A stretch of 64,000 nucleotides of DNA from the sequence record PZ452591.1. The stretch is one strand, 5' to 3'. The position numbers were made by a program, and so were the translations under genes. This document shows, one piece after another, positions 1 through 64,000 of the stretch (positions within the stretch are counted from its first letter, which is position 1; each line of letters opens with the position of its first letter). Below the pieces are notes generated by a model. That model was given only the letters and a program-made list of their open reading frames with translations. It had not been told where the DNA came from and did no database searches. This DNA is from a phage.

Positions 1-32
1 AATATATTAAAGCATATTAAAGAGGATTAAAA

Positions 33-2012
33 ATGACTTTATTATCTCCGGGCATTGAGCTCAAAGAAACTACGGTTCAAAGCACCGTGGTTAATAACTC
101 TACTGGTACAGCAGCTTTGGCCGGTAAATTCCAGTGGGGTCCTGCTTTTCAGATTAAACAGGTTACAAACGAAGTAGATTTAGTTAATACTTTTGGTCAA
201 CCAACCGCTGAAACTGCTGACTATTTTATGTCTGCGATGAATTTCTTGCAGTACGGAAATGACTTACGAGTAGTTCGTGCTGTTGATAGAGATACCGCTA
301 AAAACTCATCTCCGATTGCTGGTAATATTGAATACACAATTTCTACCCCAGGTAGTAACTATGCGGTTGGAGATAAAATCACGGTCAAATATGTTTCAGA
401 TGCTATTGAAACTGAAGGTAAAATTACTGAAGTAGACGCAGATGGAAAAATTAAGAAAATTAATATTCCTACTGCAAAAATTATCGCTAAAGCTAAAGAA
501 GTCGGTGAATATCCGGAATTAGGTTCTAACTGGACTGCGGAAATTTCTTCGTCTTCCTCTGGTTTAGCTGCAGTAATAACTCTTGGAAAAATTATTACTG
601 ATTCTGGTATTTTATTAGCTGAAATTGAAAATGCTGAAGCTGCTATGACAGCGGTTGACTTTCAAGCAAATCTTAAAAAATACGGAATTCCAGGAGTAGT
701 AGCGCTTTATCCAGGCGAATTAGGCGATAAAATTGAAATTGAAATCGTATCTAAAGCTGACTATGCAAAAGGAGCTTCTGCATTACTCCCAATTTATCCG
801 GGCGGTGGTACTCGCGCATCTACTGCTAAAGCAGTGTTTGGATATGGACCACAAACTGATTCACAATACGCTATTATAGTTCGTCGTAATGATGCTATTG
901 TTCAAAGCGTTGTTCTTTCAACTAAGCGTGGTGAAAAAGATATTTACGATAGTAACATCTATATCGATGACTTTTTCGCAAAAGGTGGTTCAGAATATAT
1001 TTTTGCAACTGCACAAAACTGGCCAGAAGGCTTCTCTGGAATTTTAACTCTGTCTGGTGGATTATCATCAAATGCTGAAGTAACAGCAGGAGATTTGATG
1101 GAAGCTTGGGACTTCTTTGCTGACCGTGAATCCGTTGATGTTCAACTGTTTATTGCGGGTTCTTGTGCCGGTGAATCTTTAGAAACAGCATCTACTGTCC
1201 AAAAACATGTTGTTTCAATCGGGGATGCTCGCCAAGATTGCTTAGTATTGTGCTCTCCTCCGCGTGAAACTGTAGTTGGAATTCCTGTAACTCGTGCTGT
1301 TGATAACTTAGTCAATTGGAGAACTGCAGCAGGTTCATACACTGATAATAACTTTAATATCAGTTCAACCTACGCAGCAATTGATGGTAACTACAAGTAT
1401 CAGTATGACAAATATAATGATGTGAATCGTTGGGTTCCATTAGCAGCTGATATTGCTGGTTTATGCGCAAGAACTGATAACGTATCTCAGACTTGGATGT
1501 CACCAGCTGGTTATAATCGTGGCCAAATTTTGAACGTTATTAAACTGGCTATTGAAACTCGCCAGGCTCAGCGCGACCGTTTATACCAAGAAGCTATCAA
1601 CCCGGTAACCGGTACAGGTGGTGATGGTTACGTATTGTATGGTGATAAAACAGCTACTTCTGTTCCTTCTCCATTTGATCGTATTAACGTTCGTCGTCTG
1701 TTTAATATGTTGAAAACGAATATCGGACGTAGTTCAAAATATCGTTTGTTCGAATTAAACAACGCGTTTACTCGTTCATCATTCCGCACAGAAACTGCCC
1801 AGTACTTGCAGGGAATTAAAGCTCTCGGTGGAATTTATGAATATCGTGTAGTTTGCGATACAACAAATAACACTCCGTCAGTAATTGATAGAAATGAGTT
1901 TGTTGCAACATTCTACATCCAACCGGCCAGAAGCATTAACTACATTACCTTAAACTTCGTAGCAACTGCTACTGGTGCAGATTTCGATGAGTTAACTGGT
2001 CTTGCAGGTTAA
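33..2012 (+). CDS. 18: Tail sheath protein gp18 (659 aa)
   Basis: Full-length ORF; N-terminus MTLLSPGIELKETT and length match remembered T4 gp18; position upstream of tail tube gene. Confidence 0.95.
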   Translation: MTLLSPGIELKETTVQSTVVNNSTGTAALAGKFQWGPAFQIKQVTNEVDLVNTFGQPTAETADYFMSAMNFLQYGNDLRVVRAVDRDTAKNSSPIAGNIEYTISTPGSNYAVGDKITVKYVSDAIETEGKITEVDADGKIKKINIPTAKIIAKAKEVGEYPELGSNWTAEISSSSSGLAAVITLGKIITDSGILLAEIENAEAAMTAVDFQANLKKYGIPGVVALYPGELGDKIEIEIVSKADYAKGASALLPIYPGGGTRASTAKAVFGYGPQTDSQYAIIVRRNDAIVQSVVLSTKRGEKDIYDSNIYIDDFFAKGGSEYIFATAQNWPEGFSGILTLSGGLSSNAEVTAGDLMEAWDFFADRESVDVQLFIAGSCAGESLETASTVQKHVVSIGDARQDCLVLCSPPRETVVGIPVTRAVDNLVNWRTAAGSYTDNNFNISSTYAAIDGNYKYQYDKYNDVNRWVPLAADIAGLCARTDNVSQTWMSPAGYNRGQILNVIKLAIETRQAQRDRLYQEAINPVTGTGGDGYVLYGDKTATSVPSPFDRINVRRLFNMLKTNIGRSSKYRLFELNNAFTRSSFRTETAQYLQGIKALGGIYEYRVVCDTTNNTPSVIDRNEFVATFYIQPARSINYITLNFVATATGADFDELTGLAG

Positions 2013-2028
2013 TACGGTGCATTCTAAA

Positions 2029-2046
2029 GGCCTGTTTCGGCAGGCC
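2029..2046 (+). other. Stem-loop after gene 18 stop, abutting gene 19 late promoter
   Basis: GGCCTG-TTTCGG-CAGGCC; no U-run. Confidence 0.5.
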
Positions 2047-2047
2047 A

Positions 2048-2055
2048 TATAAATA
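2048..2055 (+). promoter_or_regulatory. T4-type late promoter TATAAATA (gene 19), first of two
   Basis: Exact TATAAATA. Confidence 0.65.
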
Positions 2056-2106
2056 CACTATATCCTTAATTCTTTAATTCTATATGCCCTAGGTTAAACA
2101 TAGGGA

Positions 2107-2114
2107 TATAAATA
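2107..2114 (+). promoter_or_regulatory. T4-type late promoter TATAAATA (gene 19), second
   Basis: Exact TATAAATA about 15 bp upstream of start codon. Confidence 0.65.
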
Positions 2115-2128
2115 CTACAGAGGCTAAT

Positions 2129-2620
2129 ATGTTTGTAGATGATGTAACACGAGCGTTTGAATCTGGTGATTTTGCTCGACCTAACTTATTCCAAGTAGAA
2201 ATTTCTTATCTTGGACAAAATTTTACGTTCCAATGTAAAGCTACTGCTCTACCAGCTGGTATTGTAGAAAAAATTCCAGTCGGATTTATGAACCGTAAAA
2301 TTAACGTAGCAGGCGATCGTACATTCGATGACTGGACTGTTACAGTAATGAACGATGAAGCTCATGATGCTCGCCAGAAGTTTGTTGATTGGCAAAGCAT
2401 TGCTGCTGGTCAAGGAAACGAAATTACTGGTGGAAAACCTGCAGAGTATAAAAAGAGTGCTATTGTTCGTCAATATGCTCGTGACGCTAAAACAGTAACA
2501 AAAGAAATTGAAATTAAAGGTCTGTGGCCTACTAACGTGGGTGAACTTCAATTAGATTGGGATTCAAACAATGAAATCCAAACATTTGAAGTAACTCTTG
2601 CTCTCGATTATTGGGAATAA
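2129..2620 (+). CDS. 19: Tail tube protein gp19 (163 aa)
   Basis: Length and sequence match T4 gp19; preceded by two TATAAATA late promoter motifs. Confidence 0.95.
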   Translation: MFVDDVTRAFESGDFARPNLFQVEISYLGQNFTFQCKATALPAGIVEKIPVGFMNRKINVAGDRTFDDWTVTVMNDEAHDARQKFVDWQSIAAGQGNEITGGKPAEYKKSAIVRQYARDAKTVTKEIEIKGLWPTNVGELQLDWDSNNEIQTFEVTLALDYWE

Positions 2621-2652
2621 AATGAATGGGGAGAAATCCCCATCCTGCTTAA

Positions 2653-4277
<1,625 letters not shown>

Positions 4278-4278
<1 letters not shown>

Positions 4279-4517
4279 TGGAAGGTTTAATTGAAGCTAT
4301 TAAATCAAACGACCTCGTAGCCGCTCGTAAATTATTTGCTGAAGCCATGGCTGCAAGAACGATTGATTTAATTAAAGAAGAAAAAATCGCTATCGCTCGT
4401 AATTTCTTAATCGAAGGTGAAGAACCTGAAGACGAGGATGATGACGAAGACGAAGATAGTGATGATAAAGACGACAAAAAAGACAAAGACTCTGACGAAG
4501 ACGAGGATGATGAATAA
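4278..4517 (+). CDS. 67: Prohead core protein gp67 (79 aa, acidic Asp/Glu-rich C-terminus)
   Basis: TAATG overlap with gene 20 stop; sequence [13 protein letters not shown] with poly-acidic tail typical of T4 gp67. Confidence 0.9.
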
Positions 4518-4942
4518 TGCTTCTGATCCCTGAAACTCATGAATTAGTTCTCGAGAATGTCGAAGCACTTATTCCTGAAGCACAGGGTCGCTTTGACGAA
4601 TTGTCTTCTGCTTTAAATAAAGACGATATAAATACAATTGTCGAGAATATGCTTGATGATGAAACTGATTTAGCGGTTGCATTAGCTTCTATTAATGAAA
4701 ATATGCCGCTAAATGAATTTATCGTTAAACATGTTTCCGCCCGTGGTGAAATTACTCGCACTAAAGACCGCAAAACGCGTGAACGTAATGCATTTCAAAC
4801 CACTGGGCTGTCTAAAGCAAAACGTAGACAAATTGCCCGTAAAGCTACCAAAACGAAGATTGCCAATCCAGCAGGTCAATCTCGTGCTCAGCGTAAGCGT
4901 AAAAAAGCTCTTAAACGCCGTAAAGCATTAGGATTAAGCTAA
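4517..4942 (+). CDS. 68: Prohead core protein gp68 (141 aa)
   Basis: TAATG overlap with gene 67; size and position match T4 gene 68. Confidence 0.9.
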
Positions 4943-5580
4943 TGAATGAACCCCAATTACTAATTGAAACTTGGGGTCAACCTGGCGAAATTATTGATGG
5001 CGTGCCAATGCTTGAATCTCATGATGGAAAAGACTTAGGTTTAAAACCGGGTTTATACATCGAAGGAATATTCATGCAAGCGGAAGTCGTCAATAGAAAT
5101 AAACGTCTTTATCCAAAACGTGTATTAGAAAAAGCGGTAAAAGACTATATTAATGAGCAAGTTTTAACTAAACAAGCTCTCGGAGAATTAAATCATCCTC
5201 CACGCGCTAATGTTGACCCGATGCAAGCCGCTATCATTATAGAAGATATGTGGTGGAAAGGAAATGACGTATACGGACGAGCTCGTGTTATTGAAGGTGA
5301 CCATGGTCCTGGAGATAAATTAGCAGCTAATATTCGTGCCGGATGGATTCCAGGAGTTTCTTCTCGTGGATTAGGTTCATTGACTGACACAAATAAAGGT
5401 TATCGTATCGTAAACGAAGGATTCAAATTAACTGTAGGTGTTGACGCAGTATGGGGTCCAAGTGCTCCAGATGCATGGGTAACTCCTAAGGAAATTACCG
5501 AATCACAGACGGCGGAAGCCGATACAAGTGCCGATGACGCCTATATGGCTCTCGCAGAGGCCATGAAAAAAGCGTTATAA
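4942..5580 (+). CDS. 21: Prohead core scaffold protein and protease gp21 (212 aa)
   Basis: Length 212 aa and position between 68 and 22 match T4 gp21. Confidence 0.93.
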   Translation: MNEPQLLIETWGQPGEIIDGVPMLESHDGKDLGLKPGLYIEGIFMQAEVVNRNKRLYPKRVLEKAVKDYINEQVLTKQALGELNHPPRANVDPMQAAIIIEDMWWKGNDVYGRARVIEGDHGPGDKLAANIRAGWIPGVSSRGLGSLTDTNKGYRIVNEGFKLTVGVDAVWGPSAPDAWVTPKEITESQTAEADTSADDAYMALAEAMKKAL

Positions 5581-5610
5581 ATATTATTATCTAAACAACA
5601 GGACTACAAA

Positions 5611-6420
5611 ATGCTTAAAGAACAACTGATTGCCGAAGCGCAGAAAATTGATGCTTCCGTTGCTCTTGATAGTATTTTCGAATCAGTTAATATTTCTCCG
5701 GAAGCAAAAGAAACTTTCGGCACTGTATTCGAAGCTACCGTCAAGCAGCACGCCGTTAAATTAGCTGAATCTCATATCGCTAAAATTGCTGAAAAAGCAG
5801 AAGAAGAAGTAGAAAAAAATAAAGAAGAAGCCGAAGAAAAAGCTGAGAAGAAAATCGCTGAGCAAGCTTCTAAATTCATTGACCATCTTGCAAAAGAATG
5901 GCTCGCTGAAAATAAATTAGCAGTTGATAAAGGCATCAAAGCCGAACTGTTTGAATCCATGCTTGGTGGATTAAAAGAGCTCTTTGTTGAACACAACGTT
6001 GTTGTTCCAGAAGAATCAGTTGATGTTGTAGCTGAAATGGAAGAAGAGCTGCAAGAACATAAAGAAGAATCAGCTCGTCTGTTCGAAGAACTCAATAAGC
6101 GTGACGCATATATCAATTATGTGCAGCGTGAAGTGGCATTGAGCGAAAGTACTAAAGATCTGACTGAGTCTCAAAAAGAAAAAGTCTCTGCTCTGGTCGA
6201 AGGTATGGATTATTCAGATGCATTCTCAAGTAAATTGAGTGCAATCGTAGAAATGGTGAAGAAATCTAATAAAGATGAAAGCACTATTACTGAGAGTATA
6301 AATACTCCTGATACTGAAGCAGCCGGACTGAATTTCGTCACTGAAGCTGTAGAAGATAAATCTGCACAGGGTGCAGAAGATATTGTAAGTGTATATGCGA
6401 AAGTCGCATCTCGTTTCTAA
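5611..6420 (+). CDS. 22: Prohead core scaffold protein gp22 (269 aa)
   Basis: Glu/Lys-rich coiled-coil scaffold protein, 269 aa as in T4; contains the gene 23 late promoter in its 3' end. Confidence 0.93.
   Translation: MLKEQLIAEAQKIDASVALDSIFESVNISPEAKETFGTVFEATVKQHAVKLAESHIAKIAEKAEEEVEKNKEEAEEKAEKKIAEQASKFIDHLAKEWLAENKLAVDKGIKAELFESMLGGLKELFVEHNVVVPEESVDVVAEMEEELQEHKEESARLFEELNKRDAYINYVQREVALSESTKDLTESQKEKVSALVEGMDYSDAFSSKLSAIVEMVKKSNKDESTITESINTPDTEAAGLNFVTEAVEDKSAQGAEDIVSVYAKVASRF
6297..6304 (+). promoter_or_regulatory. T4-type late promoter TATAAATA (gene 23), inside 3' end of gene 22
   Basis: Exact TATAAATA about 135 bp upstream of gene 23. Confidence 0.7.
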
Positions 6421-6438
6421 TTTTAAAGGTTAACACAA

Positions 6439-8004
6439 ATGACTATCAAAACTAAAGCTGAACTTTTGAACAAATGGAAGCCATTACTGGAAGGTGAAGG
6501 TTTACCGGAAATTGCTAATAGCAAACAAGCGATTATCGCTAAAATCTTTGAAAACCAGGAAAAAGATTTCCAGACAGCTCCAGAATATAAAGACGAAAAA
6601 ATTGCTCAGGCATTTGGTTCTTTCTTAACAGAAGCTGAAATCGGTGGTGACCACGGTTACAATGCTACTAACATCGCTGCAGGTCAGACTTCTGGCGCAG
6701 TAACTCAGATTGGCCCAGCTGTTATGGGTATGGTACGTCGTGCTATTCCTAACCTGATTGCTTTCGATATTTGTGGTGTTCAGCCGATGAACAGCCCGAC
6801 TGGCCAGGTATTCGCACTGCGCGCAGTATATGGTAAAGATCCAATCGCTTCCGGTGCTAAAGAAGCATTCCACCCAATGTATGGTCCAGATGCAATGTTC
6901 TCTGGTCAGGGTGCTGCTAAGAAATTCCCAGCTCTGGCTGCTAGCACACAAACCACAGTAGGTGATATCTATACTCACTTCTTCCAGGAAACTGGTACTG
7001 TATATCTGCAAGCTTCTGTTCAAGTAACAATCGATGCTGGTGCGACTGATGCTGCTAAATTAGATGCTGAAATTAAGAAACAAATGGAAGCTGGTGCACT
7101 GGTAGAAATCGCTGAAGGTATGGCTACTTCTATCGCTGAACTCCAGGAAGGTTTCAATGGTTCTACTGATAACCCATGGAATGAAATGGGCTTCCGTATC
7201 GATAAGCAAGTTATCGAAGCTAAATCTCGTCAGCTGAAAGCTGCTTACTCTATCGAATTAGCACAAGACCTCCGCGCTGTTCACGGTATGGATGCTGATG
7301 CTGAACTGTCTGGTATTCTGGCTACAGAAATTATGCTGGAAATCAACCGTGAAGTTGTTGATTGGATTAACTACTCAGCTCAGGTTGGTAAATCTGGTAT
7401 GACCCTGACTCCGGGTTCTAAAGCTGGTGTATTTGACTTCCAGGACCCAATCGATATTCGTGGTGCTCGCTGGGCGGGTGAATCCTTTAAAGCTCTGTTG
7501 TTCCAGATTGACAAAGAAGCAGTTGAAATTGCTCGTCAGACCGGTCGTGGTGAAGGTAACTTCATTATCGCTTCCCGTAACGTAGTTAACGTTCTGGCTT
7601 CAGTTGATACCGGCATTTCTTATGCTGCACAGGGTCTGGCTACCGGCTTTAACACTGATACTACCAAGTCAGTATTTGCCGGTGTTCTGGGTGGTAAATA
7701 CCGCGTATATATCGACCAGTATGCTAAACAGGATTATTTCACTGTAGGTTATAAAGGTCCGAACGAAATGGATGCTGGTATTTACTATGCTCCATATGTA
7801 GCTCTGACTCCGCTGCGTGGTTCCGATCCGAAGAACTTCCAACCGGTAATGGGATTCAAAACTCGTTACGGTATCGGTATCAACCCATTTGCAGAATCCG
7901 CTGCTCAGGCTCCGGCTTCTCGCATCCAGAGCGGTATGCCTTCTATTCTGAATAGCCTTGGTAAAAACGCTTACTTCCGCCGTGTATATGTTAAAGGTAT
8001 CTAA
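6439..8004 (+). CDS. 23: Major capsid protein gp23 (521 aa)
   Basis: N-terminus MTIKTKAELLNKWKPLLEGEG and length 521 aa match T4 gp23; high-expression codon usage; strong terminator follows. Confidence 0.97.
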   Translation: MTIKTKAELLNKWKPLLEGEGLPEIANSKQAIIAKIFENQEKDFQTAPEYKDEKIAQAFGSFLTEAEIGGDHGYNATNIAAGQTSGAVTQIGPAVMGMVRRAIPNLIAFDICGVQPMNSPTGQVFALRAVYGKDPIASGAKEAFHPMYGPDAMFSGQGAAKKFPALAASTQTTVGDIYTHFFQETGTVYLQASVQVTIDAGATDAAKLDAEIKKQMEAGALVEIAEGMATSIAELQEGFNGSTDNPWNEMGFRIDKQVIEAKSRQLKAAYSIELAQDLRAVHGMDADAELSGILATEIMLEINREVVDWINYSAQVGKSGMTLTPGSKAGVFDFQDPIDIRGARWAGESFKALLFQIDKEAVEIARQTGRGEGNFIIASRNVVNVLASVDTGISYAAQGLATGFNTDTTKSVFAGVLGGKYRVYIDQYAKQDYFTVGYKGPNEMDAGIYYAPYVALTPLRGSDPKNFQPVMGFKTRYGIGINPFAESAAQAPASRIQSGMPSILNSLGKNAYFRRVYVKGI

Positions 8005-8017
8005 TCTTTGACGATTT

Positions 8018-8049
8018 AAGGGACCTTCGGGTCCCTTTAGTTGTTTTTA
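8018..8049 (+). terminator. Rho-independent terminator after gene 23
   Basis: GGGACC-TTCG-GGTCCC hairpin followed by T-rich run. Confidence 0.8.
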
Positions 8050-8052
8050 TGG

Positions 8053-8060
8053 TATAAATA
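8053..8060 (+). promoter_or_regulatory. T4-type late promoter TATAAATA (gene 24)
   Basis: Exact motif directly after gene 23 terminator. Confidence 0.7.
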
Positions 8061-8087
8061 AATCATATAAACCAAAAGGAAAGCGCA

Positions 8088-9371
8088 ATGGCTAAAATCA
8101 ACGAACTTCTGCGCGAATCAACCACAACGAATAGCAACTCAATCGGTCGCCCAAATCTCGTTGCTTTGACTCGCGCTACCACTAAATTAATATATTCTGA
8201 CATTGTAGCAACGCAAAGAACTAATCAACCTGTTGCTGCTTTTTATGGTATCAAATACCTTAACCCAGACAATGAATTTACATTTAAAACTGGTGCTACT
8301 TACGCTGGCGAAGCTGGATATGTAGACCGAGAACAAATCACAGAATTAACAGAAGAGTCTAAATTAACTCTCAATAAAGGCGATTTATTCAAATATAATA
8401 ATATCGTTTATAAAGTATTAGAAGATACTCCATTTGCTGATATTGAAGAAAGCGACTTAGAGTTAGCTCTTCAGATTGCAATCGTTCTTTTAAAGGTTCG
8501 TCTATTTTCTGACGCAGCGTCAACAAGCAAATTTGAAAGCTCTGATAGCGAAATTGCGGATGCTAGATTCCAGATTAATAAATGGCAAACCGCAGTTAAA
8601 TCTCGCAAACTTAAAACTGGTATCACAGTTGAATTAGCACAAGATTTAGAAGCAAATGGATTCGATGCTCCTAATTTCTTGGAAGATTTGCTTGCAACTG
8701 AAATGGCAGATGAAATCAATAAAGACATTCTGCAGTCTTTGATTACAGTGTCAAAACGCTATAAAGTTACAGGAATTACTGATAACGGATTCATCGATTT
8801 GAGTTATGCATCTGCACCTGAAGCTGGTCGTTCATTATATCGAATGGTATGTGAAATGGTTTCGCATATCCAAAAAGAATCAACTTATACAGCAACGTTC
8901 TGTGTTGCTTCAGCCCGTGCCGCTGCGATTCTTGCTGCATCAGGTTGGTTAAAACATAAACCAGAAGATGACAAATATCTTTCACAAAATGCCTATGGGT
9001 TCTTAGCTAATGGTTTACCACTTTATTGCGATACTAACAGCCCATTAGATTATGTAATCGTTGGCGTAGTAGAAAATATCGGTGAAAAAGAAATTGTTGG
9101 ATCAATTTTCTATGCTCCGTATACAGAAGGTCTTGACTTAGATGACCCTGAACATGTAGGTGCATTTAAAGTTGTTGTTGATCCAGAAAGCTTACAACCA
9201 TCTATCGGTTTATTAGTTAGATATGCTTTATCAGCAAATCCTTATACTGTAGCAAAAGATGAAAAAGAAGCAAGAATAATTGACGGTGGAGACATGGATA
9301 AAATGGCAGGTCGTTCAGATTTGTCTGTTTTATTAGGTGTTAAATTACCAAAAATTATTATTGATGAATAA
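8088..9371 (+). CDS. 24: Capsid vertex protein gp24 (427 aa)
   Basis: gp23 paralog of 427 aa directly after gene 23 terminator and late promoter; no segD between 23 and 24. Confidence 0.95.
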   Translation: MAKINELLRESTTTNSNSIGRPNLVALTRATTKLIYSDIVATQRTNQPVAAFYGIKYLNPDNEFTFKTGATYAGEAGYVDREQITELTEESKLTLNKGDLFKYNNIVYKVLEDTPFADIEESDLELALQIAIVLLKVRLFSDAASTSKFESSDSEIADARFQINKWQTAVKSRKLKTGITVELAQDLEANGFDAPNFLEDLLATEMADEINKDILQSLITVSKRYKVTGITDNGFIDLSYASAPEAGRSLYRMVCEMVSHIQKESTYTATFCVASARAAAILAASGWLKHKPEDDKYLSQNAYGFLANGLPLYCDTNSPLDYVIVGVVENIGEKEIVGSIFYAPYTEGLDLDDPEHVGAFKVVVDPESLQPSIGLLVRYALSANPYTVAKDEKEARIIDGGDMDKMAGRSDLSVLLGVKLPKIIIDE

Positions 9372-9374
9372 AGC

Positions 9375-9402
9375 AAAGGGACCTTTCGGTCCCTTTTTAT
9401 TT
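9375..9402. terminator. Bidirectional rho-independent terminator between gene 24 and rnlB
   Basis: GGGACC-TTTC-GGTCCC hairpin flanked by A-run and T-run. Confidence 0.8.
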
Positions 9403-10405
9403 AGCTCACCAACTCAATCCAAGCTGGACGAAGTACATCTTGCACCATTTTAACTAATTCCTTTTTAATCAAAGAAGGATTATCTGCTTGAGTTAGAGTA
9501 ATACCTTCACGAGAAGTTTCTTCCAAAATATCTTGAACAGTTAGCCCCATCACCTTTCCAAAATCCTTTGGACCAATTTCGCCAATTTTAGAAATAACGT
9601 TATTTACTCGGTTCAGTGTAACGTAACAAGCTAAAATTCCCACCAATTTGTTATCAGCTTCTGATAGTTCAACTTTAGCTTTAATAGGCTTATCAGACTT
9701 TTTCTTTTCACTAAATTTGGAATTCTTGCATTTAATTGCTACACGATTTCCATTATGAAGCCAAGAAGGATAACAAGGTTTCAATACATATCCTTCAGCA
9801 GTAAATACTTCGCCTTTTGCTTCGGCATTCCAAACGCATTTATTTGCATCAACTAATCCAGCATGGTCTACTGTAAAATTATAATCTTGGACGACAGAAT
9901 CTAAATCATTTGGCAATTTAATAAGCTCTTCAAATTTACCGCGACCTAAAAGTGGAGCCATTTTAAATTTAAATGTATTGCAGAATGATTCCATCATATA
10001 ATCGTCGACATAAGTCACATCGCCACTTTCTGTAGTAACAATAATGTCAAATACATAAAAATCTTTATCACCATAATCGACATTCTTCTGAATGCCAGGT
10101 CCAGCGAATTCGCCAAAGACTTGATAAGATACAACCGCTGAGGTTTCCATAATATCTTGTACTGCTTTAATGGAATCAGCGTAATTCTTTAGAATAATTT
10201 CATACCCAAAGAAGTCTTCAGCGGGAAGAATCGGTCCAGTACGTTTAGCACAAGTTACTTTATCACGCTCAATAATCAATGAGAAATTTGTGCCATGAAT
10301 CTTTTCACGAGCTACCCATTCGCCGCCAGTCAATCCCAAGCTATAAAGTTTTTCAATAAATTTAGAGTTGTAATGATTTTCAAGACTGCTATACTTTTTA
10401 AACAT
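9401..10405 (-). CDS. rnlB: RNA ligase 2 (Rnl2, 334 aa)
   Basis: Matches T4 Rnl2 including nucleotidyltransferase motif I KIHGTN (catalytic lysine); 334 aa. Confidence 0.93.
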
Positions 10406-10414
10406 AATTAATCC

Positions 10415-10693
10415 TCAAAATGTAATTTCTAACCAATCACCATCACGCTGATCACTATTGACTTTAAAGCTGAATCCTTCTTTTCTCAGCCAATCACCAA
10501 TTTCTTCAGTAATCAATTTATCACGAGCAATACAATAATAATTAAAATGTGTTTTACCTTGTTCAGCTGCTTTATTAGCAAGTTCCGAAAAATCTTTAAT
10601 AAAACACTCTAGCTTAAACTGTTTACTTTTGAATGCTTTTTCGCGTAATTGATTAGCAAAAGATTCATTTTCATAAAGATCATACTGTTCCAT
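10415..10693 (-). CDS. Hypothetical protein (positional equivalent of T4 24.2)
   Basis: 92-aa ORF with ATG start, synteny with T4. Confidence 0.7.
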   Translation of the reverse strand: MEQYDLYENESFANQLREKAFKSKQFKLECFIKDFSELANKAAEQGKTHFNYYCIARDKLITEEIGDWLRKEGFSFKVNSDQRDGDWLEITF

Positions 10694-10895
10694 TTTTCAC
10701 CTTTTTATTGATATGTCTTTTTCTATAGACAACTTTTTCTCGAGTTTCAAATTTATTCTTAGCAGTCATAGCTCGAGCCCATAATACAGCCACTTCTTTT
10801 GCCTGTAAGTTTAATTCACGAGCAATTTCAATGAATGACTTTCCAGACTCATGAAGAGTAAACACCACAACCTCAGTTCTCATAATCAATCTCAT
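10680..10895 (-). CDS. Hypothetical small protein with helix-turn-helix-like segment (positional equivalent of T4 24.3)
   Basis: 71-aa ORF; segment GKSFIEIARELNLQAKEVAVLWARA resembles a sigma-region-4/LuxR-type HTH. Confidence 0.6.
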   Translation of the reverse strand: MRLIMRTEVVVFTLHESGKSFIEIARELNLQAKEVAVLWARAMTAKNKFETREKVVYRKRHINKKVKNGTV

Positions 10896-10944
10896 GTTAT
10901 CGAGTTGGTGCCATTATATACATCATTTTCTGATTGTGTTTTGC

Positions 10945-10980
10945 GTGCTTTCAAAATGAAGAAAGGGGCCGAAGCCCCTT
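10945..10980 (-). terminator. Terminator after hoc
   Basis: GGGGC-CGAA-GCCCC hairpin, T-rich on minus strand. Confidence 0.65.
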
Positions 10981-10984
10981 ATGA

Positions 10985-12403
10985 TTATGGATAGGTATAG
11001 ATGATACCAGTTTCTAAAGCAGTTTTATGAATGATGTATCCATTACGTGATTCTTGGACATCAACTTCTGGATAATCTTTCATCATCTTCTGAAGAGTGT
11101 AACGATGCAGGTAGTATTTACTATCTGGATCTTCAGTTTTCCAATCTTTACCTTCTTCAGTCATTTTTTGGATTTCATCCATGACCCACCAACCGCACCA
11201 GATGTAAGCTGAGCTACGGTGTGGAAGAGGATGAACATAAGGTAATTCACCTTCTGGTTCTGGAGCAACTTTATCAGTTACCTGAACTTGACCTTCTGCT
11301 GTAATAGTTTTGCTATCATAATCAGTAGCAGTAACAGTTGCAGTAACTTCAATAGTTTGACTTCCAATAGATGAGGTATCAACGGTGTATACATTAGTTG
11401 ACCCTTCTACAGGAGAAGAATCTTTCTTCCATGAATACGCAATTTGTGCTTCTTCTGGAGCATCAGTAACATTAGCAGTAAATGTAGCCGAAGCATCTTG
11501 CTGGACGTTAATAGAAGGAGGAGTCAATGTAACCTGTGGATTCATTGTCTTCTTATTAACCGTTAATGATACTTCATTCGAAGTAACTTCCTTTGCATCA
11601 TAATCTGCCGCAGTTACTTGGGCTACGCATTTAATTCTTTTTACTCCACTTGTAGTTGGAGTATAGCTAAATGTAGAGTTAGTTTCTCCACCAACTTGTG
11701 AATCATCTACATACCACTGATACGTAGCAGACGCTCCAACTGGTTGAGAAGCTAAGGCAGCAGTAAATTGAACTGGGGTTCCAATTACTCCAGCTGAAGG
11801 ACTATCGGGAGTTACTGCCAAAGTAGTTGTCTGTGTCTTTTTATTAACAGTCAGTGACACTTCATTAGAAGTAACGCTTAGTGCATCATAATCTGTTGCG
11901 GTTACTTGAGCCACACACTTAATTGTTTTAACTCCGCTTGTGGTAGGAGTGTAATTGAATGTAGCAGAAGTTGCTTCGACCACAGGAGAACCGTCAACGT
12001 GCCATTGATACGTAGCAGATGCGCCAGGTGGCTGCGAATCTAAGGCAGCGGTAAATTCAACAGCTGTTCCGATTACTCCTTCCGGAGGACTATTAGGAGT
12101 TACAGCTAAGGTAGTCGTTTGTGTCTTATTTTGAACTGTGATAGTTGTAGTAGCTTCTGCTGTTTCAGCATCAGTATCTGGAACTGTATTTGTTGCAACT
12201 ACTTTAATAGTCTTTTGACCGGCAGGTCCTTTTAATACATAATCAAAAGTTGCTTCAGCTCCATCTTGTGGAGCATCATCTACAGTCCAAGCATATGTAA
12301 TAGTTCCGCCTCCAGTTTCACCACTGGGTGTAGCAGTAAACTGCTGAGTTTGATCTATAACTCCAGTAGGTGTTTTAGGAGTTATATCAACTGTAAAAGC
12401 CAT
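10985..12403 (-). CDS. hoc: Head outer capsid protein Hoc, 472 aa, with an extra Ig-like domain
   Basis: N-terminus MAFTVDITPKTPTGVIDQT and C-terminal capsid-binding region PLPHRSSAYIWCGWW match T4 Hoc; contains two adjacent near-identical about 96-aa Ig-like repeats. Confidence 0.9.
   Translation of the reverse strand: MAFTVDITPKTPTGVIDQTQQFTATPSGETGGGTITYAWTVDDAPQDGAEATFDYVLKGPAGQKTIKVVATNTVPDTDAETAEATTTITVQNKTQTTTLAVTPNSPPEGVIGTAVEFTAALDSQPPGASATYQWHVDGSPVVEATSATFNYTPTTSGVKTIKCVAQVTATDYDALSVTSNEVSLTVNKKTQTTTLAVTPDSPSAGVIGTPVQFTAALASQPVGASATYQWYVDDSQVGGETNSTFSYTPTTSGVKRIKCVAQVTAADYDAKEVTSNEVSLTVNKKTMNPQVTLTPPSINVQQDASATFTANVTDAPEEAQIAYSWKKDSSPVEGSTNVYTVDTSSIGSQTIEVTATVTATDYDSKTITAEGQVQVTDKVAPEPEGELPYVHPLPHRSSAYIWCGWWVMDEIQKMTEEGKDWKTEDPDSKYYLHRYTLQKMMKDYPEVDVQESRNGYIIHKTALETGIIYTYP
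11553..12128 (-). repeat. Tandem direct duplication (2 x 288 bp) inside hoc encoding two Ig-like domains
   Basis: DNA motif ttattaac recurs at 11553 and 11841 (offset 288 bp) with long stretches of identity; protein repeats KTQTTTLAVTP...SNEVSLTVNKKT about 80 percent identical. Confidence 0.8.
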
Positions 12404-12412
12404 AAGTTATCC

Positions 12413-13093
12413 TTATTTTAATGTTACGAAAGAAGAGTTGCGTGTTTCACGAATTAAAACTGATCCATCACGATTAATGTAATAAATTAAGCTAAATAAA
12501 GTTTGGTGTGCTGACGCATGTTCAAAACTTGTTGGATGAGATTTCCAATCCGGAGTTTCAGCTATCCATTGATAAATCCACCAAGGAACAGTGCAGAATC
12601 CTGGATTTTTTCCAATCAGTTGAAGATTCGGACTAAAGTTTTCCGGAAGAGTAAATACAGACGGCTTTTCAGATTCAATAATCTCAGCTACAGCCTGTTC
12701 GAATTTTTCTTCAACAAAAGGAGTATCTTCAATCAAAACATCGGTATTTTCAGGAATTTTATCCGTTTCTACTACTTCAATTTTAATGTCAGATTTAACC
12801 GGAGAATCAATCAGAAGTGCTGCTTCTGGATTGACTTCTTCATCGTCATATTTTAATCCCTCTGCGGCATCAGCAGCATCAATTAAGTCTTTAATAGATA
12901 ACCCATCAGTCTCTGGCATAGGTTCACTAGCGAGCTTCTGGAGGGCTTCTTCAATATCAACAACGATATTATCAAAAGATTTATTCTTTTTGACCTTTAT
13001 ACCAAACTGTTCAGCATATTCAGCTAATTTAGCTTTAGCTTCTTTGTTATCATCAAGAGCCTTCAGCTCTGCAATATAATCTTTATCTATCAT
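12413..13093 (-). CDS. inh: Inh, inhibitor of prohead protease (226 aa)
   Basis: Size and position downstream of hoc as in T4; acidic protein. Confidence 0.8.
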   Translation of the reverse strand: MIDKDYIAELKALDDNKEAKAKLAEYAEQFGIKVKKNKSFDNIVVDIEEALQKLASEPMPETDGLSIKDLIDAADAAEGLKYDDEEVNPEAALLIDSPVKSDIKIEVVETDKIPENTDVLIEDTPFVEEKFEQAVAEIIESEKPSVFTLPENFSPNLQLIGKNPGFCTVPWWIYQWIAETPDWKSHPTSFEHASAHQTLFSLIYYINRDGSVLIRETRNSSFVTLK

Positions 13094-13106
13094 AATATTT
13101 CCTCAG

Positions 13107-13114
13107 TATAAATA
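13107..13114 (+). promoter_or_regulatory. T4-type late promoter TATAAATA (uvsW)
   Basis: Exact motif about 30 bp upstream of uvsW. Confidence 0.65.
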
Positions 13115-13143
13115 TAGATATATTTATTACATGGTATTTAGAC

Positions 13144-14655
13144 ATGACTGACATTAAAGTACATTTTTATGATTTTAGTCACGTGAGAATTGATTGTGAA
13201 GAAAGTACATTTCATGAACTCCGTGATTTCTTTAGCTTTGAAGCTGATGGGTATCGTTTTAATCCGAAATACAAATATGGCCACTGGGATGGACGAATCC
13301 GTCTATTAGATTATAATCGTCTTCTTCCATTCGGTTTAGTCGGGCAAATTAAAAAGTTCTGTGATAACTTTGGCTATAAAGCCTGGATTGACCCTCAAAT
13401 TAACGAAAAAGAAGAATTATCAAGAAAAGATTTTGATGAATGGCTTTCTAAATTAGAAATCTATTCAGGAAATAAAAGAATTGAACCACACTGGTATCAA
13501 AAAGATGCAGTGTTCGAAGGATTAGTTAATCGTCGTAGAATTCTTAATCTTCCAACATCCGCTGGTAAATCTTTAATTCAAGCTTTGCTTGCGCGATATT
13601 ATTTGGAAAATTATGAAGGTAAAATTCTTATCATTGTTCCAACAACTGCCTTAACAACTCAGATGGCTGATGACTTCGTTGACTATCGTTTATTCAGTCA
13701 TGCAATGATAAAGAAAATTGGTGGCGGAGCATCAAAAGATGATAAATATAAAAATGATGCACCAGTCGTTGTTGGTACATGGCAAACTGTAGTAAAACAA
13801 CCGAAAGAATGGTTCTCACAGTTTGGAATGATGATGAATGATGAATGCCATCTTGCTACAGGAAAAAGTATTTCATCTATCATATCAGGTTTAAATAACT
13901 GCATGTTCAAATTCGGTTTGTCTGGTTCATTACGTGATGGCAAAGCCAATATCATGCAGTATGTTGGAATGTTTGGTGAAATATTTAAGCCAGTAACGAC
14001 TTCTAAATTAATGGAAGATGGACAAGTAACTGAGCTAAAAATTAATAGTATTTTTCTTCGCTATCCCGATGAGTTCACTACTAAATTAAAGGGAAAAACT
14101 TATCAAGAAGAAATAAAAATTATTACTGGGCTTAGTAAAAGAAATAAATGGATCGCTAAATTAGCTATTAAGCTTGCGCAAAAAGATGAAAACGCTTTTG
14201 TCATGTTTAAACATGTATCGCACGGTAAAGCTATTTTCGATTTAATTAAAAATGAATACGATAAAGTTTATTACGTATCAGGGGAAGTTGATACCGAAAC
14301 CCGCAATATAATGAAAACCTTAGCTGAAAATGGTAAAGGAATAATTATAGTAGCTAGTTATGGTGTATTTTCTACTGGTATTTCAGTTAAAAATCTGCAT
14401 CACGTTGTTTTAGCGCACGGTGTTAAATCAAAAATCATTGTATTACAAGCAATCGGTCGTGTATTACGTAAGCATGGTTCTAAAACAATCGCAACAGTCT
14501 GGGACCTCATAGATGACGCAGGCGTCAAGCCAAAATCTGCTAATACGAAAAAGAAATATGTTCATTTGAACTATCTTTTAAAACACGGCATTGATCGTAT
14601 TCAGCGCTACGCAGATGAAAAATTTAATTACGTAATGAAAACAGTTAATTTATAA
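13144..14655 (+). CDS. uvsW: UvsW DNA/RNA helicase (503 aa)
   Basis: SF2 helicase; Walker A in LNLPTSAGKS, DExH-like MMNDECH; matches T4 UvsW; late promoter upstream. Confidence 0.93.
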   Translation: MTDIKVHFYDFSHVRIDCEESTFHELRDFFSFEADGYRFNPKYKYGHWDGRIRLLDYNRLLPFGLVGQIKKFCDNFGYKAWIDPQINEKEELSRKDFDEWLSKLEIYSGNKRIEPHWYQKDAVFEGLVNRRRILNLPTSAGKSLIQALLARYYLENYEGKILIIVPTTALTTQMADDFVDYRLFSHAMIKKIGGGASKDDKYKNDAPVVVGTWQTVVKQPKEWFSQFGMMMNDECHLATGKSISSIISGLNNCMFKFGLSGSLRDGKANIMQYVGMFGEIFKPVTTSKLMEDGQVTELKINSIFLRYPDEFTTKLKGKTYQEEIKIITGLSKRNKWIAKLAIKLAQKDENAFVMFKHVSHGKAIFDLIKNEYDKVYYVSGEVDTETRNIMKTLAENGKGIIIVASYGVFSTGISVKNLHHVVLAHGVKSKIIVLQAIGRVLRKHGSKTIATVWDLIDDAGVKPKSANTKKKYVHLNYLLKHGIDRIQRYADEKFNYVMKTVNL

Positions 14656-14667
14656 GGGCTTCGGCCC
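14656..14667 (+). other. Short GC hairpin between uvsW and uvsW.1
   Basis: GGGC-TTCG-GCCC immediately before uvsW.1 SD. Confidence 0.45.
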
Positions 14668-14680
14668 TTTGGAGAAAAAG

Positions 14681-14911
14681 ATGTTACTAGAATTTAAACA
14701 ATTTCTTTATGAAGCTTCTATTGATGAATTTATGGGTAAAATTGCCTCTTGTCAAACATTAGAAGGTTTAGAAGAACTTGAAGCTTATTATAAGAAAAGA
14801 GTCAAAGAAACTGAATTAAAAGATACTGATGACATCTCTGTGAGAGATGCTTTGGCAGGAAAAAGAGCTGAATTAGAAGATTCAGATGATGAAGTAGAAG
14901 AAAGCTTTTAA
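14681..14911 (+). CDS. uvsW.1: UvsW.1 (76 aa)
   Basis: ORF-track start is TTG; first ATG at 14681 preceded by GGAG with 6-nt spacer; 76 aa as in T4. Confidence 0.8.
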   Translation: MLLEFKQFLYEASIDEFMGKIASCQTLEGLEELEAYYKKRVKETELKDTDDISVRDALAGKRAELEDSDDEVEESF

Positions 14912-14957
14912 ATTAAAAAAGGCCCAACCAAAAAGGAAGGGCCAAAACTATAGACTA

Positions 14958-15134
14958 AAGGTCACACTATAGCAAAAGTTGTGTTTCATTTAATTGTTCT
15001 TCCGAACTTTCTGAAACTGGTAGTTCTTTAATGTAATTATAGCAAGGCCCAGGATGTACAGGACCTTTGTCTGTTTCAACAACCAATGCAGAATCGATTG
15101 GAGTTTTACAGACAACACAAATCTTATCTGACAT
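14958..15134 (-). CDS. Small Cys-containing protein, 58 aa (positional equivalent of T4 uvsY.-2), below ORF-track size cutoff
   Basis: ORF MSDKICVVCKTPIDSALVVETDKGPVHPGPCYNY... found by manual translation; preceded by strong SD GAGGAG; CxxC...C pattern. Confidence 0.6.
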
Positions 15135-15162
15135 GATTGTCTCCTCTGAATTATATATCTAT

Positions 15163-15387
15163 TTATACAACTCTCATATGCATATCAATGCCCATATCTT
15201 TAGAATAAAAATATTCATCAAGATATCCGGCAAATTTTCCTTTAATATAAAGGACATCTTCACCACACGGGTGGTCGGCCAGGATACGAATATCCTGACG
15301 CTTAAGATTATGCTTTTTCATTAAGAATTGAATTTCCGTTTCAAATTCTTCTTCATAATTAAAAGCATCATCAATGCTATATCTCAT
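15163..15387 (-). CDS. Hypothetical protein (positional equivalent of T4 uvsY.-1), 74 aa
   Basis: ATG start directly abutting uvsY stop; synteny. Confidence 0.75.
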   Translation of the reverse strand: MRYSIDDAFNYEEEFETEIQFLMKKHNLKRQDIRILADHPCGEDVLYIKGKFAGYLDEYFYSKDMGIDMHMRVV

Positions 15388-15800
15388 TATTTTCCAGCCT
15401 CAAATGCCCGCATGTCTTGAATATGCTTAATAGCAAATCCACGTGATTTAATAGCATCAAGAGCTCCGCTACAGAAATCTAATAAAATCCCCCAATACTG
15501 TAACGAGGTATCAACCTTTAAAACATCCTTATCAGCTGATAGAACTGTCTTCATTTCTGATTTCTCGTAACGATCCATACTAAATTCATCACCATCTCCT
15601 CGTCCCGAGTAGTAGTCTAATCTAGCTTTAAGAGCAACTTTTTTCTGTGCGTCAATTCTAAGCATTTCCTTTTTAATACTTGAATGCTTATTAAGCCATT
15701 TACTATATAACATCACATTATTAGCTGCTTCATACTGTAATTTAGTCGAATCTATAAACACATCTTTCTTCAATTCTTCTTGAAGATCTTCTAATCTCAT
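15387..15800 (-). CDS. uvsY: UvsY recombination mediator (137 aa)
   Basis: Sequence MRLEDLQEELKKDVFIDSTKLQYEAANN matches T4 UvsY, 137 aa; MotA-type middle promoter upstream. Confidence 0.95.
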   Translation of the reverse strand: MRLEDLQEELKKDVFIDSTKLQYEAANNVMLYSKWLNKHSSIKKEMLRIDAQKKVALKARLDYYSGRGDGDEFSMDRYEKSEMKTVLSADKDVLKVDTSLQYWGILLDFCSGALDAIKSRGFAIKHIQDMRAFEAGK

Positions 15801-15840
15801 ATTGTTCTCTATTCAATTGTTATTGGATGGACTTAGATTC

Positions 15841-15868
15841 ATTATACCACGTTTTAACGTGAAGCATT
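15841..15868 (-). promoter_or_regulatory. MotA-dependent middle promoter upstream of uvsY
   Basis: Minus strand reads ATGCTTCA (MotA box) - 13 bp - TATAAT about 40 bp upstream of uvsY. Confidence 0.65.
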
Positions 15869-16265
15869 ATACTCTATTACTAGAAGCCAGTTGCAGTTTT
15901 ATCTGCTCAATATCATCGGGGTTATCGATGACCGAAAAGCGTATTTCTACTATCAGAGTATAATCATCATAAACGGGTATCACATTAACTGCTAATTTAT
16001 CAATACGTGGCTCATAGTTTCTTACTGCGCTTTCGATATTACGCTCAACTGTGTCAGCAGTAAGAGGAGTCATATTTTCAAAAAGCTGGTCGGACAAATC
16101 GCATCCAAATTCAGGGTCAAACGGTCTTGAACCTTTTCTTGTTGTAATAATTCCCAAAAGACTGTTTTTAATTGACCTTAATCCAAGCGATCTGGAAACG
16201 TCTTTGTTCCAATCCATTTTCATTTCTGGGTCAATGTCAGAATAAAGCTTATTAATATTTGCCAT
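15867..16265 (-). CDS. 25: Baseplate wedge protein gp25 (132 aa)
   Basis: Matches T4 gp25 length and sequence. Confidence 0.93.
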   Translation of the reverse strand: MANINKLYSDIDPEMKMDWNKDVSRSLGLRSIKNSLLGIITTRKGSRPFDPEFGCDLSDQLFENMTPLTADTVERNIESAVRNYEPRIDKLAVNVIPVYDDYTLIVEIRFSVIDNPDDIEQIKLQLASSNRV

Positions 16266-16891
16266 TACAGTAACTCAAAGAACTCTTTGAGGCCTCTTAT
16301 TACATGAGCATGGGTTTTTCCACACTCTGGACACTTAATTGGAACAGCCAAATAAACGGTAGGCTTTAAAAGCATATCTTTTATAGCTACAATATCTGAC
16401 TCTGTGATGATAGAATATAAATCTTCTAGTTCCTTTTCATTTAAGTCTTCAACTGGAATACTTTCACCGTTAGCATGAATCGTTTCTATGCATGATACTA
16501 TCATGTGGGCTATATTTTTATCATCAAAAATTTTAGGGTATCGGAATTTAATTTTAATGTCACCCAGTGTATACCAGAGGTCTTCTGGTGCATCTATTTG
16601 TGCATGTAATAGATTTATATGGGTTGGTATTTCAGTTCCACAGGTGCACTTCCAGGAGTTTTCGTGATTAACTTCTCCAAGAGAATGTGCCCATAAATGA
16701 ATCAACAATAGTTCTGATTCTTGGCGGTTTAAATCTTTTGCATTTGTGCAGTCTTTGATTAGCTTTTTAACAATTACTTCTACAGAACCATTATTTTTGG
16801 CAGTAATAAGTTCTAGATATTCTTTAAGAGTAAATGCGCGACAATTGATTATTTTAGAACCAACTCTCACATCAAATTTGTATTCATACAT
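16265..16891 (-). CDS. 26: Baseplate hub protein gp26 (208 aa)
   Basis: 208 aa, Cys-rich, divergent from gene 51 as in T4. Confidence 0.9.
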
Positions 16892-16912
16892 ATTTAGCTC
16901 CTTTATTTATCA

Positions 16913-16924
16913 TATTTATAAATA
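16913..16924. promoter_or_regulatory. Overlapping divergent late promoters (palindromic TATTTATAAATA) for genes 26 and 51
   Basis: TATAAATA readable on both strands in the 50-bp gap between divergent late genes. Confidence 0.65.
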
Positions 16925-16941
16925 GAATAAAAGGAGCATCT

Positions 16942-17691
16942 ATGGCAAACATTATTCGTTGTAAATTACCAGATGGTGTTCATCGTTTTAAACCATTTAC
17001 GGTAGAAGATTATCGAGATTTTTTGTTAGTTCGAAACGATATAGAACATCGGTCACCACAAGAACAAAAAGAAATAATTACTGATTTAATTGATGATTAT
17101 TTTGGAGACTATCCGAAGACTTGGCAACCATTTATATTTTTGCAGGTATTTGTAGGGTCAATAGGTAAAACTAAAGTACCGGTCACATTTGTATGTCCAA
17201 AATGTAAAAAAGAAAAGACAGTTCCGTTTGAAATATATCAAAAAGAATTAAAGGAACCTGTTTTTGATGTAGCTAATGTTAAAATTAAATTAAAGTTTCC
17301 TTCTGAGTTTTATGAAAATAAAGCAAAGATGATTACTGAAAATATTCATTCCGTACAAGTAGATGAAATTTGGTATGATTGGAAGGAAATTAGCGAGTCC
17401 AGTCAAATAGAACTTGTTGATGCCATCGAGATAGAAACATTAGAAAAAATTCTCGATGCAATGAATCCTATTAATTTAACTCTACATATGTCATGCTGTA
17501 ATAAGTACATTAAAAAATACACTGATATAGTAGACGTGTTTAAGCTATTAGTTAACCCAGATGAGATATTTACTTTTTATCAAATTAATCACACACTCGT
17601 AAAAAGTAATTATAGCTTAAATTCAATAATGAAAATGATTCCTGCTGAACGTGGATTCGTATTAAAACTGATTGAGAAGGATAAACAATAA
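16942..17691 (+). CDS. 51: Baseplate hub assembly catalyst gp51 (249 aa)
   Basis: 249 aa, CPKCKK zinc-binding motif, position. Confidence 0.9.
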
Positions 17692-18866
17692 TGAGTATGT
17701 TGCAACGCCCCGGATATCCAAATCTCAGCGTTAAATTATTTGAGAGTTACGATGCTTGGAGTAATAATAGATTTGTTGAATTAGCTGCTACTATTACTAC
17801 ATTAACTATGCGTGATTCTCTTTATGGTCGAAATGAAGGAATGCTACAATTTTATGATTCTAAAAACATCCATACAAAAATGGATGGAAATGAAATAATT
17901 CAGATTTCTGTAGCTAATGCAAACGATATTAATAATGTTAAAACACGAATTTATGGATGCAAGCATTTTTCCGTGTCAGTGGATTCAAAAGGTGATAACA
18001 TTATTGCTATTGAATTAGGAACTATTCATTCTATAGAAAACCTTAAATTCGGTAGACCGTTTTTCCCTGATGCAGGTGAATCTATAAAGGAAATGCTTGG
18101 TGTCATTTATCAAGATCGCACATTATTAACTCCAGCAATAAATGCAATAAATGCTTATGTTCCTGATATTCCATGGACTAGTACATTTGAAAACTATTTG
18201 TCATATGTAAGAGAAGTTGCTCTAGCTGTAGGAAGTGACAAATTTGTATTTGTATGGCAAGACATCATGGGAGTTAACATGATGGACTATGATATGATGA
18301 TAAATCAAGAACCATATCCAATGATTGTCGGTGAGCCAACTTTAATAGGTCAATTTGTCCAAGAATTAAAATATCCATTAGCATATGATTTTGTTTGGTT
18401 GACTAAATCGAATCCTCATAAACGTGACCCAATGAAAAACGCTACTATCTATGCTCATTCATTTTTAGATTCTTCATTGCCAATGATTACTACAGGAAAG
18501 GGCGAAAACTCTATTGTAGTGTCAAGGTCAGGTGCTTATTCTGAAATGACTTATAGGAATGGATATGAAGAAGCTATTCGTCTTCAAACTATGGCACAAT
18601 ATGACGGTTATGCTAAATGTTCTACTGTCGGTAATTTTAACTTGACTCCTGGTGTTAAAATTATTTTTAATGATAGTAAAAACCAATTTAAAACAGAATT
18701 TTACGTTGATGAAGTTATCCATGAATTATCCAATAATAATTCAGTAACTCATTTATATATGTTCACTAATGCAACGAAACTGGAAACAATAGACCCAGTT
18801 AAGGTTAAAAATGAATTTAAATCTGATACTACCACTGAAGAAAGTAGTTCTTCCAATAAGCAATAA
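17691..18866 (+). CDS. 27: Baseplate hub protein gp27 (391 aa)
   Basis: 391 aa as T4 gp27; ATGA overlap with gene 51. Confidence 0.93.
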
Positions 18867-19344
18867 AGAAGTTTCTATTCCTAAAATGGGTCTTAAACAT
18901 TATAACATTTTAAAAGATGTTAAAGGTCCTGATGAAAATTTAAAACTTCTTATTGATTCTATTTGTCCGAATTTGTCACCAGCAGAAGTTGATTTCGTTT
19001 CTATTCATTTATTGGAATTTAATGGAAAGATTAAATCTCGTAAAGAAATAGATGGCTATACTTATGACATTAATGATGTTTATGTATGCCAAAGATTAGA
19101 ATTTCAATACCAAGGAAATACATTTTATTTTAGACCTCCTGGAAAATTTGAACAATTTTTAACGGTGAGCGATATGTTATCTAAATGCTTACTTAAGGTC
19201 AACGATGAAGTTAAAGAAATTAATTTTCTTGAGATGCCAGCATTCGTTTTAAAATGGGCAAATGATATTTTTACAACTTTAGCAATTCCTGGCCCTAATG
19301 GTCCAATAACTGGAATTGGCAATATTATTGGATTATTTGAATGA
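18811..19344 (+). CDS. 28: Baseplate hub distal protein gp28 (177 aa)
   Basis: 177 aa, overlaps 3' end of gene 27 as in T4. Confidence 0.88.
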
Positions 19345-21113
19345 AAAAGCCACAAGAAATGCAAACGATGCGTAGAAAAGTTATTTCAGATAATAAACCA
19401 ACACAGGAAGCGGCTAAATCCGCTTCTAACACTTTATCTGGACTTAATGATATATCTACGAAATTGGATGATGCTCAAGCTGCTTCTGAATTAATAGCTC
19501 AAACTGTCGAAGAAAAATCGAATGAAATAGTTGGAGCAATTGGTAACGTAGAAAGCGCAGTGAGTGATACTACTGCCGGTTCTGAGTTAATTGCTGAAAC
19601 TGTCGAAATTGGCAACAATATTAATAAAGAAATCGGTGAATCACTCGGAAGCAAATTAGATAAATTAACAAGTTTACTAGAGCAAAAAATTCAGACAGCT
19701 GGAATTCAACAGACTGGGACTAGTTTAGCCACAGTTGAAAGCGCTATTCCTGTTAAAGTCGTTGAGGATGATACTGCTGAATCTGTGGGTCCTTTATTAC
19801 CGGCTCCTGAAGCAGTTAATAATGATCCTGACGCTGATTTTTTCCCTACCCCTCAACCAGTTGAGCCAAAGCAAGAATCACCAGAAGAAAAACAGAAAAA
19901 AGAAGCATTTAACTTAAAATTATCTCAAGCTTTAGATAAATTAACAAAGACAGTTGATTTTGGATTTAAGAAATCCATTTCAATTACTGATAAAATATCA
20001 AGCATGCTATTTAAGTATACCGTCAGCGCTGCTATTGAAGCCGCTAAAATGACTGCAATGATATTGGCTGTTGTTGTTGGAATAGACCTGTTGATGGTTC
20101 ATTTTAAATACTGGTCAGATAAATTTTCAAAAGCCTGGGATTTATTTAATACTGACTTTACTAAATTCTCTAGCGAAACCGGAACATGGGGTCCTTTATT
20201 ACAGAGCATCTTTAGTTCTATTGATGAAATTAAAAAGTTCTGGGAAGCGGGAGATTGGGGTGGATTGACAGTAGCCATTGTTGAAGGGCTTGGAAAGGTT
20301 CTTTATAATTTAGGAGAACTTATTCAATTAGGTATGGCTAAATTATCTGCAGCAATTCTTCGAGTCATTCCTGGTATGAAGGATACTGCTGATGAAGTAG
20401 AAGGAAGAGCATTAGAAAATTTCCAAAATTCTACTGGAGCATCTCTCAATAAAGAAGACCAGGAAAAAGTTGCAAATTATCAAGATAAACGAATGAATGG
20501 AGACCTTGGTCCGATAGCAAAAGGATTAGATAAAATTGCTAATTGGAAAACTCGTGCATCTAATTGGATTCGTGGGGTTGATAATAAAGAAGCACTAACT
20601 ACCGACGAAGAACGTGCAGCAGAAGAAGAAAAATTAAAGCAACTTTCACCTGAAGAAAGAAAAAATGCTTTAATGAAGGCTAATGAAGCCCGTGCCGCGA
20701 TGATTCGTTTTGAAAAATATGCCGATTCAGCTGATATGAGGAAAGACTCAACGGTTAAATCAGTTGAAGCTGCCTATGAAGACCTTAAAAAACGGATGGA
20801 TGACCCGGATTTAAATAATTCACCGGCAGTTAAAAAAGAACTTGCTGCTAGATTTTCTAAAATTGATGCTACTTATCAAGAGCTCAAGAAAAATCAGCCT
20901 AATGCCAAACCTGAAACTTCTGCTAAATCACCAGAAGCGAAACAAGTCCAGGTAATAGAAAAGAACAAAGCACAACAAGCTCCTGTTCAACAAGTATCTC
21001 CTTCAATCAATAATACTAATAATGTTATTAAGAAAAATACTGTCGTTCATAATATGACACCTGTCACAAGCACAACTGCTCCTGGTGTATTTGGTGCGAC
21101 TGGAGTTAATTAA
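19341..21113 (+). CDS. 29: Baseplate hub / tail length determinator gp29 (590 aa)
   Basis: 590 aa, alpha-helical with hydrophobic central segment; position. Confidence 0.92.
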   Translation: MKKPQEMQTMRRKVISDNKPTQEAAKSASNTLSGLNDISTKLDDAQAASELIAQTVEEKSNEIVGAIGNVESAVSDTTAGSELIAETVEIGNNINKEIGESLGSKLDKLTSLLEQKIQTAGIQQTGTSLATVESAIPVKVVEDDTAESVGPLLPAPEAVNNDPDADFFPTPQPVEPKQESPEEKQKKEAFNLKLSQALDKLTKTVDFGFKKSISITDKISSMLFKYTVSAAIEAAKMTAMILAVVVGIDLLMVHFKYWSDKFSKAWDLFNTDFTKFSSETGTWGPLLQSIFSSIDEIKKFWEAGDWGGLTVAIVEGLGKVLYNLGELIQLGMAKLSAAILRVIPGMKDTADEVEGRALENFQNSTGASLNKEDQEKVANYQDKRMNGDLGPIAKGLDKIANWKTRASNWIRGVDNKEALTTDEERAAEEEKLKQLSPEERKNALMKANEARAAMIRFEKYADSADMRKDSTVKSVEAAYEDLKKRMDDPDLNNSPAVKKELAARFSKIDATYQELKKNQPNAKPETSAKSPEAKQVQVIEKNKAQQAPVQQVSPSINNTNNVIKKNTVVHNMTPVTSTTAPGVFGATGVN

Positions 21114-21121
21114 GGAATAAT

Positions 21122-22216
21122 ATGGCAATTGTTAAAGAAATAACTGCTGATTTAATTAAAAAGTCCGGTGAGAAAATTTCAGCCGGACAGAGTACTAAAT
21201 CAGAAGTAGGAACTAAAACATACACAGCCCAGTTTCCAACTGGGCGTGCTAGTGGTAATGACACTACAGGGGACTTCCAGGTAACAGATCTATATAAGAA
21301 TGGATTATTATTTACTGCATACAATATGTCATCTAGGGATTCTGGAAGTCTTAGAACGATGAGATCTAACTACTCTTCTTCATCTTCGAGTATTTTACGT
21401 ACAGCCAGAAACACTATCAGTAGTACAGTATCAAAACTGTCAAATGGATTAATATCAGATAATAATTCAGGAACAATAAGTAAAGTTCCTGTTGCAAATA
21501 TTCTTTTACCGAGATCTAAATCCGATGTTGATACATCATCACATAGATTTAATGATGTTCAAGATAGTCTTATTACAAAAGGTGGAGGTACTGCTACTGG
21601 TGTGCTAAGCAATATGGCTTCAACTGCAGTATTTGGAGCGCTGGAAAGTATAACACAAGGTATAATGACTGATAATAATGAACAGATTTATACGACAGCC
21701 AGAAGTATGTATGGCGGTGCTGAGAATAGAACTAAAGTGTTCACTTGGGATTTGACTCCGCGCTCTACAGAAGATTTAATGGCTATTATTAATATCTATC
21801 AATATTTTAACTATTTTTCTTATGGTGAAACAGGTAAATCTCAATATGCTGCTGAAATAAAAGGATATCTAGATGAGTGGTACCGTTCTACTTTTATTGA
21901 GCCGTTAACTCAAGAAGATGCAGTTAAAAATAAGACGTTATTTGAGAAAATGACATCGAGTTTAACTAACGTTCTTGTAGTTTCAAACCCGACAATTTGG
22001 ATGGTTAAAAACTTTGGAGCAACTTCTAAATTTGATGGAAAAACAGAAGTGTTTGGACCGTGTCAAATTCAAAGTATAAGATTTGATAAAACACCTAATG
22101 GTAACTTTAATGGATTAGCTATTGCTCCAAACCTCCCTAGTACATTTACTCTCGAGATTACTATGAGAGAAATTATCACGTTAAACCGTGCTTCTTTATA
22201 TGCGGGGACTTTTTAA
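21122..22216 (+). CDS. 48: Baseplate tail tube cap gp48 (364 aa)
   Basis: 364 aa, synteny. Confidence 0.92.
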   Translation: MAIVKEITADLIKKSGEKISAGQSTKSEVGTKTYTAQFPTGRASGNDTTGDFQVTDLYKNGLLFTAYNMSSRDSGSLRTMRSNYSSSSSSILRTARNTISSTVSKLSNGLISDNNSGTISKVPVANILLPRSKSDVDTSSHRFNDVQDSLITKGGGTATGVLSNMASTAVFGALESITQGIMTDNNEQIYTTARSMYGGAENRTKVFTWDLTPRSTEDLMAIINIYQYFNYFSYGETGKSQYAAEIKGYLDEWYRSTFIEPLTQEDAVKNKTLFEKMTSSLTNVLVVSNPTIWMVKNFGATSKFDGKTEVFGPCQIQSIRFDKTPNGNFNGLAIAPNLPSTFTLEITMREIITLNRASLYAGTF

Positions 22217-23181
22217 TGTATTCTTTAGAGGAATTTAATAATCAAGCAATAAACGCAGATTTCCAACGTAATAATATGTTTAGCTGTGTTTTTGCAACAA
22301 CTCCATCAACTAAAAGCTCTTCGTTGATAAGTTCAATTAGCAACTTTTCTTATAATAACTTGGGCCTAAATTCAGATTGGTTAGGATTAACTCAAGGCGA
22401 TATTAATCAGGGAATTACCACGCTAATTACAGCTGGCACACAAAAACTGATAAGAAAATCAGGGGTTAGTAAATATCTTATTGGTGCCATGAGTCAACGT
22501 ACAGTTCAAAGTTTATTGGGCTCATTTACAGTTGGTACATATTTAATTGACTTCTTTAACATGGCATATAACTCATCTGGATTGATGATATACTCTGTAA
22601 AAATGCCAGAGAACAGATTATCCTATGAAACTGACTGGAACTATAATTCTCCTAATATTCGTATAACCGGAAGAGAATTAGACCCTTTAGTTATTTCATT
22701 TAGAATGGATTCAGAAGCTTGTAACTATCGTGCAATGCAAGACTGGGTTAACTCTGTTCAAGACCCAGTAACTGGATTACGTGCTTTGCCGCAAGATGTC
22801 GAGGCAGATATTCAGGTTAATCTTCATTCTCGTAATGGATTGCCTCATACTGCGGTGATGTTCACTGGATGCATTCCAGTGTCCGTAAGCGCTCCTGAGT
22901 TATCATATGATGGAGATAACCAAATAACTACATTTGATGTTACTTTTGCGTACAGAGTGATGCAGGCTGGAGCAGTTGATAGGCAAGCTGCGCTTGAATG
23001 GCTTGAATCTGCTGCTATAAATGGTATTCAAAGCGTTCTCGGAAATAGTGGAGGTGTTACTGGACTATCTAATTCGCTTTCACGACTCAGTAGATTAGGG
23101 GGAACTGCAGGAAGCATTTCAAACATTAATACTATGACAGGAATTGTCAATTCGCAGAGTAAAATATTAGGAGCAATATAA
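22216..23181 (+). CDS. 54: Baseplate tail tube initiator gp54 (321 aa)
   Basis: gp19-like tube fold protein, ATGA-type overlap with gene 48. Confidence 0.92.
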   Translation: MYSLEEFNNQAINADFQRNNMFSCVFATTPSTKSSSLISSISNFSYNNLGLNSDWLGLTQGDINQGITTLITAGTQKLIRKSGVSKYLIGAMSQRTVQSLLGSFTVGTYLIDFFNMAYNSSGLMIYSVKMPENRLSYETDWNYNSPNIRITGRELDPLVISFRMDSEACNYRAMQDWVNSVQDPVTGLRALPQDVEADIQVNLHSRNGLPHTAVMFTGCIPVSVSAPELSYDGDNQITTFDVTFAYRVMQAGAVDRQAALEWLESAAINGIQSVLGNSGGVTGLSNSLSRLSRLGGTAGSISNINTMTGIVNSQSKILGAI

Positions 23182-23184
23182 CAA

Positions 23185-23215
23185 TGGGGACCGAAAGGTC
23201 CCCATATTTTTATTT
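23185..23215. terminator. Bidirectional terminator between gene 54 and the convergent 96-aa ORF
   Basis: TGGGGACC-GAAA-GGTCCCCA hairpin followed by TATTTTTATTT. Confidence 0.8.
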
Positions 23216-23500
23216 ACGGAATGAAATAAAAGCAGAAACTGAAGCAACTAAACTATCTTCAATATAAACTTCAATTTTTACCGGAGCTTCTGACTCAAAT
23301 TTACCTGTTACTACACCCTGAAAAATACTTTCAGTCTGTTCTGGTTTTGAAAAATTTTCAGAAGGAAAAATTCCGAACTTTTTATCTGTTCCAAAAATTT
23401 TAATAAATTCATCGTAAACTGCTTCATTAAAAGCATTATCAGCAGGAATAACGCCTTCAACTACAAGTTCTTGACCTAAAAAGCGTAAAGAAGATTTCAT
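23210..23500 (-). CDS. Hypothetical protein, 96 aa (alt-downstream small gene)
   Basis: ATG start with GAGGAA SD and early-promoter-like element upstream. Confidence 0.7.
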   Translation of the reverse strand: MKSSLRFLGQELVVEGVIPADNAFNEAVYDEFIKIFGTDKKFGIFPSENFSKPEQTESIFQGVVTGKFESEAPVKIEVYIEDSLVASVSAFISFRK

Positions 23501-23508
23501 TTTGTGTT

Positions 23509-23561
23509 CCTCATGTTATGTCAGTAAGAATACTATAACACAACACGAGGGACTTGTAAAC
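23509..23561 (-). repeat. 53-bp direct repeat copy 1 (partner at 39034..39086)
   Basis: cctcatgttatgtcagtaagaatactataacacaacacgagggacttgtaaac versus copy 2 with about 3 mismatches. Confidence 0.8.
23525..23561 (-). promoter_or_regulatory. T4 early-promoter-like element (GTTTAC - 17 bp - TTATAGT) with leader and GAGGAA SD
   Basis: Minus strand GTTTACAAGTCCCTCGTGTTGTGTTATAGTAT...ACATGAGGAACACAAAATG. Confidence 0.6.
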
Positions 23562-25618
23562 TACATTTTGAACTTTTTAGACATTCCGTTGATGTTAACC
23601 AAAGAAGCCAAGATTTGAGAAACTTCGTTTTCCTCTTCTTTTGATTCTTCTACAAGGAATTGATTAAATCCAGCCATTGGACGAACTTCACCAGTTTCCA
23701 TTAGATGGTCTCCATCATATACTGATTCTTCTAATTGTTCAGAAGGAGGAACGATTGTACCTTCAATTAGATACTTGTTATAAGCAGTTTCTTTCATAAA
23801 GTACGTACTTACTTTATTAATCTTCAGTAAAATTCCACGCGGTAGAATAACTTCAGCTTCTGATGGAAATCCTGATAAATGACCTGGAACGATAACTTTG
23901 ATTCGCTCAGCTCCTTTAATTACCATACCCACGCTAGTTTCAGCATCTTCATTAGCATATGTAGAATGACTACCCATATGCATCAAATCTTCTGCATCAA
24001 CGGAATCTTCTCCTTCACCAGAAAATACTGCGCCGGAATCATCTAGAGCCATATAGTTTTTACCATGCTCACCGAAGATATTTGGTTTAAGCGATGTGGA
24101 TACGAAGTTCTTGAAATAAAACATTTTATTTTCAATGTTATGACGCAAAGTTTTAAAGGTAACTTCTTGTCCACGGTAAAGCGTAGTTCCTGGAGGAAGA
24201 ACTGAACCTTTAGCGAATGCAGAATCCAACGTCTCGATGTGCTTAATAGCACGTTCCATATATTCTTCACGGGTAGAATCTGGTTTACCCAAAAGGAACG
24301 AGTTCATTTCAACATATGAATCAGCACAATAATCTTCAATTACGTCAGATTCAGCCTGAGTTAATCCTTTTGGAGTTACTTCGGTGCTTGCGTATTCATA
24401 CGCCTGGGCGGCAGATTCATTAATCAATTTATAAATGCCATTCATGACGAATTGAATAATAGCTGTCTTTTCATCTGGCGTGGCTTTAGAACCTTTAACT
24501 AAATCATTAATAATTTTCTTAATAACATCAAAGCTATTAGAAATATTAATGTCAGCAAGATCGCTTAAAATTTTATCAGTTTTATAATCAAAGAATTCTT
24601 TATTCTTTAAATATTCTTGAGAACCTTGATATGTTATATCGCTCTGCAGCTTGATAGATGGATCACGTAAACGCGCATGGGCCAATGCGATATGATTTCG
24701 GAAGTTTTCTAGTTCATAATCGCTAGATTTAAAACGAGAAGCACTCCTCATACCACCAATAGCTCCTTTGCTGAAGTTTGAACCAATCTGGATAACGCCA
24801 GAGTTCATTGGTCCTTCTGCTTTATATACCGGAACTTTAGATTCAAACTCTTGATATTTCTTGGCAGCGAAGCTATCACCCTGAAGTGAAGCATCGACAG
24901 TAGAATATTGAGCTTGTGCTGCTAATCGACGACTAATTTTAGTTTTCTGAATAACAGCTTGATCCGTGCGCTTATCATTTTCTAAAGCAATAGAAGCAGC
25001 AACAGCAACAGCTTTAGGAACAGCATTACCTGTTTTAACGTCTACATAAACATCACCGACCTTTGATTCAACTTTTGTGAATAACTCAGTTGAAATAGGA
25101 GGTACACCTGGAATGTCTTCTAAATTGGCATTTTTACGGTAAACCATAATATATGCATACTTTTTATCATAATCCCAGATTTCCTTTAAAAGAACATATC
25201 GACCTGCTCCTTTAGTACGTACTAAACGGTCAGCAATAACTTGCATTTGACGAGCTGCGCCATTTGTTTTACTTTTTAGTACGCGGAATAAGCATGCGTC
25301 GATTTTATACTGCTTCATTGTTTGAAGAGCAGTATCAAAAACCGCATTAATGACGCCAATTGGATTTCCACCCAAGTTTCTAAGCTTAACCAGCGATAAT
25401 TTCTCGTTGACGCCTATCATTACGATATGCATCATTTTATCGCCTGGCTTAACGTTTTTATTTGTATCACCGCCAGAGGTGTATGTACAAAATCTAAATC
25501 CAGGAAGCACACTTTCTTCGCCGGCTTGAATAGCAAAAATTTGTGGTATTTTATGCTTAGGATTTAAGTTAACAACCGGCGCCGAAGCGCCGTCAAATAA
25601 TTCTGTAATAAGTTCCAT
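23561..25618 (-). CDS. Alt-like ADP-ribosyltransferase paralog (685 aa)
   Basis: Same length as and N-terminal 220 aa highly similar to alt (MELITELFD...); C-terminal ART-like region with LYRG, FVSTS motifs; central region diverged. Confidence 0.85.
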   Translation of the reverse strand: MELITELFDGASAPVVNLNPKHKIPQIFAIQAGEESVLPGFRFCTYTSGGDTNKNVKPGDKMMHIVMIGVNEKLSLVKLRNLGGNPIGVINAVFDTALQTMKQYKIDACLFRVLKSKTNGAARQMQVIADRLVRTKGAGRYVLLKEIWDYDKKYAYIMVYRKNANLEDIPGVPPISTELFTKVESKVGDVYVDVKTGNAVPKAVAVAASIALENDKRTDQAVIQKTKISRRLAAQAQYSTVDASLQGDSFAAKKYQEFESKVPVYKAEGPMNSGVIQIGSNFSKGAIGGMRSASRFKSSDYELENFRNHIALAHARLRDPSIKLQSDITYQGSQEYLKNKEFFDYKTDKILSDLADINISNSFDVIKKIINDLVKGSKATPDEKTAIIQFVMNGIYKLINESAAQAYEYASTEVTPKGLTQAESDVIEDYCADSYVEMNSFLLGKPDSTREEYMERAIKHIETLDSAFAKGSVLPPGTTLYRGQEVTFKTLRHNIENKMFYFKNFVSTSLKPNIFGEHGKNYMALDDSGAVFSGEGEDSVDAEDLMHMGSHSTYANEDAETSVGMVIKGAERIKVIVPGHLSGFPSEAEVILPRGILLKINKVSTYFMKETAYNKYLIEGTIVPPSEQLEESVYDGDHLMETGEVRPMAGFNQFLVEESKEEENEVSQILASLVNINGMSKKFKM

Positions 25619-25621
25619 GAT

Positions 25622-27679
25622 TTATCCTTGAACGAACTTGTAAGGCATGTTTGTAATATCTATGCAAGACGCAATAATTCCAAGAGATGATTCTACTTTC
25701 TGTTTAACATTTGATGAAACAAATGATGCAAAGTCAACTCTGTCTTCTATTTCAATATCACCTGTCATTGCAACTACTTCGCCGGTTTCCATTAAATGGT
25801 CTCCGTCATAGATTACCGATTCGGTGAGCTCTTCTGTGGTCATAACTTCAGCTTGAATAAGCTTGTTGTTAGTTTTAACTGTTCCATCATTGTAAGATGC
25901 ATCGGTTATTTTATTAACTTTGACCATTAATCCACGTGGCAAAATGACTTCCATTTCATTTGAAGGTGCTAAACTTCCACCTGGTAAAACAACATTGACT
26001 TTATCAGCCCCAGTAATAACCCATCCAATTCCAACTAAATTATCGCTAGAATTTACTAGTCCTTCATCAGTTTTATCAATAGAAACACTTAAACGCTTTT
26101 CGTCTGGTAAAACACCCACAGATGAATCAGTCATCCAGGTACCAAAAATATTTGGATATAATGATGTTGACACAAAATTTCTAAAATAAAAAACTCGATT
26201 TTTTACCAGTGCTTCATATATTGAAGGTAACATTCGTTGTGAACGATACAAAGTAATACCTTTTGGTAATCGTTCACCATTTTTAAAGGCAGAATCTAAA
26301 TTATCAATAGCTTTTTCTATATCAGATGCTGTCAAAATACTTGTACGCTCATCTGGATTATATAATCCCAAAAGAGCGTTATTTATGTCTACATATCCTG
26401 AACCTACGTATTCACGAATTCCGCGTTTTTGTGCCGGTGTGTATTTAGATGAATCTTTATTTTCGACTATAGGATGTAGTGACCATCCAGCGGTAAGAGC
26501 ATATCCACGCAATTCTCTTCGAATAATCTTTGTTTTTATTGCATTCCAAGAATTTTGTACTAACTCATTCACAGCATCTTGATTTAAATGCGAATGCTTG
26601 TTAATGTTTCTTTCTAACCAAGCACCTTTATATTTTTCTAAAGTATCATCAACTATAGAAGCAATAGTTTCTAAAGTTTTTATTGAAGTAATAGATTCTT
26701 TTCGTAATCTTTCTAAAGCTTTATTTTTTATTTCTGCATTAACATCAGATTCTTTATCTTCAGGAATTATAGAAGCTTCTCTGAATGCCATTCCAGCTGT
26801 AACACTACTAAGAGCATTCTCTAATGCAAATCCTGAAGTAGAAATAACAGTTAATTCATTAGCATCAGAAATTAAAGGAGCGTCAGCAGGTTTATTTAAT
26901 TCTGCTGCTGAAGCCTCAAATTTTTGAAACATCGGCGTTTCAAATCTAGAAGATTCCAACGACTGACTTTGCGCAATTGCTCTACGGGAAATTTTAACTT
27001 TAACGATTACAGCTTGGTCAGAACGTTTATCGTTTTCTTGCGCAATAGATGCTGCAATTGCCTCGTTTTTAGTTACTTGAGCTCCAGTATCTTTATTGAT
27101 ATAAACATCACCGACCTTCGATTCAACCTTAGTAAAGAGCTCGGTACTAATTTCCGGAACTCCTGGAATGTCTTCTAGTGATACATTTTTGCGATGTATA
27201 AGAATATATGCATACTTTTTATCATAATCCCAGAGTTCCTTAAGAAGGACGTATCTTCCACCTGAACGACTACGGATAAGTCTATCAGCAATAACTTGAA
27301 TTTGTCGAGCTTGGCCAGCAGTTTTAGACTTAAGAATACGAAGCATACAAGCATCAATTTTATACTGACGCATTGTTTGCATTGCGACAGTAAAAACTGA
27401 ATTGATATAATTAATCGGGCTTGGACCAAGACCTTTTAATTTAGCAATTGAACCTTTAGCAGTTAATGTAAAAGGAACAATGTGCATCATTTTATCGCCC
27501 ATTTTTAAATCGCGATTAGTATCACCTCCAGATGTATAGGTACATAAACGAAAGCCTGGTTGTTCAATTGCATCATCAACGTGAACTGAAAAAATTTGTG
27601 GTATTTTCTTCTTTGGATTTAAGTTTGTAATCGGAAGAGTAGTATCTTCGTCAAATAATTCTGTAATGAGTTCCATCAT
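25622..27679 (-). CDS. alt: Alt, virion-packaged ADP-ribosyltransferase (685 aa)
   Basis: Close match to remembered T4 Alt throughout (MELITELFDEDTTLPITNL ... NMPYKFVQG); two adjacent ATGs at the start. Confidence 0.93.
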   Translation of the reverse strand: MMELITELFDEDTTLPITNLNPKKKIPQIFSVHVDDAIEQPGFRLCTYTSGGDTNRDLKMGDKMMHIVPFTLTAKGSIAKLKGLGPSPINYINSVFTVAMQTMRQYKIDACMLRILKSKTAGQARQIQVIADRLIRSRSGGRYVLLKELWDYDKKYAYILIHRKNVSLEDIPGVPEISTELFTKVESKVGDVYINKDTGAQVTKNEAIAASIAQENDKRSDQAVIVKVKISRRAIAQSQSLESSRFETPMFQKFEASAAELNKPADAPLISDANELTVISTSGFALENALSSVTAGMAFREASIIPEDKESDVNAEIKNKALERLRKESITSIKTLETIASIVDDTLEKYKGAWLERNINKHSHLNQDAVNELVQNSWNAIKTKIIRRELRGYALTAGWSLHPIVENKDSSKYTPAQKRGIREYVGSGYVDINNALLGLYNPDERTSILTASDIEKAIDNLDSAFKNGERLPKGITLYRSQRMLPSIYEALVKNRVFYFRNFVSTSLYPNIFGTWMTDSSVGVLPDEKRLSVSIDKTDEGLVNSSDNLVGIGWVITGADKVNVVLPGGSLAPSNEMEVILPRGLMVKVNKITDASYNDGTVKTNNKLIQAEVMTTEELTESVIYDGDHLMETGEVVAMTGDIEIEDRVDFASFVSSNVKQKVESSLGIIASCIDITNMPYKFVQG

Positions 27680-27699
27680 ATCCTCTCTAGTGTTTATTC

Positions 27700-27707
27700 T
27701 ATTTATA
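27700..27707 (-). promoter_or_regulatory. T4-type late promoter TATAAATA (alt)
   Basis: Exact motif on minus strand about 20 bp upstream of alt. Confidence 0.6.
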
Positions 27708-27730
27708 AAATTAAAGGCCCGAAGGCCTTT
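27700..27730 (-). terminator. Terminator-like hairpin between the 62-aa ORF and alt
   Basis: AAAGGCC-CGAA-GGCCTTT hairpin followed on minus strand by AATTTTAT. Confidence 0.6.
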
Positions 27731-27917
27731 AATAATCTAGTGGTAAGAGAGTACGATATATTTCAAACTTTGGACCTTTTTCATAGGCATCAAATGTTTC
27801 TGTAAATTTATTATAAGCATATGCATCTACAAATTCGAGAACGACTTGTGATACAGAAGTAGAAACATCTCCACCTTCTTTTTGAGCTACGACAACTGTT
27901 TCTAAGTAAGCTTTCAT
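27729..27917 (-). CDS. Hypothetical protein, 62 aa
   Basis: ORF between ligase and alt; overlaps ligase 3' end by 4 nt; terminator hairpin at its stop. Confidence 0.55.
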   Translation of the reverse strand: MKAYLETVVVAQKEGGDVSTSVSQVVLEFVDAYAYNKFTETFDAYEKGPKFEIYRTLLPLDY

Positions 27918-29377
27918 AAACCAGTTACCTCATGAAAATCACCAAATACATCCTCGAATGTATTAGCTTTAGTTTTATCTTCACGTAAACGAATCGCAAT
28001 CGGAAGAAATAATTTGACGTAATCAGTGCGGCCATCAGATTTTAACCAACCGTTACATTCGCACTCTAGAATTTTTCCAATATAATAATTTTGGTTTTCC
28101 ATAATGCGAGTACGGTCAAGTTCATGTGATTTTACGCCGACTTTATCTTTTAAGCCTGAACCGGCATTTACCTTAATTTTTCCACACTCTGACTCAAGAA
28201 TAAATCCACCTGCTTTAGTAGGGTCTTTACGGTGAGGATAAATTCCTACAATTTTTAAATCAACATCAATTACTTCTTTAAATTTATAGAGATTTTTCGA
28301 ACGAGCATTTTCCCATAATCCATCGATATTTTTGAGAATAATACCTTCAAGACCTTGGTCAATATACTTTTTATAAATTACCTTAGCTTCATCTAGGTTA
28401 TTTACTACCTGGTTTTCAATTAAAATTACTTTATCATAGCCTGATGTCATTTGTTCTAATTTAGAAAAACGTACATCATATTTCAAGCGAAATGCTGGAA
28501 GACCGTATATTTCTACCAACGGGACATAATCCCAGACCTGAAACTTCATGCATTGAGCTTCTTTTTCGGAAATGGTTCCCTTTAAAGATTTATTGGCGAT
28601 TCCATTAGAAGCAGTACGTGATTCAGCTACTTCGGCGAATTCTTTAACTTTACTGTTTTCAGGATAAGCATCAAAAAGAAAATCTAAGCCTTCTGGCTCC
28701 TTTTTAACTTGCTCATGGTATACCAATTCGCCATCAATTAACACACCTTCTGGATGAATCTGGCGGGCCTCAGCGGTCATTTTGATTAATTCTTCCTTAA
28801 GAAGATCTAATCCTAAATATTCATTGCCAGCTCGTGATAAAAGACGAACATCATCTAATTCATCACCTCTGACTTCGGCAAAGCACCGAGCCCCATCAGC
28901 TTTTAACTGGGCAAAAGCTGGAAATTTGATATTCTTATTAATGCCTTTTTCATCATAAGAACTTGCCAGCATTTGAGGTTGTTCAGGAATTAAACCTGGC
29001 CAAACTTTGTTTGCAATAGATACTGAAGCACCGCATTCAAGGTCTCGCATCATCACTCGACGCAAGACTTCAACATCATCCTTTTTACCATCGGCGATAT
29101 ATCCAGTTAATTCCTCAATTGCCGCATTTCCAGTCAATTTCCGAGTAGCTAACGTGAATTCAATGAAGTCAAGCATATCGGTAAGAGTCAACATTCCAAA
29201 ACTCTGGGTAGCAATACCAGGTTTAGGCCATTTCTTGATATAATACTGCAATCCACGAGAATAAGTCAGACGATATACCCGTTTAAGCAATTCATTATCT
29301 TTATTCTTTTCAAGAATTGCTTGCTTCTGCTTAGTTGAACCAATAGATGCTATTTCGTTCAGAATTTTAAGAATCAT
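27914..29377 (-). CDS. 30: ATP-dependent DNA ligase gp30 (487 aa)
   Basis: Matches T4 DNA ligase; adenylation motif KADGAR. Confidence 0.95.
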   Translation of the reverse strand: MILKILNEIASIGSTKQKQAILEKNKDNELLKRVYRLTYSRGLQYYIKKWPKPGIATQSFGMLTLTDMLDFIEFTLATRKLTGNAAIEELTGYIADGKKDDVEVLRRVMMRDLECGASVSIANKVWPGLIPEQPQMLASSYDEKGINKNIKFPAFAQLKADGARCFAEVRGDELDDVRLLSRAGNEYLGLDLLKEELIKMTAEARQIHPEGVLIDGELVYHEQVKKEPEGLDFLFDAYPENSKVKEFAEVAESRTASNGIANKSLKGTISEKEAQCMKFQVWDYVPLVEIYGLPAFRLKYDVRFSKLEQMTSGYDKVILIENQVVNNLDEAKVIYKKYIDQGLEGIILKNIDGLWENARSKNLYKFKEVIDVDLKIVGIYPHRKDPTKAGGFILESECGKIKVNAGSGLKDKVGVKSHELDRTRIMENQNYYIGKILECECNGWLKSDGRTDYVKLFLPIAIRLREDKTKANTFEDVFGDFHEVTGL

Positions 29378-29643
29378 TATTCATCCTTCAGAGTTTGGTT
29401 TACAGCTCTATTATAAATCAATTCATCATTAAGCTCAGTCAAAGACCTATGATATGTGGTTCTAACTTTATTTCCTTGCATCCAGTGCTTGACGTAAATG
29501 AAACCTTGCTCTACGCATTTTTTAAAAATTCGTTCGTCTTTTTGAGCTCGAAATTCTGGATTGCATCTAAAAAATTGATTTACGTGACCGTAATCACGTG
29601 TAGTATTACCTTCATTTTCATAAATAGTGTGAACAACAAACAT
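29377..29643 (-). CDS. Hypothetical protein (positional equivalent of T4 30.1), 88 aa
   Basis: ORF, synteny. Confidence 0.7.
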   Translation of the reverse strand: MFVVHTIYENEGNTTRDYGHVNQFFRCNPEFRAQKDERIFKKCVEQGFIYVKHWMQGNKVRTTYHRSLTELNDELIYNRAVNQTLKDE

Positions 29644-30497
29644 TAGAATGCTCCTTGGAAAATATTATCACCACTACCACTAGTAAGTCTATTAAAATAC
29701 CCTGCATCGCCAGGCTTAATATAACTCCATGTATGGAATGGATGCATCTGGTGTGAGTGCGTATAATATGGATGATATGGATTATAAGGATTAAATCCAG
29801 GAGTTCTCCAGGTAGTGTTCCAAGGAAAAGAATCGTTTTTAATCATCTTCTCAATTACATCTTTTATAGCTTTTTCACTATCAAAACTTTCTTTATTTTC
29901 CTTTGGTGAAAAAAGCTTATTCTCTACATCATTCCATGTATAAACTCGCTGAGCAGTTTTTGGAATATTGTCACGCTCCCCTCGAGCCATCCAATAAACA
30001 GGAACACTTAATATTTCACTCGCATGATCGCAGTGGTGAGCGAGATCGTCAATATAACAAATTACGTTATATTTCTCTTTTGCCTTTTTGAACAACTCTT
30101 CTTTTGAAGAATCATGACTACACATCAGTACTTCTGAGAAGGCACCAGGAAAAAGAGCATTCAAATTAAATTGACGATTCAGCAGAGCGTCAATAGAATC
30201 ACCCAGTGCTGTAACAGCTACAAAATTATAATCTTCTTTTAATTTATTGATTACACACAAGGCATCTTTATACGGAGACAAGTAACGAATAAAATCTGAA
30301 CGATTGTATTTTTCAATTAACTTGACGCCAAGTTCTTCATCACAATTAAAAAGTTTACCTGGAGAAATAAATTTCTCATCTTGTATCATTTTTAAAATAT
30401 GTTCTAACGGAAGATTATATTTCTGAGCAAAATAAGGAAGACCTGATTGCCAGCTTAAACATACTCCATCAATATCGGTTAAAATAGTAGGCTTCAT
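29643..30497 (-). CDS. HAD-superfamily-like protein with Pro/Tyr/His-rich C-terminal tail (positional equivalent of T4 30.2), 284 aa
   Basis: N-terminal ILTDIDGV resembles HAD motif I (DxDG); C-terminus NPYNPYHPYYTHSHQMHPFHTW low complexity. Confidence 0.7.
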   Translation of the reverse strand: MKPTILTDIDGVCLSWQSGLPYFAQKYNLPLEHILKMIQDEKFISPGKLFNCDEELGVKLIEKYNRSDFIRYLSPYKDALCVINKLKEDYNFVAVTALGDSIDALLNRQFNLNALFPGAFSEVLMCSHDSSKEELFKKAKEKYNVICYIDDLAHHCDHASEILSVPVYWMARGERDNIPKTAQRVYTWNDVENKLFSPKENKESFDSEKAIKDVIEKMIKNDSFPWNTTWRTPGFNPYNPYHPYYTHSHQMHPFHTWSYIKPGDAGYFNRLTSGSGDNIFQGAF

Positions 30498-30952
30498 AGA
30501 GAGTCTCTTAATAGGTTTAACACATCAATAAATTCAGCTTCGGTTAGTATTGTATCATCTTTTGTTAGACCACTAGCCATGCTGTGCTTCAAAACTTTTC
30601 CTTTCGAGGCTTGTAATGCATCACGAAAGCCCTTGTTTTGGATCGCTGCTTCAAAATATGCATTTGTGTATAATTCTTTCCACGCCGGGGAGTATCTTGA
30701 AAACGGAACTCCAAGCCAGAAGAGGGTCCCACGGTCCTGAGCTCTAGCATAAGACCTTCCAGCTTGTTGGGCGGCAAGCCCGGATAACCCAAATATACGA
30801 CGTTGTTGTTCAACATTTTTCACCTTGCATCCTTGGAGGAATCCTTCAAGACCTCCAAATTGAATACCATCCATAACGAAAGGCCAATGGGCGAAATTAC
30901 TTAATGCACATGATGGCCACCTAAAATTACTTCTAATCTCTAACTCAGACAT
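30494..30952 (-). CDS. NADAR/YbiA-like protein (positional equivalent of T4 30.3), 152 aa from first ATG
   Basis: ORF-track start is TTG; ATG two codons downstream; motif SNFAHWPF resembles FSNFAAWP of the YbiA/NADAR family. Confidence 0.65.
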   Translation of the reverse strand: MSELEIRSNFRWPSCALSNFAHWPFVMDGIQFGGLEGFLQGCKVKNVEQQRRIFGLSGLAAQQAGRSYARAQDRGTLFWLGVPFSRYSPAWKELYTNAYFEAAIQNKGFRDALQASKGKVLKHSMASGLTKDDTILTEAEFIDVLNLLRDSL

Positions 30953-31151
30953 TTTCAATGCTTATAATTTCAACATCAGCCCAATGACCATAGTTTGGTA
31001 GACGAAATTCAACTGGCCAGTCACTGCCTTTTTCTAATATAATAGACTCAACTTGTGGTTCTTCATGTTCATCAGTATATGGATTTTTATCTGTTACTTT
31101 ATATGTGACCTTAATGTACTGAATTCCAAAAATCTTATTAATTATATTCAT
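30945..31151 (-). CDS. Hypothetical protein, 68 aa
   Basis: ORF with ATG start, overlapping neighbours in operon-like array. Confidence 0.6.
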   Translation of the reverse strand: MNIINKIFGIQYIKVTYKVTDKNPYTDEHEEPQVESIILEKGSDWPVEFRLPNYGHWADVEIISIENV

Positions 31152-31345
31152 ACTAATTCCTTTAATCCGTAGATAGGAGATAATTCATCACCCATACGAA
31201 GGTCTTCATTTCCATTTACCCAGGAAACAATATAAGCCTCTTTTATTTGAATACCACTCCATTTAAATGGAGGTAGAACCTTAGAAATTAATCCAGGTAT
31301 ACCAACTCCCTTTAATTCAACAGTTTGACCTAAAAAGAATTTCAT
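31148..31345 (-). CDS. Hypothetical protein, 65 aa
   Basis: ORF with ATG start, 4-nt overlaps. Confidence 0.6.
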   Translation of the reverse strand: MKFFLGQTVELKGVGIPGLISKVLPPFKWSGIQIKEAYIVSWVNGNEDLRMGDELSPIYGLKELV

Positions 31346-31632
31346 TAGAACCTCATCTGAAAACCGTGCGATTTAACATTACCGCCGCCAATATCAGAAA
31401 TGTTAATTTCACGCGCAATTGAAGGGTCAATGTCAATTTCGCGATTGAGTTTAGTGATAGCTAAAGTATCGCGCCCATTTACAGTACGAAACTCTAAAGG
31501 ACAAACCACATCAACGTAGTTTTTAATCGATTCACTGGTAGGTTGCAAATGTGCAGGAAGGTCTTTAGGCGCCTTTGAGAAAACTACTTCGCAGAAGTTT
31601 TTACGAGTATCAAAATAAGTGGTCATAAACAT
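31345..31632 (-). CDS. Hypothetical protein, 95 aa
   Basis: ORF with ATG start. Confidence 0.65.
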   Translation of the reverse strand: MFMTTYFDTRKNFCEVVFSKAPKDLPAHLQPTSESIKNYVDVVCPLEFRTVNGRDTLAITKLNREIDIDPSIAREINISDIGGGNVKSHGFQMRF

Positions 31633-31673
31633 AATAATTTCCTCAGTAAGGGGCTGAAGCCCCTCATTTTATT

Positions 31674-32039
31674 TTAAATATCAAATTCGTTAAGAACTAC
31701 ATCAAAGATTGCTTCCAAGTGCTCAGGTTTAGCTCTGTTACTCAGAATATGACGAATCCAAGTTTTAACTAAGAGTTTACGATTAGCACCATTCCAACAA
31801 GGATGAGTCCCTAAATCGCGTTGACGGAAATCATCATCCAGAGCGATTTTGAAGTTGGAACCTTCCATTGTGATTGAAACCGTGATACCGTTTTCAAATC
31901 GCATATAAACGTAGTTAGGAGTCATATACTGTTCAATTTCGCATACTGATCCATTTTGATGTTTCCAAAGGCAGATGGTATCAATAGAACCTGCAATACC
32001 ATTAGAAACATATTTACGTTCAAAGTTAATGTAGTTCAT
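31674..32039 (-). CDS. Hypothetical protein, 121 aa from first ATG (MNYINFERKYV...)
   Basis: ORF-track start is TTG; ATG four codons in. Confidence 0.65.
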   Translation of the reverse strand: MNYINFERKYVSNGIAGSIDTICLWKHQNGSVCEIEQYMTPNYVYMRFENGITVSITMEGSNFKIALDDDFRQRDLGTHPCWNGANRKLLVKTWIRHILSNRAKPEHLEAIFDVVLNEFDI

Positions 32040-32106
32040 TTTATTCTCCAAGATGTTTAATTTCGGTACAGGTATATAATATCATGTCCTGTACCAAAGT
32101 AAACAA

Positions 32107-32439
32107 TTATTTTACTACTTTCCAATGCTGCATGTCAAGTTTACCAACTTTTTTCATCTTCTCAATTAAGCGTTCAGCACGTTGGCGAGCTGTAACATAA
32201 TGCCATTCGCCTAATTCATTTTGTTCAATTTTTCCAACGATTACTGTATTCAATTCATAAATCCAACCAGTAAAGAAATTATGAACTTGAACTGTAAAGG
32301 TGAAATCTGTTCCCATACCTTCTGTTGTTTCTACTTCAATAATATCACCTTCAACTGCCATTAAGAACCACATAGTTTCATTATATTTACCATTGAAGCA
32401 TTTAGTTTTAACTGTAGCGTTCAGATTAATCGTTTTCAT
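32107..32439 (-). CDS. Hypothetical protein, 110 aa
   Basis: ORF with ATG start; early-promoter-like element upstream. Confidence 0.65.
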   Translation of the reverse strand: MKTINLNATVKTKCFNGKYNETMWFLMAVEGDIIEVETTEGMGTDFTFTVQVHNFFTGWIYELNTVIVGKIEQNELGEWHYVTARQRAERLIEKMKKVGKLDMQHWKVVK

Positions 32440-32461
32440 TTTATTCTCCTTTGTTTGTGTA

Positions 32462-32498
32462 AGATAATACTATCACAAAGGAACCGTTACTGTAAACA
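32462..32498 (-). promoter_or_regulatory. Early-promoter-like element (GTTTAC ... ATAGTAT) upstream of the 110-aa ORF
   Basis: Consensus-like -35 and -10. Confidence 0.5.
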
Positions 32499-32517
32499 AC
32501 TTTGTGCAATCTTTGGA

Positions 32518-32545
32518 AAATAAAAAAGGACTCCCGAAGGAGTCC
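32518..32545 (-). terminator. Rho-independent terminator after the small basic protein gene
   Basis: GGACTCC-CGAA-GGAGTCC hairpin followed by TTTTTT on minus strand. Confidence 0.8.
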
Positions 32546-32550
32546 TCAAC

Positions 32551-32727
32551 TTATGCTTTCTGCTTACCAAAACGAGAAGCATCATCTCGAAGAACCGCAC
32601 GTGCTCGGCGCATGATCTTCTCAACAGTTTGATTGATACGAGAGTTCGACCCACGCTTGTAACCAGCGCGTTTAGAATCACCAACTTTCTTTTCAACTGC
32701 TTTCTTTGCTTTAGCTTGTTTTGCCAT
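32551..32727 (-). CDS. Small highly basic protein, about 58 aa (MAKQAKAKKAVEKK...); alternative upstream ATG at 32769
   Basis: Lys/Arg-rich ORF followed by a strong rho-independent terminator; start uncertain. Confidence 0.55.
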   Translation of the reverse strand: MAKQAKAKKAVEKKVGDSKRAGYKRGSNSRINQTVEKIMRRARAVLRDDASRFGKQKA

Positions 32728-33014
32728 TATAAATTCTCTTTTAAATGAAAATGCAGGACTTATTGGCATTGCCTGCGAAAGCCCTCAAGGGGAACATAGG
32801 TTTTGAATATTTACCGACAGGATAACCATAAACCTCGTCATCATACCACCAAGACTTACACAGATAACACTTTTCTGACGCATGATAGTAACATTCAAGA
32901 GGTACACCGTAAAACTGTCGGGGTCTTAAAACTATAATGATTCGCAAATCATTAATCAGACAGTTCGACGGCTCCTCGATTTAGCTCACACTAAGGCAGT
33001 GAATCTCCAATAAA

Positions 33015-33263
33015 TTACTTCAATGTTACCACAAAGTGACGAACTGCTTTTCGTGCAGCAGAAGCCAGAGGCTTAGCATACTTAAGTTCATCTTTTTCCT
33101 GAAGCTCAGCAGCTAATGCAGTTTGAGCAGGATTCAGATGTTTGAAATAACGCAGGATTTCAAGAGCTTCGGCTTCAACATCAATAGATGCGCCATAGTT
33201 TTCGTGACCATTATTCCATGCGTTTCGTTGCAGTTCAAGAGCGTGTTGTAATTGTTTAATCAT
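33015..33263 (-). CDS. rIII: rIII lysis inhibition accessory protein (82 aa)
   Basis: 82 aa, helical, positioned next to gene 31 as in T4. Confidence 0.7.
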   Translation of the reverse strand: MIKQLQHALELQRNAWNNGHENYGASIDVEAEALEILRYFKHLNPAQTALAAELQEKDELKYAKPLASAARKAVRHFVVTLK

Positions 33264-33402
33264 TTAAAAATTCTCGTTAGAGATTAAAACTCGGTAGTCA
33301 CGTTCTTCTGAATTTCATCTTCTTTCGACAGATCTCTCAGTTGTAGACTACCACATAGAATTGTTCGGTTAACTTATTATTCCGACACCCAATTCATATT
33401 AT

Positions 33403-33410
33403 TATTTATA
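33403..33410 (-). promoter_or_regulatory. Late-promoter-like TATAAATA upstream of rIII
   Basis: Exact motif on minus strand in the 31-rIII gap. Confidence 0.5.
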
Positions 33411-33746
33411 TCACTTATAAAGACACGGAATAGCTTTATAGTGACAAGTAACGAATTTTTGTTTAATTTCTTTTGGCTGCTTAAGACCCAGAGCTACAAA
33501 AGGATGCGGAACATTTCGAATTTGACCAACTGGAAGAGAAGTCAAATCACCAACTTCGCAGAAACCTTCAGGAACATCAGGACCGACAGAGTGAACTACA
33601 CACAGTTCAGGAACTTCACCTTGAACACGTTTACCGATAATAAGTCCTGATTCTGTAACTTCTTCATCACCGGCTTGTGCAGGTTCAGAAACTAAAATAA
33701 CATATTCACCGACAGCACGAATTGGTAGCTGTTGTACTTCAGACAT
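33411..33746 (-). CDS. 31: Co-chaperonin gp31 (GroES-like, 111 aa)
   Basis: 111 aa, matches T4 gp31 length and N-terminus [19 protein letters not shown]. Confidence 0.9.
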
Positions 33747-33802
33747 CGTTTTTCCTTTCTGTTAACAGATGAATTAATAATAACAAATAATTCTTAAAGC
33801 AT

Positions 33803-34111
33803 TTATTTACCAATAAATTGGAGCAAATGCTCAACTTTCATACCATTAACGGAAATCAATTTGTCAATAGAAAAACCTCGCCACGCACCAAGTTCAACAT
33901 CAAATACTGGAATCATGTCAGTAGATTCTTTCCTAGTAGATTCCGTCAATTTACCAGTTTGCATGGTTGGCATAAAGTCTGCATCACGAGTACCTTTCAT
34001 AACACGAATAGTACCATCAGACTTTTCAAAAACTACGTTTGAAACACCCATGGACAATTTAGTTTTCAAAATTTCACGAATTGCTACTTTTTGTTCAGTC
34101 GTCAGTTTCAT
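33803..34111 (-). CDS. Hypothetical protein, 102 aa
   Basis: ORF, synteny between 31 and cd. Confidence 0.65.
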   Translation of the reverse strand: MKLTTEQKVAIREILKTKLSMGVSNVVFEKSDGTIRVMKGTRDADFMPTMQTGKLTESTRKESTDMIPVFDVELGAWRGFSIDKLISVNGMKVEHLLQFIGK

Positions 34112-34348
34112 TTATTTACCTATTACAGTTTTAATATGAGTTGTTCCACGTTCTTTAAGAGTGGAAAGTAATTTTTGGCATTTTTCTAAATCAGATTTCC
34201 AACTATATGGTCTATCATTACAAACCCAATTTGTCTTATAATACTGTTTCCATTTAGAGAAAAAATATTTCTTATACTCTACAGCAAATGAGATGTTCTC
34301 GTTAGAATAAGAACTAATTGCTGTGAGCTTTACCAAACGAAATTTCAT
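34112..34348 (-). CDS. Hypothetical protein, 78 aa
   Basis: ORF, synteny. Confidence 0.6.
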   Translation of the reverse strand: MKFRLVKLTAISSYSNENISFAVEYKKYFFSKWKQYYKTNWVCNDRPYSWKSDLEKCQKLLSTLKERGTTHIKTVIGK

Positions 34349-34929
34349 TATTCACCACAGAATTCGTTGATATTTTCCCAGTTTAACTTATTCAAGTTTT
34401 TCTTAGGAACATTAAACACTTCAATACCTGCATTTCGCAGAATATCATCCCAGCCAGGTTTATTTTTATCGTATGTTTCGCAATAAACCAGCTTTTTAAT
34501 TCCAGATTGAGCTATCGCTTTTGCGCAATCTGGACATGGAGAAAGTGTTACATACATAGTAGCACCTTCAATAGAAGAACCATTTCGTGCAGCAAACAAA
34601 ATTGCATTTAGTTCAGCATGAATTTCATTTTTAGATGACCATTCCGAGTGAGCACTACGATGTTCTTTCGCCAAGACAAAACGATCAGTTGAACCAAATG
34701 ATACGCATTCAGGCTTATGACCTTGAATGATAGTATGTTTAGGCTTATTCAACAACCAACCTTGCTCAGCAGCATAATCACAACAGTTCACACCCCCTGC
34801 AGGTGAACCATTATACCCAGTAGAAATAATACGTCCATTCTTTTCAATTACTGCTCCTACCTTCCAGGAGCAACATTTTGATTCCTGCGATACTAAATAT
34901 GCAATTTGAAGTACTGTACTCGCTTTCAT
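34348..34929 (-). CDS. cd: dCMP deaminase (193 aa)
   Basis: Cytidine/deoxycytidylate deaminase zinc motifs HAE ... PCPDCAKAI; 193 aa as T4 Cd. Confidence 0.93.
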   Translation of the reverse strand: MKASTVLQIAYLVSQESKCCSWKVGAVIEKNGRIISTGYNGSPAGGVNCCDYAAEQGWLLNKPKHTIIQGHKPECVSFGSTDRFVLAKEHRSAHSEWSSKNEIHAELNAILFAARNGSSIEGATMYVTLSPCPDCAKAIAQSGIKKLVYCETYDKNKPGWDDILRNAGIEVFNVPKKNLNKLNWENINEFCGE

Positions 34930-35264
34930 TTCATAATCACCAGATAAGCAGATTTAGCAGTTTCAACCCGATAAATTTCGTGACGAAGTTTAGTTATACT
35001 TTTAATAACAGAACTAATTATATTCTGCCCATCTTTAAAGCGGTTTTTCTTATCAATAAAAACGGCGCCAGTCATCTTTTTGTGAAGCTCAACCGGATAC
35101 TTCGTCACAATAATAGCATCATACACAGAAGGATGAATACTATTCACCAGAGTATCATTCATTAAAGTTATTCTAATGAACTTTGCTGTTTCAGAGTCAA
35201 GCGCTCTATGATCGCCAGTATCATTTTCAAGACAATTATCAATTATATCAGTTAAATTCATCAT
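34926..35264 (-). CDS. Hypothetical protein, 112 aa
   Basis: ORF with 4-nt overlap to cd. Confidence 0.65.
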   Translation of the reverse strand: MMNLTDIIDNCLENDTGDHRALDSETAKFIRITLMNDTLVNSIHPSVYDAIIVTKYPVELHKKMTGAVFIDKKNRFKDGQNIISSVIKSITKLRHEIYRVETAKSAYLVIMK

Positions 35265-35500
35265 AGTACGCCATACACCCTTTGTGCTTCAACTAATCCA
35301 TCAAAATCCAGTTTAAGATGCGATATTTGATCGCCATCACCTGGATTCACAATTACTAATACTGAACGAGGAGTTTCGGTAATAACACGAACCGATGTTT
35401 CAGGAAATCGTTCAGAAACCTTATTTACTAATTCCTGTGCAAATAGTTTAACTTTTTCTTGGAATTCTTTAACAGTAATTGGTTTTTCACTTAGCAGCAT
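35261..35500 (-). CDS. Hypothetical protein, 79 aa
   Basis: ORF. Confidence 0.6.
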   Translation of the reverse strand: MLLSEKPITVKEFQEKVKLFAQELVNKVSERFPETSVRVITETPRSVLVIVNPGDGDQISHLKLDFDGLVEAQRVYGVL

Positions 35501-36021
35501 GTTGATCCCAGCTCCTTACTTTCAACGTTTTTAACTAATTTGACAGAAACTAATTCAGCATCTTGAGTAATCATTACCGGACCTTCTTCATACTCTTCAA
35601 GATATTCTAGAGCTTTCTTTTTAGCTTCTTCCTTCGTATCAGTTTGAGCATAGATATAAAACATACAACCAGTAATACCTACTACTTTCCACTTAATTTC
35701 TTTATCAGTTTTAATTTCAAATTTACTGACAGAATCATCTTTTTGAACTTCTTCGAAAAAAGAATATTCTAACATATAAGCAATTGAAAATAACGGGCTA
35801 TCTTTATAGCATTCACCCATTACATCAACAGCTTTATACCAGCAGTCATCAATTTCGCGTTTAATGCTAATAACATTTTTCGCAAGATCTATTTTTACTT
35901 TAAATGAATTTTCCCCAATAAACTGGGCAATTCGTTTATTAGCCCCGCAAGTTTCATTAAAAATATCTTTATACCCAGTTTTAAAGCGATAAACCTTATC
36001 TTCTTCAAACCATTCGCTCAT
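35491..36021 (-). CDS. Hypothetical protein, 176 aa
   Basis: ORF with early-promoter-like element upstream. Confidence 0.7.
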   Translation of the reverse strand: MSEWFEEDKVYRFKTGYKDIFNETCGANKRIAQFIGENSFKVKIDLAKNVISIKREIDDCWYKAVDVMGECYKDSPLFSIAYMLEYSFFEEVQKDDSVSKFEIKTDKEIKWKVVGITGCMFYIYAQTDTKEEAKKKALEYLEEYEEGPVMITQDAELVSVKLVKNVESKELGSTCC

Positions 36022-36044
36022 TTCAATTTCCTCATTTGTTTTGG

Positions 36045-36082
36045 TAGAGCTATAATATCACAACTCTACCGTAAAGTAAACC
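36045..36082 (-). promoter_or_regulatory. Early-promoter-like element (GTTTAC - 17 bp - ATATTAT) upstream of the 176-aa ORF
   Basis: Consensus-like -35 and -10 with GAGGAA SD. Confidence 0.5.
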
Positions 36083-36083
36083 A

Positions 36084-36359
36084 TTAAATCGCTTTGAATT
36101 CCGCAGTTTGAGATTCAAAGCGAATGTCGCCTTTGATAGCTAGCTCAGCATCAAGACCGAATACAACAATGATATGCGCGGAACCTGGATACAACGTAAT
36201 GGCAATAGAATCCACCTGGTCTGGAAGCAAAGTGTTCAATACATGAGTCACTTGAGCGTGGATTCGAAGCTCAGCTGCGTTATCAAGTTTTTCAAACATA
36301 TTATTAGCGATAATTTGGCTAAACACTACTTCTACGATTTTAGAGTAAGTCGGAAACAT
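36084..36359 (-). CDS. Hypothetical protein, about 91 aa from first ATG
   Basis: ORF-track start is TTG; ATG at codon 11. Confidence 0.6.
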   Translation of the reverse strand: MFPTYSKIVEVVFSQIIANNMFEKLDNAAELRIHAQVTHVLNTLLPDQVDSIAITLYPGSAHIIVVFGLDAELAIKGDIRFESQTAEFKAI

Positions 36360-36361
36360 AT

Positions 36362-36554
36362 TTACCTCGCATAATTTTCTTCGAGCCAATCAATAACATC
36401 CAAAGCGTTATCAAAAGTTGCGCCATCTACTTTGTCTTCTGTTTCATAATCAAGAACATCTAGGCCTACTCTTCCGTCAACAATAGGCCATAGACAAAAT
36501 AGATATTTCTTTTCTTTTTCAATTTTATCACAAAGACGATAAATCTTTTCTAGG

Positions 36555-36562
<8 letters not shown>
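36362..36562 (-). CDS. Hypothetical protein, 66 aa
   Basis: ORF with ATG start. Confidence 0.55.
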
Positions 36563-37657
<1,095 letters not shown>

Positions 37658-37885
37658 TTATTTTTTCTCAACCAGTGATTGAATATAATCATGCAGGTCT
37701 TTAGATGCTTTGCCCCACTTATTTTGATATTCATTTTTGAGATTAGCACGTGATTGAGCTAATAAAACATCATTAGTTGGAGGTAAAGATTCTAACCGCT
37801 GAATCTGGCGTCCATAAATCATTGCAGCCATCTCGGATTCATAAATCAATCCTTTGAGATGTTCAAATTGATGCCATGAAATCAT
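37658..37885 (-). CDS. Hypothetical protein (positional equivalent of T4 pseT.1), 75 aa
   Basis: ORF. Confidence 0.65.
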   Translation of the reverse strand: MISWHQFEHLKGLIYESEMAAMIYGRQIQRLESLPPTNDVLLAQSRANLKNEYQNKWGKASKDLHDYIQSLVEKK

Positions 37886-38181
37886 TTACATTTATCCTCT
37901 TTTAACTCTTGACGATAATAGCATATCATAGTTTTCTGGTCATGTACATATCGTTTTACATCATTAAGCCAAATACGAAATTCCTGAGAATCTTCAAATG
38001 GCATACCGACCCAAGCTTTACCATCGATAACTTTAACTTGCCAAGATAGTTTAGCTTCGTCATATGACTTTATCTGTACAGGCCAATTAGGATGAACTGT
38101 TTCTTTCTTTACTTCTAGAGGCTTTGTCGAACAACCAACTAGAAGACCAATAGATAATATTACTGCTGATAGTTTAATCAT
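37882..38181 (-). CDS. Outer-membrane spanin (o-spanin) lipoprotein, 99 aa
   Basis: Signal peptide with lipobox LLVGC; overlaps upstream i-spanin by 4 nt; corresponds to T4 pseT.2. Confidence 0.8.
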   Translation of the reverse strand: MIKLSAVILSIGLLVGCSTKPLEVKKETVHPNWPVQIKSYDEAKLSWQVKVIDGKAWVGMPFEDSQEFRIWLNDVKRYVHDQKTMICYYRQELKEDKCK

Positions 38182-38531
38182 TTAGAAAGGTCCTGGATGT
38201 CTTCTGCGAACTTGTTGAAGGAGTTGTTGATTTGTTTTTCAACCAATCCTGGCTTATGAGCCACCACATCCGCCTTCTTTGCGTCTTTGCGCAGTTTTTC
38301 ATTTTCACGCTCAATAGCAGCAATTGCCTCACGATTTTTATTATTCATCGCATCAATATAATTATACTGAATTCGCAAATTATTTAATGCTAAAGCGTTT
38401 TCATTGGCTGTTTTTGTAATTTCAGTAACTGATGTTTCTAATCTTTCTACCTTATTTTTTAAAATAATAGATGTTCCGCCAAATGCTATTACAAGTAATA
38501 GCAATCCAGCTGTAAAATTACTTACATGCAT
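38178..38531 (-). CDS. Inner-membrane spanin (i-spanin), 117 aa
   Basis: N-terminal TM helix AGLLLLVIAFGGTSIIL followed by coiled-coil; corresponds to T4 pseT.3. Confidence 0.8.
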   Translation of the reverse strand: MHVSNFTAGLLLLVIAFGGTSIILKNKVERLETSVTEITKTANENALALNNLRIQYNYIDAMNNKNREAIAAIERENEKLRKDAKKADVVAHKPGLVEKQINNSFNKFAEDIQDLSK

Positions 38532-39028
38532 AAAGTTTTAATAACCTCTATAATATCGTCTTGAGAAAGACCGTTAATTAAAATATGATGTTCAGCTGGA
38601 GATTTAGAAATTTTAAAGCATGCCTCAACATCTTCTGCCATATCCGATGCACTACGATTTGGATTACTAATTCCAAGACGATGTTTTCCCGTTAAAGGAT
38701 TAACAATGATATAGCATTTGCAGCTATTGATATGAACATTGGGTTGAGTCTGATTAATGAACACTTCACAATCATACTTAGCGAGTTGATTTTCTAAAAA
38801 GACTTTCATCTCTTCAACCGCATCAGGAAGCATATCACGGGCTTGCTCAAGACGACGATTTCGATATTCTTTAATGGTCGTTTTCCGCTTGACTTGCTTA
38901 GCTAAATCTTTCTTAAGATCGGTGATATATCCAACTCGACGATTTCCTTTGAATACAGAAATCCCATCTGTAGTATCACCGTATGCTTCAACGACCATTT
39001 CAATAGTAATAAGCTGCAAATCCATCAT
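38522..39028 (-). CDS. alc: Alc (unf), host transcription elongation-termination factor (168 aa)
   Basis: Size and position between pseT region and rnlA as in T4. Confidence 0.7.
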   Translation of the reverse strand: MMDLQLITIEMVVEAYGDTTDGISVFKGNRRVGYITDLKKDLAKQVKRKTTIKEYRNRRLEQARDMLPDAVEEMKVFLENQLAKYDCEVFINQTQPNVHINSCKCYIIVNPLTGKHRLGISNPNRSASDMAEDVEACFKISKSPAEHHILINGLSQDDIIEVIKTLCM

Positions 39029-39033
39029 AAAGT

Positions 39034-39086
39034 CCTCATGTTATGCCAGTAAGACTACTGTAACACAACACGAGGGACTTGTAAAC
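39034..39086 (-). repeat. 53-bp direct repeat copy 2 (partner at 23509..23561)
   Basis: cctcatgttatgccagtaagactactgtaacacaacacgagggacttgtaaac. Confidence 0.8.
39050..39086 (-). promoter_or_regulatory. T4 early-promoter-like element upstream of alc (near-identical copy of the 23525..23561 element)
   Basis: Minus strand GTTTACAAGTCCCTCGTGTTGTGTTACAGTAG...CATGAGGACTTTATG. Confidence 0.55.
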
Positions 39087-39089
39087 AGC

Positions 39090-40677
<1,588 letters not shown>

Positions 40678-40685
40678 AATAAAAT

Positions 40686-40699
40686 GGGCCTTGCGGCCC
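40686..40699 (-). other. GC hairpin between nrdB stop and denA start
   Basis: GGGCC-TTGC-GGCCC, followed on minus strand by ATTTTATT then the denA ATG; no obvious SD. Confidence 0.5.
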
Positions 40700-40704
40700 A
40701 CTCC

Positions 40705-41883
40705 TTAAAAGTATTTTTTAAAACTCATCATAACTTTATCATCAACATCATTATCAATCTGTGCAACAAGGTAGGATGACAGTTCTACTTCTTGTGGTGC
40801 GGATTGAACATTATCAGAATTAAGATATTCACGAATCCAAGGATATGGATGTTTAACCGGAGCATCGGTAATTGGGCATGGAAGACCACACTGTTTCATA
40901 CGAGATACAGTTAAGTAATCAATAAAGCTCCACATGCTATTTGTATTTAATCCAGGAACATCGCCATCTTTAAATAAATGAACTGCCCAATCTTTTTCTT
41001 GGCGATTAACTTCCATGAAAATATCAACTGCTTCTTGTTCACACTCTTGAGCAATTTTAACCCATTCATCGCCATCAGTGCCAAGTTGAAGTTGACGAAT
41101 AATATATTGAGTGCCTTTAAGATGAAGCTGCTCATCACGAGCAATGAACTTCATAATCTTGGCATTACCTTCCATGATTTCCATGTTCTTATGGAAGTTA
41201 AAGGTACATGCAAAAGATACATAAAAACGAATAGCTTCTAAGGCATTAATAACGTGCAAACAGAGGTAAAGAGACTTCATTAAAGCACGTTTAGCTTCGG
41301 CTTCTTGTTTAATAGCTCGGTTTAAACGAAAGTCGGCATCAGGAGATTCTTTAGCTAGTTCTACAAATTCTTTAGCATTTTCCCATTCACGGGTTTTAGT
41401 CAGAACATCATCATAATAACGTCCAATTGATTCAGCACGTTTCATAATAGCTTCATCTAATACAATCTCATCAAATACCTTCGATGGATCAGTATAAAGA
41501 TTTCGCATGATATGAGTATATGAACGACTGTGAATAGTTTCACTAAAAGTCCATGTAGCAACCCATGTATCAAGACTTGGGTCTGAAATTAATGACATAA
41601 GTACAGCAGATGGCGCACGACCCTGAATGCTATCCAAAAGTGATTGATACTTCAGGTTGTTAGTAAAAATATTTTGCTGATATTGAGGAAGCTTATTAAA
41701 CTGTGCAGCATCCATCATTAAGTTTACTTCTTCGGGACGCCAGAAAAATGATAAGGACTTCTCTGTAAGTTCTTCAAATACTCGATGCCGTTGAATATCA
41801 TAACGCGCAATACCAAGACCTGAACCAAAAAACATAGGTTCTTTTAAAACATCAACTGGATTTGTATTAAAAACTGTGCTCAT
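40705..41883 (-). CDS. nrdB: Ribonucleotide reductase class Ia small subunit (392 aa), uninterrupted
   Basis: Ferritin-like di-iron protein; continuous ORF, no intron. Confidence 0.93.
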   Translation of the reverse strand: MSTVFNTNPVDVLKEPMFFGSGLGIARYDIQRHRVFEELTEKSLSFFWRPEEVNLMMDAAQFNKLPQYQQNIFTNNLKYQSLLDSIQGRAPSAVLMSLISDPSLDTWVATWTFSETIHSRSYTHIMRNLYTDPSKVFDEIVLDEAIMKRAESIGRYYDDVLTKTREWENAKEFVELAKESPDADFRLNRAIKQEAEAKRALMKSLYLCLHVINALEAIRFYVSFACTFNFHKNMEIMEGNAKIMKFIARDEQLHLKGTQYIIRQLQLGTDGDEWVKIAQECEQEAVDIFMEVNRQEKDWAVHLFKDGDVPGLNTNSMWSFIDYLTVSRMKQCGLPCPITDAPVKHPYPWIREYLNSDNVQSAPQEVELSSYLVAQIDNDVDDKVMMSFKKYF

Positions 41884-41934
41884 AAATTTTCCGCTTAGTT
41901 AATAGTTGGTGACTCGTCCGTGAGTCAAATTATA

Positions 41935-44199
41935 TCATAATTTACAGGATGAACAATCTTCAGCTTTTGGAGTTTCTATTTCATAATCATCAGTACCAGA
42001 ACCATCACGGGTATTATGATAATAGAAATTTTTAATGCCATAATACCATCCGTATAGCATGTCATCAATCATTATTGACATTGGAACCTTTCCTTTTGGA
42101 AAAATCTGCGGGTCATAGTATGTATTCGCTGAAGCTGATTGACATACCCATTTCAGCATAATAGCTACCTGTGTAAGATAAGGTTTATTACCTTTCTTAG
42201 CTAATTTCCATGTATAATCATAGAGGTCTATGTTATGCTCAATATTGGGCACGACTTGATTAAAGGAGCCCTCTTTTGATTCTTTAACAGAGACTGGTCC
42301 ACGTGGAGGCTCGATACCGTTTGTACTGTTAGAAACTTGGGAAGATGACTCACATGGCATAAGTGCTGATAATGTGCTATTACGGATGCCAAAGAGCTTA
42401 AGGTCTTCCCGCAGCGACGACCAGTCACAAACGTATTTTGGAGCTGCGATTTGGTCAATCTTTTTATTGTACCAGTCGATAGGTAATTCGCCTCGAGACC
42501 AACGAGTGTCTGAATAATATTCGCAAGGTCCTTTTTCTTTGGCGAGCTTAATGGATGCTTTAATGAGTCCATACTGTAATCTCTCAAATAGTTCATGTGT
42601 TAAATCGTTAGCATCTTCATAAGAAGCAAAGTTACTTGCCAGCCAAGCTGCATAGTTGGTAACACCTACACCGAGGTTACGACGCTTTTTAGCTTTTTCT
42701 GCTTCAGGAACTGGATATCCTTGGTAATCCAAAAGATTATCAAGAGCACGAACTTGAACTTCTGCCAATTCATTAATTTTATCTTGGTCTTGCCAGTCAA
42801 AATTATCTAGTACGAATGCAGATAACGTGCACAAGCCAATTTCAGCATCGGGGCTATTCACATCATTTGTTGGAATAGCAATTTCACAACATAAGTTACT
42901 CTGACGAATAGGTGCCTTTTCACGAATAAACGGAGTATAGTTATTCGTATTATCAATGAACTGTACATAAATCCTTGCTGTTCCTGAACGTTCAGTCATG
43001 AGCAATTCAAATAGTTCACGGGCTTTAATACGCTTTTTACGAATATTAGGGTCTTTTTCTGCTGCTTCGTATAATTCACGGAAACGGTCTTGGTCTTTAA
43101 AATAAGAATAATAAAGTTCTCCACCCATTTCATGCGGACTGAACAAAGTGATGTAATCGTTCTTTCCGAATCGTTCCATCATCAAATCATTCAGCTGAAC
43201 ACCATAATCCATATGACGAATGCGGTTTTCTTCTACACCTTTGTTATTTTTCAAAACGAGAAGATTTTCAACTTCCAAATGCCAAATAGGATAATAAGCA
43301 GTAGCAGCGCCGCCACGAATTCCACCCTGTGAGCATGATTTAACAGCAGTCTGAAAATGTTTCCAAAAAGGAATAACACCAGTATGGCGTACTTCACCCA
43401 TGCCAATCTTAGAACCTTCGGCGCGAATCATACCAACGTTAATACCAATTCCAGCGCGTTTAGAGATATATTCAACAATTGAAGCAGAAGCCTTATTGAT
43501 AGACTTCAATGAATCTCCTGCCTCAATAACAACACATGAACTAAACTGTCGAGTCGGAGTACGGCAACCAGCCATAATAGGAGTTGGCAGTGAAATCTGT
43601 CGAGTAGATACTGCTTCATAAAAACGAATAACATGTTTTAATCTATCAACAGGTTCATCTTGATGCAATGCCATTCCAATAGTCATAAATGCAAACTGTG
43701 GAGTTTCATAAATTTGACCAGTGGTTTTATCTTTAACTAGATATTTTTCTTTCAATTGCATCGCCCCGGAATAAGTAAATTCCATATCCCGCTCGTGTTT
43801 AATTTTTGATTCTAAAAATGTAATTTCTTCTGCTGAATATTTTGACAATAATTCAGGGTCATATTTACCTTCATTTACACAGTAAGAAATATGGTCAATA
43901 AATGAACGTGGTTCATACTGCCCATAAACATGCTTACGAAGAGCAAACATTAAACAACGTGCAGCTACATATTGATAATCAGGTTCTTCAACCGAAATAG
44001 AATTCGCAGCAGCCTTAATGACAATAGTCTGAATGTCATCAGTTGTCATTCCATCACGGAGATATGATTTAATATTTTCATATAATTCATAAGGATCTAC
44101 TGATGTTCCCTCAGATGCCCAAGATAAAACTTTAATAATTTTTTGTGGGTCAAAGCTCTGAGAAACACCACTACTTTTGATAACATTAATTAATTGCAT
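41935..44199 (-). CDS. nrdA: Ribonucleotide reductase class Ia large subunit (754 aa)
   Basis: 754 aa as in T4 NrdA; C-terminal CSSC redox pair. Confidence 0.95.
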   Translation of the reverse strand: MQLINVIKSSGVSQSFDPQKIIKVLSWASEGTSVDPYELYENIKSYLRDGMTTDDIQTIVIKAAANSISVEEPDYQYVAARCLMFALRKHVYGQYEPRSFIDHISYCVNEGKYDPELLSKYSAEEITFLESKIKHERDMEFTYSGAMQLKEKYLVKDKTTGQIYETPQFAFMTIGMALHQDEPVDRLKHVIRFYEAVSTRQISLPTPIMAGCRTPTRQFSSCVVIEAGDSLKSINKASASIVEYISKRAGIGINVGMIRAEGSKIGMGEVRHTGVIPFWKHFQTAVKSCSQGGIRGGAATAYYPIWHLEVENLLVLKNNKGVEENRIRHMDYGVQLNDLMMERFGKNDYITLFSPHEMGGELYYSYFKDQDRFRELYEAAEKDPNIRKKRIKARELFELLMTERSGTARIYVQFIDNTNNYTPFIREKAPIRQSNLCCEIAIPTNDVNSPDAEIGLCTLSAFVLDNFDWQDQDKINELAEVQVRALDNLLDYQGYPVPEAEKAKKRRNLGVGVTNYAAWLASNFASYEDANDLTHELFERLQYGLIKASIKLAKEKGPCEYYSDTRWSRGELPIDWYNKKIDQIAAPKYVCDWSSLREDLKLFGIRNSTLSALMPCESSSQVSNSTNGIEPPRGPVSVKESKEGSFNQVVPNIEHNIDLYDYTWKLAKKGNKPYLTQVAIMLKWVCQSASANTYYDPQIFPKGKVPMSIMIDDMLYGWYYGIKNFYYHNTRDGSGTDDYEIETPKAEDCSSCKL

Positions 44200-44516
44200 A
44201 AGTCCTCAACTTGAAAATCGTCTTTAAACAATCGGTTAACTATATGAGCTATTATATCACCATGACACGGCTTTGGTTTACATGTGCATCCTAGCCTCAT
44301 TCCACGTAAAGGCTCTAAATGTGCTTTAGTTATTTCTCCGGATTTAATTCGACGTATAAAATCTTTTTTGAATAATTCAATGGCAGCCTCCCGGCTGCCA
44401 GCATCTTTACCGACGTAATTTCCCCAAAATGTACCACGGTGAATATTAACATCAAAGTCGGATTTATATTTATTCACTACCCGACATAGACGGCCCGCGC
44501 GGTGATAATTCGGCAT
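44190..44516 (-). CDS. Hypothetical protein with CxC...CHGD motif (positional equivalent of T4 nrdA.1), 108 aa
   Basis: ORF; motif [12 protein letters not shown]. Confidence 0.65.
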
Positions 44517-44733
44517 ATTGTTTTTCCGTTAAAACAGTAATATCGTAGTAACAGTCAGAAGAAGTTTTAACTGTGGAAATTTTATTATCAAAATACTCAC
44601 GAGTCATTTTATGAGTATAATATTTTTTACCATAAATGATAATAGGCTGATTTGGTCCTGGAACTTCTAGCTCACTTGGATTAGGAAGTGTAAAAAGAAC
44701 TACACCAGAAGTATCTTTAAATCGTAAAATCAT
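44470..44733 (-). CDS. Hypothetical protein, about 87 aa from first ATG
   Basis: ORF-track start TTG; ATG at codon 5. Confidence 0.55.
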
Positions 44734-44756
44734 ATATCCTCGCAATTAAATTGAAA

Positions 44757-45617
44757 TTACACCGCCATCTTTCCTTTAATTGGCGGGTGAGATACATAGT
44801 TGTTAAGAACAAAATTATGCGGCTTTGCGAATTGACTCAACCAAAATACCTGCGATTCTGTGTCCCATTCATCAAATTCATCTGGAAATTTTAATTGCAA
44901 TTCGCATAAATCCATAGGTTCACGACGCAAAATTTCTTTACATTGTTCTACGTGATTCATATAGATATGAGTATTACCACCAGAAAATATCAAATCTCCA
45001 GGAATAAGATTACACATCTTAGCTACAATATGAACTAACGTAGCATATGATGCAATATTAAATGGAAGACCGAGGAAAACATCTACCGAACGTTGATACC
45101 ACTGCAAATCCAAATAGCCATTACGCACATTAAACTGATAGAACATATGACAAGGCGGTAATGCCATATATTTAAGTTCAGCTGGATTCCATGCAGAAAC
45201 AATTTGACGCCTATCATTTGGCAATTTTTTAATACGATCAACAACTTCTATAATTTGGTCTACACCGCCAAAATCGCGCCATTGTTTTCCATAAATTGGA
45301 CCAAGTTCACCGCTATGGTATCCTAAATCTTTTGCTTGATTTTCGTAATTTTCATCCCAGACTGTTTTGCCTTGAATTAATGAATCATGTTGAATTAATC
45401 GTAAATCATTGACATTTGTGCTTCCCGATAAAAACCATATTAGCTCAGCAATGCAAGCTTTCCAGGCGAGCTTCTTAGTTGTTACTGCAGGAAAACCTTT
45501 AGTTAAATCCCAGCGTAATTTAGTACCGAACAAAGCAATTGTTCCTGTGCCCGTTCGGTCATCGGTTTCATAGCCATTTTCAAAAATGTCTTTAATTAAA
45601 TCTTGGTATTGTTTCAT
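44757..45617 (-). CDS. td: Thymidylate synthase (286 aa), uninterrupted
   Basis: Matches T4 Td across full length as a single continuous ORF (no group I intron, no I-TevI ORF). Confidence 0.95.
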   Translation of the reverse strand: MKQYQDLIKDIFENGYETDDRTGTGTIALFGTKLRWDLTKGFPAVTTKKLAWKACIAELIWFLSGSTNVNDLRLIQHDSLIQGKTVWDENYENQAKDLGYHSGELGPIYGKQWRDFGGVDQIIEVVDRIKKLPNDRRQIVSAWNPAELKYMALPPCHMFYQFNVRNGYLDLQWYQRSVDVFLGLPFNIASYATLVHIVAKMCNLIPGDLIFSGGNTHIYMNHVEQCKEILRREPMDLCELQLKFPDEFDEWDTESQVFWLSQFAKPHNFVLNNYVSHPPIKGKMAV

Positions 45618-45662
45618 TTAGTACCTTATATAAATTATAATACATTTTATGAAGCTAAATAA

Positions 45663-46010
45663 TCAATACGGTTTAGCATCAAATTTTCTCTCAATTTCAG
45701 GCGTGAAATATAATTCTTTACCGCGTTTGGAAAAGCGACCAATAATATGATAATTATTCTCATCAAACGTAATATTACCAATATCCATAGCTTTCAACCA
45801 AATATCGATATTTCTATCCAGCTTTATGTCAAAATTCCAATACGGAGAACTATTACCGAAAATACTGCAAGCGGATTCAGTGAAACAGCTACTATAAATC
45901 TTGTCTTTAGGAACTACTAATTGATAGACACCTTTAATAAACTGAGGACCCTGCCACTTTGGCTGTTTCGCGTCTTCTTCTAATAGAATAGGGTAATAAT
46001 TAAAATTCAT
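45663..46010 (-). CDS. Hypothetical protein, about 115 aa, lying between frd and td
   Basis: ORF-track start GTG; first ATG at 46010; not expected at the T4 frd-td junction. Confidence 0.55.
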   Translation of the reverse strand: MNFNYYPILLEEDAKQPKWQGPQFIKGVYQLVVPKDKIYSSCFTESACSIFGNSSPYWNFDIKLDRNIDIWLKAMDIGNITFDENNYHIIGRFSKRGKELYFTPEIERKFDAKPY

Positions 46011-46030
46011 ATTTTCCGTCACGCGTTATT

Positions 46031-46859
<829 letters not shown>

Positions 46860-46869
46860 ATTATTTTCC

Positions 46870-47112
46870 TTAAACAGACTTTTTCACAATTTTCCAATCA
46901 GCTTTAAACTGCTCGACGTCAGAATGGTAAATCCAAAATCCTGCGCTTTCTCCATCCTCATAAAGAGGGCATCCATCACATTCATCTTCCCACCCCATAT
47001 CGCGTAAAAGGTGTTCAGCTTTTTCAACAAGTTCAGAATCTTTACCGATGATATTATAATACCATTTACCTCTAACTTCCGAGTCTTTGATGCTCTGACG
47101 TTGTAATCTCAT
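46870..47112 (-). CDS. Hypothetical protein, 80 aa
   Basis: ORF with GAGGAG SD and promoter-like element upstream. Confidence 0.7.
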   Translation of the reverse strand: MRLQRQSIKDSEVRGKWYYNIIGKDSELVEKAEHLLRDMGWEDECDGCPLYEDGESAGFWIYHSDVEQFKADWKIVKKSV

Positions 47113-47132
47113 TTTATTCTCCTCAAGTTGAT

Positions 47133-47168
47133 AAGGCTATAGTATCATTACCATAGCCTGTTGTAACA
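47133..47168 (-). promoter_or_regulatory. Promoter-like element (GTTACA - 17 bp - TACTAT) upstream of the 80-aa ORF
   Basis: Overlaps a short palindrome ggctat...atagcc. Confidence 0.45.
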
Positions 47169-47169
47169 T

Positions 47170-47397
47170 TTATTTTTGGATTAAGCCCATATAAAATTTA
47201 GCATCTTCAGGATACATGCCATCACAATACTCATTGGTCATAAAACTAATAAGGTCTTCAAGAGGACCTTGGACCTCAATTTGAATACTAAAGAATTGGG
47301 TATCTTTAATGTAAGCCATACTCAAAGAAGGATAACGATTGCGGATAACTTCGTAAGTGTATTCAAAATCAACAATATCAATATTAACCTTAGCCAT
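47170..47397 (-). CDS. Small protein paralog A (about 75 aa from [13 protein letters not shown]...)
   Basis: ATG preceded by GAGGAAA; paralogous to ORF at 47880..48107. Confidence 0.7.
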
Positions 47398-47419
47398 TTT
47401 ATTTTCCTCATGTAGTTGA

Positions 47420-47457
47420 TAGGGTAATAGTATCACACTACTACCCTACTGTAAACT
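47420..47457 (-). promoter_or_regulatory. Early-promoter-like element upstream of small paralog A
   Basis: GTTTAC - 17 bp - TGATACTAT. Confidence 0.5.
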
Positions 47458-47836
47458 ACTTTTTGAAAGTTTTTCGCAAAAGTTCAATGATTTCATCTAC
47501 ATTGTTTTCATCTACAATGCAGTGAATTTTTATTACGCCAGAAACCGGGTCTTTGACTTCAACTTCTTCAGAAGTCGGTTCTTTATACTCACGAAAACAA
47601 TGAAATTCGTCTTCGCAAATTTCTAAAAGTCTATCTTTGAGGTAAAAATGCTTTCCATTTGCGCATTCAATGTGTTTTACTGCTTTATATCCATTAGCGA
47701 CGGAAACTTCTTTAACTTCAAACCATCCGCCATTATCTCGAATCGCTTTAACTATTGATGAATTAGAACGTGGGCTATAATTAATAAATGTATCAATAAG
47801 TCTTGGAACAAGTTCATACTTTTTGCCAATATACAT
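47456..47836 (-). CDS. Hypothetical protein, 126 aa
   Basis: ORF with GAGGAAA SD. Confidence 0.7.
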   Translation of the reverse strand: MYIGKKYELVPRLIDTFINYSPRSNSSIVKAIRDNGGWFEVKEVSVANGYKAVKHIECANGKHFYLKDRLLEICEDEFHCFREYKEPTSEEVEVKDPVSGVIKIHCIVDENNVDEIIELLRKTFKK

Positions 47837-47879
47837 TACGTTTCCTCATTTTGATAGGGGCTTGATAGCCCCTTGATAA

Positions 47880-48107
47880 TTACTGTTCAATAAATCCTGT
47901 GTAAAATTCTACATCTTCAGCATCCATACCGTCGCAGTATTCATTAACCATAAACTGTTTAAGACGATTTAAAGGACCTTCAATAACAACTGAAACATTA
48001 CAATTAGGATCATTTAGTGCGCTTATGATACTAAGTTCAGGATAACGATTACGAATAATTTCTTCAATATATTCAAAATCAACAACATCAATATCAATTT
48101 TAGCCAT
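47880..48107 (-). CDS. Small protein paralog B (about 75 aa from [13 protein letters not shown]...)
   Basis: ATG preceded by AGAGGAAA; shares EYCDGM and FY.G.I motifs with paralog A. Confidence 0.7.
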
Positions 48108-48144
48108 ATTATTTTCCTCTTTAATCATCAGCAGTATTGCCGAT

Positions 48145-48181
48145 AGTTGTATAGTACCATAAAGCTTTATGCTTGTAAACA
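48145..48181 (-). promoter_or_regulatory. Early-promoter-like element upstream of small paralog B
   Basis: GTTTAC ... GGTACTATAC. Confidence 0.5.
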
Positions 48182-48191
48182 GTTTTGTGAA

Positions 48192-48222
48192 AAAATTTTT
48201 TGAAATAAAAAAAGGGACCTCT
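48192..48222 (-). terminator. Rho-independent terminator after gene 32
   Basis: GGGGACCC-TAGA-GGTCCC hairpin followed by TTTTTTT on minus strand. Confidence 0.85.
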
Positions 48223-48253
48223 AGGGTCCCCGATTAATTAGTAATATAATCTG

Positions 48254-49159
48254 TTAAAGGTCATTCAAAAGGTCATCCAGGTCCGTGTCATCAGCACTAG
48301 ATGAACTGCCAGAGCTTGAGCTCATAAAATCATCTTCAGTTTTTGTTTTGAAGTCATCAACATTGAATGCATCCAAATCATCAGCAACTTTATCAGCTTT
48401 CTTAGCAGCAGTTGCAGCGGCACCGCCCATCACAGCAGTTCCCATAACTTGACCGAATTTAGTATTCAGTTCTTCAAACGATTTGAATTTATCTTTAGAA
48501 GTCATTTCAGAAAGGTCAACCATTTGTTCGAACAGTTCTTTCTGGAAAGATTCATCATCAATGTTTGGAATCGCAGATTGATTCAGGAATTTAGATTCGT
48601 CGTAGTTACTAAATCCAGAAACCTGTTTAACTTTCAGTACAAAGTTAGCACCTTCCCACGGGCAAGTTACATCAACCGGAGTTTCACCCATTTCGACATC
48701 AACCGCAATCATTGCATTGATTTTATCCCAGATTTTCTTACCGAAACGGTATTTAAATACTTTACCTTCGTTTTCTGGAGCAGCTGGGTCTTTTACAACA
48801 AGAATATTAGCCCAGTAAGAAGTTTTACGTTTAACAAGACTGTACTCTTTATTGTCAGTGTTGTACAGATCATTTTTACTGATGTATTGACATACTGGGC
48901 AAGAATCGTAATCACCATGGGTAGATGAACATGTTTCAATATACCATTTACCATTTTTCTTGAAACCGTGATTTACAAGAATTGCGAATGGTGCTTGTTC
49001 ATCATTTTTAGACGGAAGAAAACGAATTACTGCTTGACCGTTACCCGCATTATCGAGTTTCAGTTTCCACTCGCCTTTATCTTCAGAAGAAAAACCTTTA
49101 TTGCCATTCAGTTTAGCCATTTGTGCAGCAAGTTCAGCAGTAGATTTACGTTTAAACAT
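48254..49159 (-). CDS. 32: Single-stranded DNA-binding protein gp32 (301 aa)
   Basis: Matches T4 gp32 including zinc-binding Cys/His region and acidic C-terminus. Confidence 0.97.
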
Positions 49160-49225
49160 TTTATTTCCTTTTTAATTTAATTAACAGTTGGTGCTATGAC
49201 ACTTTACCTCATAGCTGGCATAATT
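49160..49225 (-). promoter_or_regulatory. Gene 32 autoregulatory translational operator (pseudoknot plus UUAAA-repeat leader)
   Basis: mRNA-sense leader ...GCCAGCTATGAGGTAAAGTGTCATAGCACCAACTGTTAATTAAATTAAAAAGGAAATAAAATG matches the remembered T4 gene 32 operator. Confidence 0.8.
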
Positions 49226-49841
49226 CGCAATACTCTGGGTCTTCGAGAGGTATCCAACCTGAGTTGAAATACTTTACCATCGATTTAGCAGTTGTATCAG
49301 TTATATTTATATTACCTTTAACTCTTCGCCATCCAGGAGTTTTACCGTACAGATTAGAGGATAATAATAACTCATAATTCTCGTAAGCAATATGAGATAA
49401 TTTCCAAGACTCTATATTAGCTCGTGATGTTTTCCAAGGTCTAAAATCGTCACGGTTCATATAATTAGCCAATCTCATATGCTCTCTAACTTCCGGGTCT
49501 TTGGCTGGATGAGTTTCACCACTCACACCAAATCCACCACCAGCATATACCAGATTAAAATAGTCTGGATTATCTCTGGCATTTACTTCAAGTTGGTATT
49601 TTCGTTCTGCTTCAATAACATCCAAGTCATCATCAATTTGAATTATTTTAACGCTCGGTTTTTGAAGCATTAGCGCATTCAAAAATCTTTTTTGTTTACA
49701 TGAGCTCCAGTATTCCTTTCCGGAAGAGTCATATATTATTCCGTTCTCAAATGAGCAATTTAATTTACTACCGATATAGTAGTATGGCGGAGTCTTATTT
49801 TTGACACGGTCTTCAAATGTAAACCAATATACTATATTCAT
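49209..49841 (-). CDS. segG: GIY-YIG homing endonuclease, SegG-like (210 aa)
   Basis: N-terminal GIY-YIG-like motifs IVYWF ... YYYIGSK; located between genes 32 and 59 where T4 carries segG. Confidence 0.75.
   Translation of the reverse strand: MNIVYWFTFEDRVKNKTPPYYYIGSKLNCSFENGIIYDSSGKEYWSSCKQKRFLNALMLQKPSVKIIQIDDDLDVIEAERKYQLEVNARDNPDYFNLVYAGGGFGVSGETHPAKDPEVREHMRLANYMNRDDFRPWKTSRANIESWKLSHIAYENYELLLSSNLYGKTPGWRRVKGNINITDTTAKSMVKYFNSGWIPLEDPEYCELCQL
49304..49311 (-). promoter_or_regulatory. Late-promoter-like TATAAATA upstream of gene 32 (inside segG)
   Basis: Exact motif on minus strand about 145 bp upstream of gene 32. Confidence 0.5.
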
Positions 49842-49842
49842 A

Positions 49843-50496
49843 TCAATACTTGCAAGATTTCACAGTTTCAATGAAAACACTTTTAGCTTTCTGTGAATCA
49901 ATATTTAAAATTTTTCTATAAGCCTTTAACTTTATAGAATAATTATTCCAGACTAAATTATCAGTCTGTTCATCATGTTTATCAATTATATTTAAAAACG
50001 AATCAAGCAAGATAAACGTCTCAAACGAAATTATGTTCGATTGCAGAAGTTTAAAAATATAACTTGACTGAACCTTTGGATTATATTCAAAGATTTCTTT
50101 AAAAGCAGAAACTTCAACTTTCTTACTAAAATAATAAATGTTGCGAATATCTTCTTCAAACTTAAATTTAATTTGCTTTAAGCGTCCGATATATTCACGA
50201 TAAAACACAAGTGCATCAGCGTCAGAGATGTCACCAATCCAAGCATCTTGGTTAGCAACCAAATTACTTATAAAGATTAAAGCAAGTTCCTTTAATTTAT
50301 ATTTTTCTGATAACTTCTGGAAAAAATACTTATCCCTTCGCTTTTGATAAGCGGCATCAGACACCCGCATGCACCAATTATACTTAATTACATCATACTT
50401 TCCATTCATATGCTGTTTTATCATTAAGTATAATTTATAAACTGATTTACCATCAATGTATCTTTCACCACCAGCAGGCATGCGGAGTTTAATCAT
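49843..50496 (-). CDS. 59: Helicase loader gp59 (217 aa)
   Basis: 217 aa, matches T4 gp59. Confidence 0.9.
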   Translation of the reverse strand: MIKLRMPAGGERYIDGKSVYKLYLMIKQHMNGKYDVIKYNWCMRVSDAAYQKRRDKYFFQKLSEKYKLKELALIFISNLVANQDAWIGDISDADALVFYREYIGRLKQIKFKFEEDIRNIYYFSKKVEVSAFKEIFEYNPKVQSSYIFKLLQSNIISFETFILLDSFLNIIDKHDEQTDNLVWNNYSIKLKAYRKILNIDSQKAKSVFIETVKSCKY

Positions 50497-50831
50497 AGCA
50501 GAAAATCTAGTGTATTAGTTTTTTCACAACGAACAACAGAAGGACGTAAAAGATTTTCGTCAATGGCTTCTGACTGAATTTTTTCAATTATACCCGAAGG
50601 AATAAATTTAGCAAATTGAGTTTCAGGAATAGAGTTTTCTTCCAAGAATGCTGTTGTAGCTTCAAGATAACTCATTCCAAACTCTTCTACCATTTTTTCA
50701 ATAATAAATCCGTTTTCTTGACGATCAAGAAGCTTTGCTATTTCATCCTTTTCTTTCTTGATTGAAAGTTCTTTTTCTGAAAGACCGGTCTCATCGACCG
50801 GACGAATATCATTTAGAGAAAACTGTGTCAT
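50493..50831 (-). CDS. 33: Late transcription co-activator gp33 (112 aa)
   Basis: Matches T4 gp33 from MTQFSLNDIRPV; ORF-track start is upstream TTG. Confidence 0.9.
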   Translation of the reverse strand: MTQFSLNDIRPVDETGLSEKELSIKKEKDEIAKLLDRQENGFIIEKMVEEFGMSYLEATTAFLEENSIPETQFAKFIPSGIIEKIQSEAIDENLLRPSVVRCEKTNTLDFLL

Positions 50832-51078
50832 AAAGTTCAACTACCTCTTCAGTTTCAGCTTCAAACACATCACGATTATCTTTATGATACAAAGCTAATA
50901 GACGATTAAACATCTTACCATCAACGCCAAGTTCATCTTTGGCACGAATTCGAATATCTTTAATCAGTTCATTATAACCGGAAATTTTCAGTTTATGGTC
51001 AGATGCTTCTTTAATAAATTTAGCCAAGTCTTCGCCATGGATAGCTTCATCAAATTCAACCATTTCTTTTTTAGCCAT
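50809..51078 (-). CDS. dsbA: dsDNA-binding protein DsbA (89 aa)
   Basis: 89 aa, position between rnh and 33. Confidence 0.85.
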   Translation of the reverse strand: MAKKEMVEFDEAIHGEDLAKFIKEASDHKLKISGYNELIKDIRIRAKDELGVDGKMFNRLLALYHKDNRDVFEAETEEVVELYDTVFSK

Positions 51079-51086
51079 TATTCACC

Positions 51087-52004
51087 TCAAAATTCATTAA
51101 TGCTATTAGTTAATTTAGAAAGACCCGCTTTTACAAAATATGAATAAATTTTGCCACGCGGTGGTAATTTATATGAATTATAGTAATTCACAATGTTTGA
51201 AGCAATATTATCAGGAATATAATCAAAATCAATTAGAACTAAATTTTCTTTATAACGATTATACTCAGATTCTGAGAGAAGCACCTTAGCTTGCTCACGA
51301 TCATTAGCAATAGCTTCAACGATTGAAGTTTTCATTGAAGGAGTCCGTTCACCTTCAACTCTGGTAAACCAAAAGTCAGAACGTACTTTAACTGAAGCAA
51401 CGTTATCCTTTTTGTCACCCTTAAGAATTTTAGTCATACAATCAATTTCAGCAGAACCGCTTTTAATTTTAACCCATTTCTTGTGCATCGGTGACCATTG
51501 CTTAACATTTGGATATTTGTGAAGTTGAGTAAAGTCACCGTCCGATGAAATGATTAAAATCTTATGTCCTTCTAAAGAGAACTTTTTAACAAGAACAGCA
51601 ATGTGGTCATCTGCTTCATACTTATCAATATCCATAACAATGTATGGCATATAAGCTTTCAATTCATCTATAACTTTATGACTGGATTCAAAATAACCTT
51701 CCCAGTCCCAAGTAGATTCTTCTCGTGCTTTTCCACGGTTTTTCTTATAATAATAAGCGAAATCACGACGCCAGTATCCAGATTTCGCGTTATCAATACA
51801 TAGTACAATTTTAGTGTATCCAAGCGTTTTTGCTTTTTTGACATTAAACTTAATTGAGTTCAATATCAAATGACGAACCATTGATAAATTAATTTTTTCT
51901 TTATCTGGGAAGTTTACCAGAGCAGTTGAAAGAGCAATTTGACTAAAGTCAATAAAGCAAATTCCTTCTTTGTAATCTTCATCCAGCATCATTTCTAAAT
52001 CCAT
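51087..52004 (-). CDS. rnh: RNase H / 5'-3' exonuclease (305 aa)
   Basis: Matches T4 RNase H from MDLEMMLDEDYKEG; ORF-track start is upstream TTG. Confidence 0.92.
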   Translation of the reverse strand: MDLEMMLDEDYKEGICFIDFSQIALSTALVNFPDKEKINLSMVRHLILNSIKFNVKKAKTLGYTKIVLCIDNAKSGYWRRDFAYYYKKNRGKAREESTWDWEGYFESSHKVIDELKAYMPYIVMDIDKYEADDHIAVLVKKFSLEGHKILIISSDGDFTQLHKYPNVKQWSPMHKKWVKIKSGSAEIDCMTKILKGDKKDNVASVKVRSDFWFTRVEGERTPSMKTSIVEAIANDREQAKVLLSESEYNRYKENLVLIDFDYIPDNIASNIVNYYNSYKLPPRGKIYSYFVKAGLSKLTNSINEF

Positions 52005-52066
52005 ATGAACCTCGTTCAATTAGTGAGATTTCTATTATATACTATCTAAATCTTAAAGTAAACAGG

Positions 52067-52074
52067 TATAAATA
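52067..52074 (+). promoter_or_regulatory. T4-type late promoter TATAAATA (gene 34)
   Basis: Exact motif about 35 bp upstream of gene 34. Confidence 0.7.
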
Positions 52075-52108
52075 CTTATTATTGAAAACACAATAGGAGC
52101 CCGGGAGA

Positions 52109-55100
52109 ATGGCCGAGATTAAAAGAAAGTTCAGAGCAGAAGATGGTCTGGACGCAGGTGGCGATAAAATAATCAACGTAGCTTTAGCTGATCGTACCGT
52201 AGGAACTGACGGTGTTAACGTTGATTACTTAATTCAAGAAAACACAGTTCAGCAATATGATCCAACTCGTGGATATTTAAAAGATTTTGTAATCATTTAT
52301 AATAATCGTTTTTGGGCAGCAGCGGATAATATTCCAAAACCTGCTGGAAATTTTAATAGAATTCGTTGGAAAGCATTACGTACTGATGCCGTATATACAA
52401 CCGTATCATCTGGACCATATCAATTAAAATCCGGAGAAGCAATTTCAGTAGATACATCAGTTGGCAATGACATTGAGTTTACTTTACCACCTTCTCCGCT
52501 TGATGGAGAAACCGTAATAATTCAAGATATCGGTGGAAAACCTGGCATAAATCAGGTTAAAATAAATTCTTCAAATCAGAGTATTGTCAATTTTAGAGGT
52601 GAACAGGTACGTTCAGTTTTAATGACTCATCCAAAGTCACAGATGGTATTCATTTTTAATAATCGTTTGTGGCAAATGTATATTGCTGATTATAGCAGAG
52701 AAGCTGCGATTGTTACTCCATCGACTGCATATCAAGCACAATCTAATGATTTTATCGTACGTAGATTTACTTCTGCCGCACCGATTAATGTTAAGCTTCC
52801 AAGATTTGCCAATCATGGAGATATCATTAATTTCGTTGATTTAGATAAATTAAATCCACTTTATCATACAATTGTTACGACATATGATGAAACAACGTCA
52901 GTGCAAGAAGTTGGAACTCATTCCATTGAAGGCCGTACATCGATTGACGGTTTCTTGATGTTTGATGATAATGAGAAATTGTGGAGATTGTTTGACGGGG
53001 ATAGTAAAGCACGTTTACGCATTATAACAACTAATTCTAATATTCGTCCAAATGAAGAAGTTATGGTATTTGGCGCGAATAATGGAACAACCCAAACAAT
53101 TGAACTTCAGCTTCCGACTGATATTTCTGTTGGTGATACTGTTAAAATTTCCATGAATTACATGAGAAAAGGACAAACAGTTAAAATCAAAGCTGCCGGT
53201 GAAGATAAAATTGCTTCTTCAGTTCAATTGCTACAATTCCCAAAACGTTCAGAATATCCGCCTGAAGCTGAATGGGTAACAGTTCAAGAATTAGTTTTTA
53301 ATGGTGAAACTAATTATGTACCAGTTTTGCAACTTGCTTATATAGAAGATTCTGATGGAAAATACTGGGTTGTACAGCAAAACGTTCCAACAGTTGAAAG
53401 AGTCGATTCTTTAAATAATTCTACTAGAGCAAGATTAGGCGTAATTGCTTTAGCTACACAAGCTCAAGCAAATGCTGATTTAGAAAATTCTCCGCAAAAA
53501 GAATTGGCAATTACTCCAGAAACGTTAGCTAATCGTACTGCTACTGAAACTCGCAGAGGTATTGCAAGAATAGCAACTACTGCTCAAGTAAATCAGAACA
53601 CCACATTCTCTTTTGCAGATGACCTTATCATCACTCCTAAAAAGCTGAATGAAAGAACTGCTACAGAAACTCGTAGAGGTGTCGCTGAAATTGCTACGCA
53701 GCAGGAAACTAATACAGGTACTGATGATACTACAATCATCACTCCTAAAAAGCTTCAAGCTCGTCAAGGTTCTGAATCATTATCTGGTATTGTAACTTTT
53801 GTATCTACCGCAGGAGCTACTCCAGCTTCTAGTCGTGAATTAAATGGTACGAATGTTTATAATAAAAACACTAATAATTTAGTTGTTTCACCTAAAGCTT
53901 TGGATCAGTATAAAGCTACTCCAACGCAACAAGGCGCAGTAATTTTAGCAGTTGAAAGTGAAGTAATTGCTGGACAAAGCCAAGAAGGATGGGCAAATGC
54001 GGTTGTAACGCCAGAAACGTTACATAAAAAGACATCAACTGATGCAAGAATTGGTTTAATTGAAATTGCTACACAAAGTGAAGTTAATACAGGAACTGAT
54101 TATACTCGTGCAGTCACTCCTAAAACTTTAAATGACCGTAGAGCAACTGAAAGTTTAAGTGGTATAGCTGAAATTGCTACACAGGTTGAATTCGACGCAG
54201 GCGTCGACGATACTCGTATCTCTACACCATTAAAAATTAAAACCAGATTTAATAGTACTGATCGTACTTCTGTTGTTGCTCTATCTGGATTAGTTGAATC
54301 AGGAACTCTCTGGGACCATTATACCCTTAATATTCTTGAAGCAAATGAGACACAGCGTGGTACACTTCGTGTAGCTACACAAGTTGAAGCTGCTGCAGGA
54401 ACATTAGATAATGTTTTAATAACTCCTAAAAAGCTTTTAGGTACTAAATCTACTGAAGCACAGGAAGGTGTCATTAAAGTTGCAACTCAGTCTGAAACTG
54501 TGGCTGGAACGTCAGCAAATACTGCTGTATCTCCAAAAAATTTAAAATGGATTGTGCAGAGTGAACCTACTTGGGCAGCTACTACTGCAATAAGAGGTTT
54601 TGTTAAAACTTCATCTGGTTCAATTACATTCGTTGGTAATGATACGGTAGGTTCAACACAGCCATTAGAATCATATGAGAAAAATGGTTATGCAGTATCA
54701 CCATATGAATTAAATCGCGTATTAGCAAATTATTTGCCATTAAAAGCAAAAGCTGTAGATAGTAATTTATTAGATGGTCTAGATTCGCTCCAGTTCATTC
54801 GTAGGGACATTGCACAAACAGTTAATGGTTCACTAACCTTAACCCAACAAACGAATCTGAGTGCCCCTCTTGTATCATCTAGTACTGCTACATTCGGTGG
54901 ATCAGTTTCAGCAAATAGTACATTAACTATTTCTAATACTGGAACGGCAACTCGTCTGATTTTTGAGAAAGGACCTCAAACTGGAACAAACCCAGCTCAA
55001 ACGATGACAGTCAGAGTGTGGGGAAATCAATTTAGTGGGGAATCAGACACAACACGTTCTACCGTATTTGAAGTTAGTGATGAAACGTCTAGTCATTTTT

Positions 55101-55978
55101 ATTCTCAGCGTAATAAAGCTGGAAATATAACATTTAATATCAACGGTACAGTAACACCGATAAATGTTAATGCTTCAGGAACATTGAATGCAAATGGTGT
55201 AGCAACATTTGGTAATTCAGTCACTGCAACTGGTGAAATTATTTCTCGAAGCGCAAATGCTTTCCGTGCTATTAGCGGAAATTATGGTTTCATTGTTCGC
55301 AATGACGGGTCAGTAACGAATTTTATGCTTACTGCATCGGGTGATCAGACTGGCGGATTTAATGGATTGCGTCCTTTAGCTATTAATAATGCATCTGGCC
55401 AAGTAACGATTGGTGAAAGCTTAATCATTGCAAAAGGTGCTACTATAAGTTCGGGTGGTTTGACTGTTAACTCGAGAATTCGTTCTCAGGGTACTAAAAC
55501 CTCTGATTTATATACCCGTGCGCCAACATCTGATACAGTAGGATTCTGGTCAATCGATATTAATGATTCAGCCACTTATAACCAGTTCCCGGGTTATTTT
55601 AAAATGGTTGAAAAAACTAATGAAGTGACTGGACTTCCATACTTAGAACGTGGTGAAGAAGTTAAATCTCCTGGTACATTGACTCAGTTTGGTAACACAC
55701 TTGATTCACTTTACCAAGATTGGATTACTTATCCAACGACCCCAGAAGCACGTACCACTCGCTGGACACGTACATGGCAGAAAACCAAAAACTCTTGGTC
55801 AAGTTTTGTTCAGGTATTTGACGGAGGTAACCCTCCTCAACCTTCAGATATAGGAGCGATCCCATCTGATAATGGAATAATAGGTAATCTTACTATTCGC
55901 GATTTCTTGCGAATTGGTAATGTTCGCATTATTCCTGACCCAGTGAATAAAACTGTTAAATTTGAGTGGATTGAATAA
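52109..55978 (+). CDS. 34: Long tail fiber proximal subunit gp34 (1289 aa)
   Basis: 1289 aa as T4 gp34; internal repeats; late promoter upstream. Confidence 0.95.
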   Translation: MAEIKRKFRAEDGLDAGGDKIINVALADRTVGTDGVNVDYLIQENTVQQYDPTRGYLKDFVIIYNNRFWAAADNIPKPAGNFNRIRWKALRTDAVYTTVSSGPYQLKSGEAISVDTSVGNDIEFTLPPSPLDGETVIIQDIGGKPGINQVKINSSNQSIVNFRGEQVRSVLMTHPKSQMVFIFNNRLWQMYIADYSREAAIVTPSTAYQAQSNDFIVRRFTSAAPINVKLPRFANHGDIINFVDLDKLNPLYHTIVTTYDETTSVQEVGTHSIEGRTSIDGFLMFDDNEKLWRLFDGDSKARLRIITTNSNIRPNEEVMVFGANNGTTQTIELQLPTDISVGDTVKISMNYMRKGQTVKIKAAGEDKIASSVQLLQFPKRSEYPPEAEWVTVQELVFNGETNYVPVLQLAYIEDSDGKYWVVQQNVPTVERVDSLNNSTRARLGVIALATQAQANADLENSPQKELAITPETLANRTATETRRGIARIATTAQVNQNTTFSFADDLIITPKKLNERTATETRRGVAEIATQQETNTGTDDTTIITPKKLQARQGSESLSGIVTFVSTAGATPASSRELNGTNVYNKNTNNLVVSPKALDQYKATPTQQGAVILAVESEVIAGQSQEGWANAVVTPETLHKKTSTDARIGLIEIATQSEVNTGTDYTRAVTPKTLNDRRATESLSGIAEIATQVEFDAGVDDTRISTPLKIKTRFNSTDRTSVVALSGLVESGTLWDHYTLNILEANETQRGTLRVATQVEAAAGTLDNVLITPKKLLGTKSTEAQEGVIKVATQSETVAGTSANTAVSPKNLKWIVQSEPTWAATTAIRGFVKTSSGSITFVGNDTVGSTQPLESYEKNGYAVSPYELNRVLANYLPLKAKAVDSNLLDGLDSLQFIRRDIAQTVNGSLTLTQQTNLSAPLVSSSTATFGGSVSANSTLTISNTGTATRLIFEKGPQTGTNPAQTMTVRVWGNQFSGESDTTRSTVFEVSDETSSHFYSQRNKAGNITFNINGTVTPINVNASGTLNANGVATFGNSVTATGEIISRSANAFRAISGNYGFIVRNDGSVTNFMLTASGDQTGGFNGLRPLAINNASGQVTIGESLIIAKGATISSGGLTVNSRIRSQGTKTSDLYTRAPTSDTVGFWSIDINDSATYNQFPGYFKMVEKTNEVTGLPYLERGEEVKSPGTLTQFGNTLDSLYQDWITYPTTPEARTTRWTRTWQKTKNSWSSFVQVFDGGNPPQPSDIGAIPSDNGIIGNLTIRDFLRIGNVRIIPDPVNKTVKFEWIE

Positions 55979-55986
55979 GAGGTATT

Positions 55987-57102
55987 ATGGAAAAATTTAT
56001 GGCAGAGTTTGGACAAGGATATGTCCAAACGCCATTTTTATCGGAAAGCAATTCAGTAAGATATAAAATAAGCATAGCGGGTTCTTGCCCGCTTTCTACT
56101 GCGGGACCATATGTTAAATTTCAGGATAATCCCGTTGGAAATCAAACATTTAGTGCAGGTCTTCATTTAAGAGTTTTTGACCCTTCTACGGGAGCATTAG
56201 TTGATAGCAAGTCATATGCTTTTTCTGCTTCAAACAATACAACATCTGCCGCTTTTGTCAGTTTCATGAATTCTTTGTCAAACAATAGACTTGTTGCTAT
56301 ATTAACTAGCGGAAAGGTTAATTTTCCTCCTGAAGTGGTATCTTGGTTAAGGGGAGCAGGAACTTCAGTTTTTCCATCAGATTCAGTATTGTCAAGATTT
56401 GACGTGTCATATGCTGCTTTTTATACTTCTTCTAAAAGAGCTATTGCATTAGAGCATGTTAAACTAAGTAATAGAAAAAGCACAGATGATTATCAAACTA
56501 TTTTAGATGTTGTATTTGATAGTTTAGAAGACGTCGGAGCTACAGGATTTCCTAAAAGAACATACGAAAGCGTTGAGCAATTTATGTCTGCGGTTGGAGG
56601 AACTAATAATGAAATTGCGCGATTGCCAACTTCAGCTGCTATAAGTAAACTTTCTGACTACAATTTAATTCCTGGTGATGTTCTTTATCTTAAAGCACAA
56701 CTATATGCTGATGCTGATTTACTTGATCTTGGAACTACAAATATATCTATTCGTTTTTATGATGCATCAAATGGATATATTTCCTCGACCCAAGCTGAGT
56801 TTACTGGGCAAGCTGGGTCTTGGGAATTAAAAGAAGATTATGTAGTTGTTCCTGAAAATGCAGTAGGATTTACGATATATGCACAAAGAACTGCCCAAGC
56901 AGGTCAAGGCGGCATGAGAAATTTAAGCTTTTCTGAAGTATCAAGAAATGGCGGCATTTCAAAACCTGCCGAATTTGGCGTCAACGGTATTCGCGTTAAT
57001 TATGTCTGCGAATCGGCTTCACCTCCAGATATAATGGTACTTCCTACACAAGCCTCTTCTAAAACTGGCAAAGTGTTTGGGCAAGAATTTAGAGAAGTTT
57101 AA
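55987..57102 (+). CDS. 35: Long tail fiber hinge connector gp35 (371 aa)
   Basis: Matches T4 gp35 MEKFMAEFGQGYVQTPFLSESNSVRYKISIAG. Confidence 0.93.
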   Translation: MEKFMAEFGQGYVQTPFLSESNSVRYKISIAGSCPLSTAGPYVKFQDNPVGNQTFSAGLHLRVFDPSTGALVDSKSYAFSASNNTTSAAFVSFMNSLSNNRLVAILTSGKVNFPPEVVSWLRGAGTSVFPSDSVLSRFDVSYAAFYTSSKRAIALEHVKLSNRKSTDDYQTILDVVFDSLEDVGATGFPKRTYESVEQFMSAVGGTNNEIARLPTSAAISKLSDYNLIPGDVLYLKAQLYADADLLDLGTTNISIRFYDASNGYISSTQAEFTGQAGSWELKEDYVVVPENAVGFTIYAQRTAQAGQGGMRNLSFSEVSRNGGISKPAEFGVNGIRVNYVCESASPPDIMVLPTQASSKTGKVFGQEFREV

Positions 57103-57107
57103 ACTGA

Positions 57108-57134
57108 GGGAGCCTTCGGGTTCCCTTTTTCTTT
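57108..57134 (+). terminator. Rho-independent terminator after gene 35
   Basis: GGGAGCC-TTCG-GGTTCCC hairpin followed by TTTTTCTTT. Confidence 0.8.
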
Positions 57135-57141
57135 ATAAATA
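57134..57141 (+). promoter_or_regulatory. T4-type late promoter TATAAATA (gene 36)
   Basis: Exact motif directly after gene 35 terminator. Confidence 0.7.
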
Positions 57142-57164
57142 ATATTAAAATAAAGGGGCATATA

Positions 57165-57815
57165 ATGGCTGATTTAAAAGTAGGTTCAACTGTAGGTGGA
57201 TCTGTCATTTGGCATCAAGGAAATTTTCCATTGAATTCAGCCGGTGACGATGTACTCTACAAATCATTTAAAATATATTCAGAATATAATAAACCGCAGG
57301 CAGCTGATAACGATTTCGTTTCTAAAGCTAATGGTGGTACTTACACCGGTCCAATTACTATTAATTACGGGGTAAATAGTTATCTTCAATTAAGTAATAA
57401 TGAAACCCCCATTCGAATTCGTTCTGGTGGCGGTACCGGTAATACTCTTGTAGTTGGTGGCTCTTCCGGCGGTATTAGTTTTAGACCTGCAGGTAGTGAA
57501 ATCACTACTGGACAAATTACTATTACACCAGAAGGTTTGACAACATTTACCAGGGCTGTAACGGCTCCATCGGTAACTGTTACATCTACTCCTTCCGCAG
57601 CATCTGATGTTACTCGTAAAGATTATGTTGATGGAGCAATAAATACTGTTACAGCAAATGCAAACTCTAGGGTATTACGCTCTGGAGACACTATGACAGG
57701 AAATTTAACTGCGCCAAACCTTTTTTCACAGAATCCTGCATCTCAACCTTCACACGTTCCACGATTTGACCAAATCGTAATTAAGGATTCTGTTCAAGAT
57801 TTCGGCTATTATTAA
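57165..57815 (+). CDS. 36: Long tail fiber distal connector gp36 (216 aa)
   Basis: Size, position, late promoter upstream. Confidence 0.9.
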
Positions 57816-57823
57816 GAGGACTT

Positions 57824-60808
57824 ATGGCTACTTTAAAACAAATACAATTTAAAAGAAGCAAAACTGCAGGTCAACTTCCTGCTGCTTCAGTATTAGCCGA
57901 AGGTGAATTGGCTATTAATTTAAAAGATAAAACAATTTTCACAAAAGATGACTCAGGCAATGTTATAGAATTAGGTTTAAAATATGGAGGAACAATTGAT
58001 GGTTCTTTAACTGTTAATGGAAATATAATTGGAAATTTAACAGGTAACGCTGCAACTGCAACGAAATTAAAAACAGCACGAAAAATTAATGGTATATCCT
58101 TTGATGGGTCAAAAGATATCACGCTAACTCCATCTGACATAAATGTCAATAGCACAACGTTTATAAAAAATAATGGCGAATTACCTGTTGATGCTAATTT
58201 AGATACGTATGGGCCTGTTGAAGAATATCTTGGAGTTTGGTCGAAAGCAACTTCAACCAACGCTCAACCAGCAAATAAATTTCCAGAAGAAAATGCTGTA
58301 GGTGTGCTAGAAGTATTTGTGGCCGGTCAATTTGCTGGTACTCAGAGATATACAACTAGATACGGAAATGTTTATATTCGTTCCTTGACTGCTACATGGA
58401 ACGGAGTAAATGGTCCGTGGAGTGTGTGGCGAAATATTCAATCCGGTACTCGTCCACTGTCAACAACAATTGATCTTAATGATCTAGGAGGCGCTGAACA
58501 CTTTGGTTTGTGGCGAAATAGTTCAAATTCCATTGCTACCTTTGACAGAAATTTCCCAGAAGAGGGGTCGTCAGCTCAAGGTCTTTTGGAAGTATATGAA
58601 GGTGGAAACTATTCTCGTACACAAAGATATACAACCAGATTTGGTGTTGTATATACTCGTTGTCTTGCTGCCGCGTGGGATGCTTCCGCGCCTAAATGGG
58701 GACCGTGGCAACAAGTCGGTAATGTCACACCAGCGACTTTCTATGACGGAGATCTGAATGATTTTAAAACCCCTGGGTTATATAATATTTTAGGCACTGA
58801 TGCCGTTATTAACTGTCCTACAGGTGAAGGTTTGCCGACTGTTATTGTTGGTTTGCTGGAAGTTAAACAACGTGCTTCTGGCGGTGCTATTTTCCAAAAA
58901 TTTACTACTGCCGGAACGGGTGCAACTACTCGCGATCGTATTTTTGAGCGTGCATATACTGGTGGTGTGTGGGGTGCATGGAACGAAGTATATACATCTT
59001 ACTCTCTGCCAATTACTTTAGGTATGGGTGGTATTAAAACTCAATTAGCGGAGCTAGATTGGCAAACATTTGATTTTGTTCCTGGTAGTATGTTTAGCGT
59101 TCCTTTGAACAAAATAAAGAACATGCCAGCTAATATGAATTGGGGCACGATTGACGGAAACTTAATTATGTTTTCTGTTGGTCCTAGCGAGCACACCAGC
59201 ACAGGACGTACTGTTCAGGTTTGGCGTGGAACTGTATCCCAGACAAACTATCGTTATTTTGTCGTTCGTGTGTTCGGTAATTCTGGAAATAGAACTTGCA
59301 CAGTTCGCCGTGTTGTTCTTGAAGACGGATCACATACTTGGACTGCTAAACAAGATTTTAATGGCGCAGTTAACTTCGGTGCTCCTACCAATTTTAACTC
59401 TACTGTTAACCTTAATAACACTACCACATTTAAAACAGAAGTTAAATTTCGCTCATTGAATGCATTCCGTATGTATGGCGGAAAATTTGGTACATTTTTA
59501 CGTAATGATGGAGAGAGTCTTTATATTCTTTCCACCGACGAAGATGATCAAGATGGAAACTTTAATACAAATAGACCTTTCCGTTATGAATTAAGAACTG
59601 GTGATGTTACTTTGGGTGGTGCTAGTGGTGCTAACGTTTTAAAATTAAAACGTGATTCTCTCACCGCATTTTTTGGCGGTGATATTAACATTAAAGGCAC
59701 GATGACTTTTGACGCCGGACGTTTAGGATCACGAGATTATTTTAAATTTAACCATTGGGGTGATAGTAATAATGCGCGTGATAACATTATTCAGTTAGAA
59801 GACAGCAAAGGCGCTCATTTTTCCACTGAACGTACTTTAGCGACTGGTGCAATTAAGACTAAATTTTTTGGTGAAATTGAATCCGATGGTAAATTGGTTA
59901 TTAAACGTCCGGGTGATTCTATTGTATTATCAACAACTGCTAGTAATTCTTTGCATATTCGTGGTGACATAGACGGGACTGGTAACTGGTATATTGGTAA
60001 GGGTGGTGCTGATAATGGATTAGCGTTATATAGTTATGCTACTAATGCTGGTGTATACATTACAAACGCAGGAGATATCACGCTAAGTCCAAAAGGCGTC
60101 GAAATGGCCCATGTCAATAACGTTCGATTATATGTTCATGGTGAACGTTGGACTGCTAGTCAACCAGGTGATTGGGGTAGTCAGTGGCAAGTGGAAGCGC
60201 CAATATTCGTCGATCATGGTTATGTTTCACAGGATTGTTATTATCCAATTATTAAAGGAAGAAGTGTAATCACCAATCAAGGGTTTGTAACTGCCGTCGA
60301 TCTTGGTATTCGTCGTGTCAATAACAATTGGGGACAAGCAATTATTCGTGTTGGATCTGCGGAGGCATCGCCAGCGGCTGGACACCCTAACGCGGTATTT
60401 GAATTTCATTACGACGGTACTTTCTATTCTCCTGGTAATGGTAACTTTAACGATGTGTATATTCGTTCCGATGGTCGTCTTAAGATTAATAAAAAAGAGC
60501 TAGAAAACGGAGCACTTGAAAAAGTATGCCGACTGAAAGTTTATACATACGATAAGGTTAAGTCTATTAAAGATCGTAGTGTTATTAAACGTGAAGTTGG
60601 TATTATTGCTCAGGATCTTGAAAAAGAATTACCGGAAGCTGTGTCTAAAGTTGAAGTTGATGGATCTGATGTTCTGACAATTTCTAACTCTGCTGTGAAT
60701 GCTCTTTTAATTAAGGCTATTCAGGAAATGAGTGAAGAAATTAAAGAATTGAAAACGCCTCTCTTTACTAAAATTGCTCGCAAAATTAGTAAATATTTTA
60801 AATTCTAA
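57824..60808 (+). CDS. 37: Long tail fiber distal subunit gp37 (994 aa) with C-terminal intramolecular-chaperone-like domain
   Basis: N-terminus matches gp37 family; shorter than T4 gp37 (1026 aa); C-terminal about 110 aa ([21 protein letters not shown]...) resembles the self-cleaving chaperone domain of T2-type fibers. Confidence 0.9.
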
Positions 60809-60814
60809 CAACAA

Positions 60815-60835
60815 GGGGGAAATGCCCCCTTTGGA
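60815..60835 (+). terminator. Hairpin after gene 37 (weak terminator or RNA-stability element)
   Basis: GGGGG-AAATG-CCCCC followed by short TTTGG, then GGAG SD of gene 38. Confidence 0.45.
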
Positions 60836-60844
60836 GTATAAATT

Positions 60845-61636
60845 ATGGCAGTAGTTGGAGTTCCTGGCTGGATTGGAAGTTCAGCCGCAAATGAAACAGG
60901 ACAACGCTGGATGAGTCAAGCGGCTGGTCAATTAAGATTGGGTGTTCCTTGCTGGATGAGTCAATTTGCAGGTCGCTCACGAGAAATTATTCACACGCTT
61001 GGAGCAGACCATAACTTCAATGGTCAATGGTTCCGAGATAGATGTTTTGAGGCAGGTAGTGCACCTATAGTGTTTAATATTACAGGTGATTTAGTATCAT
61101 ATTCTAAAGATGTTCCTTTATTCTTCATGTACGGAGATACACCAAATGAATATGTTCAGTTAAATATACATGGCGTAACGATGTATGGTCGTGGAGGTAA
61201 TGGTGGTAGCAATAGTCCTGGCTCAGCTGGGGGTCATTGTATTCAAAATAATATTGGTGGGAGACTAAGAATTAATAATGGCGGAGCTATTGCTGGCGGC
61301 GGTGGCGGCGGTGGCGGCGGCTACTGGAATGCCGGTATAACGAGATATAGATCTGTTGTTGGTGGCGGTGGCGGACGTCCATTTGGGGCGGCTGGCGGGT
61401 ATTCTGGAGGATCAGCTTCTACCGCGGGCACTTTGACTGGGGCGGGCATTGGTTCTAAACCGGGAAATGCGATTTATGGTGGAAACGGAGGAAATGTGGG
61501 ATCTGCTGGTGGAGCTTGTGGCGGAATCTCAGGCTCTCGTTATGCTCGTTATGGTGGCGGCGCTGCTGGTTATGCTGTCATAGGGTCCGCTCCAACATGG
61601 CAAAATGTTGGAGCAATATATGGTCCAAGAGTATAA
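60845..61636 (+). CDS. 38: Tail fiber adhesin gp38, T2/T6-type with glycine-rich motifs (263 aa)
   Basis: Conserved N-terminus [28 protein letters not shown] and multiple poly-Gly motifs separated by variable segments; unlike the 183-aa T4 gp38 chaperone. Confidence 0.88.
61315..61342 (+). repeat. (GGC GGC GGT)n glycine-codon microsatellite inside gene 38
   Basis: ggcggcggtggcggcggtggcggcggc encoding a poly-Gly motif; a shorter second run about 40 bp downstream. Confidence 0.8.
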
Positions 61637-61666
61637 TGTGAATAAATACCCTTAAAAGGAGGGTCT

Positions 61667-62323
61667 ATGGCAGCACCTAGAATATCATTTTCGCCCTCTG
61701 ATATTCTATTTGGTGTTCTAGATCGCTTGTTCAAAGATAATGCTACCGGGAAAGTTCTTGCTTCCCGGGTAGCTGTCGTAATTCTTTTGTTTATAATGGC
61801 GATTGTATGGTATAGGGGAGATAGTTTCTTTGAGTACTATAAGCAATCAAAGTATGAAACATACAGCGAAATTATTGAAAAGGAAAGAAATGCACGCTTT
61901 GAATCTGTCGCCCTGGAACAACTCCAGATAGTTCATATATCATCTGAGGCAGACTTTAGTGCGGTGTATTCTTTCCGCCCTAAAAACTTAAACTATTTTG
62001 TTGATATTATAGCATATGAAGGAAGATTACCTTCAACAATAACTGAAAAATCACTTGGAGGATATCCTGTTGATAAAACTATGGATGAATACACAGTTCA
62101 TTTAAATGGACGTCATTATTATTCCAACTCAAAATTTGCTTTTTTACCAACTAAAAAGCCTACTCCCGAAATAAACTACATGTACAGTTGTCCATATTTT
62201 AATTTGGATAATATCTATGCTGGAACGATAACCATGTACTGGTATAGAAATGATCATATAAGTAATGACCGCCTTGAATCAATATGTGCTCAGGCGGCCA
62301 GAATATTAGGAAGGGCTAAATAA
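61667..62323 (+). CDS. t: Holin T (218 aa)
   Basis: Matches T4 holin: N-terminal TM segment and large periplasmic domain, 218 aa. Confidence 0.93.
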   Translation: MAAPRISFSPSDILFGVLDRLFKDNATGKVLASRVAVVILLFIMAIVWYRGDSFFEYYKQSKYETYSEIIEKERNARFESVALEQLQIVHISSEADFSAVYSFRPKNLNYFVDIIAYEGRLPSTITEKSLGGYPVDKTMDEYTVHLNGRHYYSNSKFAFLPTKKPTPEINYMYSCPYFNLDNIYAGTITMYWYRNDHISNDRLESICAQAARILGRAK

Positions 62324-62596
62324 TTATTTGTTCGTATACATTTCTAGATATCGATATACACCCTCAAAACCCTCGTTGAATTCATCGATGAGGGTTTTCT
62401 TATCTTCTTGAGTTAATTCAGAAACAATTTTACGGAATGAATTCTGATTTAACTTTCTACCTTCATGCGTTACTCCAATCTCATTTAGAAATGCAATAAA
62501 ATTAGCACGATTTTCGACAATATCTTCTCTAGAAAATTTAATCAAAATAGATGCAACAGTAATAATTTCACGAACTGTATCAATATTTTTATTCAT
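62324..62596 (-). CDS. asiA: Anti-sigma-70 factor AsiA (90 aa)
   Basis: Matches T4 AsiA MNKNIDTVREIITVASILIKFSREDIVENRANFIAFLNEIG. Confidence 0.93.
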   Translation of the reverse strand: MNKNIDTVREIITVASILIKFSREDIVENRANFIAFLNEIGVTHEGRKLNQNSFRKIVSELTQEDKKTLIDEFNEGFEGVYRYLEMYTNK

Positions 62597-62607
62597 TGAC
62601 TATACCA

Positions 62608-62757
62608 CTCAATTAGTTGACTTTGTTATAATATCATCAGACGCTTGATTTGTAAACTGGTCTGTGTTATTTTCTTCAAAAATTTTTTCTACGAATTCCT
62701 TGAACGACTCACGTTCCTGAGCTACATTATGCTCGATTACCATTTCAAGATTATAAC
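62608..62757 (-). CDS. Small hypothetical protein, 49 aa, below ORF-track cutoff
   Basis: Manual translation MSYNLEMVIEHNVAQERESFKEFVEK...; ATGA start/stop overlap with upstream gene suggests translational coupling. Confidence 0.4.
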
Positions 62758-63036
62758 TCATTCGAAATAATCTTCAATTTCGTAATCATGGACATAAATC
62801 ATTATAGTTTTTAATACATCATCAATGCTTTTTCCTGGGGCTGGAATTACGTAGAAATATCCTGCTTTTGAGAGGTCTTTATAAGTTCCAATTAAGAAAT
62901 CGTTATTCTCAAGATGTAGTTCTTCAACTAATTCATTAATAATTGAATGGTATAAATTTGGTAGAAACTTATATAGCTTTTCTAGAATATCAATTTTGAT
63001 TGTATATTGAACCACGGACTGAGAATCAATAATCAT
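62758..63036 (-). CDS. arn: Probable Arn (anti-restriction, McrBC inhibitor), 92 aa
   Basis: 92-aa protein next to asiA as in T4; assignment from size and position. Confidence 0.5.
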   Translation of the reverse strand: MIIDSQSVVQYTIKIDILEKLYKFLPNLYHSIINELVEELHLENNDFLIGTYKDLSKAGYFYVIPAPGKSIDDVLKTIMIYVHDYEIEDYFE

Positions 63037-63119
63037 AGACCTTCCCCTTATGTTTCTGTTTGCGATTAGATTCTTTAAACGCTTTCTTCTTATCCTTATG
63101 AACAGAAGCTTTATTAAAA

Positions 63120-63338
63120 TTATGCTTTGCGACTAAATTGTTCATAGTGCTGAATTACCTCTCTTAAACATTTGCATGTGAATGAAAACTTTTTAGCTAC
63201 ACCACATTCAAATATATGTTCTCTTAAATCGCGTGTATCAGTATATCCCATCTCAACGATAAAATGTCGTATTAGATTTTTATCTTTATCGTTTAGAGAA
63301 TTAAAATAATCAGATTTTGAATTAATTTCCCTGGCCAA
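63120..63338 (-). CDS. Hypothetical protein, 72 aa
   Basis: ORF. Confidence 0.55.
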   Translation of the reverse strand: MAREINSKSDYFNSLNDKDKNLIRHFIVEMGYTDTRDLREHIFECGVAKKFSFTCKCLREVIQHYEQFSRKA

Positions 63339-63618
63339 ATTGAATCACCTTCAGTTGACGTTTTAGTTCTTTTATCATCTCTTCGTTCATTGCAATATAA
63401 AGATCGCGTAGAGCAGGTTTTAGCATTCCATTTACCGGAGAACTAAATGGGCATACATAATCTTTTCCTACGAGCTTTTTAGTGAATTCCATATCACAGA
63501 ACTTAAATCCCGGCTCATTGGTATAAATTCCCCAATTAGTTGACATCATTTTATTGGCATATTCTAGTGCCTTAATTTGATTCATAATTCCATCAATTTG
63601 AAACTTTTTAATATTCAT
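63322..63618 (-). CDS. Hypothetical protein, 98 aa
   Basis: ORF. Confidence 0.55.
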   Translation of the reverse strand: MNIKKFQIDGIMNQIKALEYANKMMSTNWGIYTNEPGFKFCDMEFTKKLVGKDYVCPFSSPVNGMLKPALRDLYIAMNEEMIKELKRQLKVIQFGQGN

Positions 63619-64000
63619 TAGTAAAGGTCCTCAGAGTAAAGTTCTTTTTCACTACCACCACGTTCAATACGTACTTGTCCAGCGTAAGTTGCAATAATCA
63701 TTGCTTCTTCACGTGTCCAATAATTACTATATTGGTCAATAAATCCTTGGTCATCATCACAAACTTGTTGAGTAACTAATTGAGGTTTAACTACATCTAA
63801 AACTTCTGCCATATCTTTAGAATAATGACGAGCACCTGGAATAATAAGAGTTCGTCCATCTTTTAATTTAAAACGGTTGGCTGCACAGACAATTCGTCGT
63901 TGATACTTTTGGTTTTCATCCCAATATGCAGTCTGCCAACAGATTTCAGGAACTTCTGTGAGAATATCTTCTTCGGTACATTTATAACCATGCGCTTTAA
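63618..64000 (-). CDS. Hypothetical protein, 3' part only (N-terminus beyond window end)
   Basis: Reading frame of the 64-aa ORF stays open upstream to the window edge and lacks an SD before its internal ATG. Confidence 0.5.

Follow-up and report, generated by a model that had tools for sequence, protein, structure and literature searches.

A two-unit array of Ig-like domains in the Hoc protein of a Tequatrovirus phage as a common allele of a modular capsid decoration protein

Background

Hoc of phage T4 is a monomeric and dispensable protein of the capsid, of which up to 155 copies are present per head (PMC3012670, PMC10385173). Its C-terminal domain (residues 281-376) docks at the centre of the gp23* hexamer and its Ig domains form a fibre of approximately 180 angstrom (PMC10385173). 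Large N-terminal fusions to Hoc leave its binding to the capsid unimpaired (PMC3012670). Domains 2 and 3 of the Hoc proteins from T4 and RB49 attach to E. coli surfaces (PMC10385173), and Hoc of phage PNJ-6 binds MUC2 via E29 and G33 of domain 1, residues that were reported to be essential (PMC11150434). The fucose of MUC2 is bound by different Hoc sites depending on the phage, namely by domain 1 in PNJ-6 and by S183-T185 of domain 2 in PNJ-9 (PMC11150434, PMC11853027). Both the number and the sequence of the Ig domains vary within the family, with one to ten domains per protein (Fokine et al. 2023; PMC10385173). The Hoc-like protein of the Klebsiella phage PMBT63 (468 aa), for instance, possesses an extra Ig-like domain compared to T4, which the authors place at residues 109-209 (PMC13435897, 2026).

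Here we describe the hoc gene of the phage with the sequence record PZ452591.1, of which a stretch of 64,000 nucleotides, hereafter called the window, was analysed. A first-pass annotation had proposed that Hoc of this phage comprises 472 aa instead of the 376 aa known from T4, that the difference stems from a recent duplication of an Ig-like domain, and that the two resulting units are near-identical at the DNA level and form a recombination-prone array that may expand or contract.

Results

The ORF list, phmmer and synteny place the hoc coding sequence, with 472 codons and a stop, on the minus strand at positions 10985..12403. It is a single intact ORF with an unbroken frame, and a phmmer search of all solved structures returned T4 Hoc (5vf3_Z, 376 aa) as the sole match, with an E-value of 4e-219. 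Across 25 kb, Tequatrovirus phages like vB_EcoM_G2540 and teqdroes share 97-98% identity with the window. The comparison of annotated loci, which also included that of RB3, revealed the gene order rnlB-24.2-24.3-hoc-inh-uvsW, as it is found in G2540, teqdroes and UGKSEcP1. The gene occupies the 24.3-hoc-inh-uvsW position expected of hoc, and being flanked upstream by inh and uvsW and downstream by 24.3, 24.2 and rnlB, it has the surroundings of the T4 hoc locus. The single ORF and the alignment to T4 Hoc agree with the gene name and with both protein lengths given in the first-pass annotation.

Directly upstream of hoc lies a 226-aa ORF on the minus strand (positions 12413..13093), which encodes the prohead protease inhibitor and is named Inh in SHFML-11, RB3 and teqdroes. 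No exact copy of the T4 late-promoter motif TATAAATA was found on the minus strand between 12404 and 15167 (hoc start to 15160). Since the gap between hoc and inh is only 9 nt, hoc may be co-transcribed with inh or may use a non-canonical promoter. The spacer between inh and uvsW (positions 13094-13143) has a length of about 50 nt and does not contain segE. This is different in T4 strain 147, where the homing endonuclease gene segE is located just past inh, on the side opposite from hoc. Among the forces behind the exchange of alleles around hoc could be co-conversion driven by SegE.

A second tandem pair is present elsewhere in the window. Two adjacent ORFs of 685 aa each, at positions 23561-25618 and 25622-27679 on the minus strand, are 42% identical to each other and both carry the ADP-ribosyltransferase exoenzyme domain PF03496, so that they represent tandem Alt-like paralogues. 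They are located just upstream of a 487-aa ORF at positions 27914-29377. T4 itself presumably possesses a single alt gene.

Hoc of the window aligns to 5vf3_Z in two pieces (phmmer), with residues 1-106 of the query corresponding to residues 1-106 of T4 Hoc and residues 189-472 corresponding to residues 93-376, and therefore equals T4 Hoc plus exactly one domain of 96 aa. The protein begins with Ig-like domain 1 (aa 1-92, positions 12128..12403, minus strand), the orthologue of T4 Hoc domain 1, which aligns to T4 residues 1-92 with 89% nucleotide identity and a dS of 0.22. It is followed by unit A (aa 93-188, positions 11840..12127, minus strand), the domain that is extra compared to T4, which is one copy of the repeat seen by the repeat finders and an A-lineage copy of Hoc domain 2. 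Unit B (aa 189-284, positions 11552..11839, minus strand) is a B-lineage copy and the orthologue of T4 Hoc domain 2, with 93% nucleotide identity and a dS of 0.19 to the T4 unit. The last Ig-like domain (aa 285-376, positions 11276..11551, minus strand) is the orthologue of T4 Hoc domain 3 and aligns to T4 residues 189-280. The capsid-binding domain at the C-terminus (aa 377-472, positions 10988..11275, minus strand) is equivalent to T4 residues 281-376, to which it aligns end to end with almost no differences (96.9% nucleotide identity, dN 0.009), and nearly all of its columns are invariant among 30 homologues. The first-pass annotation is right that both ends of the protein match T4 Hoc; the additional length is a single Ig-like domain, in frame and a paralogue of T4 domain 2.

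With regard to residues known from adhesion studies, domain 1 carries E29 and G33 (within ETGGG; Hoc aa 1-33, positions 12403-12305), while T4 has a Q at position 29. SLT motifs are present twice in the protein, at aa 183-185 and aa 279-281. Outside the genus, the C-terminal domain of the Mosigvirus vB_EcoM_LNA2 (L027) is about 98% identical at the amino acid level to that of the window (positions 10988-11275). This likeness points to either extreme constraint on the capsid-binding module or its recent exchange.

The Ig-like status of the protein rests on its fold, as the curated gathering thresholds of the Pfam Ig models are not reached: the scores were 27.3 versus 30 for Ig_3, 22.5 versus 27 for Ig_2 and 19.3 versus 23.7 for I-set, with the sub-threshold matches of Ig_3 and I-set located at aa 289-373. 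The PKD model PF00801 exceeded its Pfam cut-off (33.1 versus 23.5 bits), with the best stretch at aa 195-253. An HMM built from the four N-terminal segments of the window protein itself recognised all of them as homologous domains of approximately 92-96 aa. In an AlphaFold2 model (30 homologues), four beta-sandwich domains are arranged in series, and most residues of aa 1-375 exceed a pLDDT of 90; domain 1 is modelled as a beta-sandwich at a pLDDT of about 90 and the last Ig domain as a beta-sandwich as well, while the C-terminal domain is modelled poorly (pLDDT below 65). The top Foldseek matches to this model in the PDB are four-domain Ig strings, namely Dscam, ICAM-5 D1-D4 and Sidekick. PKD score, internal HMM, AlphaFold2 model and Foldseek matches together correspond to the linear string of Ig domains that is typical of the N-terminal part of Hoc.

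Two repeat finders detected a tandem direct repeat of 288 nt with 2.0 copies and 76-77% identity at positions 11546-12127. In codon phase, the units extend from nt 12127 to 11840 (aa 93-188) and from nt 11839 to 11552 (aa 189-284). The first-pass annotation had correctly seen two 288-bp units, but its span of 11553-12128 is shifted by one base relative to the codon-phase span of 11552-12127. Its estimate of about 80% protein identity is matched by 76 of 96 identical residues (79%), and the motifs quoted in it are present. In contrast, the units are far from near-identical at the DNA level: 218 of 288 nucleotides are identical (75.7%), 45 of the 70 differences fall on third codon positions, and the longest identical run in register measures 14 nt. 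Across the window, adjacent 288-nt blocks share on average 28.7% identity (sd 4.1%), and as the A/B pair is the maximum of this distribution, the repeat is not a chance match.

Between units A and B, dN is 0.13, dS is 1.22 and dN/dS is 0.11 (Nei-Gojobori). Orthologous units of the phages compared differ by a dS of only about 0.1-0.36. Unit B has a dS of 0.07 to the unit of RB3 (97% nucleotide identity), and the rest of hoc has a dS of 0.14-0.36 to T4. Unit A is separated from the T4 unit by a dS of 0.83, but from the first units of G2540, L003 and UGKSEcP1 and from the single units of teqdroes and L006 by a dS of only 0.14-0.36. Near-identical DNA, especially at synonymous sites, as it is expected for a recent tandem duplication, was not found. 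Because the dS between A and B far exceeds that between orthologous units, the event that gave rise to them is not recent. By these distances, A and B are to be regarded as old paralogues with synonymous sites near saturation. In both units, purifying selection appears to act on the beta-strand framework, whereas the loops vary. In the modelled structure, loops are more variable than strands (0.54 versus 0.23 bits, p = 0.03).

Unit lineages were typed on eight and then on twelve hoc genes. At the protein level only one diagnostic column passed (unit position 48, P versus Q), typing being poor since the units are mosaic, and DNA sites were used instead. At 21 diagnostic nucleotide sites, three deep lineages separate cleanly. 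Lineage A comprises the first units of the window, G2540, L003 and UGKSEcP1 as well as the single units of L006 and teqdroes. The second units of the same four genes and the single units of RB3 and T4 constitute lineage B, and the third unit of UGKSEcP1 together with the single unit of fFiEco06 constitutes lineage C. The dS is 0.07-0.36 inside the lineages, 0.8-1.4 between A and B, and about 0.5-0.9 from C to A and B. The window gene is all-A and then all-B at the diagnostic sites and, with its 472 aa, belongs to the two-unit (A-B) allele class; compared to G2540 and L003, its unit A has a dS of 0.14-0.34 and its unit B a dS of 0.19.

Protein clustering of 161 units, in which the typing is blurred by mosaicism, assigned 68 clusters to A, six to B (including T4), six to C and 22 to A-B (including the window), next to A-C (three clusters), A-A (three), B-C (one), A-B-C (three) and a few mixed three-unit forms. 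A sliding-window DNA comparison resolved the T4 unit into a C/B head, a B body and an A tail. Other single units are likewise composite, with a B head and an A body in teqdroes, the order B-A-C in RB32, the order A-B-C in L004 and an A/B patchwork in SNUABM01. L004 fits the order of A head and B tail that is expected of a simple unequal crossover, whereas T4, teqdroes and RB32 show other orders. Recurrent variants were found in different units at unit positions 12-16, 22-24, 34, 46-55, 62-69 and 78-84.

Exchange also reaches beyond the genus. The protein cluster P0100 (567 aa) is a chimera that consists of a Tequatrovirus domain 1 and unit A, followed by domains 2-4 of the Mosigvirus (LNA2) type with 95-98% identity, and P0080 (472 aa) carries a Mosigvirus-type domain in the place of unit B. 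Judging from these chimeras, whole Ig cassettes are shuffled between genera at the conserved ...SLTVNKK border. Hoc of Mosigvirus LNA2 itself has 471 aa and four Ig domains, and since its domain 2 is no closer to one of the units A, B and C than to the others (53-54%), these three lineages diverged inside the Tequatrovirus lineage.

Grouped by length, the 120 best protein clusters comprise Hoc proteins of 376 aa (79 clusters), 472 aa (29 clusters) and 568 aa (seven clusters), plus a few near-variants, and these lengths correspond to one, two and three units. A colinear one-piece match to the 576-nt array was present in 21 of 60 evenly spaced GenBank phage matches. Extrapolated from this 60-row sample, this suggests a two-unit array in about 35% of approximately 605 Tequatrovirus-like records. 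The first-pass annotation had conceded that its reading would fall if T4-like Hoc proteins normally had 472 aa, and with this share of two-unit records that is partly the case. One-piece matches were counted because non-colinear pieces of single-unit genes get joined otherwise, as for T4, T2 and T6, which were listed as "2 pieces, 100%"; counts from a 200-nt query across the A/B junction and totals based on at least 80% coverage were dropped for this reason. RB27, PP01, the Yersinia phage PST, SHFML-11 and G2540 are among the two-unit phages, while T4, T2, T6, RB3 and RB32 possess one unit.

Other complete genomes carry the same 1419-nt gene with 92-97% identity. The flanking genes of the window are about 98% identical to those of G2540 (two units) and of teqdroes (one unit) alike. 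Within hoc, the identity to these two phages is 92-96% across the Ig region, but again 98-99% in the C-terminal domain. The exact Hoc protein of the window, searched as a query with stop codon, was absent from a collection of 15 billion proteins, and the nearest protein cluster (P0009) is 98% identical at the amino acid level. As judged from these comparisons, hoc of the window is a common and unremarkable allele of a decoration protein already known to be modular, for which T4 is not the norm.

The closest nucleotide match to the gene is hoc of SHFML-11 (L002, NC_030953.1, positions 55334-56753), with 97.3% identity and 1420 nt versus the 1419 nt of the query. RefSeq annotates only a 930-nt CDS there and the frame is broken in the ORF scan, which suggests an indel of 1 nt, be it an error of sequencing or a true frameshift. 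Tequatrovirus hoc sequences with 85-91% identity were also encountered in MG010123.1 (Staphylococcus phage SAJK-IND, 32 kb) and PV654520.1 (Pseudomonas phage vB_PSGBLB0006), both of which are probably contaminated or mislabelled submissions.

Discussion

Overall, hoc of the window is very probably an intact Tequatrovirus gene that carries the common A-B allele of an Ig-cassette array with variable copy number at Hoc domain 2. The protein is composed of Ig domain 1, unit A, unit B, the last Ig domain and the near-invariant C-terminal domain. By homology, the latter would bind at the centre of the gp23* hexamer, with the four Ig domains projecting as a fibre. The array exists in a single-unit state (A, B, C or mosaics) as well as with two units (mainly A-B) or three units (A-B-C), and recombination or gene conversion would reshuffle the units at conserved borders, between ...VTSNEVSLTVNKKT and QTTTLAVTP....

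The reading given in the first-pass annotation, that is, a recent in-frame tandem duplication of a T4-type domain 2 in the lineage of this phage with near-identical, unstable repeats as its result, would account for the tandem arrangement, the preserved frame, the exact period of 288 nt and the single unit in T4. It is nevertheless very improbable, as the two units share only 75.7% of their nucleotides and no identical run beyond 14 nt, their dS of 1.22 is six times the distance from B to its T4 orthologue and well above the 0.14-0.34 seen between orthologues, and the same A-B order with orthologous units recurs in hundreds of phages. The array does vary between one, two and three units across phages, as had been suggested, but on an evolutionary time scale only; frequent slippage in a stock is unlikely, because A and B share no uninterrupted stretch of identity beyond 14 nt. 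A mis-assembled repeat that adds one unit to hoc deserves hardly any consideration. Tandem repeats are indeed prone to mis-assembly, but units with 76% identity are unambiguous for assemblers, the frame is intact, and independent complete genomes contain the same 1419-nt gene at 92-97% identity. It is just as hard to believe that targeted hypervariation by a template/variable repeat pair resembling that of a diversity-generating retroelement is at work here, even though there are two related repeats whose variation lies mostly in surface loops. The mismatches have no adenine bias (u1 C23/T17/A16/G14, u2 A24/T19/G17/C10), comprise 41 transitions and 29 transversions and are mostly synonymous third-position changes, and both copies lie within one ORF. 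A mechanism of this type was excluded for the A/B divergence, since the mismatches are spread over all four bases in both copies.

Two further explanations concern the direction in which the array evolved; the orders in T4, teqdroes and RB32 differ from that of a simple A-B unequal-crossover deletion. We lean slightly towards a multi-unit array that is ancestral, with single-unit alleles such as that of T4 being reductions, and we favour this over an assembly from single-unit alleles because the unit order is consistent. In the latter scenario, which we regard as rather unlikely, long-diverged A-only and B-only alleles would have been combined during co-infection by unequal or illegitimate recombination, with a short shared border (AA.AAGACA, encoding NK(K)T) providing the join, and the product would have spread by recombination. 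The clean A-only (L006), B-only (RB3) and C-only (fFiEco06) alleles nest within the diversity of the array units, and cassette exchange at domain borders is frequent, even between genera; both observations favour such an assembly. However, the 22 A-B, three A-C, one B-C and three A-B-C clusters all keep the same order, and two-unit arrays of the type B-A, C-A or C-B were absent among these clusters. A-B-A (two clusters) and A-A (three clusters) do occur, although protein-level typing is blurred by mosaicism. The order fits an ancestral array with losses, a weak argument given the few independent origins. The equal distance of the Mosigvirus domain 2 from A, B and C (53-54%) also speaks against an assembly from single units, as it implies that the three lineages share one ancestor in the Tequatrovirus lineage. 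The ancestral array can be extended to a more specific proposal, which we consider possible but put forward only tentatively: the domain-2 position might be an ancestral, ordered A-B-C array, of which present phages carry all ordered subsets (A, B, C, A-B, A-C, B-C and A-B-C) and mosaics, with T4 Hoc as a reduced mosaic and with unit number and loops as a fast-evolving, selected trait.

Concerning the function, the near-identical C-terminal domain suggests that Hoc of the window would bind as a monomer at the centre of the gp23* hexamer. The additional domain would lengthen the predicted fibre by about one Ig domain, that is by approximately 4-4.5 nm on the approximately 18 nm of T4. The domain-2 surface, including the two SLT motifs, would be displayed twice, so that weak adhesion to mucin glycans or to the surface of bacteria would change in reach and avidity, as would the antigenicity. 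If the array is indeed ancestral, the number of units and the content of their loops might tune reach, avidity and antigenicity of the fibre for adherence to mucus or cell surfaces.

The significance of these observations is modest. The 376-aa Hoc of T4, the reference used in structural work, in phage display and for the mucus-adherence model, is only one of several natural architectures and one with a minority unit type. In approximately a third of the sequenced relatives the Hoc fibre would be extended by one Ig domain, and in a few by two. The Hoc scaffold seems to tolerate the insertion of whole domains at the border of domains 1 and 2. Published work places mucin binding on a Hoc domain that differs between phages and reports that E. 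coli surfaces are bound by domains 2 and 3 of T4 and RB49 Hoc, so that the number of units is a variable worth controlling when adherence, immunogenicity or pharmacokinetics of therapeutic T4-like phages are compared.

Variation in the number of Hoc Ig domains has already been published, and hundreds of 472-aa Hoc proteins from Tequatrovirus phages are deposited and annotated. The 376/472/568 series and the A, B and C lineages are thus a refinement and not a new kind of feature; in the searchable library we found only general statements on domain number and no paper on this series or on these lineages. T4 Hoc (376 aa; PDB 5VF3, 8T1X, 8T9R) represents the same gene at the same locus, but possesses only one domain-2 unit, which is a mosaic of mostly B sequence ending in an A-type tail, whereas the window protein contains unit A as an addition between domain 1 and the T4-type domain 2. 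The 472-aa Hoc proteins of vB_EcoM_G2540, SHFML-11, RB27, PP01 and PST have the same A-B architecture and length as that of the window (92-97% nucleotide identity), and the 472-aa Tequatrovirus proteins differ from it only by substitutions at the level of alleles, mostly in loops. UGKSEcP1 (OV877085) and its relatives go one step further with 568 aa: the first two units of UGKSEcP1 are orthologous to A and B of the window (dS 0.36 and 0.35), and the third, unit C, is absent from the window and occurs alone in fFiEco06. In a more distant group, L007 and L008 from IMG/VR (471-472 aa) resemble the window protein in having four Ig-like domains and a capsid-binding domain, a plan that takes up 468-472 aa in four-Ig Hoc-like proteins of other genera. 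Their extra Ig domain, however, is due to a separate event in which the last Ig domain was duplicated (58-77% identity between domains 3 and 4) and not domain 2. For the Hoc family at large, as exemplified by RB49 Hoc (3SHS) and the ten Ig domains in the Serratia phage Muldoon, published comparisons span distant phages, whereas the polymorphism of one, two or three units described here exists among phages that are approximately 97-98% identical in their flanking DNA.

Follow-up and report, generated by a model that had tools for sequence, protein, structure and literature searches.

An intact second Alt-type ADP-ribosyltransferase gene behind alt in a relative of phage T4, and its deletion from T4

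In phage PZ452591.1, the gene that directly follows alt encodes an intact Alt-family protein that is most likely a second capsid-packaged, injected arginine ADP-ribosyltransferase (ART), with a substrate set predicted to be unlike that of Alt itself. We refer to the gene as altD and, where convenient, to its product as Alt2 (the name 'Alt2' is that of GenBank MZ501089, and the T6 record has 'alt.-2'), and we consider it an ancient and functional paralogue of Alt, giving this explanation as a whole a probability of roughly 0.6. T4 Alt is packaged in the capsid and injected with the DNA; its host targets are E. coli RNA polymerase alpha, ADP-ribosylated at Arg265, and further proteins. A sequence-only reading of the window (i.e., the whole 64,000-nt stretch analysed) had already described two full-length Alt-type enzymes encoded in tandem by 685-aa ORFs, a description that holds, with alt at 684 aa if counted from the T4-annotated ATG. 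Its implied novelty does not, as most Tequatrovirus genomes have this arrangement and the gene is already known and annotated.

The two minus-strand ORFs lie head to tail with 3 nt between them (Table 1). The alt ORF carries one extra Met codon, extending it to 27679 (685 aa, reading MMELITELFD from the first ATG), and the second ATG, which is the start annotated in T4, is better spaced to the GAGG Shine-Dalgarno than the first. Its product shares 98.1% amino acid identity with T4 Alt and was recovered in profile searches by PF03496 (3e-35) and, over its full length, by phrog_802. The pair sits behind a late promoter, with altD between gene 54/alt.-3 and alt.1/gene 30 and baseplate genes adjoining; no tRNA genes or Rfam families were found anywhere in the window. 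The late promoter box ahead of alt is the sole match to TATAAATA on the minus strand between 16.9 kb and 33.4 kb, a motif scan found none between alt and altD, and neither inspection of the sequence nor scans revealed a late promoter, a sigma-70-like promoter or a terminator in front of altD. Given that altD lacks a promoter of its own and a preceding terminator but has its own AAGGA site, the simplest reading, as had been supposed, is that it is co-transcribed with alt from the single late promoter. Upstream, a hairpin read by eye from the sequence (it is absent from the output of the automatic terminator scan) appears to keep transcription of gene 30/alt.1 apart from that of the alt unit. 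Downstream, an early-like promoter directly follows the altD stop codon in front of alt.-3, a separate gene that is intact in both T4 and PZ452591.1, and the hairpin beyond alt.-3 is the first terminator after the alt late promoter.

Table 1 Features of the alt-altD locus in PZ452591.1 (positions in the window)
Feature	Position	Strand	Remarks
alt	25622..27676	-	T4 Alt orthologue, 684 aa; 'type 1' (T4-like) cargo allele
altD, downstream paralogue	23561..25618	-	685 aa plus stop codon; ORF uninterrupted
alt.-3	23210..23500	-	96 aa, DUF5498, PF17602 (5e-64); last gene of the minus-strand block
Late promoter box, T4-type TATAAATA	27700..27707	-	20 nt upstream of alt start
Shine-Dalgarno AAGGA for altD	25625..25629	-	6 nt before altD ATG, within last alt codons
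Terminator-like hairpin AAAGGCC-TTCG-GGCCTTT, then T-run	27713..27730	-	overlaps alt.1 stop codon
Sigma-70/T4-early-like promoter TTTACA-17 nt-TATAGT	23532..23560	-	extended -10 TG; 10/12 matches
Bidirectional terminator hairpin	23184..23205	.	between alt.-3 and gene 54; terminator scan
altD N-terminal alpha/beta domain and helical tail, aa 1-238	24905..25618	-	68% identical to Alt
altD middle region, all-helical, aa 239-415	24374..24904	-	~25% identical to Alt
altD ART catalytic domain, aa 416-631	23726..24373	-	ends at LEE motif 629-631
altD catalytic codons	R482 24173-24175; S507 24098-24100; E587 23858-23860; E589 23852-23854	-	
altD predicted C-terminal propeptide, aa 632-685	23564..23725	-	after family-invariant Glu631; conserved YDGDHLMETGE block
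9-bp direct repeat CTAAAAAGT, left copy	25271..25279	-	one end-point of the T4-type 1,699-bp deletion
9-bp direct repeat CTAAAAAGT, right copy	23572..23580	-	9 nt upstream of altD stop codon
A5 run, A4 in T4	25455..25459	-	1-nt loss splits T4 remnant into alt.-1 and alt.-2

Alt and the altD product share 300 of 718 positions (42%; BLASTP, E = 6e-161), and the distribution of this identity in global alignments is as had been read from the ORFs, i.e., a similar N-terminal part (160 of 237 residues identical in aa 1-238) followed by a diverged center (aa 240-415) and ART domain (~40% over aa 416-650). Both exceed the gathering cut-off of PF03496 (ADPrib_exo_Tox; 23.4 bits), with 121.7 bits for Alt and 72.0 bits for altD (residues 416-620), and phrog_802 ('Alt-like RNA polymerase ADP-ribosyltransferase') matches altD over residues 1-685 (E = 1e-256). 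PF26846 appears in precomputed annotations for the Alt family; the Pfam set searched here did not include it and reported only PF03496. NCBIfam and PADLOC gave no matches for either paralogue. A sequence search of the full altD protein against PDB chains returned nothing at E <= 0.01 and with the ART domain by itself matches were weak at best (E 0.016-0.5), so that structure prediction was needed, and the predicted model has the C3/VIP2-like ART fold.

The catalytic motif set R / S-T-S / E-x-E is intact in altD, as it is in Alt. The motifs LYRG (480-483), FVSTSL (505-510) and EAEVILPRG (587-595) of altD correspond to LYRS (476-479), FVSTSL (501-506) and EMEVILPRG (574-582) of Alt, the first two of these pairs as noted in the earlier reading, and the altD ExE aligns with those of VIP2 and CdtA. 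Loss of the catalytic Arg or Glu, which that reading had named as evidence against it, was looked for and is absent: R482, S507, E587 and E589 are invariant in an alignment of 43 family members. In T4 Alt, an 'E577A' mutant is catalytically dead (PMC11404850; the numbering of that paper is one off the RefSeq ExE at 574 and 576). The loops by the active site have diverged, both the ARTT turn before ExE (HLSGFPSEAE in altD, GSLAPSNEME in Alt) and the long loop after STS.

T4 Alt is cleaved at ITE-6 and LTE-619 (PMC5694885), and both prohead-protease (gp21) motifs are retained in altD as sequence motifs, ITE at residues 4-6 within the MELITE propeptide of the N-terminal domain and LEE at the end of the ART domain. 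Glu631 is invariant in the family alignment, Glu6 is conserved in at least 90% of members, and the structure model is disordered over 631-659. Based on these features, we propose that alt and altD would share a single late message driven by TATAAATA, with altD translated from its own AAGGA, that the conserved N-terminal region of altD would, by homology, bring it together with Alt into the prohead core, and that gp21 would trim it after Glu6 and Glu631 to a mature protein of ~69 kDa. Injected with the DNA, it would then use NAD+ to mono-ADP-ribosylate arginines of host proteins, an activity predicted from the fold and the R-S-ExE residues. As the loops on either side of the active site have diverged, and so has the helical middle region (a candidate substrate or adaptor module), we infer that its targets may differ from those of Alt. 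The N-terminal domain shared by both proteins resembles GNAT at the level of fold only, with no sequence support for GNAT acyl-CoA N-acyltransferases, and we treat its possible membership as a lead.

The state of this locus in T4 is explained by altD. As had been suspected, T4 has here only the short ORFs alt.-1, alt.-2 and alt.-3, and altD is the intact form of the first two: alt.-1 and alt.-2 (NP_049810, NP_049809; phrog_23015, phrog_15247) match the first 116 altD codons with 95-96% amino acid identity, the T4 gene having lost 1,699 bp by deletion between the 9-bp direct repeats CTAAAAAGT and suffered a 1-nt frameshift. In the T4 RefSeq note, alt.-1/alt.-2 are said to duplicate 'the first part of gene alt'. 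With the frameshift repaired, the T4 remnant carries only three amino acid changes in 115 codons, and the decay thus set in recently and in a single lineage. The T6 record speaks of an 'apparent insertion in alt.-2', which can be ruled out given that two copies of the repeat bound the intact form and one is present in T4, and it is also contradicted by an outgroup genus with a full-length positional orthologue. Outgroup and junction together show the full-length gene to be ancestral and the T4 state a deletion. A laboratory artefact is likewise ruled out, as 91 records share the identical junction and many of these come from environmental isolates. The T4-type loss is one recent microhomology-mediated deletion, found in T4 and about one fifth of its sequenced relatives.

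At >= 95% identity, altD is present in about 400 GenBank phage genomes, T2 and T6 included, and in about 400 records the 685-aa ORF is intact; apart from Alt2 of MZ501089, the copies in T2, T6, SHFML-11 and about 400 other records are unnamed or 'Alt-like' CDSs. Its dN/dS (0.03-0.06) denotes strong purifying selection. A Dhakavirus-like phage carries a positional orthologue. Each paralogue has orthologues of its own, and the two have remained distinct since a time before Tequatrovirus and Dhakavirus separated. The similar N-terminal regions cannot be put down to recent gene conversion, as synonymous divergence there is saturated (dS 1.75). Given that T4 and others, ~19% of sequenced relatives in all, lack the gene, any function it has must be dispensable on common hosts, and its loss designates altD as an accessory effector and not a core function. 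Literature searches found neither virion proteomics for an altD-carrying phage nor functional work on the second paralogue. The sole experimental data are rows in the HIDEN-SEQ supplementary tables that pass without remark, and in two comparisons given there Alt2 has no conditional effect (log2FC 0.11 and 0.19). The under-representation of transposon insertions in Alt2 could reflect toxic truncated products or mapping/count artefacts rather than the loss of a useful function.

Alt2 could instead provide a redundant second dose: its substrates would be those of Alt, RNA polymerase alpha Arg265 among them, and its sole effect would be to raise or buffer the amount of injected enzyme. The two proteins are indeed alike in architecture, catalytic motifs and predicted processing, T4-type phages dispense with alt2, and T4 Alt is itself promiscuous (PMC5512222). 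Nevertheless, we regard simple redundancy as unlikely, since strong purifying selection is not expected of a merely redundant copy, separate orthologues of each paralogue have existed since before the genera split, and the middle region, the ART domain and the ARTT turn all differ. Moreover, two alt alleles (T4-type and T2/T6-type), less diverged than the paralogues, already differ in function against Mokosh.

The same conserved regions bear on where the enzyme would act. Were Alt2 an intracellular late-phase ART, acting in the producing cell in the manner of ModA and ModB but later, the N-terminal 238 aa, ITE-6, the invariant Glu of the C-terminal cut and the YDGDHLMETGE block would have no obvious role; ModA and ModB lack the Alt N-terminal 238 aa, the cleavage-site motifs and the C-terminal propeptide block. 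Together with the place of alt2 behind a late promoter and next to baseplate genes, this makes a non-packaged enzyme quite improbable in our judgment, even though a head has room for only about 40 copies of Alt (PMC9026906). Finally, altD could be a duplicate decaying towards the T4 state, no longer a transferase or only a structural core component. T4 demonstrates that the locus can decay, and some records hold disrupted copies, e.g., sb1 with one internal stop. Further genes are split in the sb1 record, where sequencing errors are possible. An ORF intact in so many genomes, its low dN/dS, its invariant catalytic residues and a T4 remnant pointing to recent decay in one lineage render such a pseudo-enzyme very implausible.

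T4 serves as the model for studies of how phages take over their host, and textbooks speak of the 'three ARTs of T4' (Alt, ModA, ModB). Most natural T-even phages, T2 and T6 included, encode a fourth, well-conserved Alt-family ART, which functional studies of T4 have missed because T4 deleted it. At the level of sequence motifs, conservation is complete for its catalytic site and for its signals for packaging and processing. The T4 ORFs alt.-1 and alt.-2, together with two PHROG families of 'unknown function' that were built from them, are what one recent deletion left behind. The alt locus can be viewed as a two-slot effector site, the first slot dimorphic and the second present or absent. 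The allele difference against Mokosh suggests that differences in cargo have consequences, which makes Alt2 worth including in screens for substrates or anti-defence activity. More tentatively, and as something possible that we would not expect to prove correct, the arginine targets of injected Alt2 might be a host defence or stress component and not RNA polymerase, with combinations of alt allele and alt2 setting which defences a T-even phage overcomes; the T4 deletion would then explain some of the differences in defence-system sensitivity between T4 and T2/T6. Bolder still, the shared GNAT-like domain might be a second enzymatic or ligand-binding module, beyond a packaging handle.

Among known systems, altD resembles T4 Alt (gpAlt, NP_049811), an NAD+:arginine ADP-ribosyltransferase carried in the capsid, with which it shares the N-terminal domain, helical middle, R-S-ExE ART and C-terminal propeptide, as well as length class, gp21 motifs, operon, PHROG (802) and Pfam family (PF03496); it differs in sequence (41% identity over 719 columns, BLASTP E = 1e-157), with diverged middle region and active-site loops. 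The R-S-E bacterial toxins (C3/VIP2/iota/CDTa/Vis) are only 15-26% identical to altD, and nothing in them corresponds to the N-terminal, helical and propeptide regions, which are specific to the phage proteins. Tandem Alt duplications are on record in 44RR, RB49, JS98, Bp7 and Acinetobacter phages ZZ1 and Ac42 (PMC1524935, PMC4177764), with at least two adjacent Alt-family genes between baseplate genes and the ligase gene, but these phages belong to other genera, their sequences are more diverged and one ZZ1 copy is split into two ORFs. The Alt pair of CUA3 shows positional orthology with the alt/altD pair. The T2 and T6 copies are 98.7-99.4% identical to altD, in the same position and with the same 3-nt spacing, and 'ADP-ribosyltransferase Alt2' of the BASEL phage Bas37/KarlGJung (MZ501089, bas37_0032) is the same gene (677 of 685 residues identical), yet the alt allele beside it is T4-type in PZ452591.1 and the other allele in Bas37, T2 and T6.

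The gene 29-48-54 / alt / gene 30 segment of this T4-like (Tequatrovirus) genome carries two Alt-type ORFs in tandem, alt and, downstream of it, Alt2, separated by 3 nt and flanked by alt.-3 on one side and by alt.1 and the DNA ligase gene on the other. Both proteins align end to end (42% identity, E = 6e-161), exceed the Pfam gathering score for PF03496 (C3/VIP2-type ADP-ribosyltransferase domain, ART) and match phrog_802 ("Alt-like RNA polymerase ADP-ribosyltransferase") over their full length, confirming the sequence-only reading of two full-length tandem paralogs. The length of 685 aa given there for both holds for Alt2; Alt has 684 aa from the T4-annotated start, with one extra Met codon upstream. 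T4 Alt shares 98.1% identity with the upstream protein and 41% with Alt2. The similar N-terminal part and the diverged middle and ART domain are likewise evident in a global alignment (68% identity in residues 1-238, ca. 25% in 240-415 and ca. 40% in 416-650). Base composition is even along the region (31-41% G+C) and thus gives no sign of a recent foreign insertion.

Features of the alt-Alt2 region (window coordinates) and parts of the Alt2 structure model (residues)
Feature	Position	Strand	Details
alt ORF	25622..27679	-	685 aa in ORF listing; upstream copy
Alt2 ORF	23561..25618	-	685 aa in ORF listing; downstream copy
alt.-3 ORF	23210-23500		96 aa, DUF5498; downstream flank of the pair
alt.1 ORF			62 aa, PF24647; upstream flank of the pair
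Late-promoter box	27700-27707		TATAAATA; sole one in this part of the window
Sigma-70/T4-early-type promoter	23532-23560		TTTACA-17 nt-TATAGT with TG; between Alt2 stop codon and alt.-3
Bidirectional hairpin	23184-23205		after alt.-3; first terminator on the strand
Dimorphic stretch of alt	25877-26938		compare loci L003 (WL-3) 1425-2522, L006 4363-6456, L009 (Bas37) 3556-5652
Alt2 model, part 1	to ~195		N-terminal alpha/beta domain
Alt2 model, part 2	~200-415		all-helical region
Alt2 model, part 3	420-625		ART domain
Alt2 model, part 4	631-659		disordered
Alt2 model, part 5			short terminal helix

The suggestion that this gene is the intact version of one decayed in T4 proved correct. T4 Alt.-1 corresponds to Alt2 residues 1-56 (94.6% identity) and T4 Alt.-2 to residues 62-116 (96.4%), and T4 DNA is collinear with the window between positions 27760 and 25271, then skips to 23580. 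The skip is bounded by a 9-bp direct repeat, CTAAAAAGT (25271-25279 and 23572-23580), of which T4 retains a single copy, i.e., the T4 state is a 1,699-bp microhomology deletion between the repeats. The split into alt.-1 and alt.-2 results from one A missing from an A5 run (25455-25459), and the final 12 codons of T4 alt.-2 are out of frame, running across the deletion junction and the end of the intact gene into the alt.-3 promoter. Given that the frameshift-repaired T4 remnant differs from Alt2 by only three residues in 115 codons (Sd 14.5, Nd 3.5), the decay in T4 is recent, though the duplication is old. Both database notes on the locus are imprecise ("old duplication of the first part of gene alt" in T4 RefSeq, "apparent insertion in alt.-2" in T6 GenBank). 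The T4 ORFs alt.-1 and alt.-2 (L001, the T4 locus, 7066-7451) are annotation debris rather than genes, and phrog_23015 and phrog_15247 ("unknown function") are Alt2 fragments 1-56 and 62-117.

The intact gene is widespread. Of 530 phage records, 393 match at least 80% of a 4.9-kb query spanning alt and Alt2, and RefSeq labels the genes there "Alt-like RNA polymerase ADP-ribosyltransferase (x2)"; the diverged part of Alt2 (aa 240-685) is present at ≥95% identity in 402 records, and both T2 and T6 have an intact Alt2 gene. We considered and rejected the T4 loss as a laboratory artefact, as 91 of 486 records, including many environmental isolates (e.g., HY03, SG1, ACG-C40, slur phages, ESh30/36), contain the complete T4-type junction, which is thus a circulating allele. 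A tandem pair (694 and 707 aa) occurs in the Dhakavirus-like phage CUA3, too; the second of these and Alt2 are reciprocal best matches (338 vs 94 bits, cargo region, i.e., helical middle and ART) and the upstream one best matches alt, so that the duplication is older than the split between the two genera. In the CUA3 record (PP410321, L004 1645-5856) a CDS is annotated only for the last 213 nt of the intact 694-aa upstream paralogue, an annotation gap in this Dhakavirus-like genome. In the records of phages sb1 (L005 2784-4841) and WL-3 (L003 4985-7300) the downstream alt is broken up into a number of short CDSs, with one internal stop in sb1; since adjoining essential genes are also fragmented (genes 48 and 54 in some such records), the probable cause is faulty sequencing or assembly and not independent decay.

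Within the genus, Alt2 is strongly constrained, with 40 synonymous and five non-synonymous differences from the SHFML-11 orthologue and 84 and 22 from that of WL-3 (dN/dS 0.03-0.06, equal to that of alt). Between Alt and Alt2, dS is saturated in all three regions (1.2-1.9) and dN is 0.28 in the N-terminal, 0.88 in the middle and 0.68 in the ART region, from which it follows that the N-terminal likeness is held by selection; recent gene conversion is ruled out by the saturated synonymous sites. The catalytic set (R / S-T-S / E-x-E) is kept in the second copy, R482, S507, E587 and E589 being invariant among 43 aligned family sequences (27-75% identical to the query), and VIP2 and CdtA have their catalytic ExE at the position of its EAE. 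An AlphaFold2 model (pLDDT 79.4, pTM 0.74) has five parts. Such selection and motif data contradict a pseudo-enzyme or decaying copy, which we regard as highly improbable.

T4 Alt belongs to the prohead core (ca. 40 copies per head; PMC9026906) and is cleaved by the prohead protease gp21 after ITE-6 and LTE-619 to a mature form of 68.2 kDa (PMC5694885; residues 7-619, computed mass 68,245 Da). Alt2 and Alt both start with MELITE, LEE 629-631 of Alt2 is homologous in position to LTE-619, the YDGDHLMETGE block following Glu631 is identical in the two, and across the family Glu631 is invariant and Glu6 nearly so. Cleavage by gp21 and packaging would thus extend to Alt2, with a predicted mature form of residues 7-631 (ca. 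69.2 kDa). The best-supported model is that Alt2 may be packaged in the capsid, trimmed by gp21 and injected as a second arginine mono-ADP-ribosyltransferase. A late enzyme that stays outside the capsid is improbable given the conserved N-terminal region and both propeptide motifs, and simple redundancy with Alt, marginally less so, is unlikely in view of a divergence maintained over a long time.

The absence of a promoter motif specific to Alt2 was upheld, as the 3-nt gap holds no promoter-like or terminator-like site and the only late box in this part of the window precedes alt, directly after a hairpin overlapping the alt.1 stop codon. AAGGA lies 6 nt ahead of the Alt2 ATG, and co-transcription of both genes from the late promoter would be the simplest reading. 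With its own strong early-type promoter after a late-transcribed gene, alt.-3 could be expressed both early and late; one of the conditional comparisons tabulated for Bas37 by HIDEN-SEQ shows its orthologue bas37_0031 depleted (mean 169.7 to 25.3, log2FC -2.70, adjusted p 0.02; 10.1101/2025.11.20.689424).

Beyond the HIDEN-SEQ supplementary tables, we found no experimental data on the downstream paralogue in the literature. There, without comment by the authors, Alt2 (bas37_0032, L009 1495-3552) is "Intermediate" in a Bas37 transposon library on E. coli K-12 (116 of 164 TA sites, saturation 0.71, mean 44.5), Alt is "Non-essential" (164 of 179 sites, mean count 203.6) and adjoining genes have mean counts of 170-345 (10.1101/2025.11.20.689424). 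The depletion is compatible with either a fitness contribution or toxic truncated products.

In Tequatrovirus, alt itself exists as two alleles. The one that the window lacks (697-698 aa; T2, T6, RB14, RB51, WL-3 and Bas37) shares 100% identity with the window's Alt over residues 1-246 and the last ca. 90, and only ca. 48% over the cargo (residues 247-600), a pattern that points to exchange of cassettes through recombination within the conserved flanks. By tblastn, T4-type cargo occurs at ≥90% identity in 175 records and T2/T6-type cargo in 319, with 34 more at 80-90%. T4 Alt is reported to be required for evading the Mokosh type I defence, with ectopic T4 Alt complementing where Bas37 Alt fails to (10.1101/2025.11.20.689424, a 2025 preprint). 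As Bas37 Alt is of the T2/T6 type, this is a difference between the two alleles.

Two loops touch the substrate in C3/iota-type enzymes, namely the turn ahead of ExE and the long loop that follows STS. In Alt2 the turn reads HLSGFPSEAE and in Alt GSLAPSNEME, and the long loop has diverged as well. We infer that Alt2 modifies substrates other than those of Alt, because the lineages have been kept apart since before the genus split, the helical middle and these two loops have strongly diverged, and the dimorphic alt alleles provide a precedent within the locus. The observation made from the sequence is confirmed and its interpretation supported, the diverged catalytic domains pointing to putatively different host targets.

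Alt2 is annotated in hundreds of genomes and named in one, GenBank MZ501089 (BASEL phage Bas37/KarlGJung, deposited alongside the 2021 BASEL collection), where bas37_0032, "ADP-ribosyltransferase Alt2", is identical to the window's protein at 677 of 685 residues; the feature is therefore already known. Tandem Alt duplications are in print for 44RR, RB49, T4, JS98, Bp7, ZZ1 and Ac42 (PMC1524935; PMC4177764). To this we add exactly how, and how recently, the gene decayed in T4, together with evidence that it is strongly constrained, keeps its processing signals and has a positional orthologue in another genus, and a two-slot, cassette-like structure of the locus.

What the first reader, a model, noticed from the sequence alone, without database searches (positions are those of the whole stretch)
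23509..39086. 53-bp near-identical direct repeats about 15.5 kb apart (early promoter plus leader) bracketing the alt-30-cd-pseT block
The sequences at 23509..23561 and 39034..39086 differ at about 3 of 53 positions and sit in the same orientation, each just upstream of a minus-strand gene (the 96-aa ORF and alc). Each contains a GTTTAC -35, a 17-bp spacer, an extended -10 and a GAGG SD, so they read as conserved T4 early promoter/leader cassettes. Besides regulation, such direct repeats are substrates for homologous recombination that could delete or amplify the intervening 15.5 kb, and may mark module boundaries.
Basis: seen in the sequence. Interest (0 to 1): 0.45.

Follow-up and report, generated by a model that had tools for sequence, protein, structure and literature searches.

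The report
Duplicated T4 early promoter-hairpin cassette
The two 54-bp repeats are two copies of one early promoter-plus-leader cassette that T4 and all its close relatives carry in front of genes alt.-3 and alc; the cassette also encodes a hairpin that hides the ribosome-binding site, and the copies look to be kept alike by copying between the two sites, so this is a fuller description of a known kind of phage regulatory element, not a new system.

Summary
The repeat is real. It is 54 bp, at 23508-23561 and 39033-39086, with 51/54 bases identical, in direct orientation, and none is expected by chance.

The window is a T4-like phage (genus Tequatrovirus). T4 itself has the same pair (53/54), and about 500 sequenced relatives carry two copies each, at the same two sites.

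Each copy reads G-TTTACA-N17-TGn-TATAGT, then a short leader and a GAGGA Shine-Dalgarno (SD). It lies directly between the stop codon of the upstream gene (alt paralog / rnlA) and the start of alt.-3 / alc. The pair is far more alike (51/54) than any other early-promoter pair in the window (34/54 or less).

The promoter spacer pairs with the leader and SD in an 18-22 bp RNA hairpin (-24 to -29 kcal/mol). RNA started at the cassette's own promoter lacks the 5' arm.

At alc this spacer-SD hairpin recurs in about 10 lineages with compensatory changes. At alt.-3 only Tequatrovirus has it. Other genera carry a different cassette there, so the alc-type cassette replaced it.

Variants shared by the two copies point to continuing gene conversion.

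The closest known kinds are PeSL cassettes and T4's hairpin-gated genes e and I-TevI. Interest is moderate.

The parts
23508..23561 (-). Repeat copy A: early promoter + leader + SD cassette in front of alt.-3
   Evidence: cassette position n = coordinate 23562 - n
39033..39086 (-). Repeat copy B: the same cassette in front of alc (51/54 identical to A)
   Evidence: cassette position n = coordinate 39087 - n
23555..23560 (-). -35 hexamer TTTACA of copy A (the preceding G at 23561 is the last base of the alt-paralog TAG stop)
   Evidence: sequence
23532..23537 (-). -10 hexamer TATAGT of copy A, preceded by TGT (extended -10); predicted start about 23525 (A, 7 nt downstream; inferred, not mapped)
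39080..39085 (-). -35 hexamer TTTACA of copy B
39057..39062 (-). -10 hexamer TACAGT of copy B with TG upstream; predicted start about 39050 (inferred)
23537..23550 (-). 5' arm of the copy A hairpin (CCUCGUGUUGUGUU), lying in the promoter spacer and therefore upstream of the predicted start
   Evidence: Folds
23509..23522 (-). 3' arm of the copy A hairpin (GACAUAACAUGAGG), which includes the Shine-Dalgarno GAGG at 23509-23512
   Evidence: hairpin -23.7 to -24 kcal/mol, z -4.1, 0/200 shuffles as stable
39030..39080 (-). Whole hairpin of copy B (22 pairs). Its base extends 3 nt beyond the repeat: AAGUCC pairs with GGACUU. SD GAGG at 39034-39037.
   Evidence: -26 to -28.9 kcal/mol, z -4.7, 0/200 shuffles as stable
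23210..23500 (-). alt.-3 (96 aa), the gene driven by copy A
   Evidence: 98-100% to T4 Alt.-3; function unknown and dispensable (PMC11618068)
38522..39028 (-). alc (inhibitor of host transcription), the gene driven by copy B; the T4 annotation starts at the second ATG (39025)
23561..25618 (-). Second full-length alt paralog. Its stop codon abuts copy A, so it is the source of read-through RNA.
   Evidence: (D1)
39090..40250 (-). rnlA (gene 63). Its stop is 3 nt before copy B, so it is the source of read-through RNA.
27700..27707 (-). Late-promoter motif TATAAATA upstream of alt. No minus-strand terminator-like site lies between it and copy A.
23184..23205 (.). Two-way terminator-like hairpin between gene 54 and alt.-3, which closes the alt.-3 transcription unit

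Best explanation
Each repeat is one copy of a compact early regulatory cassette. It holds a strong sigma-70 T4-type early promoter (G-TTTACA, 17-bp spacer, TGn, TATAGT), about 17 nt of leader, and the Shine-Dalgarno GAGGA. It sits directly between the stop codon of the upstream gene and alt.-3 (copy A) or alc (copy B).

The cassette is a quasi-palindrome. The promoter spacer (5' arm, CCUCGUGUUGUGUU) is complementary to the leader plus SD (3' arm, GACAUAACAUGAGG). The -10 box and the start site sit at the tip.

RNA that enters from the upstream gene contains both arms. That RNA would be late alt transcripts for copy A and rnlA transcripts for copy B. It folds into an 18-22 bp hairpin that buries the SD. 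RNA started at the cassette's own promoter begins inside the hairpin, lacks the 5' arm, and has an open SD.

The most likely function is therefore a promoter-dependent translational gate. Alc, and in Tequatrovirus also Alt.-3, would be translated mainly from their own immediate-early transcripts and poorly from read-through RNA. The hairpin may also dampen read-through.

The two copies are nearly identical because the alc-type cassette replaced the older alt.-3 cassette in the Tequatrovirus lineage by ectopic recombination. Occasional non-crossover gene conversion between the 54-bp homologies has kept exchanging variants since then.

Shown here: the repeat, the promoter consensus, the predicted hairpin and its covariation, the distribution across phages, and the variants shared by the two copies. 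Inferred: the start site, the translational effect, and the conversion mechanism.
For: Promoter: both copies match the consensus with a 17-bp spacer and TG before the -10.

Not just consensus: 51/54 identity, against 34/54 or less for the other 44 promoter pairs in the window.

Distribution: T4 has both copies at 53/54. 500 Tequatrovirus records hold 999 places. In about 90 records both copies are identical to the base.

Hairpin: -24 and -28.9 kcal/mol, z -4.1 and -4.7, with 0/200 shuffles as stable. The 25-nt leaders that start at the predicted start site are unstructured (0 and -0.8 kcal/mol).

Conservation at alc:
- 22 of 30 distinct alc cassettes, from about 10 lineages, pair the spacer with the SD using different sequences. 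Examples are UCCUCAUUUUGUUG/CAACAAAAUGAGGA, CUCCGUUU/AAACGGAG and UCCCAUUUUG/CAAAAUGGGGA.
- The cognate spacer-leader duplex averages -17.5 kcal/mol, against -10.1 for non-cognate pairings.
- In the 8-sequence seed alignment 96% of cells pair and 4 pairs carry compensatory changes, against 34-53% paired when the partner columns are slid.
- A covariance model built without any Tequatrovirus sequence finds both window copies (36.6 and 33.3 bits, E 3e-5 and 1.7e-4).

Replacement at alt.-3: in Dhakavirus, Mosigvirus, Marfavirus, Kanagawavirus, Gelderlandvirus and the VR25 group, alt.-3 has a promoter at the same site but of another type. That type has a small hairpin inside the spacer and a free SD. 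Its identity to the same genome's alc cassette is only 55-74%, against 93-100% in Tequatrovirus.

Selection on the hairpin in copy A: the copy-A-only haplotype C11T/C15T/G16A makes the stem continuous with the alt.-3-specific flank (-25.7 against -23.0 kcal/mol). One genome pairs C15T with G50A, which converts C-G to U-A.

Conversion:
- The two-site haplotype G29A+G32A, usually at copy A only, sits at both sites in PP01, five UFV phages, ZCEC15 and G28.
- 6 variant types are shared between 14 types at A and 11 at B, against 0.95 expected (P = 5e-5; P = 0.0025 counting transitions only).
- Independently, phage VR5 has an alc promoter joined to 32 nt identical to its own alt.-3 leader.

Read-through is plausible: a late-promoter motif lies upstream of alt, and there is no terminator-like site before either cassette.

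Precedent: T4 e and I-TevI use a promoter inside an SD-sequestering hairpin (PMC3014915).
Against: - No transcription start, RNA structure or translation measurement was available, so the gate is an inference from anatomy.
- The dyad is nearly perfect Watson-Crick in most genera and folds equally well on either strand (sense -18.5, antisense -18.1 kcal/mol; 26 G-U pairs each). An RNA-level role cannot be separated from a DNA-level role by sequence alone. Only in Tequatrovirus is the sense strand clearly favoured (-24.4 against -15.4).
- 8 of 30 distinct alc cassettes lack SD pairing. In 3 of these the stem only brackets the -10. RB69-type phages have none.
- Many other T4-type early promoters have spacer/downstream inverted repeats that do not reach the SD. 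The stem may therefore have a more general role, for example as an attenuator, as proposed for PeSLs.
- A ribosome terminating at the adjacent upstream stop codon could open the base of the stem, so read-through RNA may be translationally coupled, not silent.
- Several stem polymorphisms are disruptive (G18A, T19A, G16T, C12A).
- Shared variants could partly reflect parallel selection. G29A creates a perfect TATAAT.
Confidence: 0.55

Rival explanations
1. The stem-loop is a transcription attenuator or terminator, or a 3'-end stabiliser, for RNA coming from the upstream gene. This is the role proposed for PeSL stem-loops. Pairing with the SD would be incidental.
For: Arbiol et al. describe PeSL stem-loops between or overlapping the -35 and -10 boxes and report terminator activity for one of them (PMC2839356). 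One GenBank annotator's terminator predictor called a terminator over copy A in phage SA20RB. Spacer/downstream inverted repeats are general among 43 early promoters, with cognate duplexes at -11.2 against -6.7 kcal/mol (P = 4e-6), and many do not include the SD.
Against: No U-tract follows the stem in copy A or in most genera (AACACAAAAUG, UAUUAAAAUG, UUAACAAUG). The terminator scan finds nothing at either cassette. At alc the 3' arm ends on the SD in about 10 lineages despite complete sequence turnover, which an attenuator does not require.
Confidence: 0.2
2. The two copies are alike only because both are held at one optimal promoter/leader sequence by purifying or convergent selection, with no exchange between the sites.
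For: The consensus haplotype is the most common at both sites: 258 records and 338 places. G29A improves the -10 to TATAAT and could arise in parallel. Genus-wide divergence is only about 2%.
Against: Other strong early promoters in the same genome share no spacer or leader sequence with this pair (34/54 or less). Orthologous sites in six other genera have working-looking promoters that are only 55-74% alike. A linked two-site haplotype and six shared variant types occur at both sites. VR5 shows a clear chimera.
Confidence: 0.1
3. One reading: the repeats act mainly as crossover substrates that delete, amplify or swap the 15.5-kb alt-30-cd-pseT block and mark a module boundary.
For: 54 bp is about the homology length T4 recombination can use (Singer et al. 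1982, as cited in PMC2839356). PeSL pairs do produce excised circles in RB49/phi1.
Against: The block contains genes 30 and 31, which are essential in T4 by established knowledge. Almost every one of the 500 records keeps both sites (999 places). Gene order is the same in genera whose two cassettes are unlike. The rearrangements seen nearby do not have their endpoints in the repeat: the T4 alt-paralog deletion ends about 20 bp upstream of copy A, and G28 carries a 351-bp tandem duplication with an illegitimate junction.
Confidence: 0.07
4. The dyad acts on DNA, for example as a hairpin in single-stranded DNA or a cruciform that influences promoter opening, replication or recombination, and not on RNA.
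For: There is no strand asymmetry across genera. Compensatory changes preserve Watson-Crick pairing, which serves DNA equally well. The PeSL authors speculated that a DNA-binding recombination factor recognises the stem-loops.
Against: In Tequatrovirus 3 of 18 pairs are G-U, which pair only on the sense RNA (-24.4 against -15.4 kcal/mol). Arms of 10-14 bp with loops of 12-20 nt extrude poorly as cruciforms (general knowledge). The systematic inclusion of the SD has no DNA-level rationale.
Confidence: 0.08

Closest known systems
PeSL (promoter-early stem-loop) cassettes of T4-like phages (Arbiol et al. 2010, PMC2839356; Comeau et al. 2014, PMC4122927)
   Same: [quoted passage not shown] It holds a sigma-70-type early promoter (PST/T4 consensus TTTACW-N17-TAYWAT), a stem-loop placed between or overlapping the promoter boxes, and an SD at the 3' end. 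It is repeated within a genome and recombines with other copies.
   Different: There are only two copies, at fixed sites beside conserved genes and not in hyperplastic regions. The copies are 15.5 kb apart with essential genes between them, so only non-crossover exchange can survive. The 3' arm of the stem is the SD itself, and no U-tract follows. I could not see the PST/T4 figure, so I do not know whether these two sites were listed as PeSLs.
Hairpin-gated translation of T4 gene e, I-TevI, soc and 49 (reviewed in Uzan & Miller 2010, PMC3014915)
   Same: Long upstream transcripts fold so that the ribosome-binding site is sequestered. A promoter placed within the DNA encoding the 5' arm gives shorter transcripts that lack that arm and are translated.
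   Different: In those cases the internal promoter is a late (gp55) promoter and the gate delays translation. Here it is an early sigma-70 promoter whose own spacer forms the 5' arm, so the gate would confine translation to the early, self-promoted RNA. This was not tested experimentally. alc is not mentioned in that review (0 occurrences).
T4 early ('über' UP/-35/TGn/-10) promoters (Hinton 2010, PMC2988021)
   Same: GTTTAC -35, TGn extended -10 and TAnnnT -10, located in front of an immediate-early gene (alc).
   Different: The ordinary consensus does not constrain the spacer or the leader. Here all 54 bp are shared by the two sites.
Concerted evolution of dispersed repeats by ectopic gene conversion
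   Same: Paralogous copies share derived polymorphisms and are more alike within a genus than orthologous sites are between genera.
   Different: The unit is only 54 bp and regulatory. The conversion events are inferred from 13 genomes plus haplotype counts, not from a full phylogenetic test.

Membership tests
T4-type early (sigma-70) promoter | -35 GTTTAC(A), 17-bp spacer, TGn, -10 TAnnnT | tested here: met
   TTTACA / 17 / TATAGT (10 of 12) and TACAGT (9 of 12), both with TG before the -10
T4-type early (sigma-70) promoter | Transcript 5' end a few nt downstream of the -10, present immediately after infection without phage protein synthesis | not testable with these tools
   No 5'-end data found in the available literature; Miller et al. 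2003 promoter tables could not be retrieved
T4-type early (sigma-70) promoter | A/T-rich UP element upstream of the -35 | tested here: inconclusive
   The 30 nt upstream are coding sequence. I counted about 70% A+T by eye in both copies (sequences); no genome background was computed for comparison.
PeSL cassette | Early promoter, stem-loop and SD packed between an upstream stop codon and a downstream ATG | tested here: met
PeSL cassette | Stem-loop works as a terminator or attenuator | tested here: inconclusive
   No terminator-like site by the consensus scan and no U-tract; activity cannot be measured here
PeSL cassette | Many copies concentrated in hyperplastic regions next to indels | tested here: not met
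   Two copies per genome at fixed, syntenic sites; other early promoters share only the general architecture
PeSL cassette | Recombination between copies | tested here: met
   Indirect only: shared haplotypes and variants and the VR5 chimera. No junction molecules were examined.
Promoter-inside-hairpin translational gate (T4 e / I-TevI type) | SD or start codon base-paired in transcripts from upstream | tested here: met
   In silico only; covariation
Promoter-inside-hairpin translational gate (T4 e / I-TevI type) | The internal promoter's transcripts lack the 5' arm | tested here: met
   By position of the predicted promoter. The 5' arm is cassette positions 12-25 and the predicted start is position 37. 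The start site is not mapped.
Promoter-inside-hairpin translational gate (T4 e / I-TevI type) | The internal promoter is a late (TATAAATA) promoter | tested here: not met
   No TATAAATA in either cassette; the promoter is of early sigma-70 type
Promoter-inside-hairpin translational gate (T4 e / I-TevI type) | Measured loss of translation from the long RNA | not testable with these tools
   Needs reporter fusions, toeprinting or ribosome profiling

The most novel reading that the evidence does not exclude
In T4-like phages the spacer of an early sigma-70 promoter doubles as the anti-Shine-Dalgarno arm of an RNA hairpin. A gene (alc everywhere, alt.-3 in Tequatrovirus) would then be translated only from RNA made at its own promoter and stay silent on the abundant read-through RNA of later periods. 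This 54-bp 'self-gating' cassette was copied whole from alc to alt.-3, and gene conversion across 15 kb of essential genes keeps the copies alike.
Probability: 0.4. Interest if true: 0.55.

Novelty: new member of a known kind. Interest (0 to 1): 0.4.

Why it matters
If the gate works as proposed, it explains three things:
- how T4 confines Alc, its inhibitor of host transcription, to the first minutes of infection even though no terminator separates alc from rnlA;
- why 'neutral' promoter-spacer bases are conserved;
- what at least one class of PeSL stem-loops is for.

It would also be a clean natural example of a portable promoter-plus-translation-gate module, and of concerted evolution of a 54-bp regulatory element in a lytic phage.

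Practically, alt.-3 has just become relevant to anti-phage defence, because C-terminal extension mutants escape CmdTAC (PMC11618068). Knowing how its expression is wired is therefore useful.

If the gate does not work, the finding is an ordinary pair of related early promoters already present in T4.

Tried and rejected
- RNAalifold on a plain MAFFT alignment of 16 alc cassettes gave no structure. The stems slide by 1-3 nt relative to the -35 and ATG anchors. I replaced it with a register-consistent 8-sequence seed, a covariance model and a cognate-versus-non-cognate duplex test.
- A strand-asymmetry test meant to separate RNA from DNA was inconclusive.
- Rfam has no match anywhere in the window.
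- Literature searches for T4 transcription-start maps gave nothing usable. Miller et al. 2003 and the supplement of the PST PeSL paper could not be retrieved.
- A third perfect copy in phage G28 looked like cassette mobility but is a 351-bp local tandem duplication.
- RegB (GGAG) and MotA-box readings were considered and dropped. The SD is GAGG, and no TGCTT box sits at -30 (sequence).
- The mini-ORF starting at the ATG of CATGAGGA (4-5 codons, ending in ATGA over the gene start in both copies) has no SD of its own and a roughly 12-nt leader. I judged it coincidental.
- A leader-only similarity between the RB69 alt.-3 and alc cassettes (ATCAACAACAYGAGGA) was not counted as conversion, because similar leaders occur at other early genes.
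Full report
**Observation.** The repeat is present as described. A 54-mer search with up to 3 mismatches finds two and only two copies in the window, at 23508-23561 and 39033-39086. They lie on the same strand and differ at 3 positions. None is expected in shuffled sequence. The repeat finder reports the same pair with a spacing of 15,525 bp. Pairwise alignment shows that similarity ends sharply on both sides. Read on the minus strand, the unit begins with the G of GTTTAC and ends with the A of GAGGA.

Copy A lies between the TAG stop of a 685-aa alt paralog and the 96-aa alt.-3 ORF. Copy B lies between the rnlA stop and alc.

**Where the window comes from, and how widespread the pair is.** The flanks match about 500 Tequatrovirus genomes (T6, RB3, Ozark and others) at about 98% identity, with no exact match. 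T4 itself (AF158101) carries both copies, 53/54 identical to each other, upstream of alt.-3 and alc. A blastn search with the 54-mer against 50,697 phage records hits 500 records and 999 places. That is two copies per genome, and essentially all hits are T4-type (Tequatrovirus) records.

The repeat is not a ubiquitous consensus. Among the ten GTTTAC-type promoter-like sites in the window, this pair shares 51/54 positions, the next best pair shares 34/54, and the median is 23.

**Promoter anatomy.** The consensus scan calls both copies: TTTACA, a 17-bp spacer, TG, and TATAGT (A) or TACAGT (B). This fits the T4 early 'UP/-35/TGn/-10' class reviewed by Hinton (PMC2988021) and the PST/T4 PeSL consensus TTTACW-N17-TAYWAT (PMC4122927). 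The start site, about 7 nt after the -10, is inferred. I found no 5'-end data in the papers available to me.

When 81 nt around each copy are folded as minus-strand RNA, the cassette forms a long hairpin.

| Copy | Free energy (kcal/mol) | z-score | Shuffles as stable |
|---|---|---|---|
| A | -24 | -4.1 | 0 of 200 |
| B | -28.9 | -4.7 | 0 of 200 |

- The 5' arm (CCUCGUGUUGUGUU, cassette positions 12-25) is the promoter spacer.
- The 3' arm (GACAUAACAUGAGG, positions 40-53) is the leader and includes the Shine-Dalgarno GAGG.
- The -10 box and the predicted start sit at the tip.
- RNA beginning at the predicted start lacks the 5' arm and is unstructured (0 and -0.8 kcal/mol).
- T4's copies fold the same way.

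**Is the hairpin conserved?** I collected alc loci from 39 IMG/VR contigs covering many T4-like lineages and from annotated genomes of RB69, Marfa, IME523 and Melville.

- In 22 of 30 distinct alc cassettes the bases just after GTTTACA are the exact complement of the SD-containing leader, and the sequences differ between lineages. Examples are TCCTCATTTTGTTG/CAACAAAATGAGGA, TCCTCATCAG/CTGATGAGGA, TCTCCATTTGGTT/AACCAAATGGAGA, CCTCTCGTTTTTG/CAAAAACGAGAGG and ATCCCATTTTGTT/AACAAAATGGGGAT.
- Spacer-leader duplexes average -17.5 kcal/mol for cognate pairs and -10.1 for non-cognate pairs.
- In a register-consistent 8-sequence alignment, 96% of cells pair and four pairs carry double (compensatory) changes. 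Slid controls give 34-53% pairing.
- A covariance model built from those eight non-Tequatrovirus sequences finds both window copies (36.6 and 33.3 bits) and both T4 copies.
- Three cassettes have a stem that only brackets the -10. Five have no such stem, among them RB69-type phages.

**The alt.-3 site in other genera.** Gene order 54 / alt.-3 / alt ... alc / rnlA is conserved, and both intergenic gaps are about 60 bp in every genus examined. Outside Tequatrovirus, however, the alt.-3 cassette is of a different type. It has a small hairpin inside the spacer, itself with compensatory changes (ACCACA/UGUGGU, GCAC/GUGC, CAUCC/GGAUG, UCCACA/GUGGA), and a free SD.

Identity from -35 to SD between the two cassettes of one genome is 0.55-0.74 in those genera and 0.93-1.0 in Tequatrovirus. 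The simplest reading is that the alc-type cassette overwrote the alt.-3 cassette in the Tequatrovirus ancestor.

**Continuing exchange between the copies.** In 13 Tequatrovirus genomes with both copies read, six variant types occur at both sites, out of 14 types at A and 11 at B. The expected number is 0.95 (P = 5e-5; P = 0.0025 if only transitions are allowed).

Haplotype counts from perfect-match blastn:

| Haplotype | Records | Places |
|---|---|---|
| Consensus | 258 | 338 |
| T27C | 115 | 118 |
| G29A+G32A | 42 | 54 |

G29A+G32A is usually confined to copy A. It occupies both sites in PP01, five UFV phages, ZCEC15 and G28, and copy B alone in a few others.

In the separate lineage of phage VR5 (a relative of JS98), the alc cassette has the JS98-type alc promoter joined near the -10 to 32 nt identical to VR5's own alt.-3 leader.

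Selection on the hairpin is also visible in copy A. The copy-A-only haplotype C11T/C15T/G16A makes the stem continuous with the alt.-3-specific flank (-25.7 against -23.0 kcal/mol). One genome combines C15T with G50A, a C-G to U-A swap. Some polymorphisms are disruptive, so the signal is not clean.

**Likely mechanism.** Read-through RNA is expected at both sites. A late-promoter motif sits upstream of alt (27700-27707), with no minus-strand terminator-like site before copy A. None lies between rnlA and alc either. A strong two-way terminator follows alt.-3.

Read-through RNA would therefore carry the full hairpin with a buried SD, and self-initiated RNA would not. This is the logic established for T4 e and I-TevI, where a promoter lies inside an SD-sequestering hairpin (PMC3014915). 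The difference is that the internal promoter here is early, so the gate would confine translation to the early period.

I rate the translational reading at roughly 0.4-0.5. The alternatives are an attenuator role as proposed for PeSL stem-loops (PMC2839356), translational coupling through a ribosome terminating at the adjacent stop codon, or a DNA-level role. The strand-asymmetry test could not separate RNA from DNA across genera.

**Comparison with what is known.** The cassette fits the PeSL definition in composition. [quoted passage not shown] It differs in copy number, in genomic setting, and in having the SD as the 3' arm. Spacer/downstream dyads are general in these phages: over 43 promoters, cognate duplexes average -11.2 against -6.7 kcal/mol for non-cognate pairs (P = 4e-6).

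The pair exists in T4, whose genome and promoters have long been catalogued. I could not check whether the near-identity or the SD pairing was noted before. alc is absent from the post-transcriptional control review.

On crossovers, genes 30 and 31 lie between the copies, and almost every record keeps both sites. Deletion or amplification via these repeats is therefore not a realistic viable outcome.

**Verdict.** This is a known kind of element (a PeSL-type early promoter cassette), already present in T4. Three additions are well supported: an SD-sequestering dyad conserved at alc, cassette replacement at alt.-3, and signs of gene conversion. Interest is moderate.

Noticed in passing
window 32104, 36081, 47456, 52063 and 48180 (minus strand); also L015-L018, L007, L011: Many GTTTAC-type early promoters carry a 6-11 bp inverted repeat with one arm in the spacer and the other just downstream of the -10 (for example GGTACAGG..TATTAT..CCTGTACC). 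Over 43 promoters, cognate spacer/downstream duplexes average -11.2 against -6.7 kcal/mol for non-cognate pairs (Mann-Whitney P = 4e-6). This probably corresponds to the PeSL stem-loops 'overlapping the -10 box'. Their function is unresolved.
   Followed up: partly
L007 18007-18067, L015 451-510, L016 402-463, L018 413-471, L011 15892-15953, L086: alt.-3 promoters outside Tequatrovirus have a small hairpin wholly inside the -35/-10 spacer, with compensatory changes between genera (ACCACA/TGTGGT, CACA/TGTG, CATCC/GGATG, GCAC/GTGC, TCCACA/GTGGA).
   Followed up: partly
window 23561-25618 and 25622-27679: The window has two full-length alt paralogs (685 aa each, about 71% DNA identity in repeat family D1). 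T4 keeps only remnants of the second one (alt.-1 and alt.-2). The T4 deletion ends about 20 bp upstream of copy A, and the annotated T4 alt.-2 ORF runs into the cassette.
   Followed up: partly
L027 (phage vB_EcoM-G28) 19845-20249: A 351-bp tandem duplication of the rnlA 3' end, the cassette and the first ~150 nt of alc gives a third perfect cassette copy and a truncated alc' ORF.
   Followed up: yes
L009-L011, L034, L035, L063 (VR25 group): alc is preceded by a diverged partial duplicate of its own N-terminal ~55 codons (51% identity) in place of a GTTTAC promoter directly upstream. A GGGG..CCCC stem and another promoter lie further up.
   Followed up: no
L012 (phage VR5) 1677-1736: Chimeric alc cassette: a JS98-type alc promoter joined near the -10 to 32 nt identical to VR5's own alt.-3 leader, SD and start.
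   Followed up: yes
window 23501-23517 and 39025-39039 (minus strand): The ATG inside CATGAGGA opens a 4-5 codon mini-ORF that ends in a TGA overlapping the main start (ATGA) in both copies. It has no SD of its own and is probably coincidental.
   Followed up: no
window 11546-12121; 47318-47409 and 48028-48119: Two other repeats reported by the repeat finder: a 288-bp tandem pair (76% identical), and a 92-bp pair (82% identical) covering the 5' ends and SD regions of two neighbouring minus-strand genes.
   Followed up: no
GenBank records OR584013 (Pseudomonas phage PsgM02F) and PV654520 (vB_PSGBLB0006): Records labelled as Pseudomonas phages match this Tequatrovirus region at about 98% and carry both cassettes. 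This may reflect host mislabelling or contamination.
   Followed up: no

Follow-up and report, generated by a model that had tools for sequence, protein, structure and literature searches.

The window, i.e., the whole 64-kb stretch of phage DNA that was analysed, belongs to a Tequatrovirus. On its minus strand, an ORF at 30494..30952 (stop included) runs from an ATG start and encodes a protein of 152 aa. The mechanical ORF list opened this frame two codons upstream, at a TTG at 30958; that start was dropped in favor of the ATG at 30952 because the latter agrees with the T4 annotation and with the published numbering of Glu36 and Lys43. The 2.4-kb stretch around the ORF is matched by 679 phage records (best identity, 97%), nearly all of them from T4-like phages of Escherichia, Shigella, or Yersinia. 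The window is collinear with the T4 gene order, 30 (ligase), 30.1, 30.2, 30.3 (with the annotated internal ORF 30.3'), and 30.4 onward, and the ORF is therefore gene 30.3, now named adfN. All genes of the 30.9-to-30 cluster lie on the minus strand, and the ligase gene (27914..29377, minus strand) is found two genes downstream of adfN, with 30.2 and 30.1 between them. The features discussed below are the following.

30494..30952, minus strand: adfN (gene 30.3) coding sequence, 152 aa plus TGA stop, assigned by its PF08010 match and near-identity to T4 gp30.3
30945..30952, minus strand: stop of gene 30.4 (TGA, 30945-30947) overlapping the adfN start (ATG, 30950-30952), read from the sequence and the same in the T4 annotation
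30878..30901, minus strand: SNFAHWPF motif, residues 18-25, the N-terminal NADAR signature, aligning to FSNFAAWPI of YbiA
30845..30847, minus strand: codon GAA of the predicted catalytic Glu36, aligning to the Glu of TSEHYFQ in YbiA
30824..30826, minus strand: codon AAG of the predicted catalytic Lys43, aligning to the Lys of QAQKF in YbiA
30584..30586, minus strand: codon CAC of His123 at the end of the last β-strand, in place of the YbiA Glu and the DarG1 Asp, from the family alignment and the model
30497..30541, minus strand: C-terminal α-helix, residues 138-152 (helix 138-151 in the model)
30494..30497, minus strand: ATGA in which the adfN stop overlaps the start of gene 30.2, read from the sequence
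29643..30497, minus strand: gene 30.2, 284 aa, a predicted HAD phosphatase, from the AlphaFold2 model and Foldseek

The ATGA overlap is kept in T4, RB69, and CLB_P2 and is not found in more distant genera. Together with the same-strand arrangement of the cluster, these start/stop overlaps suggest co-expression and translational coupling of the genes. A scan for promoters and terminators finds 25 promoter-like sites in the region versus 24.6 expected by chance, and no claim about transcription units is therefore made. The best such site (TTGACA-18-TAAAAT, 11/12 matches; 32109..32138, minus strand) immediately precedes the genes running from 30.7 to 30. About 400 bases upstream of this site is a strong terminator-like hairpin (32526..32547, minus strand), a 9-bp stem, GAGGACTCC-TTCG-GGAGTCCTT, with a T run after it. 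In the window, T4, and CLB_P2, the internal alternate-frame ORF 30.3' (75 aa; 30589..30816, minus strand) is uninterrupted, whereas in RB69 it contains a stop. It was rejected as a second product: over the same bases, its amino acid identity is 63-76% versus 84-95% in the adfN frame, so that there is no sign of independent selection.

The product of the ORF has the same length as T4 gp30.3 and is identical to it at 150 of 152 positions (98.7%), Q22H and I125M being the only substitutions. It is 100% identical to the proteins of Shigella phage SHFML-26 and Escherichia phage vB_EcoM_Shinka, and the Shinka copy is annotated as "NADAR domain containing protein" beside a "putative phosphatase." At least 99% identity in gp30.3 is seen in 144 phage records, and the family as a whole is found in 1,511 phage records from many host genera. 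Among the listed phage records with gene 30.3, most label its product "hypothetical protein," which should be replaced with adfN (anti-DarT1 NADAR). The gene is thus already known as adfN, gene 30.3 of T4-type phages, and the window contains no new biology beyond the published accounts (PMC11825919, PMC11125620, PMC11543638).

Database searches place the protein in the Pfam family Phage_30_3 (PF08010; E = 7.4e-70; a full-length match covering profile positions 1-138 of 138 with 233.6 bits, the curated cutoff being 36) and in the PHROGs family phrog_652, listed there as of unknown function (E = 1.2e-51). The Pfam search gives no match to the NADAR domain (PF08719) even at an E value of up to 1, NCBIfam and PADLOC give no match to the protein, and a single-sequence search of solved structures returns only noise (PDB entry 3RJZ, E = 0.61). 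The PF08719 search is negative because Pfam files this protein under the separate family PF08010. Without a direct match to a NADAR model, membership in the superfamily therefore rests on transitive and structural evidence. When 43 diverse members of the family, spanning 34-87% identity to the query, were searched individually, 17 of them matched PF08719, the best with E = 1.5e-7. A profile of the family, compared with solved structures, has Escherichia coli YbiA (2B3W) as its best match (E = 0.0019), with SNFA-x-x-P, E36, Q40, and K43 aligned to FSNFAAWP...SEHYFQAQKF of YbiA. The AlphaFold2 model built on the family alignment (mean pLDDT, 92.6; pTM, 0.87) contains the YbiA fold, a helical core flanked by small sheets. 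Exactly three PDB entries match it in Foldseek with a probability of about 1: YbiA 2B3W, the best (E = 5e-5, TM 0.68), the P. nicotianae NADAR 8BAU, and the G. lovleyi NADAR 8BAT; all remaining matches have E > 2.8. By the profile and model evidence, the protein clearly belongs to the NADAR superfamily, with a confidently predicted NADAR fold.

The original prediction had described a 152-aa NADAR/YbiA-like protein at 30494-30952 on the strength of its SNFAHWPF, likened to FSNFAAWP of YbiA. The ORF and its motif are there, on the minus strand at residues 18-25, and the YbiA motif that it had cited is present in the solved chain 2B3W, to which the family profile aligns it. The assignment itself is borne out by YbiA as the best profile match, by Foldseek matches that are all NADAR-fold structures, and by the 17 of 43 relatives with PF08719 matches. 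The Pfam check that it had proposed divides: the window protein does not match PF08719, and the matches of the relatives and of the family profile point to the superfamily. A predicted fold unrelated to YbiA, which it had named as grounds for rejection, was not what the structure prediction gave. It had likewise named the absence of a NADAR profile hit, which would lead to a wrong rejection here because the protein lacks a PF08719 match and still has the NADAR fold. Taken on its own, a PF08719 search is a false negative for the PF08010 family, and this serves as a methodological warning.

Within the N-terminal motif, S18, N19, F20, and F25 are invariant across the family. Six-frame translation of the window yields a single SNFA.WP, and 200 shuffled windows yield none. 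The motif matches that of T4 except at position 22, H here and Q in T4, and this family column varies among H, K, Q, P, L, G, and A. The original prediction had called for a check of the catalytic residues, and E36, K43, and H123 are all present. E36 is invariant in 44/44 family members, and its replacement in the T4 protein (E36A) abolishes catalytic activity (PMC11825919). K43 is kept in at least 90% of the 44 sequences, and K43A weakens the counter-defence of T4 AdfN (PMC11825919). H123, invariant in the 44 sequences, closes the predicted strand 120-123. In the structure of the P. nicotianae NADAR with ADP-ribose, E43 and E125 hold the distal ribose (PMC11543638). The equivalent of E125 is Asp in the DarT1-linked NADARs and His in the phage NADARs, where this last-strand His defines the family (PMC11125620, PMC11543638, PMC12945103).

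[quoted passage not shown] In the inactive RB69 allele, a T insertion at gene position 411 causes the loss of this helix (PMC11825919). In the DNA alignment, the insertion (ACTAACTTGA) corresponds to window position 30542 and is not found in the window, T4, or CLB_P2; the window therefore encodes helix 138-151. M125, two residues after H123, is the family consensus (HSMG). As position 22 is variable and M125 matches the consensus, Q22H and I125M are unlikely, judging from the family alignment, to affect function.

The closest known system is T4 AdfN itself (gp30.3, "phage NADAR"), which shares with the window protein the catalytic E36, K43, and H123, the intact C-terminal helix, and a genomic position that is flanked by 30.4 and 30.2 and lies upstream of ligase, and differs only in Q22H and I125M. 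The DarG1 proteins (e.g., G. lovleyi NADAR, PDB ID 8BAT, and E. coli C7 NADAR) are DarT1-associated antitoxins, whereas the neighbors of the window gene are 30.4 and the HAD phosphatase gene 30.2, with no DarT1 toxin gene among them, and PADLOC gives no matches for 30.3 or 30.2. In the absence of an adjacent DarT gene, the window NADAR is thus an orphan. DarG1 further carries an extension at the N terminus, and its catalytic residue in the last strand is Asp, in contrast to the 152-aa core-only domain of the window protein, with its motif starting at residue 18 and its last-strand His; T4 AdfN cannot replace DarG1 in uninfected cells (PMC11125620, PMC11825919). YbiA (2B3W) and the P. nicotianae NADAR (8BAU) have 16-20% sequence identity to the window protein and carry a Glu in the last strand where the phage protein has a His. 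The role of YbiA is a housekeeping one, in riboflavin metabolism. The phage protein is a bare core domain (PMC12945103). AdfN(Bas32) and AdfN(Bas60) of T5-like and Vequintavirinae phages are likewise orphan phage NADARs that reverse DarT1 guanine ADP-ribosylation; however, their origin is independent, in other NADAR clades, and they work without a T-even factor, even in uninfected E. coli. AdfA (T4/RB69) and AdfB (ICP1) also belong to phage counter-defence against DarTG (PMC11825919), but these are small non-enzymatic proteins of an unrelated fold, encoded elsewhere in the genome, and they seem to block the DarT toxin through an interaction with it.

The function of the T4 protein has been described by Johannesman et al. 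(2025), who renamed gp30.3 AdfN, a NADAR-superfamily DNA ADP-ribosylglycohydrolase (PMC11825919). In chimeras of T2 or T4 with RB69, DarTG1 resistance maps to the 3' part of 30.3; adfN is required by both T4 and T2 for this resistance, and ectopic adfN(T4) allows RB69 to form plaques on DarTG1 hosts (PMC11825919). The E36A and K43A mutants and the RB69-like truncation are impaired, a two-hybrid assay reveals no interaction between AdfN and DarT1, and purified AdfN, but not its E36A mutant, removes ADP-ribose from DarT1-modified DNA (PMC11825919). In vitro, T4 NADAR removes ADP-ribose from guanine and not from thymidine (PMC11125620) or cytidine (PMC12945103), and published data show that the T4 protein does not counter DarTG2. 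AdfN(T4) does not rescue uninfected E. coli from DarT1 toxicity (PMC11125620, PMC11825919), only weakly rescues T5 and Bas25, and is fully effective only during T-even infection (PMC11825919). As DNA hypermodification is not the reason for this, a T-even factor has been postulated (PMC11825919). The Methods (section 4.2) of PMC11125620 give the T4 gp30.3 construct as "residues 1-208," versus 152 aa in the T4 gene and the window allele; this figure may include tag residues or be a typo.

With a probability of about 0.93, the ORF is an intact adfN allele that encodes a core-only NADAR enzyme reversing DarT1 guanine ADP-ribosylation and thereby countering DarTG1. Orthology, intactness, residues, and fold come directly from the analyses above; catalysis by the window allele and its DarTG1 phenotype would be expected from near-identity to the T4 protein, the conserved residues, the helix, and the predicted fold. 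In an infected DarTG1 host, the DarT1 toxin would ADP-ribosylate guanine bases of the phage DNA and so block its replication. AdfN would then hydrolyse the N-glycosidic linkage between guanine and ADP-ribose, acting on the product without binding the toxin, and the unmodified DNA that it restores would allow the phage to replicate. A remover of guanine ADP-ribose with a role in phage anti-defence is what the original prediction had proposed, and this is the published function of the 98.7% identical T4 ortholog; an experimentally validated anti-defence gene was thus recovered by reading the sequence alone.

A broader target, with the enzyme mainly reversing guanine ADP-ribosylation of DNA or RNA by other ARTs (ScARP/pierisin-like toxins or RNA-targeting defence ARTs) instead of or besides DarT1, is possible, if somewhat doubtful. 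NADARs act on the adduct regardless of the toxin that made it, and all NADAR families, the phage one included, remove ScARP-made guanine-linked ADP-ribose from DNA and reportedly from RNA too (PMC12945103, PMC11125620). Other targets have also been proposed by the authors of PMC11825919, and the spread of the gp30.3 family over 1,511 phage records and many host genera is probably wider than that of DarTG1. On the other hand, the in vivo phenotype has been demonstrated solely against DarTG1 (PMC11825919). A broader range of substrates extends the anti-DarTG1 explanation and is compatible with it rather than an alternative to it. T-even phages are not known to be restricted by any other guanine-targeting defence ART. 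A weakened or dead allele, comparable to the RB69 gene, is highly unlikely: Q22H falls within the SNFAxWP motif and I125M just past H123, both near functional motifs, and disrupted alleles do occur naturally (the RB69 frameshift and shortened clusters of 86-126 aa), but the frame is full length with every invariant residue in place, the two substitutions fall at a variable position and on the family consensus, and the identical protein is kept in independent isolates, in addition to the 144 records with at least 99% identity.

It is extremely improbable that the protein is a YbiA-type housekeeping N-glycosidase acting on riboflavin-pathway intermediates rather than DNA. YbiA is its closest solved structure in Foldseek as well as its best profile match, and YbiA-type proteins have a role in riboflavin metabolism (PMC11543638, PMC11825919). 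However, the last-strand Glu that defines the YbiA subfamily is replaced with His123, the published phylogeny places the T4-type cluster nearest the DarG1-type NADARs, and the T4 protein has a demonstrated DNA de-ADP-ribosylation activity and anti-DarTG1 phenotype (PMC11825919). A role in reversing or tuning the phage's own ADP-ribosylation by Alt, ModA, or ModB is very improbable as well. The nearness to ligase and Alt genes noted in the original prediction is real: besides the ligase gene, two Alt-like ART genes are found 2.8-7 kb away on the same strand (25622..27679 and 23561..25618), and Acj61 and RB69 also have an Alt-like gene near 30.3. The functional tie that it implied does not follow from this proximity, which reflects shared Straboviridae synteny. 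Alt is annotated in T4 as a modifier of RNA polymerase, i.e., of a protein, whereas the substrates of T4 NADAR are guanine adducts of nucleic acids (PMC11125620, PMC12945103). There is no alt gene within 4-5 kb of 30.3 in KVP40, RSP15, or a 308-kb metagenomic contig, and the linkage to Alt follows the ancestral Straboviridae gene order around the ligase gene. As for ligase, the base is intact after de-ADP-ribosylation, and ligation is therefore not needed.

The two tandem Alt-like genes each encode a full-length ADP-ribosyltransferase of 685 aa (42% mutual identity). The ligase-proximal copy is the ortholog of T4 Alt (98%), and the distal one is an intact paralog. Over its first 116 aa, this paralog matches the T4 small ORFs alt.-1 and alt.-2 at 95-97%, so that this phage keeps whole a gene that survives in T4 only as remnants.

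The product of the adjacent gene 30.2 has no match in Pfam, NCBIfam, or PADLOC. Its residues 1 to ~220 adopt a HAD fold in the AlphaFold2 model, with pLDDT >90 through about residue 190, and its closest functionally specific Foldseek matches include the 5'(3')-deoxyribonucleotidases 2JAO, 2I7D, and 3BWV (E ~1e-7). The motif residues D8 and D10 (DxD), K132, D150, and D151 are invariant, and the tail (225-284) is disordered, rich in Pro, Asn, Tyr, and His, and varies in length between phages. On the basis of the model, gp30.2 is confidently predicted to be a HAD-superfamily phosphatase. It is the most obvious candidate if the T-even factor for AdfN is encoded in the ligase-proximal cluster, which seems quite unlikely; gp30.2 is carried by both RB69 and T4, and in Tevenvirinae it is its start codon that overlaps the adfN stop (ATGA).

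The conservation of gp30.2 was followed by local tblastn over 12 loci. Wherever found, it is encoded directly upstream of ligase; 1-5 genes lie between it and 30.3 in Acj61, Matisse, and SJ_PmiM, and the 30.3 loci of Phi1, KVP40, RSP15, and the metagenomic contig lack it. As a conserved partner of 30.3, gp30.2 was rejected: it tracks the ligase gene, which makes the 30.3-30.2 adjacency a matter of inherited gene order rather than a conserved module of two genes. A 254-aa gene downstream of a distant 30.3 homolog, also considered, is unrelated to gp30.2. In several genera of Straboviridae, the 30.3 homolog has its place upstream of DNA ligase, from which 0-6 genes separate it; in Phi1, the two genes are immediate neighbors. 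In KVP40, a single small ORF separates the homolog from genes 47/46 (Mre11/Rad50-like nuclease), which lie just downstream of it; in RSP15 (Ackermannviridae), it is part of a tRNA cluster; and in the metagenomic contig, NUDIX and Thg1-like genes are found nearby. A NUDIX gene is likewise present in Acj61, about 3 kb from 30.3.

An intact adfN allele predicts resistance of the phage to DarTG1-type defence, which is of use for host-range prediction and for the choice of phages for therapy. Many public gp30.3 products are shortened or mis-fused (86-126 aa, 80-98% identical; clusters P0004-P0007, P0013-P0018, and P0049), e.g., those of SV76, NR1, UGJNEcP4, and RPN226. These suggest that T4-like phages have repeatedly lost AdfN through frameshifts of the RB69 kind, with mutation and assembly error both possible as the source.

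Follow-up and report, generated by a model that had tools for sequence, protein, structure and literature searches.

A T4-type segG gene between genes 59 and 32 of a Tequatrovirus, and the tract linked to it in gene 32 of natural isolates

SegG of phage T4 (gene 32.1) was reportedly characterised by Liu, Belle, Shub, Belfort and Edgell in 2003 (J Mol Biol 334:13). In later sources, all of which cite that study, segG appears as an active free-standing GIY-YIG endonuclease gene inserted between genes 32 and 59, with gene 32 as its target (PMC2988022, Table 1; PMC2330249; PMC535899). Cutting of a seg-less gene 32 is known for T4 versus T2, and the same sources hold segG responsible for the exclusion of T2 gene 32 in T4 × T2 crosses (PMC2988022; PMC2330249; PMC535899). 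In the published mechanism, a double-strand break in the seg-less gene 32 is resected and then repaired with the seg+ genome as template; since insertion site and cut are far apart, the intervening DNA must be co-converted (PMC2988022). I-TevI, the archetype of GIY-YIG homing endonucleases, is encoded in an intron and cleaves no more than ~25 bp from where that intron is inserted, whereas the free-standing SegG acts at a distance of hundreds of bp (PMC2988022). The gene is transcribed in an upstream polycistronic message and also from a promoter situated in the 3′ portion of gene 59, and RNase E processing inside the segG transcript stabilises gene 32 mRNA (PMC2988022). Within segG lie the middle and late promoters of gene 32, an arrangement that counts against loss of the cassette (PMC2988022), and the 5′ part of the gene 32 pseudoknot overlaps the segG reading frame in T4 (PMC535899). 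The gene, its location and its behaviour are, therefore, already known.

The DNA analysed here, referred to below as the window, is a stretch of 64 kb from a phage genome. In the list of its open reading frames, an ORF of 210 aa with an ATG start and a TGA stop occupies positions 49209-49841 of the minus strand, exactly as claimed in the first-pass annotation; the N-terminus of its product reads MNIVYWFTFEDRVKNKTPPYYYIGSK. Gene 59 (49843-50496, 217 aa) is directly upstream and gene 32 (48254-49159, 301 aa) is downstream, and comparison of this map with the T4 annotation gives the same position and orientation as T4 segG. In a BLASTP alignment, the window protein and T4 SegG (NP_049855, annotated in T4 as “site-specific DNA endonuclease; GIY-YIG family”) are identical at 209 of 210 residues without gaps (99.5%), and 632 of the 633 nt of the two genes agree. 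PHROG 7504, “homing endonuclease”, matches residues 1-210 of 210 with E 2e-132. Given this full-length match and the near-complete agreement with T4 SegG, the ORF is not a chance reading frame. The 2.35-kb segment spanning gene 59, the ORF and gene 32 has matches in 848 phage records, and those with full coverage are Tequatroviruses at 98.3-98.8% identity, T4 among them. The first-pass annotation had called the product SegG-like and had located it where T4 carries segG. The slot is indeed the same, and since the length is equal and the amino acid identity nearly complete, the ORF is, as judged from its sequence, an intact copy of T4 segG in a Tequatrovirus (a T4-like coliphage) and not just a SegG-like gene.

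On the minus strand, the junction between gene 59 and segG reads ...AAGTATTGA T ATGAAT.... The gene 59 stop codon (49845-49843) is followed by a single spacer base (49842) and the segG ATG (49841-49839), so that the start of the ORF one nucleotide past the gene 59 stop, as stated earlier, can be read directly as TGA-T-ATG (minus strand, 49839-49845). A Shine–Dalgarno (SD) motif had also been said to be missing, and a pattern scan agrees: GGAG, GAGG, AGGA and AAGG are absent within ~60 nt upstream of the segG ATG, the nearest being at 49926. A TGA-T-ATG junction without an SD suggests that segG is translationally coupled to gene 59; its translation would most plausibly depend on ribosomes terminating on that gene.

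The presence of segG is patchy. Some 141 records carry it among ~504 close relatives with the same 59/32 flanks, and in the seg-less phages vB_EcoM_G2133 and RB68 the two genes are separated by 99 bp. Alignment of the 59/32 junction with these two relatives, a comparison that the first-pass annotation had proposed, defines a segG cassette proper of 626 bp (minus strand, 49219-49844) that replaces a 38-bp spacer, AATTGCTTATTATAAATAGATTATAATTATCTTACTGA. The junctions are clean, and the locus shows the intergenic presence or absence of a free-standing homing gene. Homology between seg+ and seg-less genomes resumes at CCAGCTATGAGG; therefore, the last segG codons and the UGA stop lie in sequence that is shared with seg-less genomes. 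It is this common stretch that forms the 5′ arm of the pseudoknot stem in the gene 32 operator. In the minimum free energy (MFE) fold, the hairpin GCUAUGA/UCAUAGC, stem 1 of the translational-operator pseudoknot, spans 49193-49215 on the minus strand, with the segG stop UGA (49209-49211) within its 5′ arm. The z-score of the hairpin, -0.76, is not significant alone, and an Rfam scan of the region returned no family. Relative to T4, the A/U-rich part of the gene 32 operator (49160-49185) lacks one AAATT unit and one A and is thus 6 nt shorter; this short form is found in 11 of the 14 seg+ loci compared below, T4 having the minority form.

Two promoter-like signals were found within the cassette by pattern scan, both on the minus strand. 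The sequence TATAAATA (49304-49311), which fits the T4 late-promoter consensus exactly and is identical in T4, lies 145 nt before the gene 32 ATG and is a candidate late promoter of that gene. A MotA-box-like AATGCTTCA followed by a 12-nt spacer and TAAAAT (49645-49671) is a candidate middle promoter. These candidate signals would fit the gene 32 promoters described as embedded in segG. The T4-specific late and MotA motifs were used since a generic scan for sigma-70 promoters and terminators performed no better than chance (10 found versus 10.4 expected). The 38-bp spacer of seg-less genomes, part of the 59-32 intervals at 1259-1357 of both L002 and L003, has its own TATAAATA and a TATAAT hexamer preceded by TTGCTTA; presumably, these motifs are ancestral gene 32 promoters that the segG cassette displaced. 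With gene 32 promoter signals inside it and its stop codon in the operator pseudoknot, the cassette would be hard to delete cleanly. All told, the window locus shares with T4 the 210-aa length, the 59/32 position and orientation, the TGA-T-ATG junction, the embedded late-promoter sequence and the overlap with the gene 32 pseudoknot. It differs in a single residue, V157E, and in the shorter operator, a feature of most seg+ isolates.

Does the neighbourhood of segG in natural isolates carry a trace of co-conversion? Since a scan of IMG/VR for gp32 relatives gave only four close relatives, the population comparison was built from GenBank phage records. It sets 14 seg+ loci (T4, the window and a further 12) against 9 seg- loci, and 79 informative SNPs in gene 59, the intergenic region (IG) and gene 32 were examined by Fisher test. 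The SNPs associated with segG (p 1e-6 to 4e-3) are all confined to the interval from IG nt 5 to nt 243 of gene 32. Association is strongest at IG nt 5, 7 and 8 (p 1.2e-6), followed by IG nt 40, 42, 45 and 46 (p 3.4e-4); in gene 32, p is below 1e-3 at nt 30, 52, 53, 57, 227 and 228 and below 0.005 at nt 108 and 243. None of the 24 SNP sites in gene 59 is associated with segG, even within 40 nt of the junction, and neither is any of the 38 sites that lie from nt 261 of gene 32 onwards. Over nt 1-250 of gene 32, the window differs at 0-2 positions from 12 of the 13 other seg+ genomes and at 4-11 from the seg- ones, whereas over nt 251-906 the two groups are indistinguishable from each other in their distance from the window (10-24 versus 11-25 differences).

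The segG-linked tract thus consists of the 59-32 intergenic region and gene 32 nt 1-243 (minus strand, 48917-49208 in the window). It is one-sided and ends between nt 243 and 261 of gene 32, as a population footprint and not as the outcome of a cross. The co-conversion driven by segG, which the first-pass annotation had invoked, is accordingly visible in natural isolates as a linkage tract running from the insertion point to gene 32 nt 243. A tract confined to one side is expected if intronless homing starts at a break around gene 32 nt 250-290. The cut was reportedly placed ~330 bp from the segG insertion site by Liu et al. in 2003; if so, it would fall at roughly gene 32 nt 265-280, which is consistent with the boundary of the tract. 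Two phages depart from the pattern: HY01 (L090) has segG but a 5′ gene 32 of the seg- type (a 909-nt allele), and in G2133, which is without segG, the 5′ gene 32 is partly of the seg+ type. These exceptions indicate that recombination also uncouples the tract from segG.

We now turn to the protein. Its N-terminal catalytic domain, with a predicted divergent GIY-YIG fold, comprises about residues 1-102 (minus strand, 49536-49841) and is joined by a low-confidence linker (residues 103-115) to a C-terminal helical domain of about residues 116-210 (minus strand, 49212-49496), presumed to be the DNA-binding, target-recognition module. Simple searches are silent on the fold. The single SegG protein has no match by phmmer in Pfam, NCBIfam or the PDB sequences, even at E = 10, and a profile of 30 homologs has none in the PDB sequences; alignment of this narrow 30-member profile with T4 SegE and I-TevI by hhalign was either not significant or brought together irrelevant regions. 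An exhaustive profile search found that the N-terminal ~100 residues of SegG are shared by 455 clusters (E up to 1e-3), in which they are fused to many different C-termini. The SegG-type family therefore has at least 455 clusters at 50% identity, of which 129 representatives entered a broad profile. This 129-member profile aligns with residues 2-90 of T4 SegE at an hhalign E of 2.1e-5 with the motifs all in register; its match to I-TevI runs only through a NUMOD3-like segment that SegG itself lacks. NUMOD3 is present in 85 of the 129 representatives (best E 1.7e-17), while PF19835, SegE_GIY-YIG, is reached by only 8 of them, at E 3e-4 or weaker (limit 0.01). T4 SegD and SegE score 21.6 and 19.2 bits against PF01541, just below its cutoff of 22.6, and weak Pfam sensitivity is therefore a general property of Seg proteins. 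The GIY-YIG profile hit on which the first-pass annotation had staked its reading is thus not obtained with curated models, but the family profile does reach the GIY-YIG domain of SegE.

The key residues of the catalytic domain are IVY (3-5), YIG (22-24), K26, Y44, S47, E79 and N96. Near-invariant in the family are V4, Y5, P19, Y22, I23, G24, S25, K26, Y44, S47, E79 and N96, so the GIY-YIG-like motifs that had been picked out by eye, IVY and YIG, are borne out: Y5 is found in 126 of 126 representatives, Y22 in 128, I23 in 122 and G24 in all of 129. The Tyr of “GIY” and the Tyr-x-Gly of “YIG”, ~10-17 residues apart, are both present in the family. E79 and N96, each in 128 of 129 representatives, align with the Glu and Asn of SegE in hhalign, and their equation with I-TevI E75 and N90 is by motif order and secondary structure rather than by residue-level structural alignment. 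The catalytic Glu is therefore found, as had been anticipated, but its expected partner Arg is not: the family has no conserved Arg between residues 27 and 50, and none at the canonical position of I-TevI R27. In the SegG model, a β-hairpin (30-32, 35-37) stands where I-TevI has the R27-bearing helix α1. The conserved basic residues are K26 (127/129), an invariant Lys right after YIG, and R12 (106/114), in the enlarged GIY-YIG loop.

The AF2 model of SegG (pLDDT 88.5) has the α/β fold of GIY-YIG domains, a three-stranded sheet flanked by helices. Two independent fold searches ranked the I-TevI catalytic domain first, among 48,164 and 350,542 chains; the Foldseek E-value against the PDB is weak, 0.84; in BFVD, phage endonucleases annotated as GIY-YIG or Seg-like are among the matches, at E 1e-4 to 1e-5. 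The assignment survives, then, because I-TevI tops the fold searches, the family profile reaches SegE, and there is hardly any variation at the Tyr, YIG, Glu and Asn positions. A divergent GIY-YIG fold of the Seg sub-type is supported for SegG by the predicted structure and by transitive profile evidence, and not by a curated model.

Among described proteins, T4 SegE and SegD (PF19835) are close in plan. They share with SegG the order of motifs, (I/F)VY, YIG, Y-x-(G/S)-S, a helix, a strand, the Glu helix and (Y/F)(F/Y)N, they likewise have no Arg-bearing helix α1 of the I-TevI kind, and their genes are free-standing, intergenic and patchy in distribution. They pass PF19835, however, whereas SegG is below every Pfam threshold, and SegG has an extra β-hairpin (30-37), a longer GIY-YIG inter-strand loop with R12, and another C-terminal domain. 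The catalytic domain of I-TevI (1LN0/1MK0) is only 13-17% identical to SegG; SegG has no counterpart of its R27/H31 helix, and the NUMOD3, zinc-finger and HTH modules of I-TevI are absent from the SegG C-terminus. It is tempting, if rather speculative, to propose that SegG-type catalytic domains form a distinct GIY-YIG sub-class, invisible to PF01541, in which helix α1 with its Arg has given way to a β-hairpin and the positive charge comes from K26 or R12. If true, this sub-class would have rewired the active site of an otherwise textbook enzyme.

Could the protein be no GIY-YIG nuclease at all, but a DNA-binding or regulatory protein in which the IVY...YIG string is a coincidence? The uniformly negative searches of Pfam, NCBIfam and PDB sequences and the missing canonical Arg might be read in this way. 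Yet a coincidental string would hardly be accompanied by first rank for the I-TevI catalytic domain in two independent fold searches, by the hhalign match to SegE (E 2e-5), by eight relatives that match PF19835 and 85 with the nuclease-associated NUMOD3, or by near-invariant Glu and Asn positions. Moreover, endonuclease activity is published for the 99.5%-identical T4 protein (PMC2988022; PMC2330249). We consider this reading extremely improbable, and a GIY-YIG nuclease remains the preferred interpretation of the protein.

A different question is whether this particular copy is still active. Codon 157 (minus strand, 49371-49373) is GAG, Glu, in the window and GTG, Val, in T4, the sole difference from T4 SegG. 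Among 13 full-length segG alleles, E157 is private to the window, the other 12 all having V157; in the 12 homologs that share this C-terminal domain, the column is V, T, C, I or L, at a helix position. Because a private V157E sits at a normally hydrophobic helix position, activity of the window copy is not guaranteed, and there is a modest possibility, on this sequence evidence, that it is impaired. One may go further and suppose that the gene is inactive or decaying and is retained since the cassette supplies gene 32 promoters and part of the translational operator. A charged residue where all homologs with this domain are hydrophobic would suit such a history, and a review reasons that promoters lying inside the gene help to preserve it whether or not it works as a nuclease (PMC2988022). 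Decay is also seen in relatives: in L004 (IMGVR_UViG_3300045988_128797, 1818-2451), a 1-nt insertion in segG leaves a frameshifted 64-aa stub, and in UFV-AREG1 (L100, 871-1500) segG has a one-codon deletion. The window gene, however, is full length with every family-invariant residue intact, it is one nucleotide change away from an experimentally active T4 allele, and the AF2 model is confident around residue 157 (block pLDDT 95). Loss of function thus seems an unlikely account of the window copy, though a good deal less so than the denial of its GIY-YIG nature.

The explanation that we favour, and hold to be very probably correct, is that the window carries an intact T4 segG, encoding a divergent GIY-YIG domain joined to a helical domain, which is translated in coupling with gene 59 and which homes by cutting gene 32 with co-conversion of the flanking DNA. 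The N-terminal ~100 residues would be the nuclease and the C-terminal ~95, helical residues the presumed target-recognition part. SegG is probably produced in small amounts, by ribosomes that finish gene 59 at its stop codon and reinitiate one base further on. Upon co-infection with a relative that has only the 38-bp spacer between genes 59 and 32, SegG would cut the gene 32 of that relative. The cut gene would be resected and then repaired from the seg+ genome, and in this way the recipient would acquire segG along with the operator between the two genes and the initial ~250 nt of gene 32.

The window was also compared with T4 97.0-146.9 kb by collinear megablast blocks and tblastn, and in this respect it departs from T4, being otherwise without several of its homing elements. 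Five absences show in the megablast blocks, each with no tblastn trace: segD (window junction 8015/8073), segE (13130/13150), the nrdB intron with I-TevIII (41207/41210), nrdB.1 and the HNH gene mobE between nrdA and nrdB (41883/41939), and the td intron with I-TevI (45062/45069). The first-pass annotation, which had reported segD, segE and the td and nrdB intron endonucleases missing and had called the homing-endonuclease content selective, is correct on both counts for these 64 kb, the absences being clean. Within them, segG is the only T4-type homing endonuclease gene kept.

Some other differences from T4 were observed in the window. Three minus-strand ORFs have no T4 counterpart at their positions: 35491-36021 (176 aa) between cd.2 and cd.3, 45663-46022 (119 aa) between td and frd, and 46605-46859 (84 aa) between frd and frd.1. 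They were considered as further homing endonucleases and rejected, as they gave no nuclease signal and matched only PHROGs 3710, 1928 and 3183, of unknown function. A second full-length Alt-like ADP-ribosyltransferase paralog (23561-25618, minus strand, 685 aa; PF03496, E 5e-20) adjoins alt (25622-27679), where T4 retains no more than alt.-1 and alt.-2, short remains of an old duplication of alt. The product of hoc (10985-12403, minus strand) has 472 aa versus 376 aa (1131 nt) in T4, and the self-overlapping alignment with T4 at this gene suggests that this head decoration protein has gained an Ig/PKD-like repeat over T4. Finally, gp38 (60845-61636, plus strand, 263 aa) has an end-to-end match in phrog_2056, “tail fiber protein; host specificity”. 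We take a gp38 of this size to be the long T2/T6-type adhesin and not the short gp38 chaperone of T4, in which case the phage would be a mosaic with non-T4 receptor recognition.

What does this locus mean for the T4-like phages? As a discovery, it has little weight, since the characterisation of segG dates from 2003 and well over a hundred phage genomes have the gene annotated. The sharp linkage tract of natural isolates, which runs to one side only, from segG as far as about gene 32 nt 250, is in independent agreement with the published distant-site co-conversion, and it narrows where the SegG target site should lie. That segG is kept while at least five other T4 mobile elements are missing from the 64 kb illustrates the independent gain and loss of such elements. 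SegG goes wholly unseen by the standard domain libraries, so that screens relying on Pfam count too few homing endonucleases of this class. Two points are mildly non-textbook: SegG-type domains escape the curated GIY-YIG models and do without the canonical Arg helix, and the tract in a natural population delimits the co-converted segment rather sharply.
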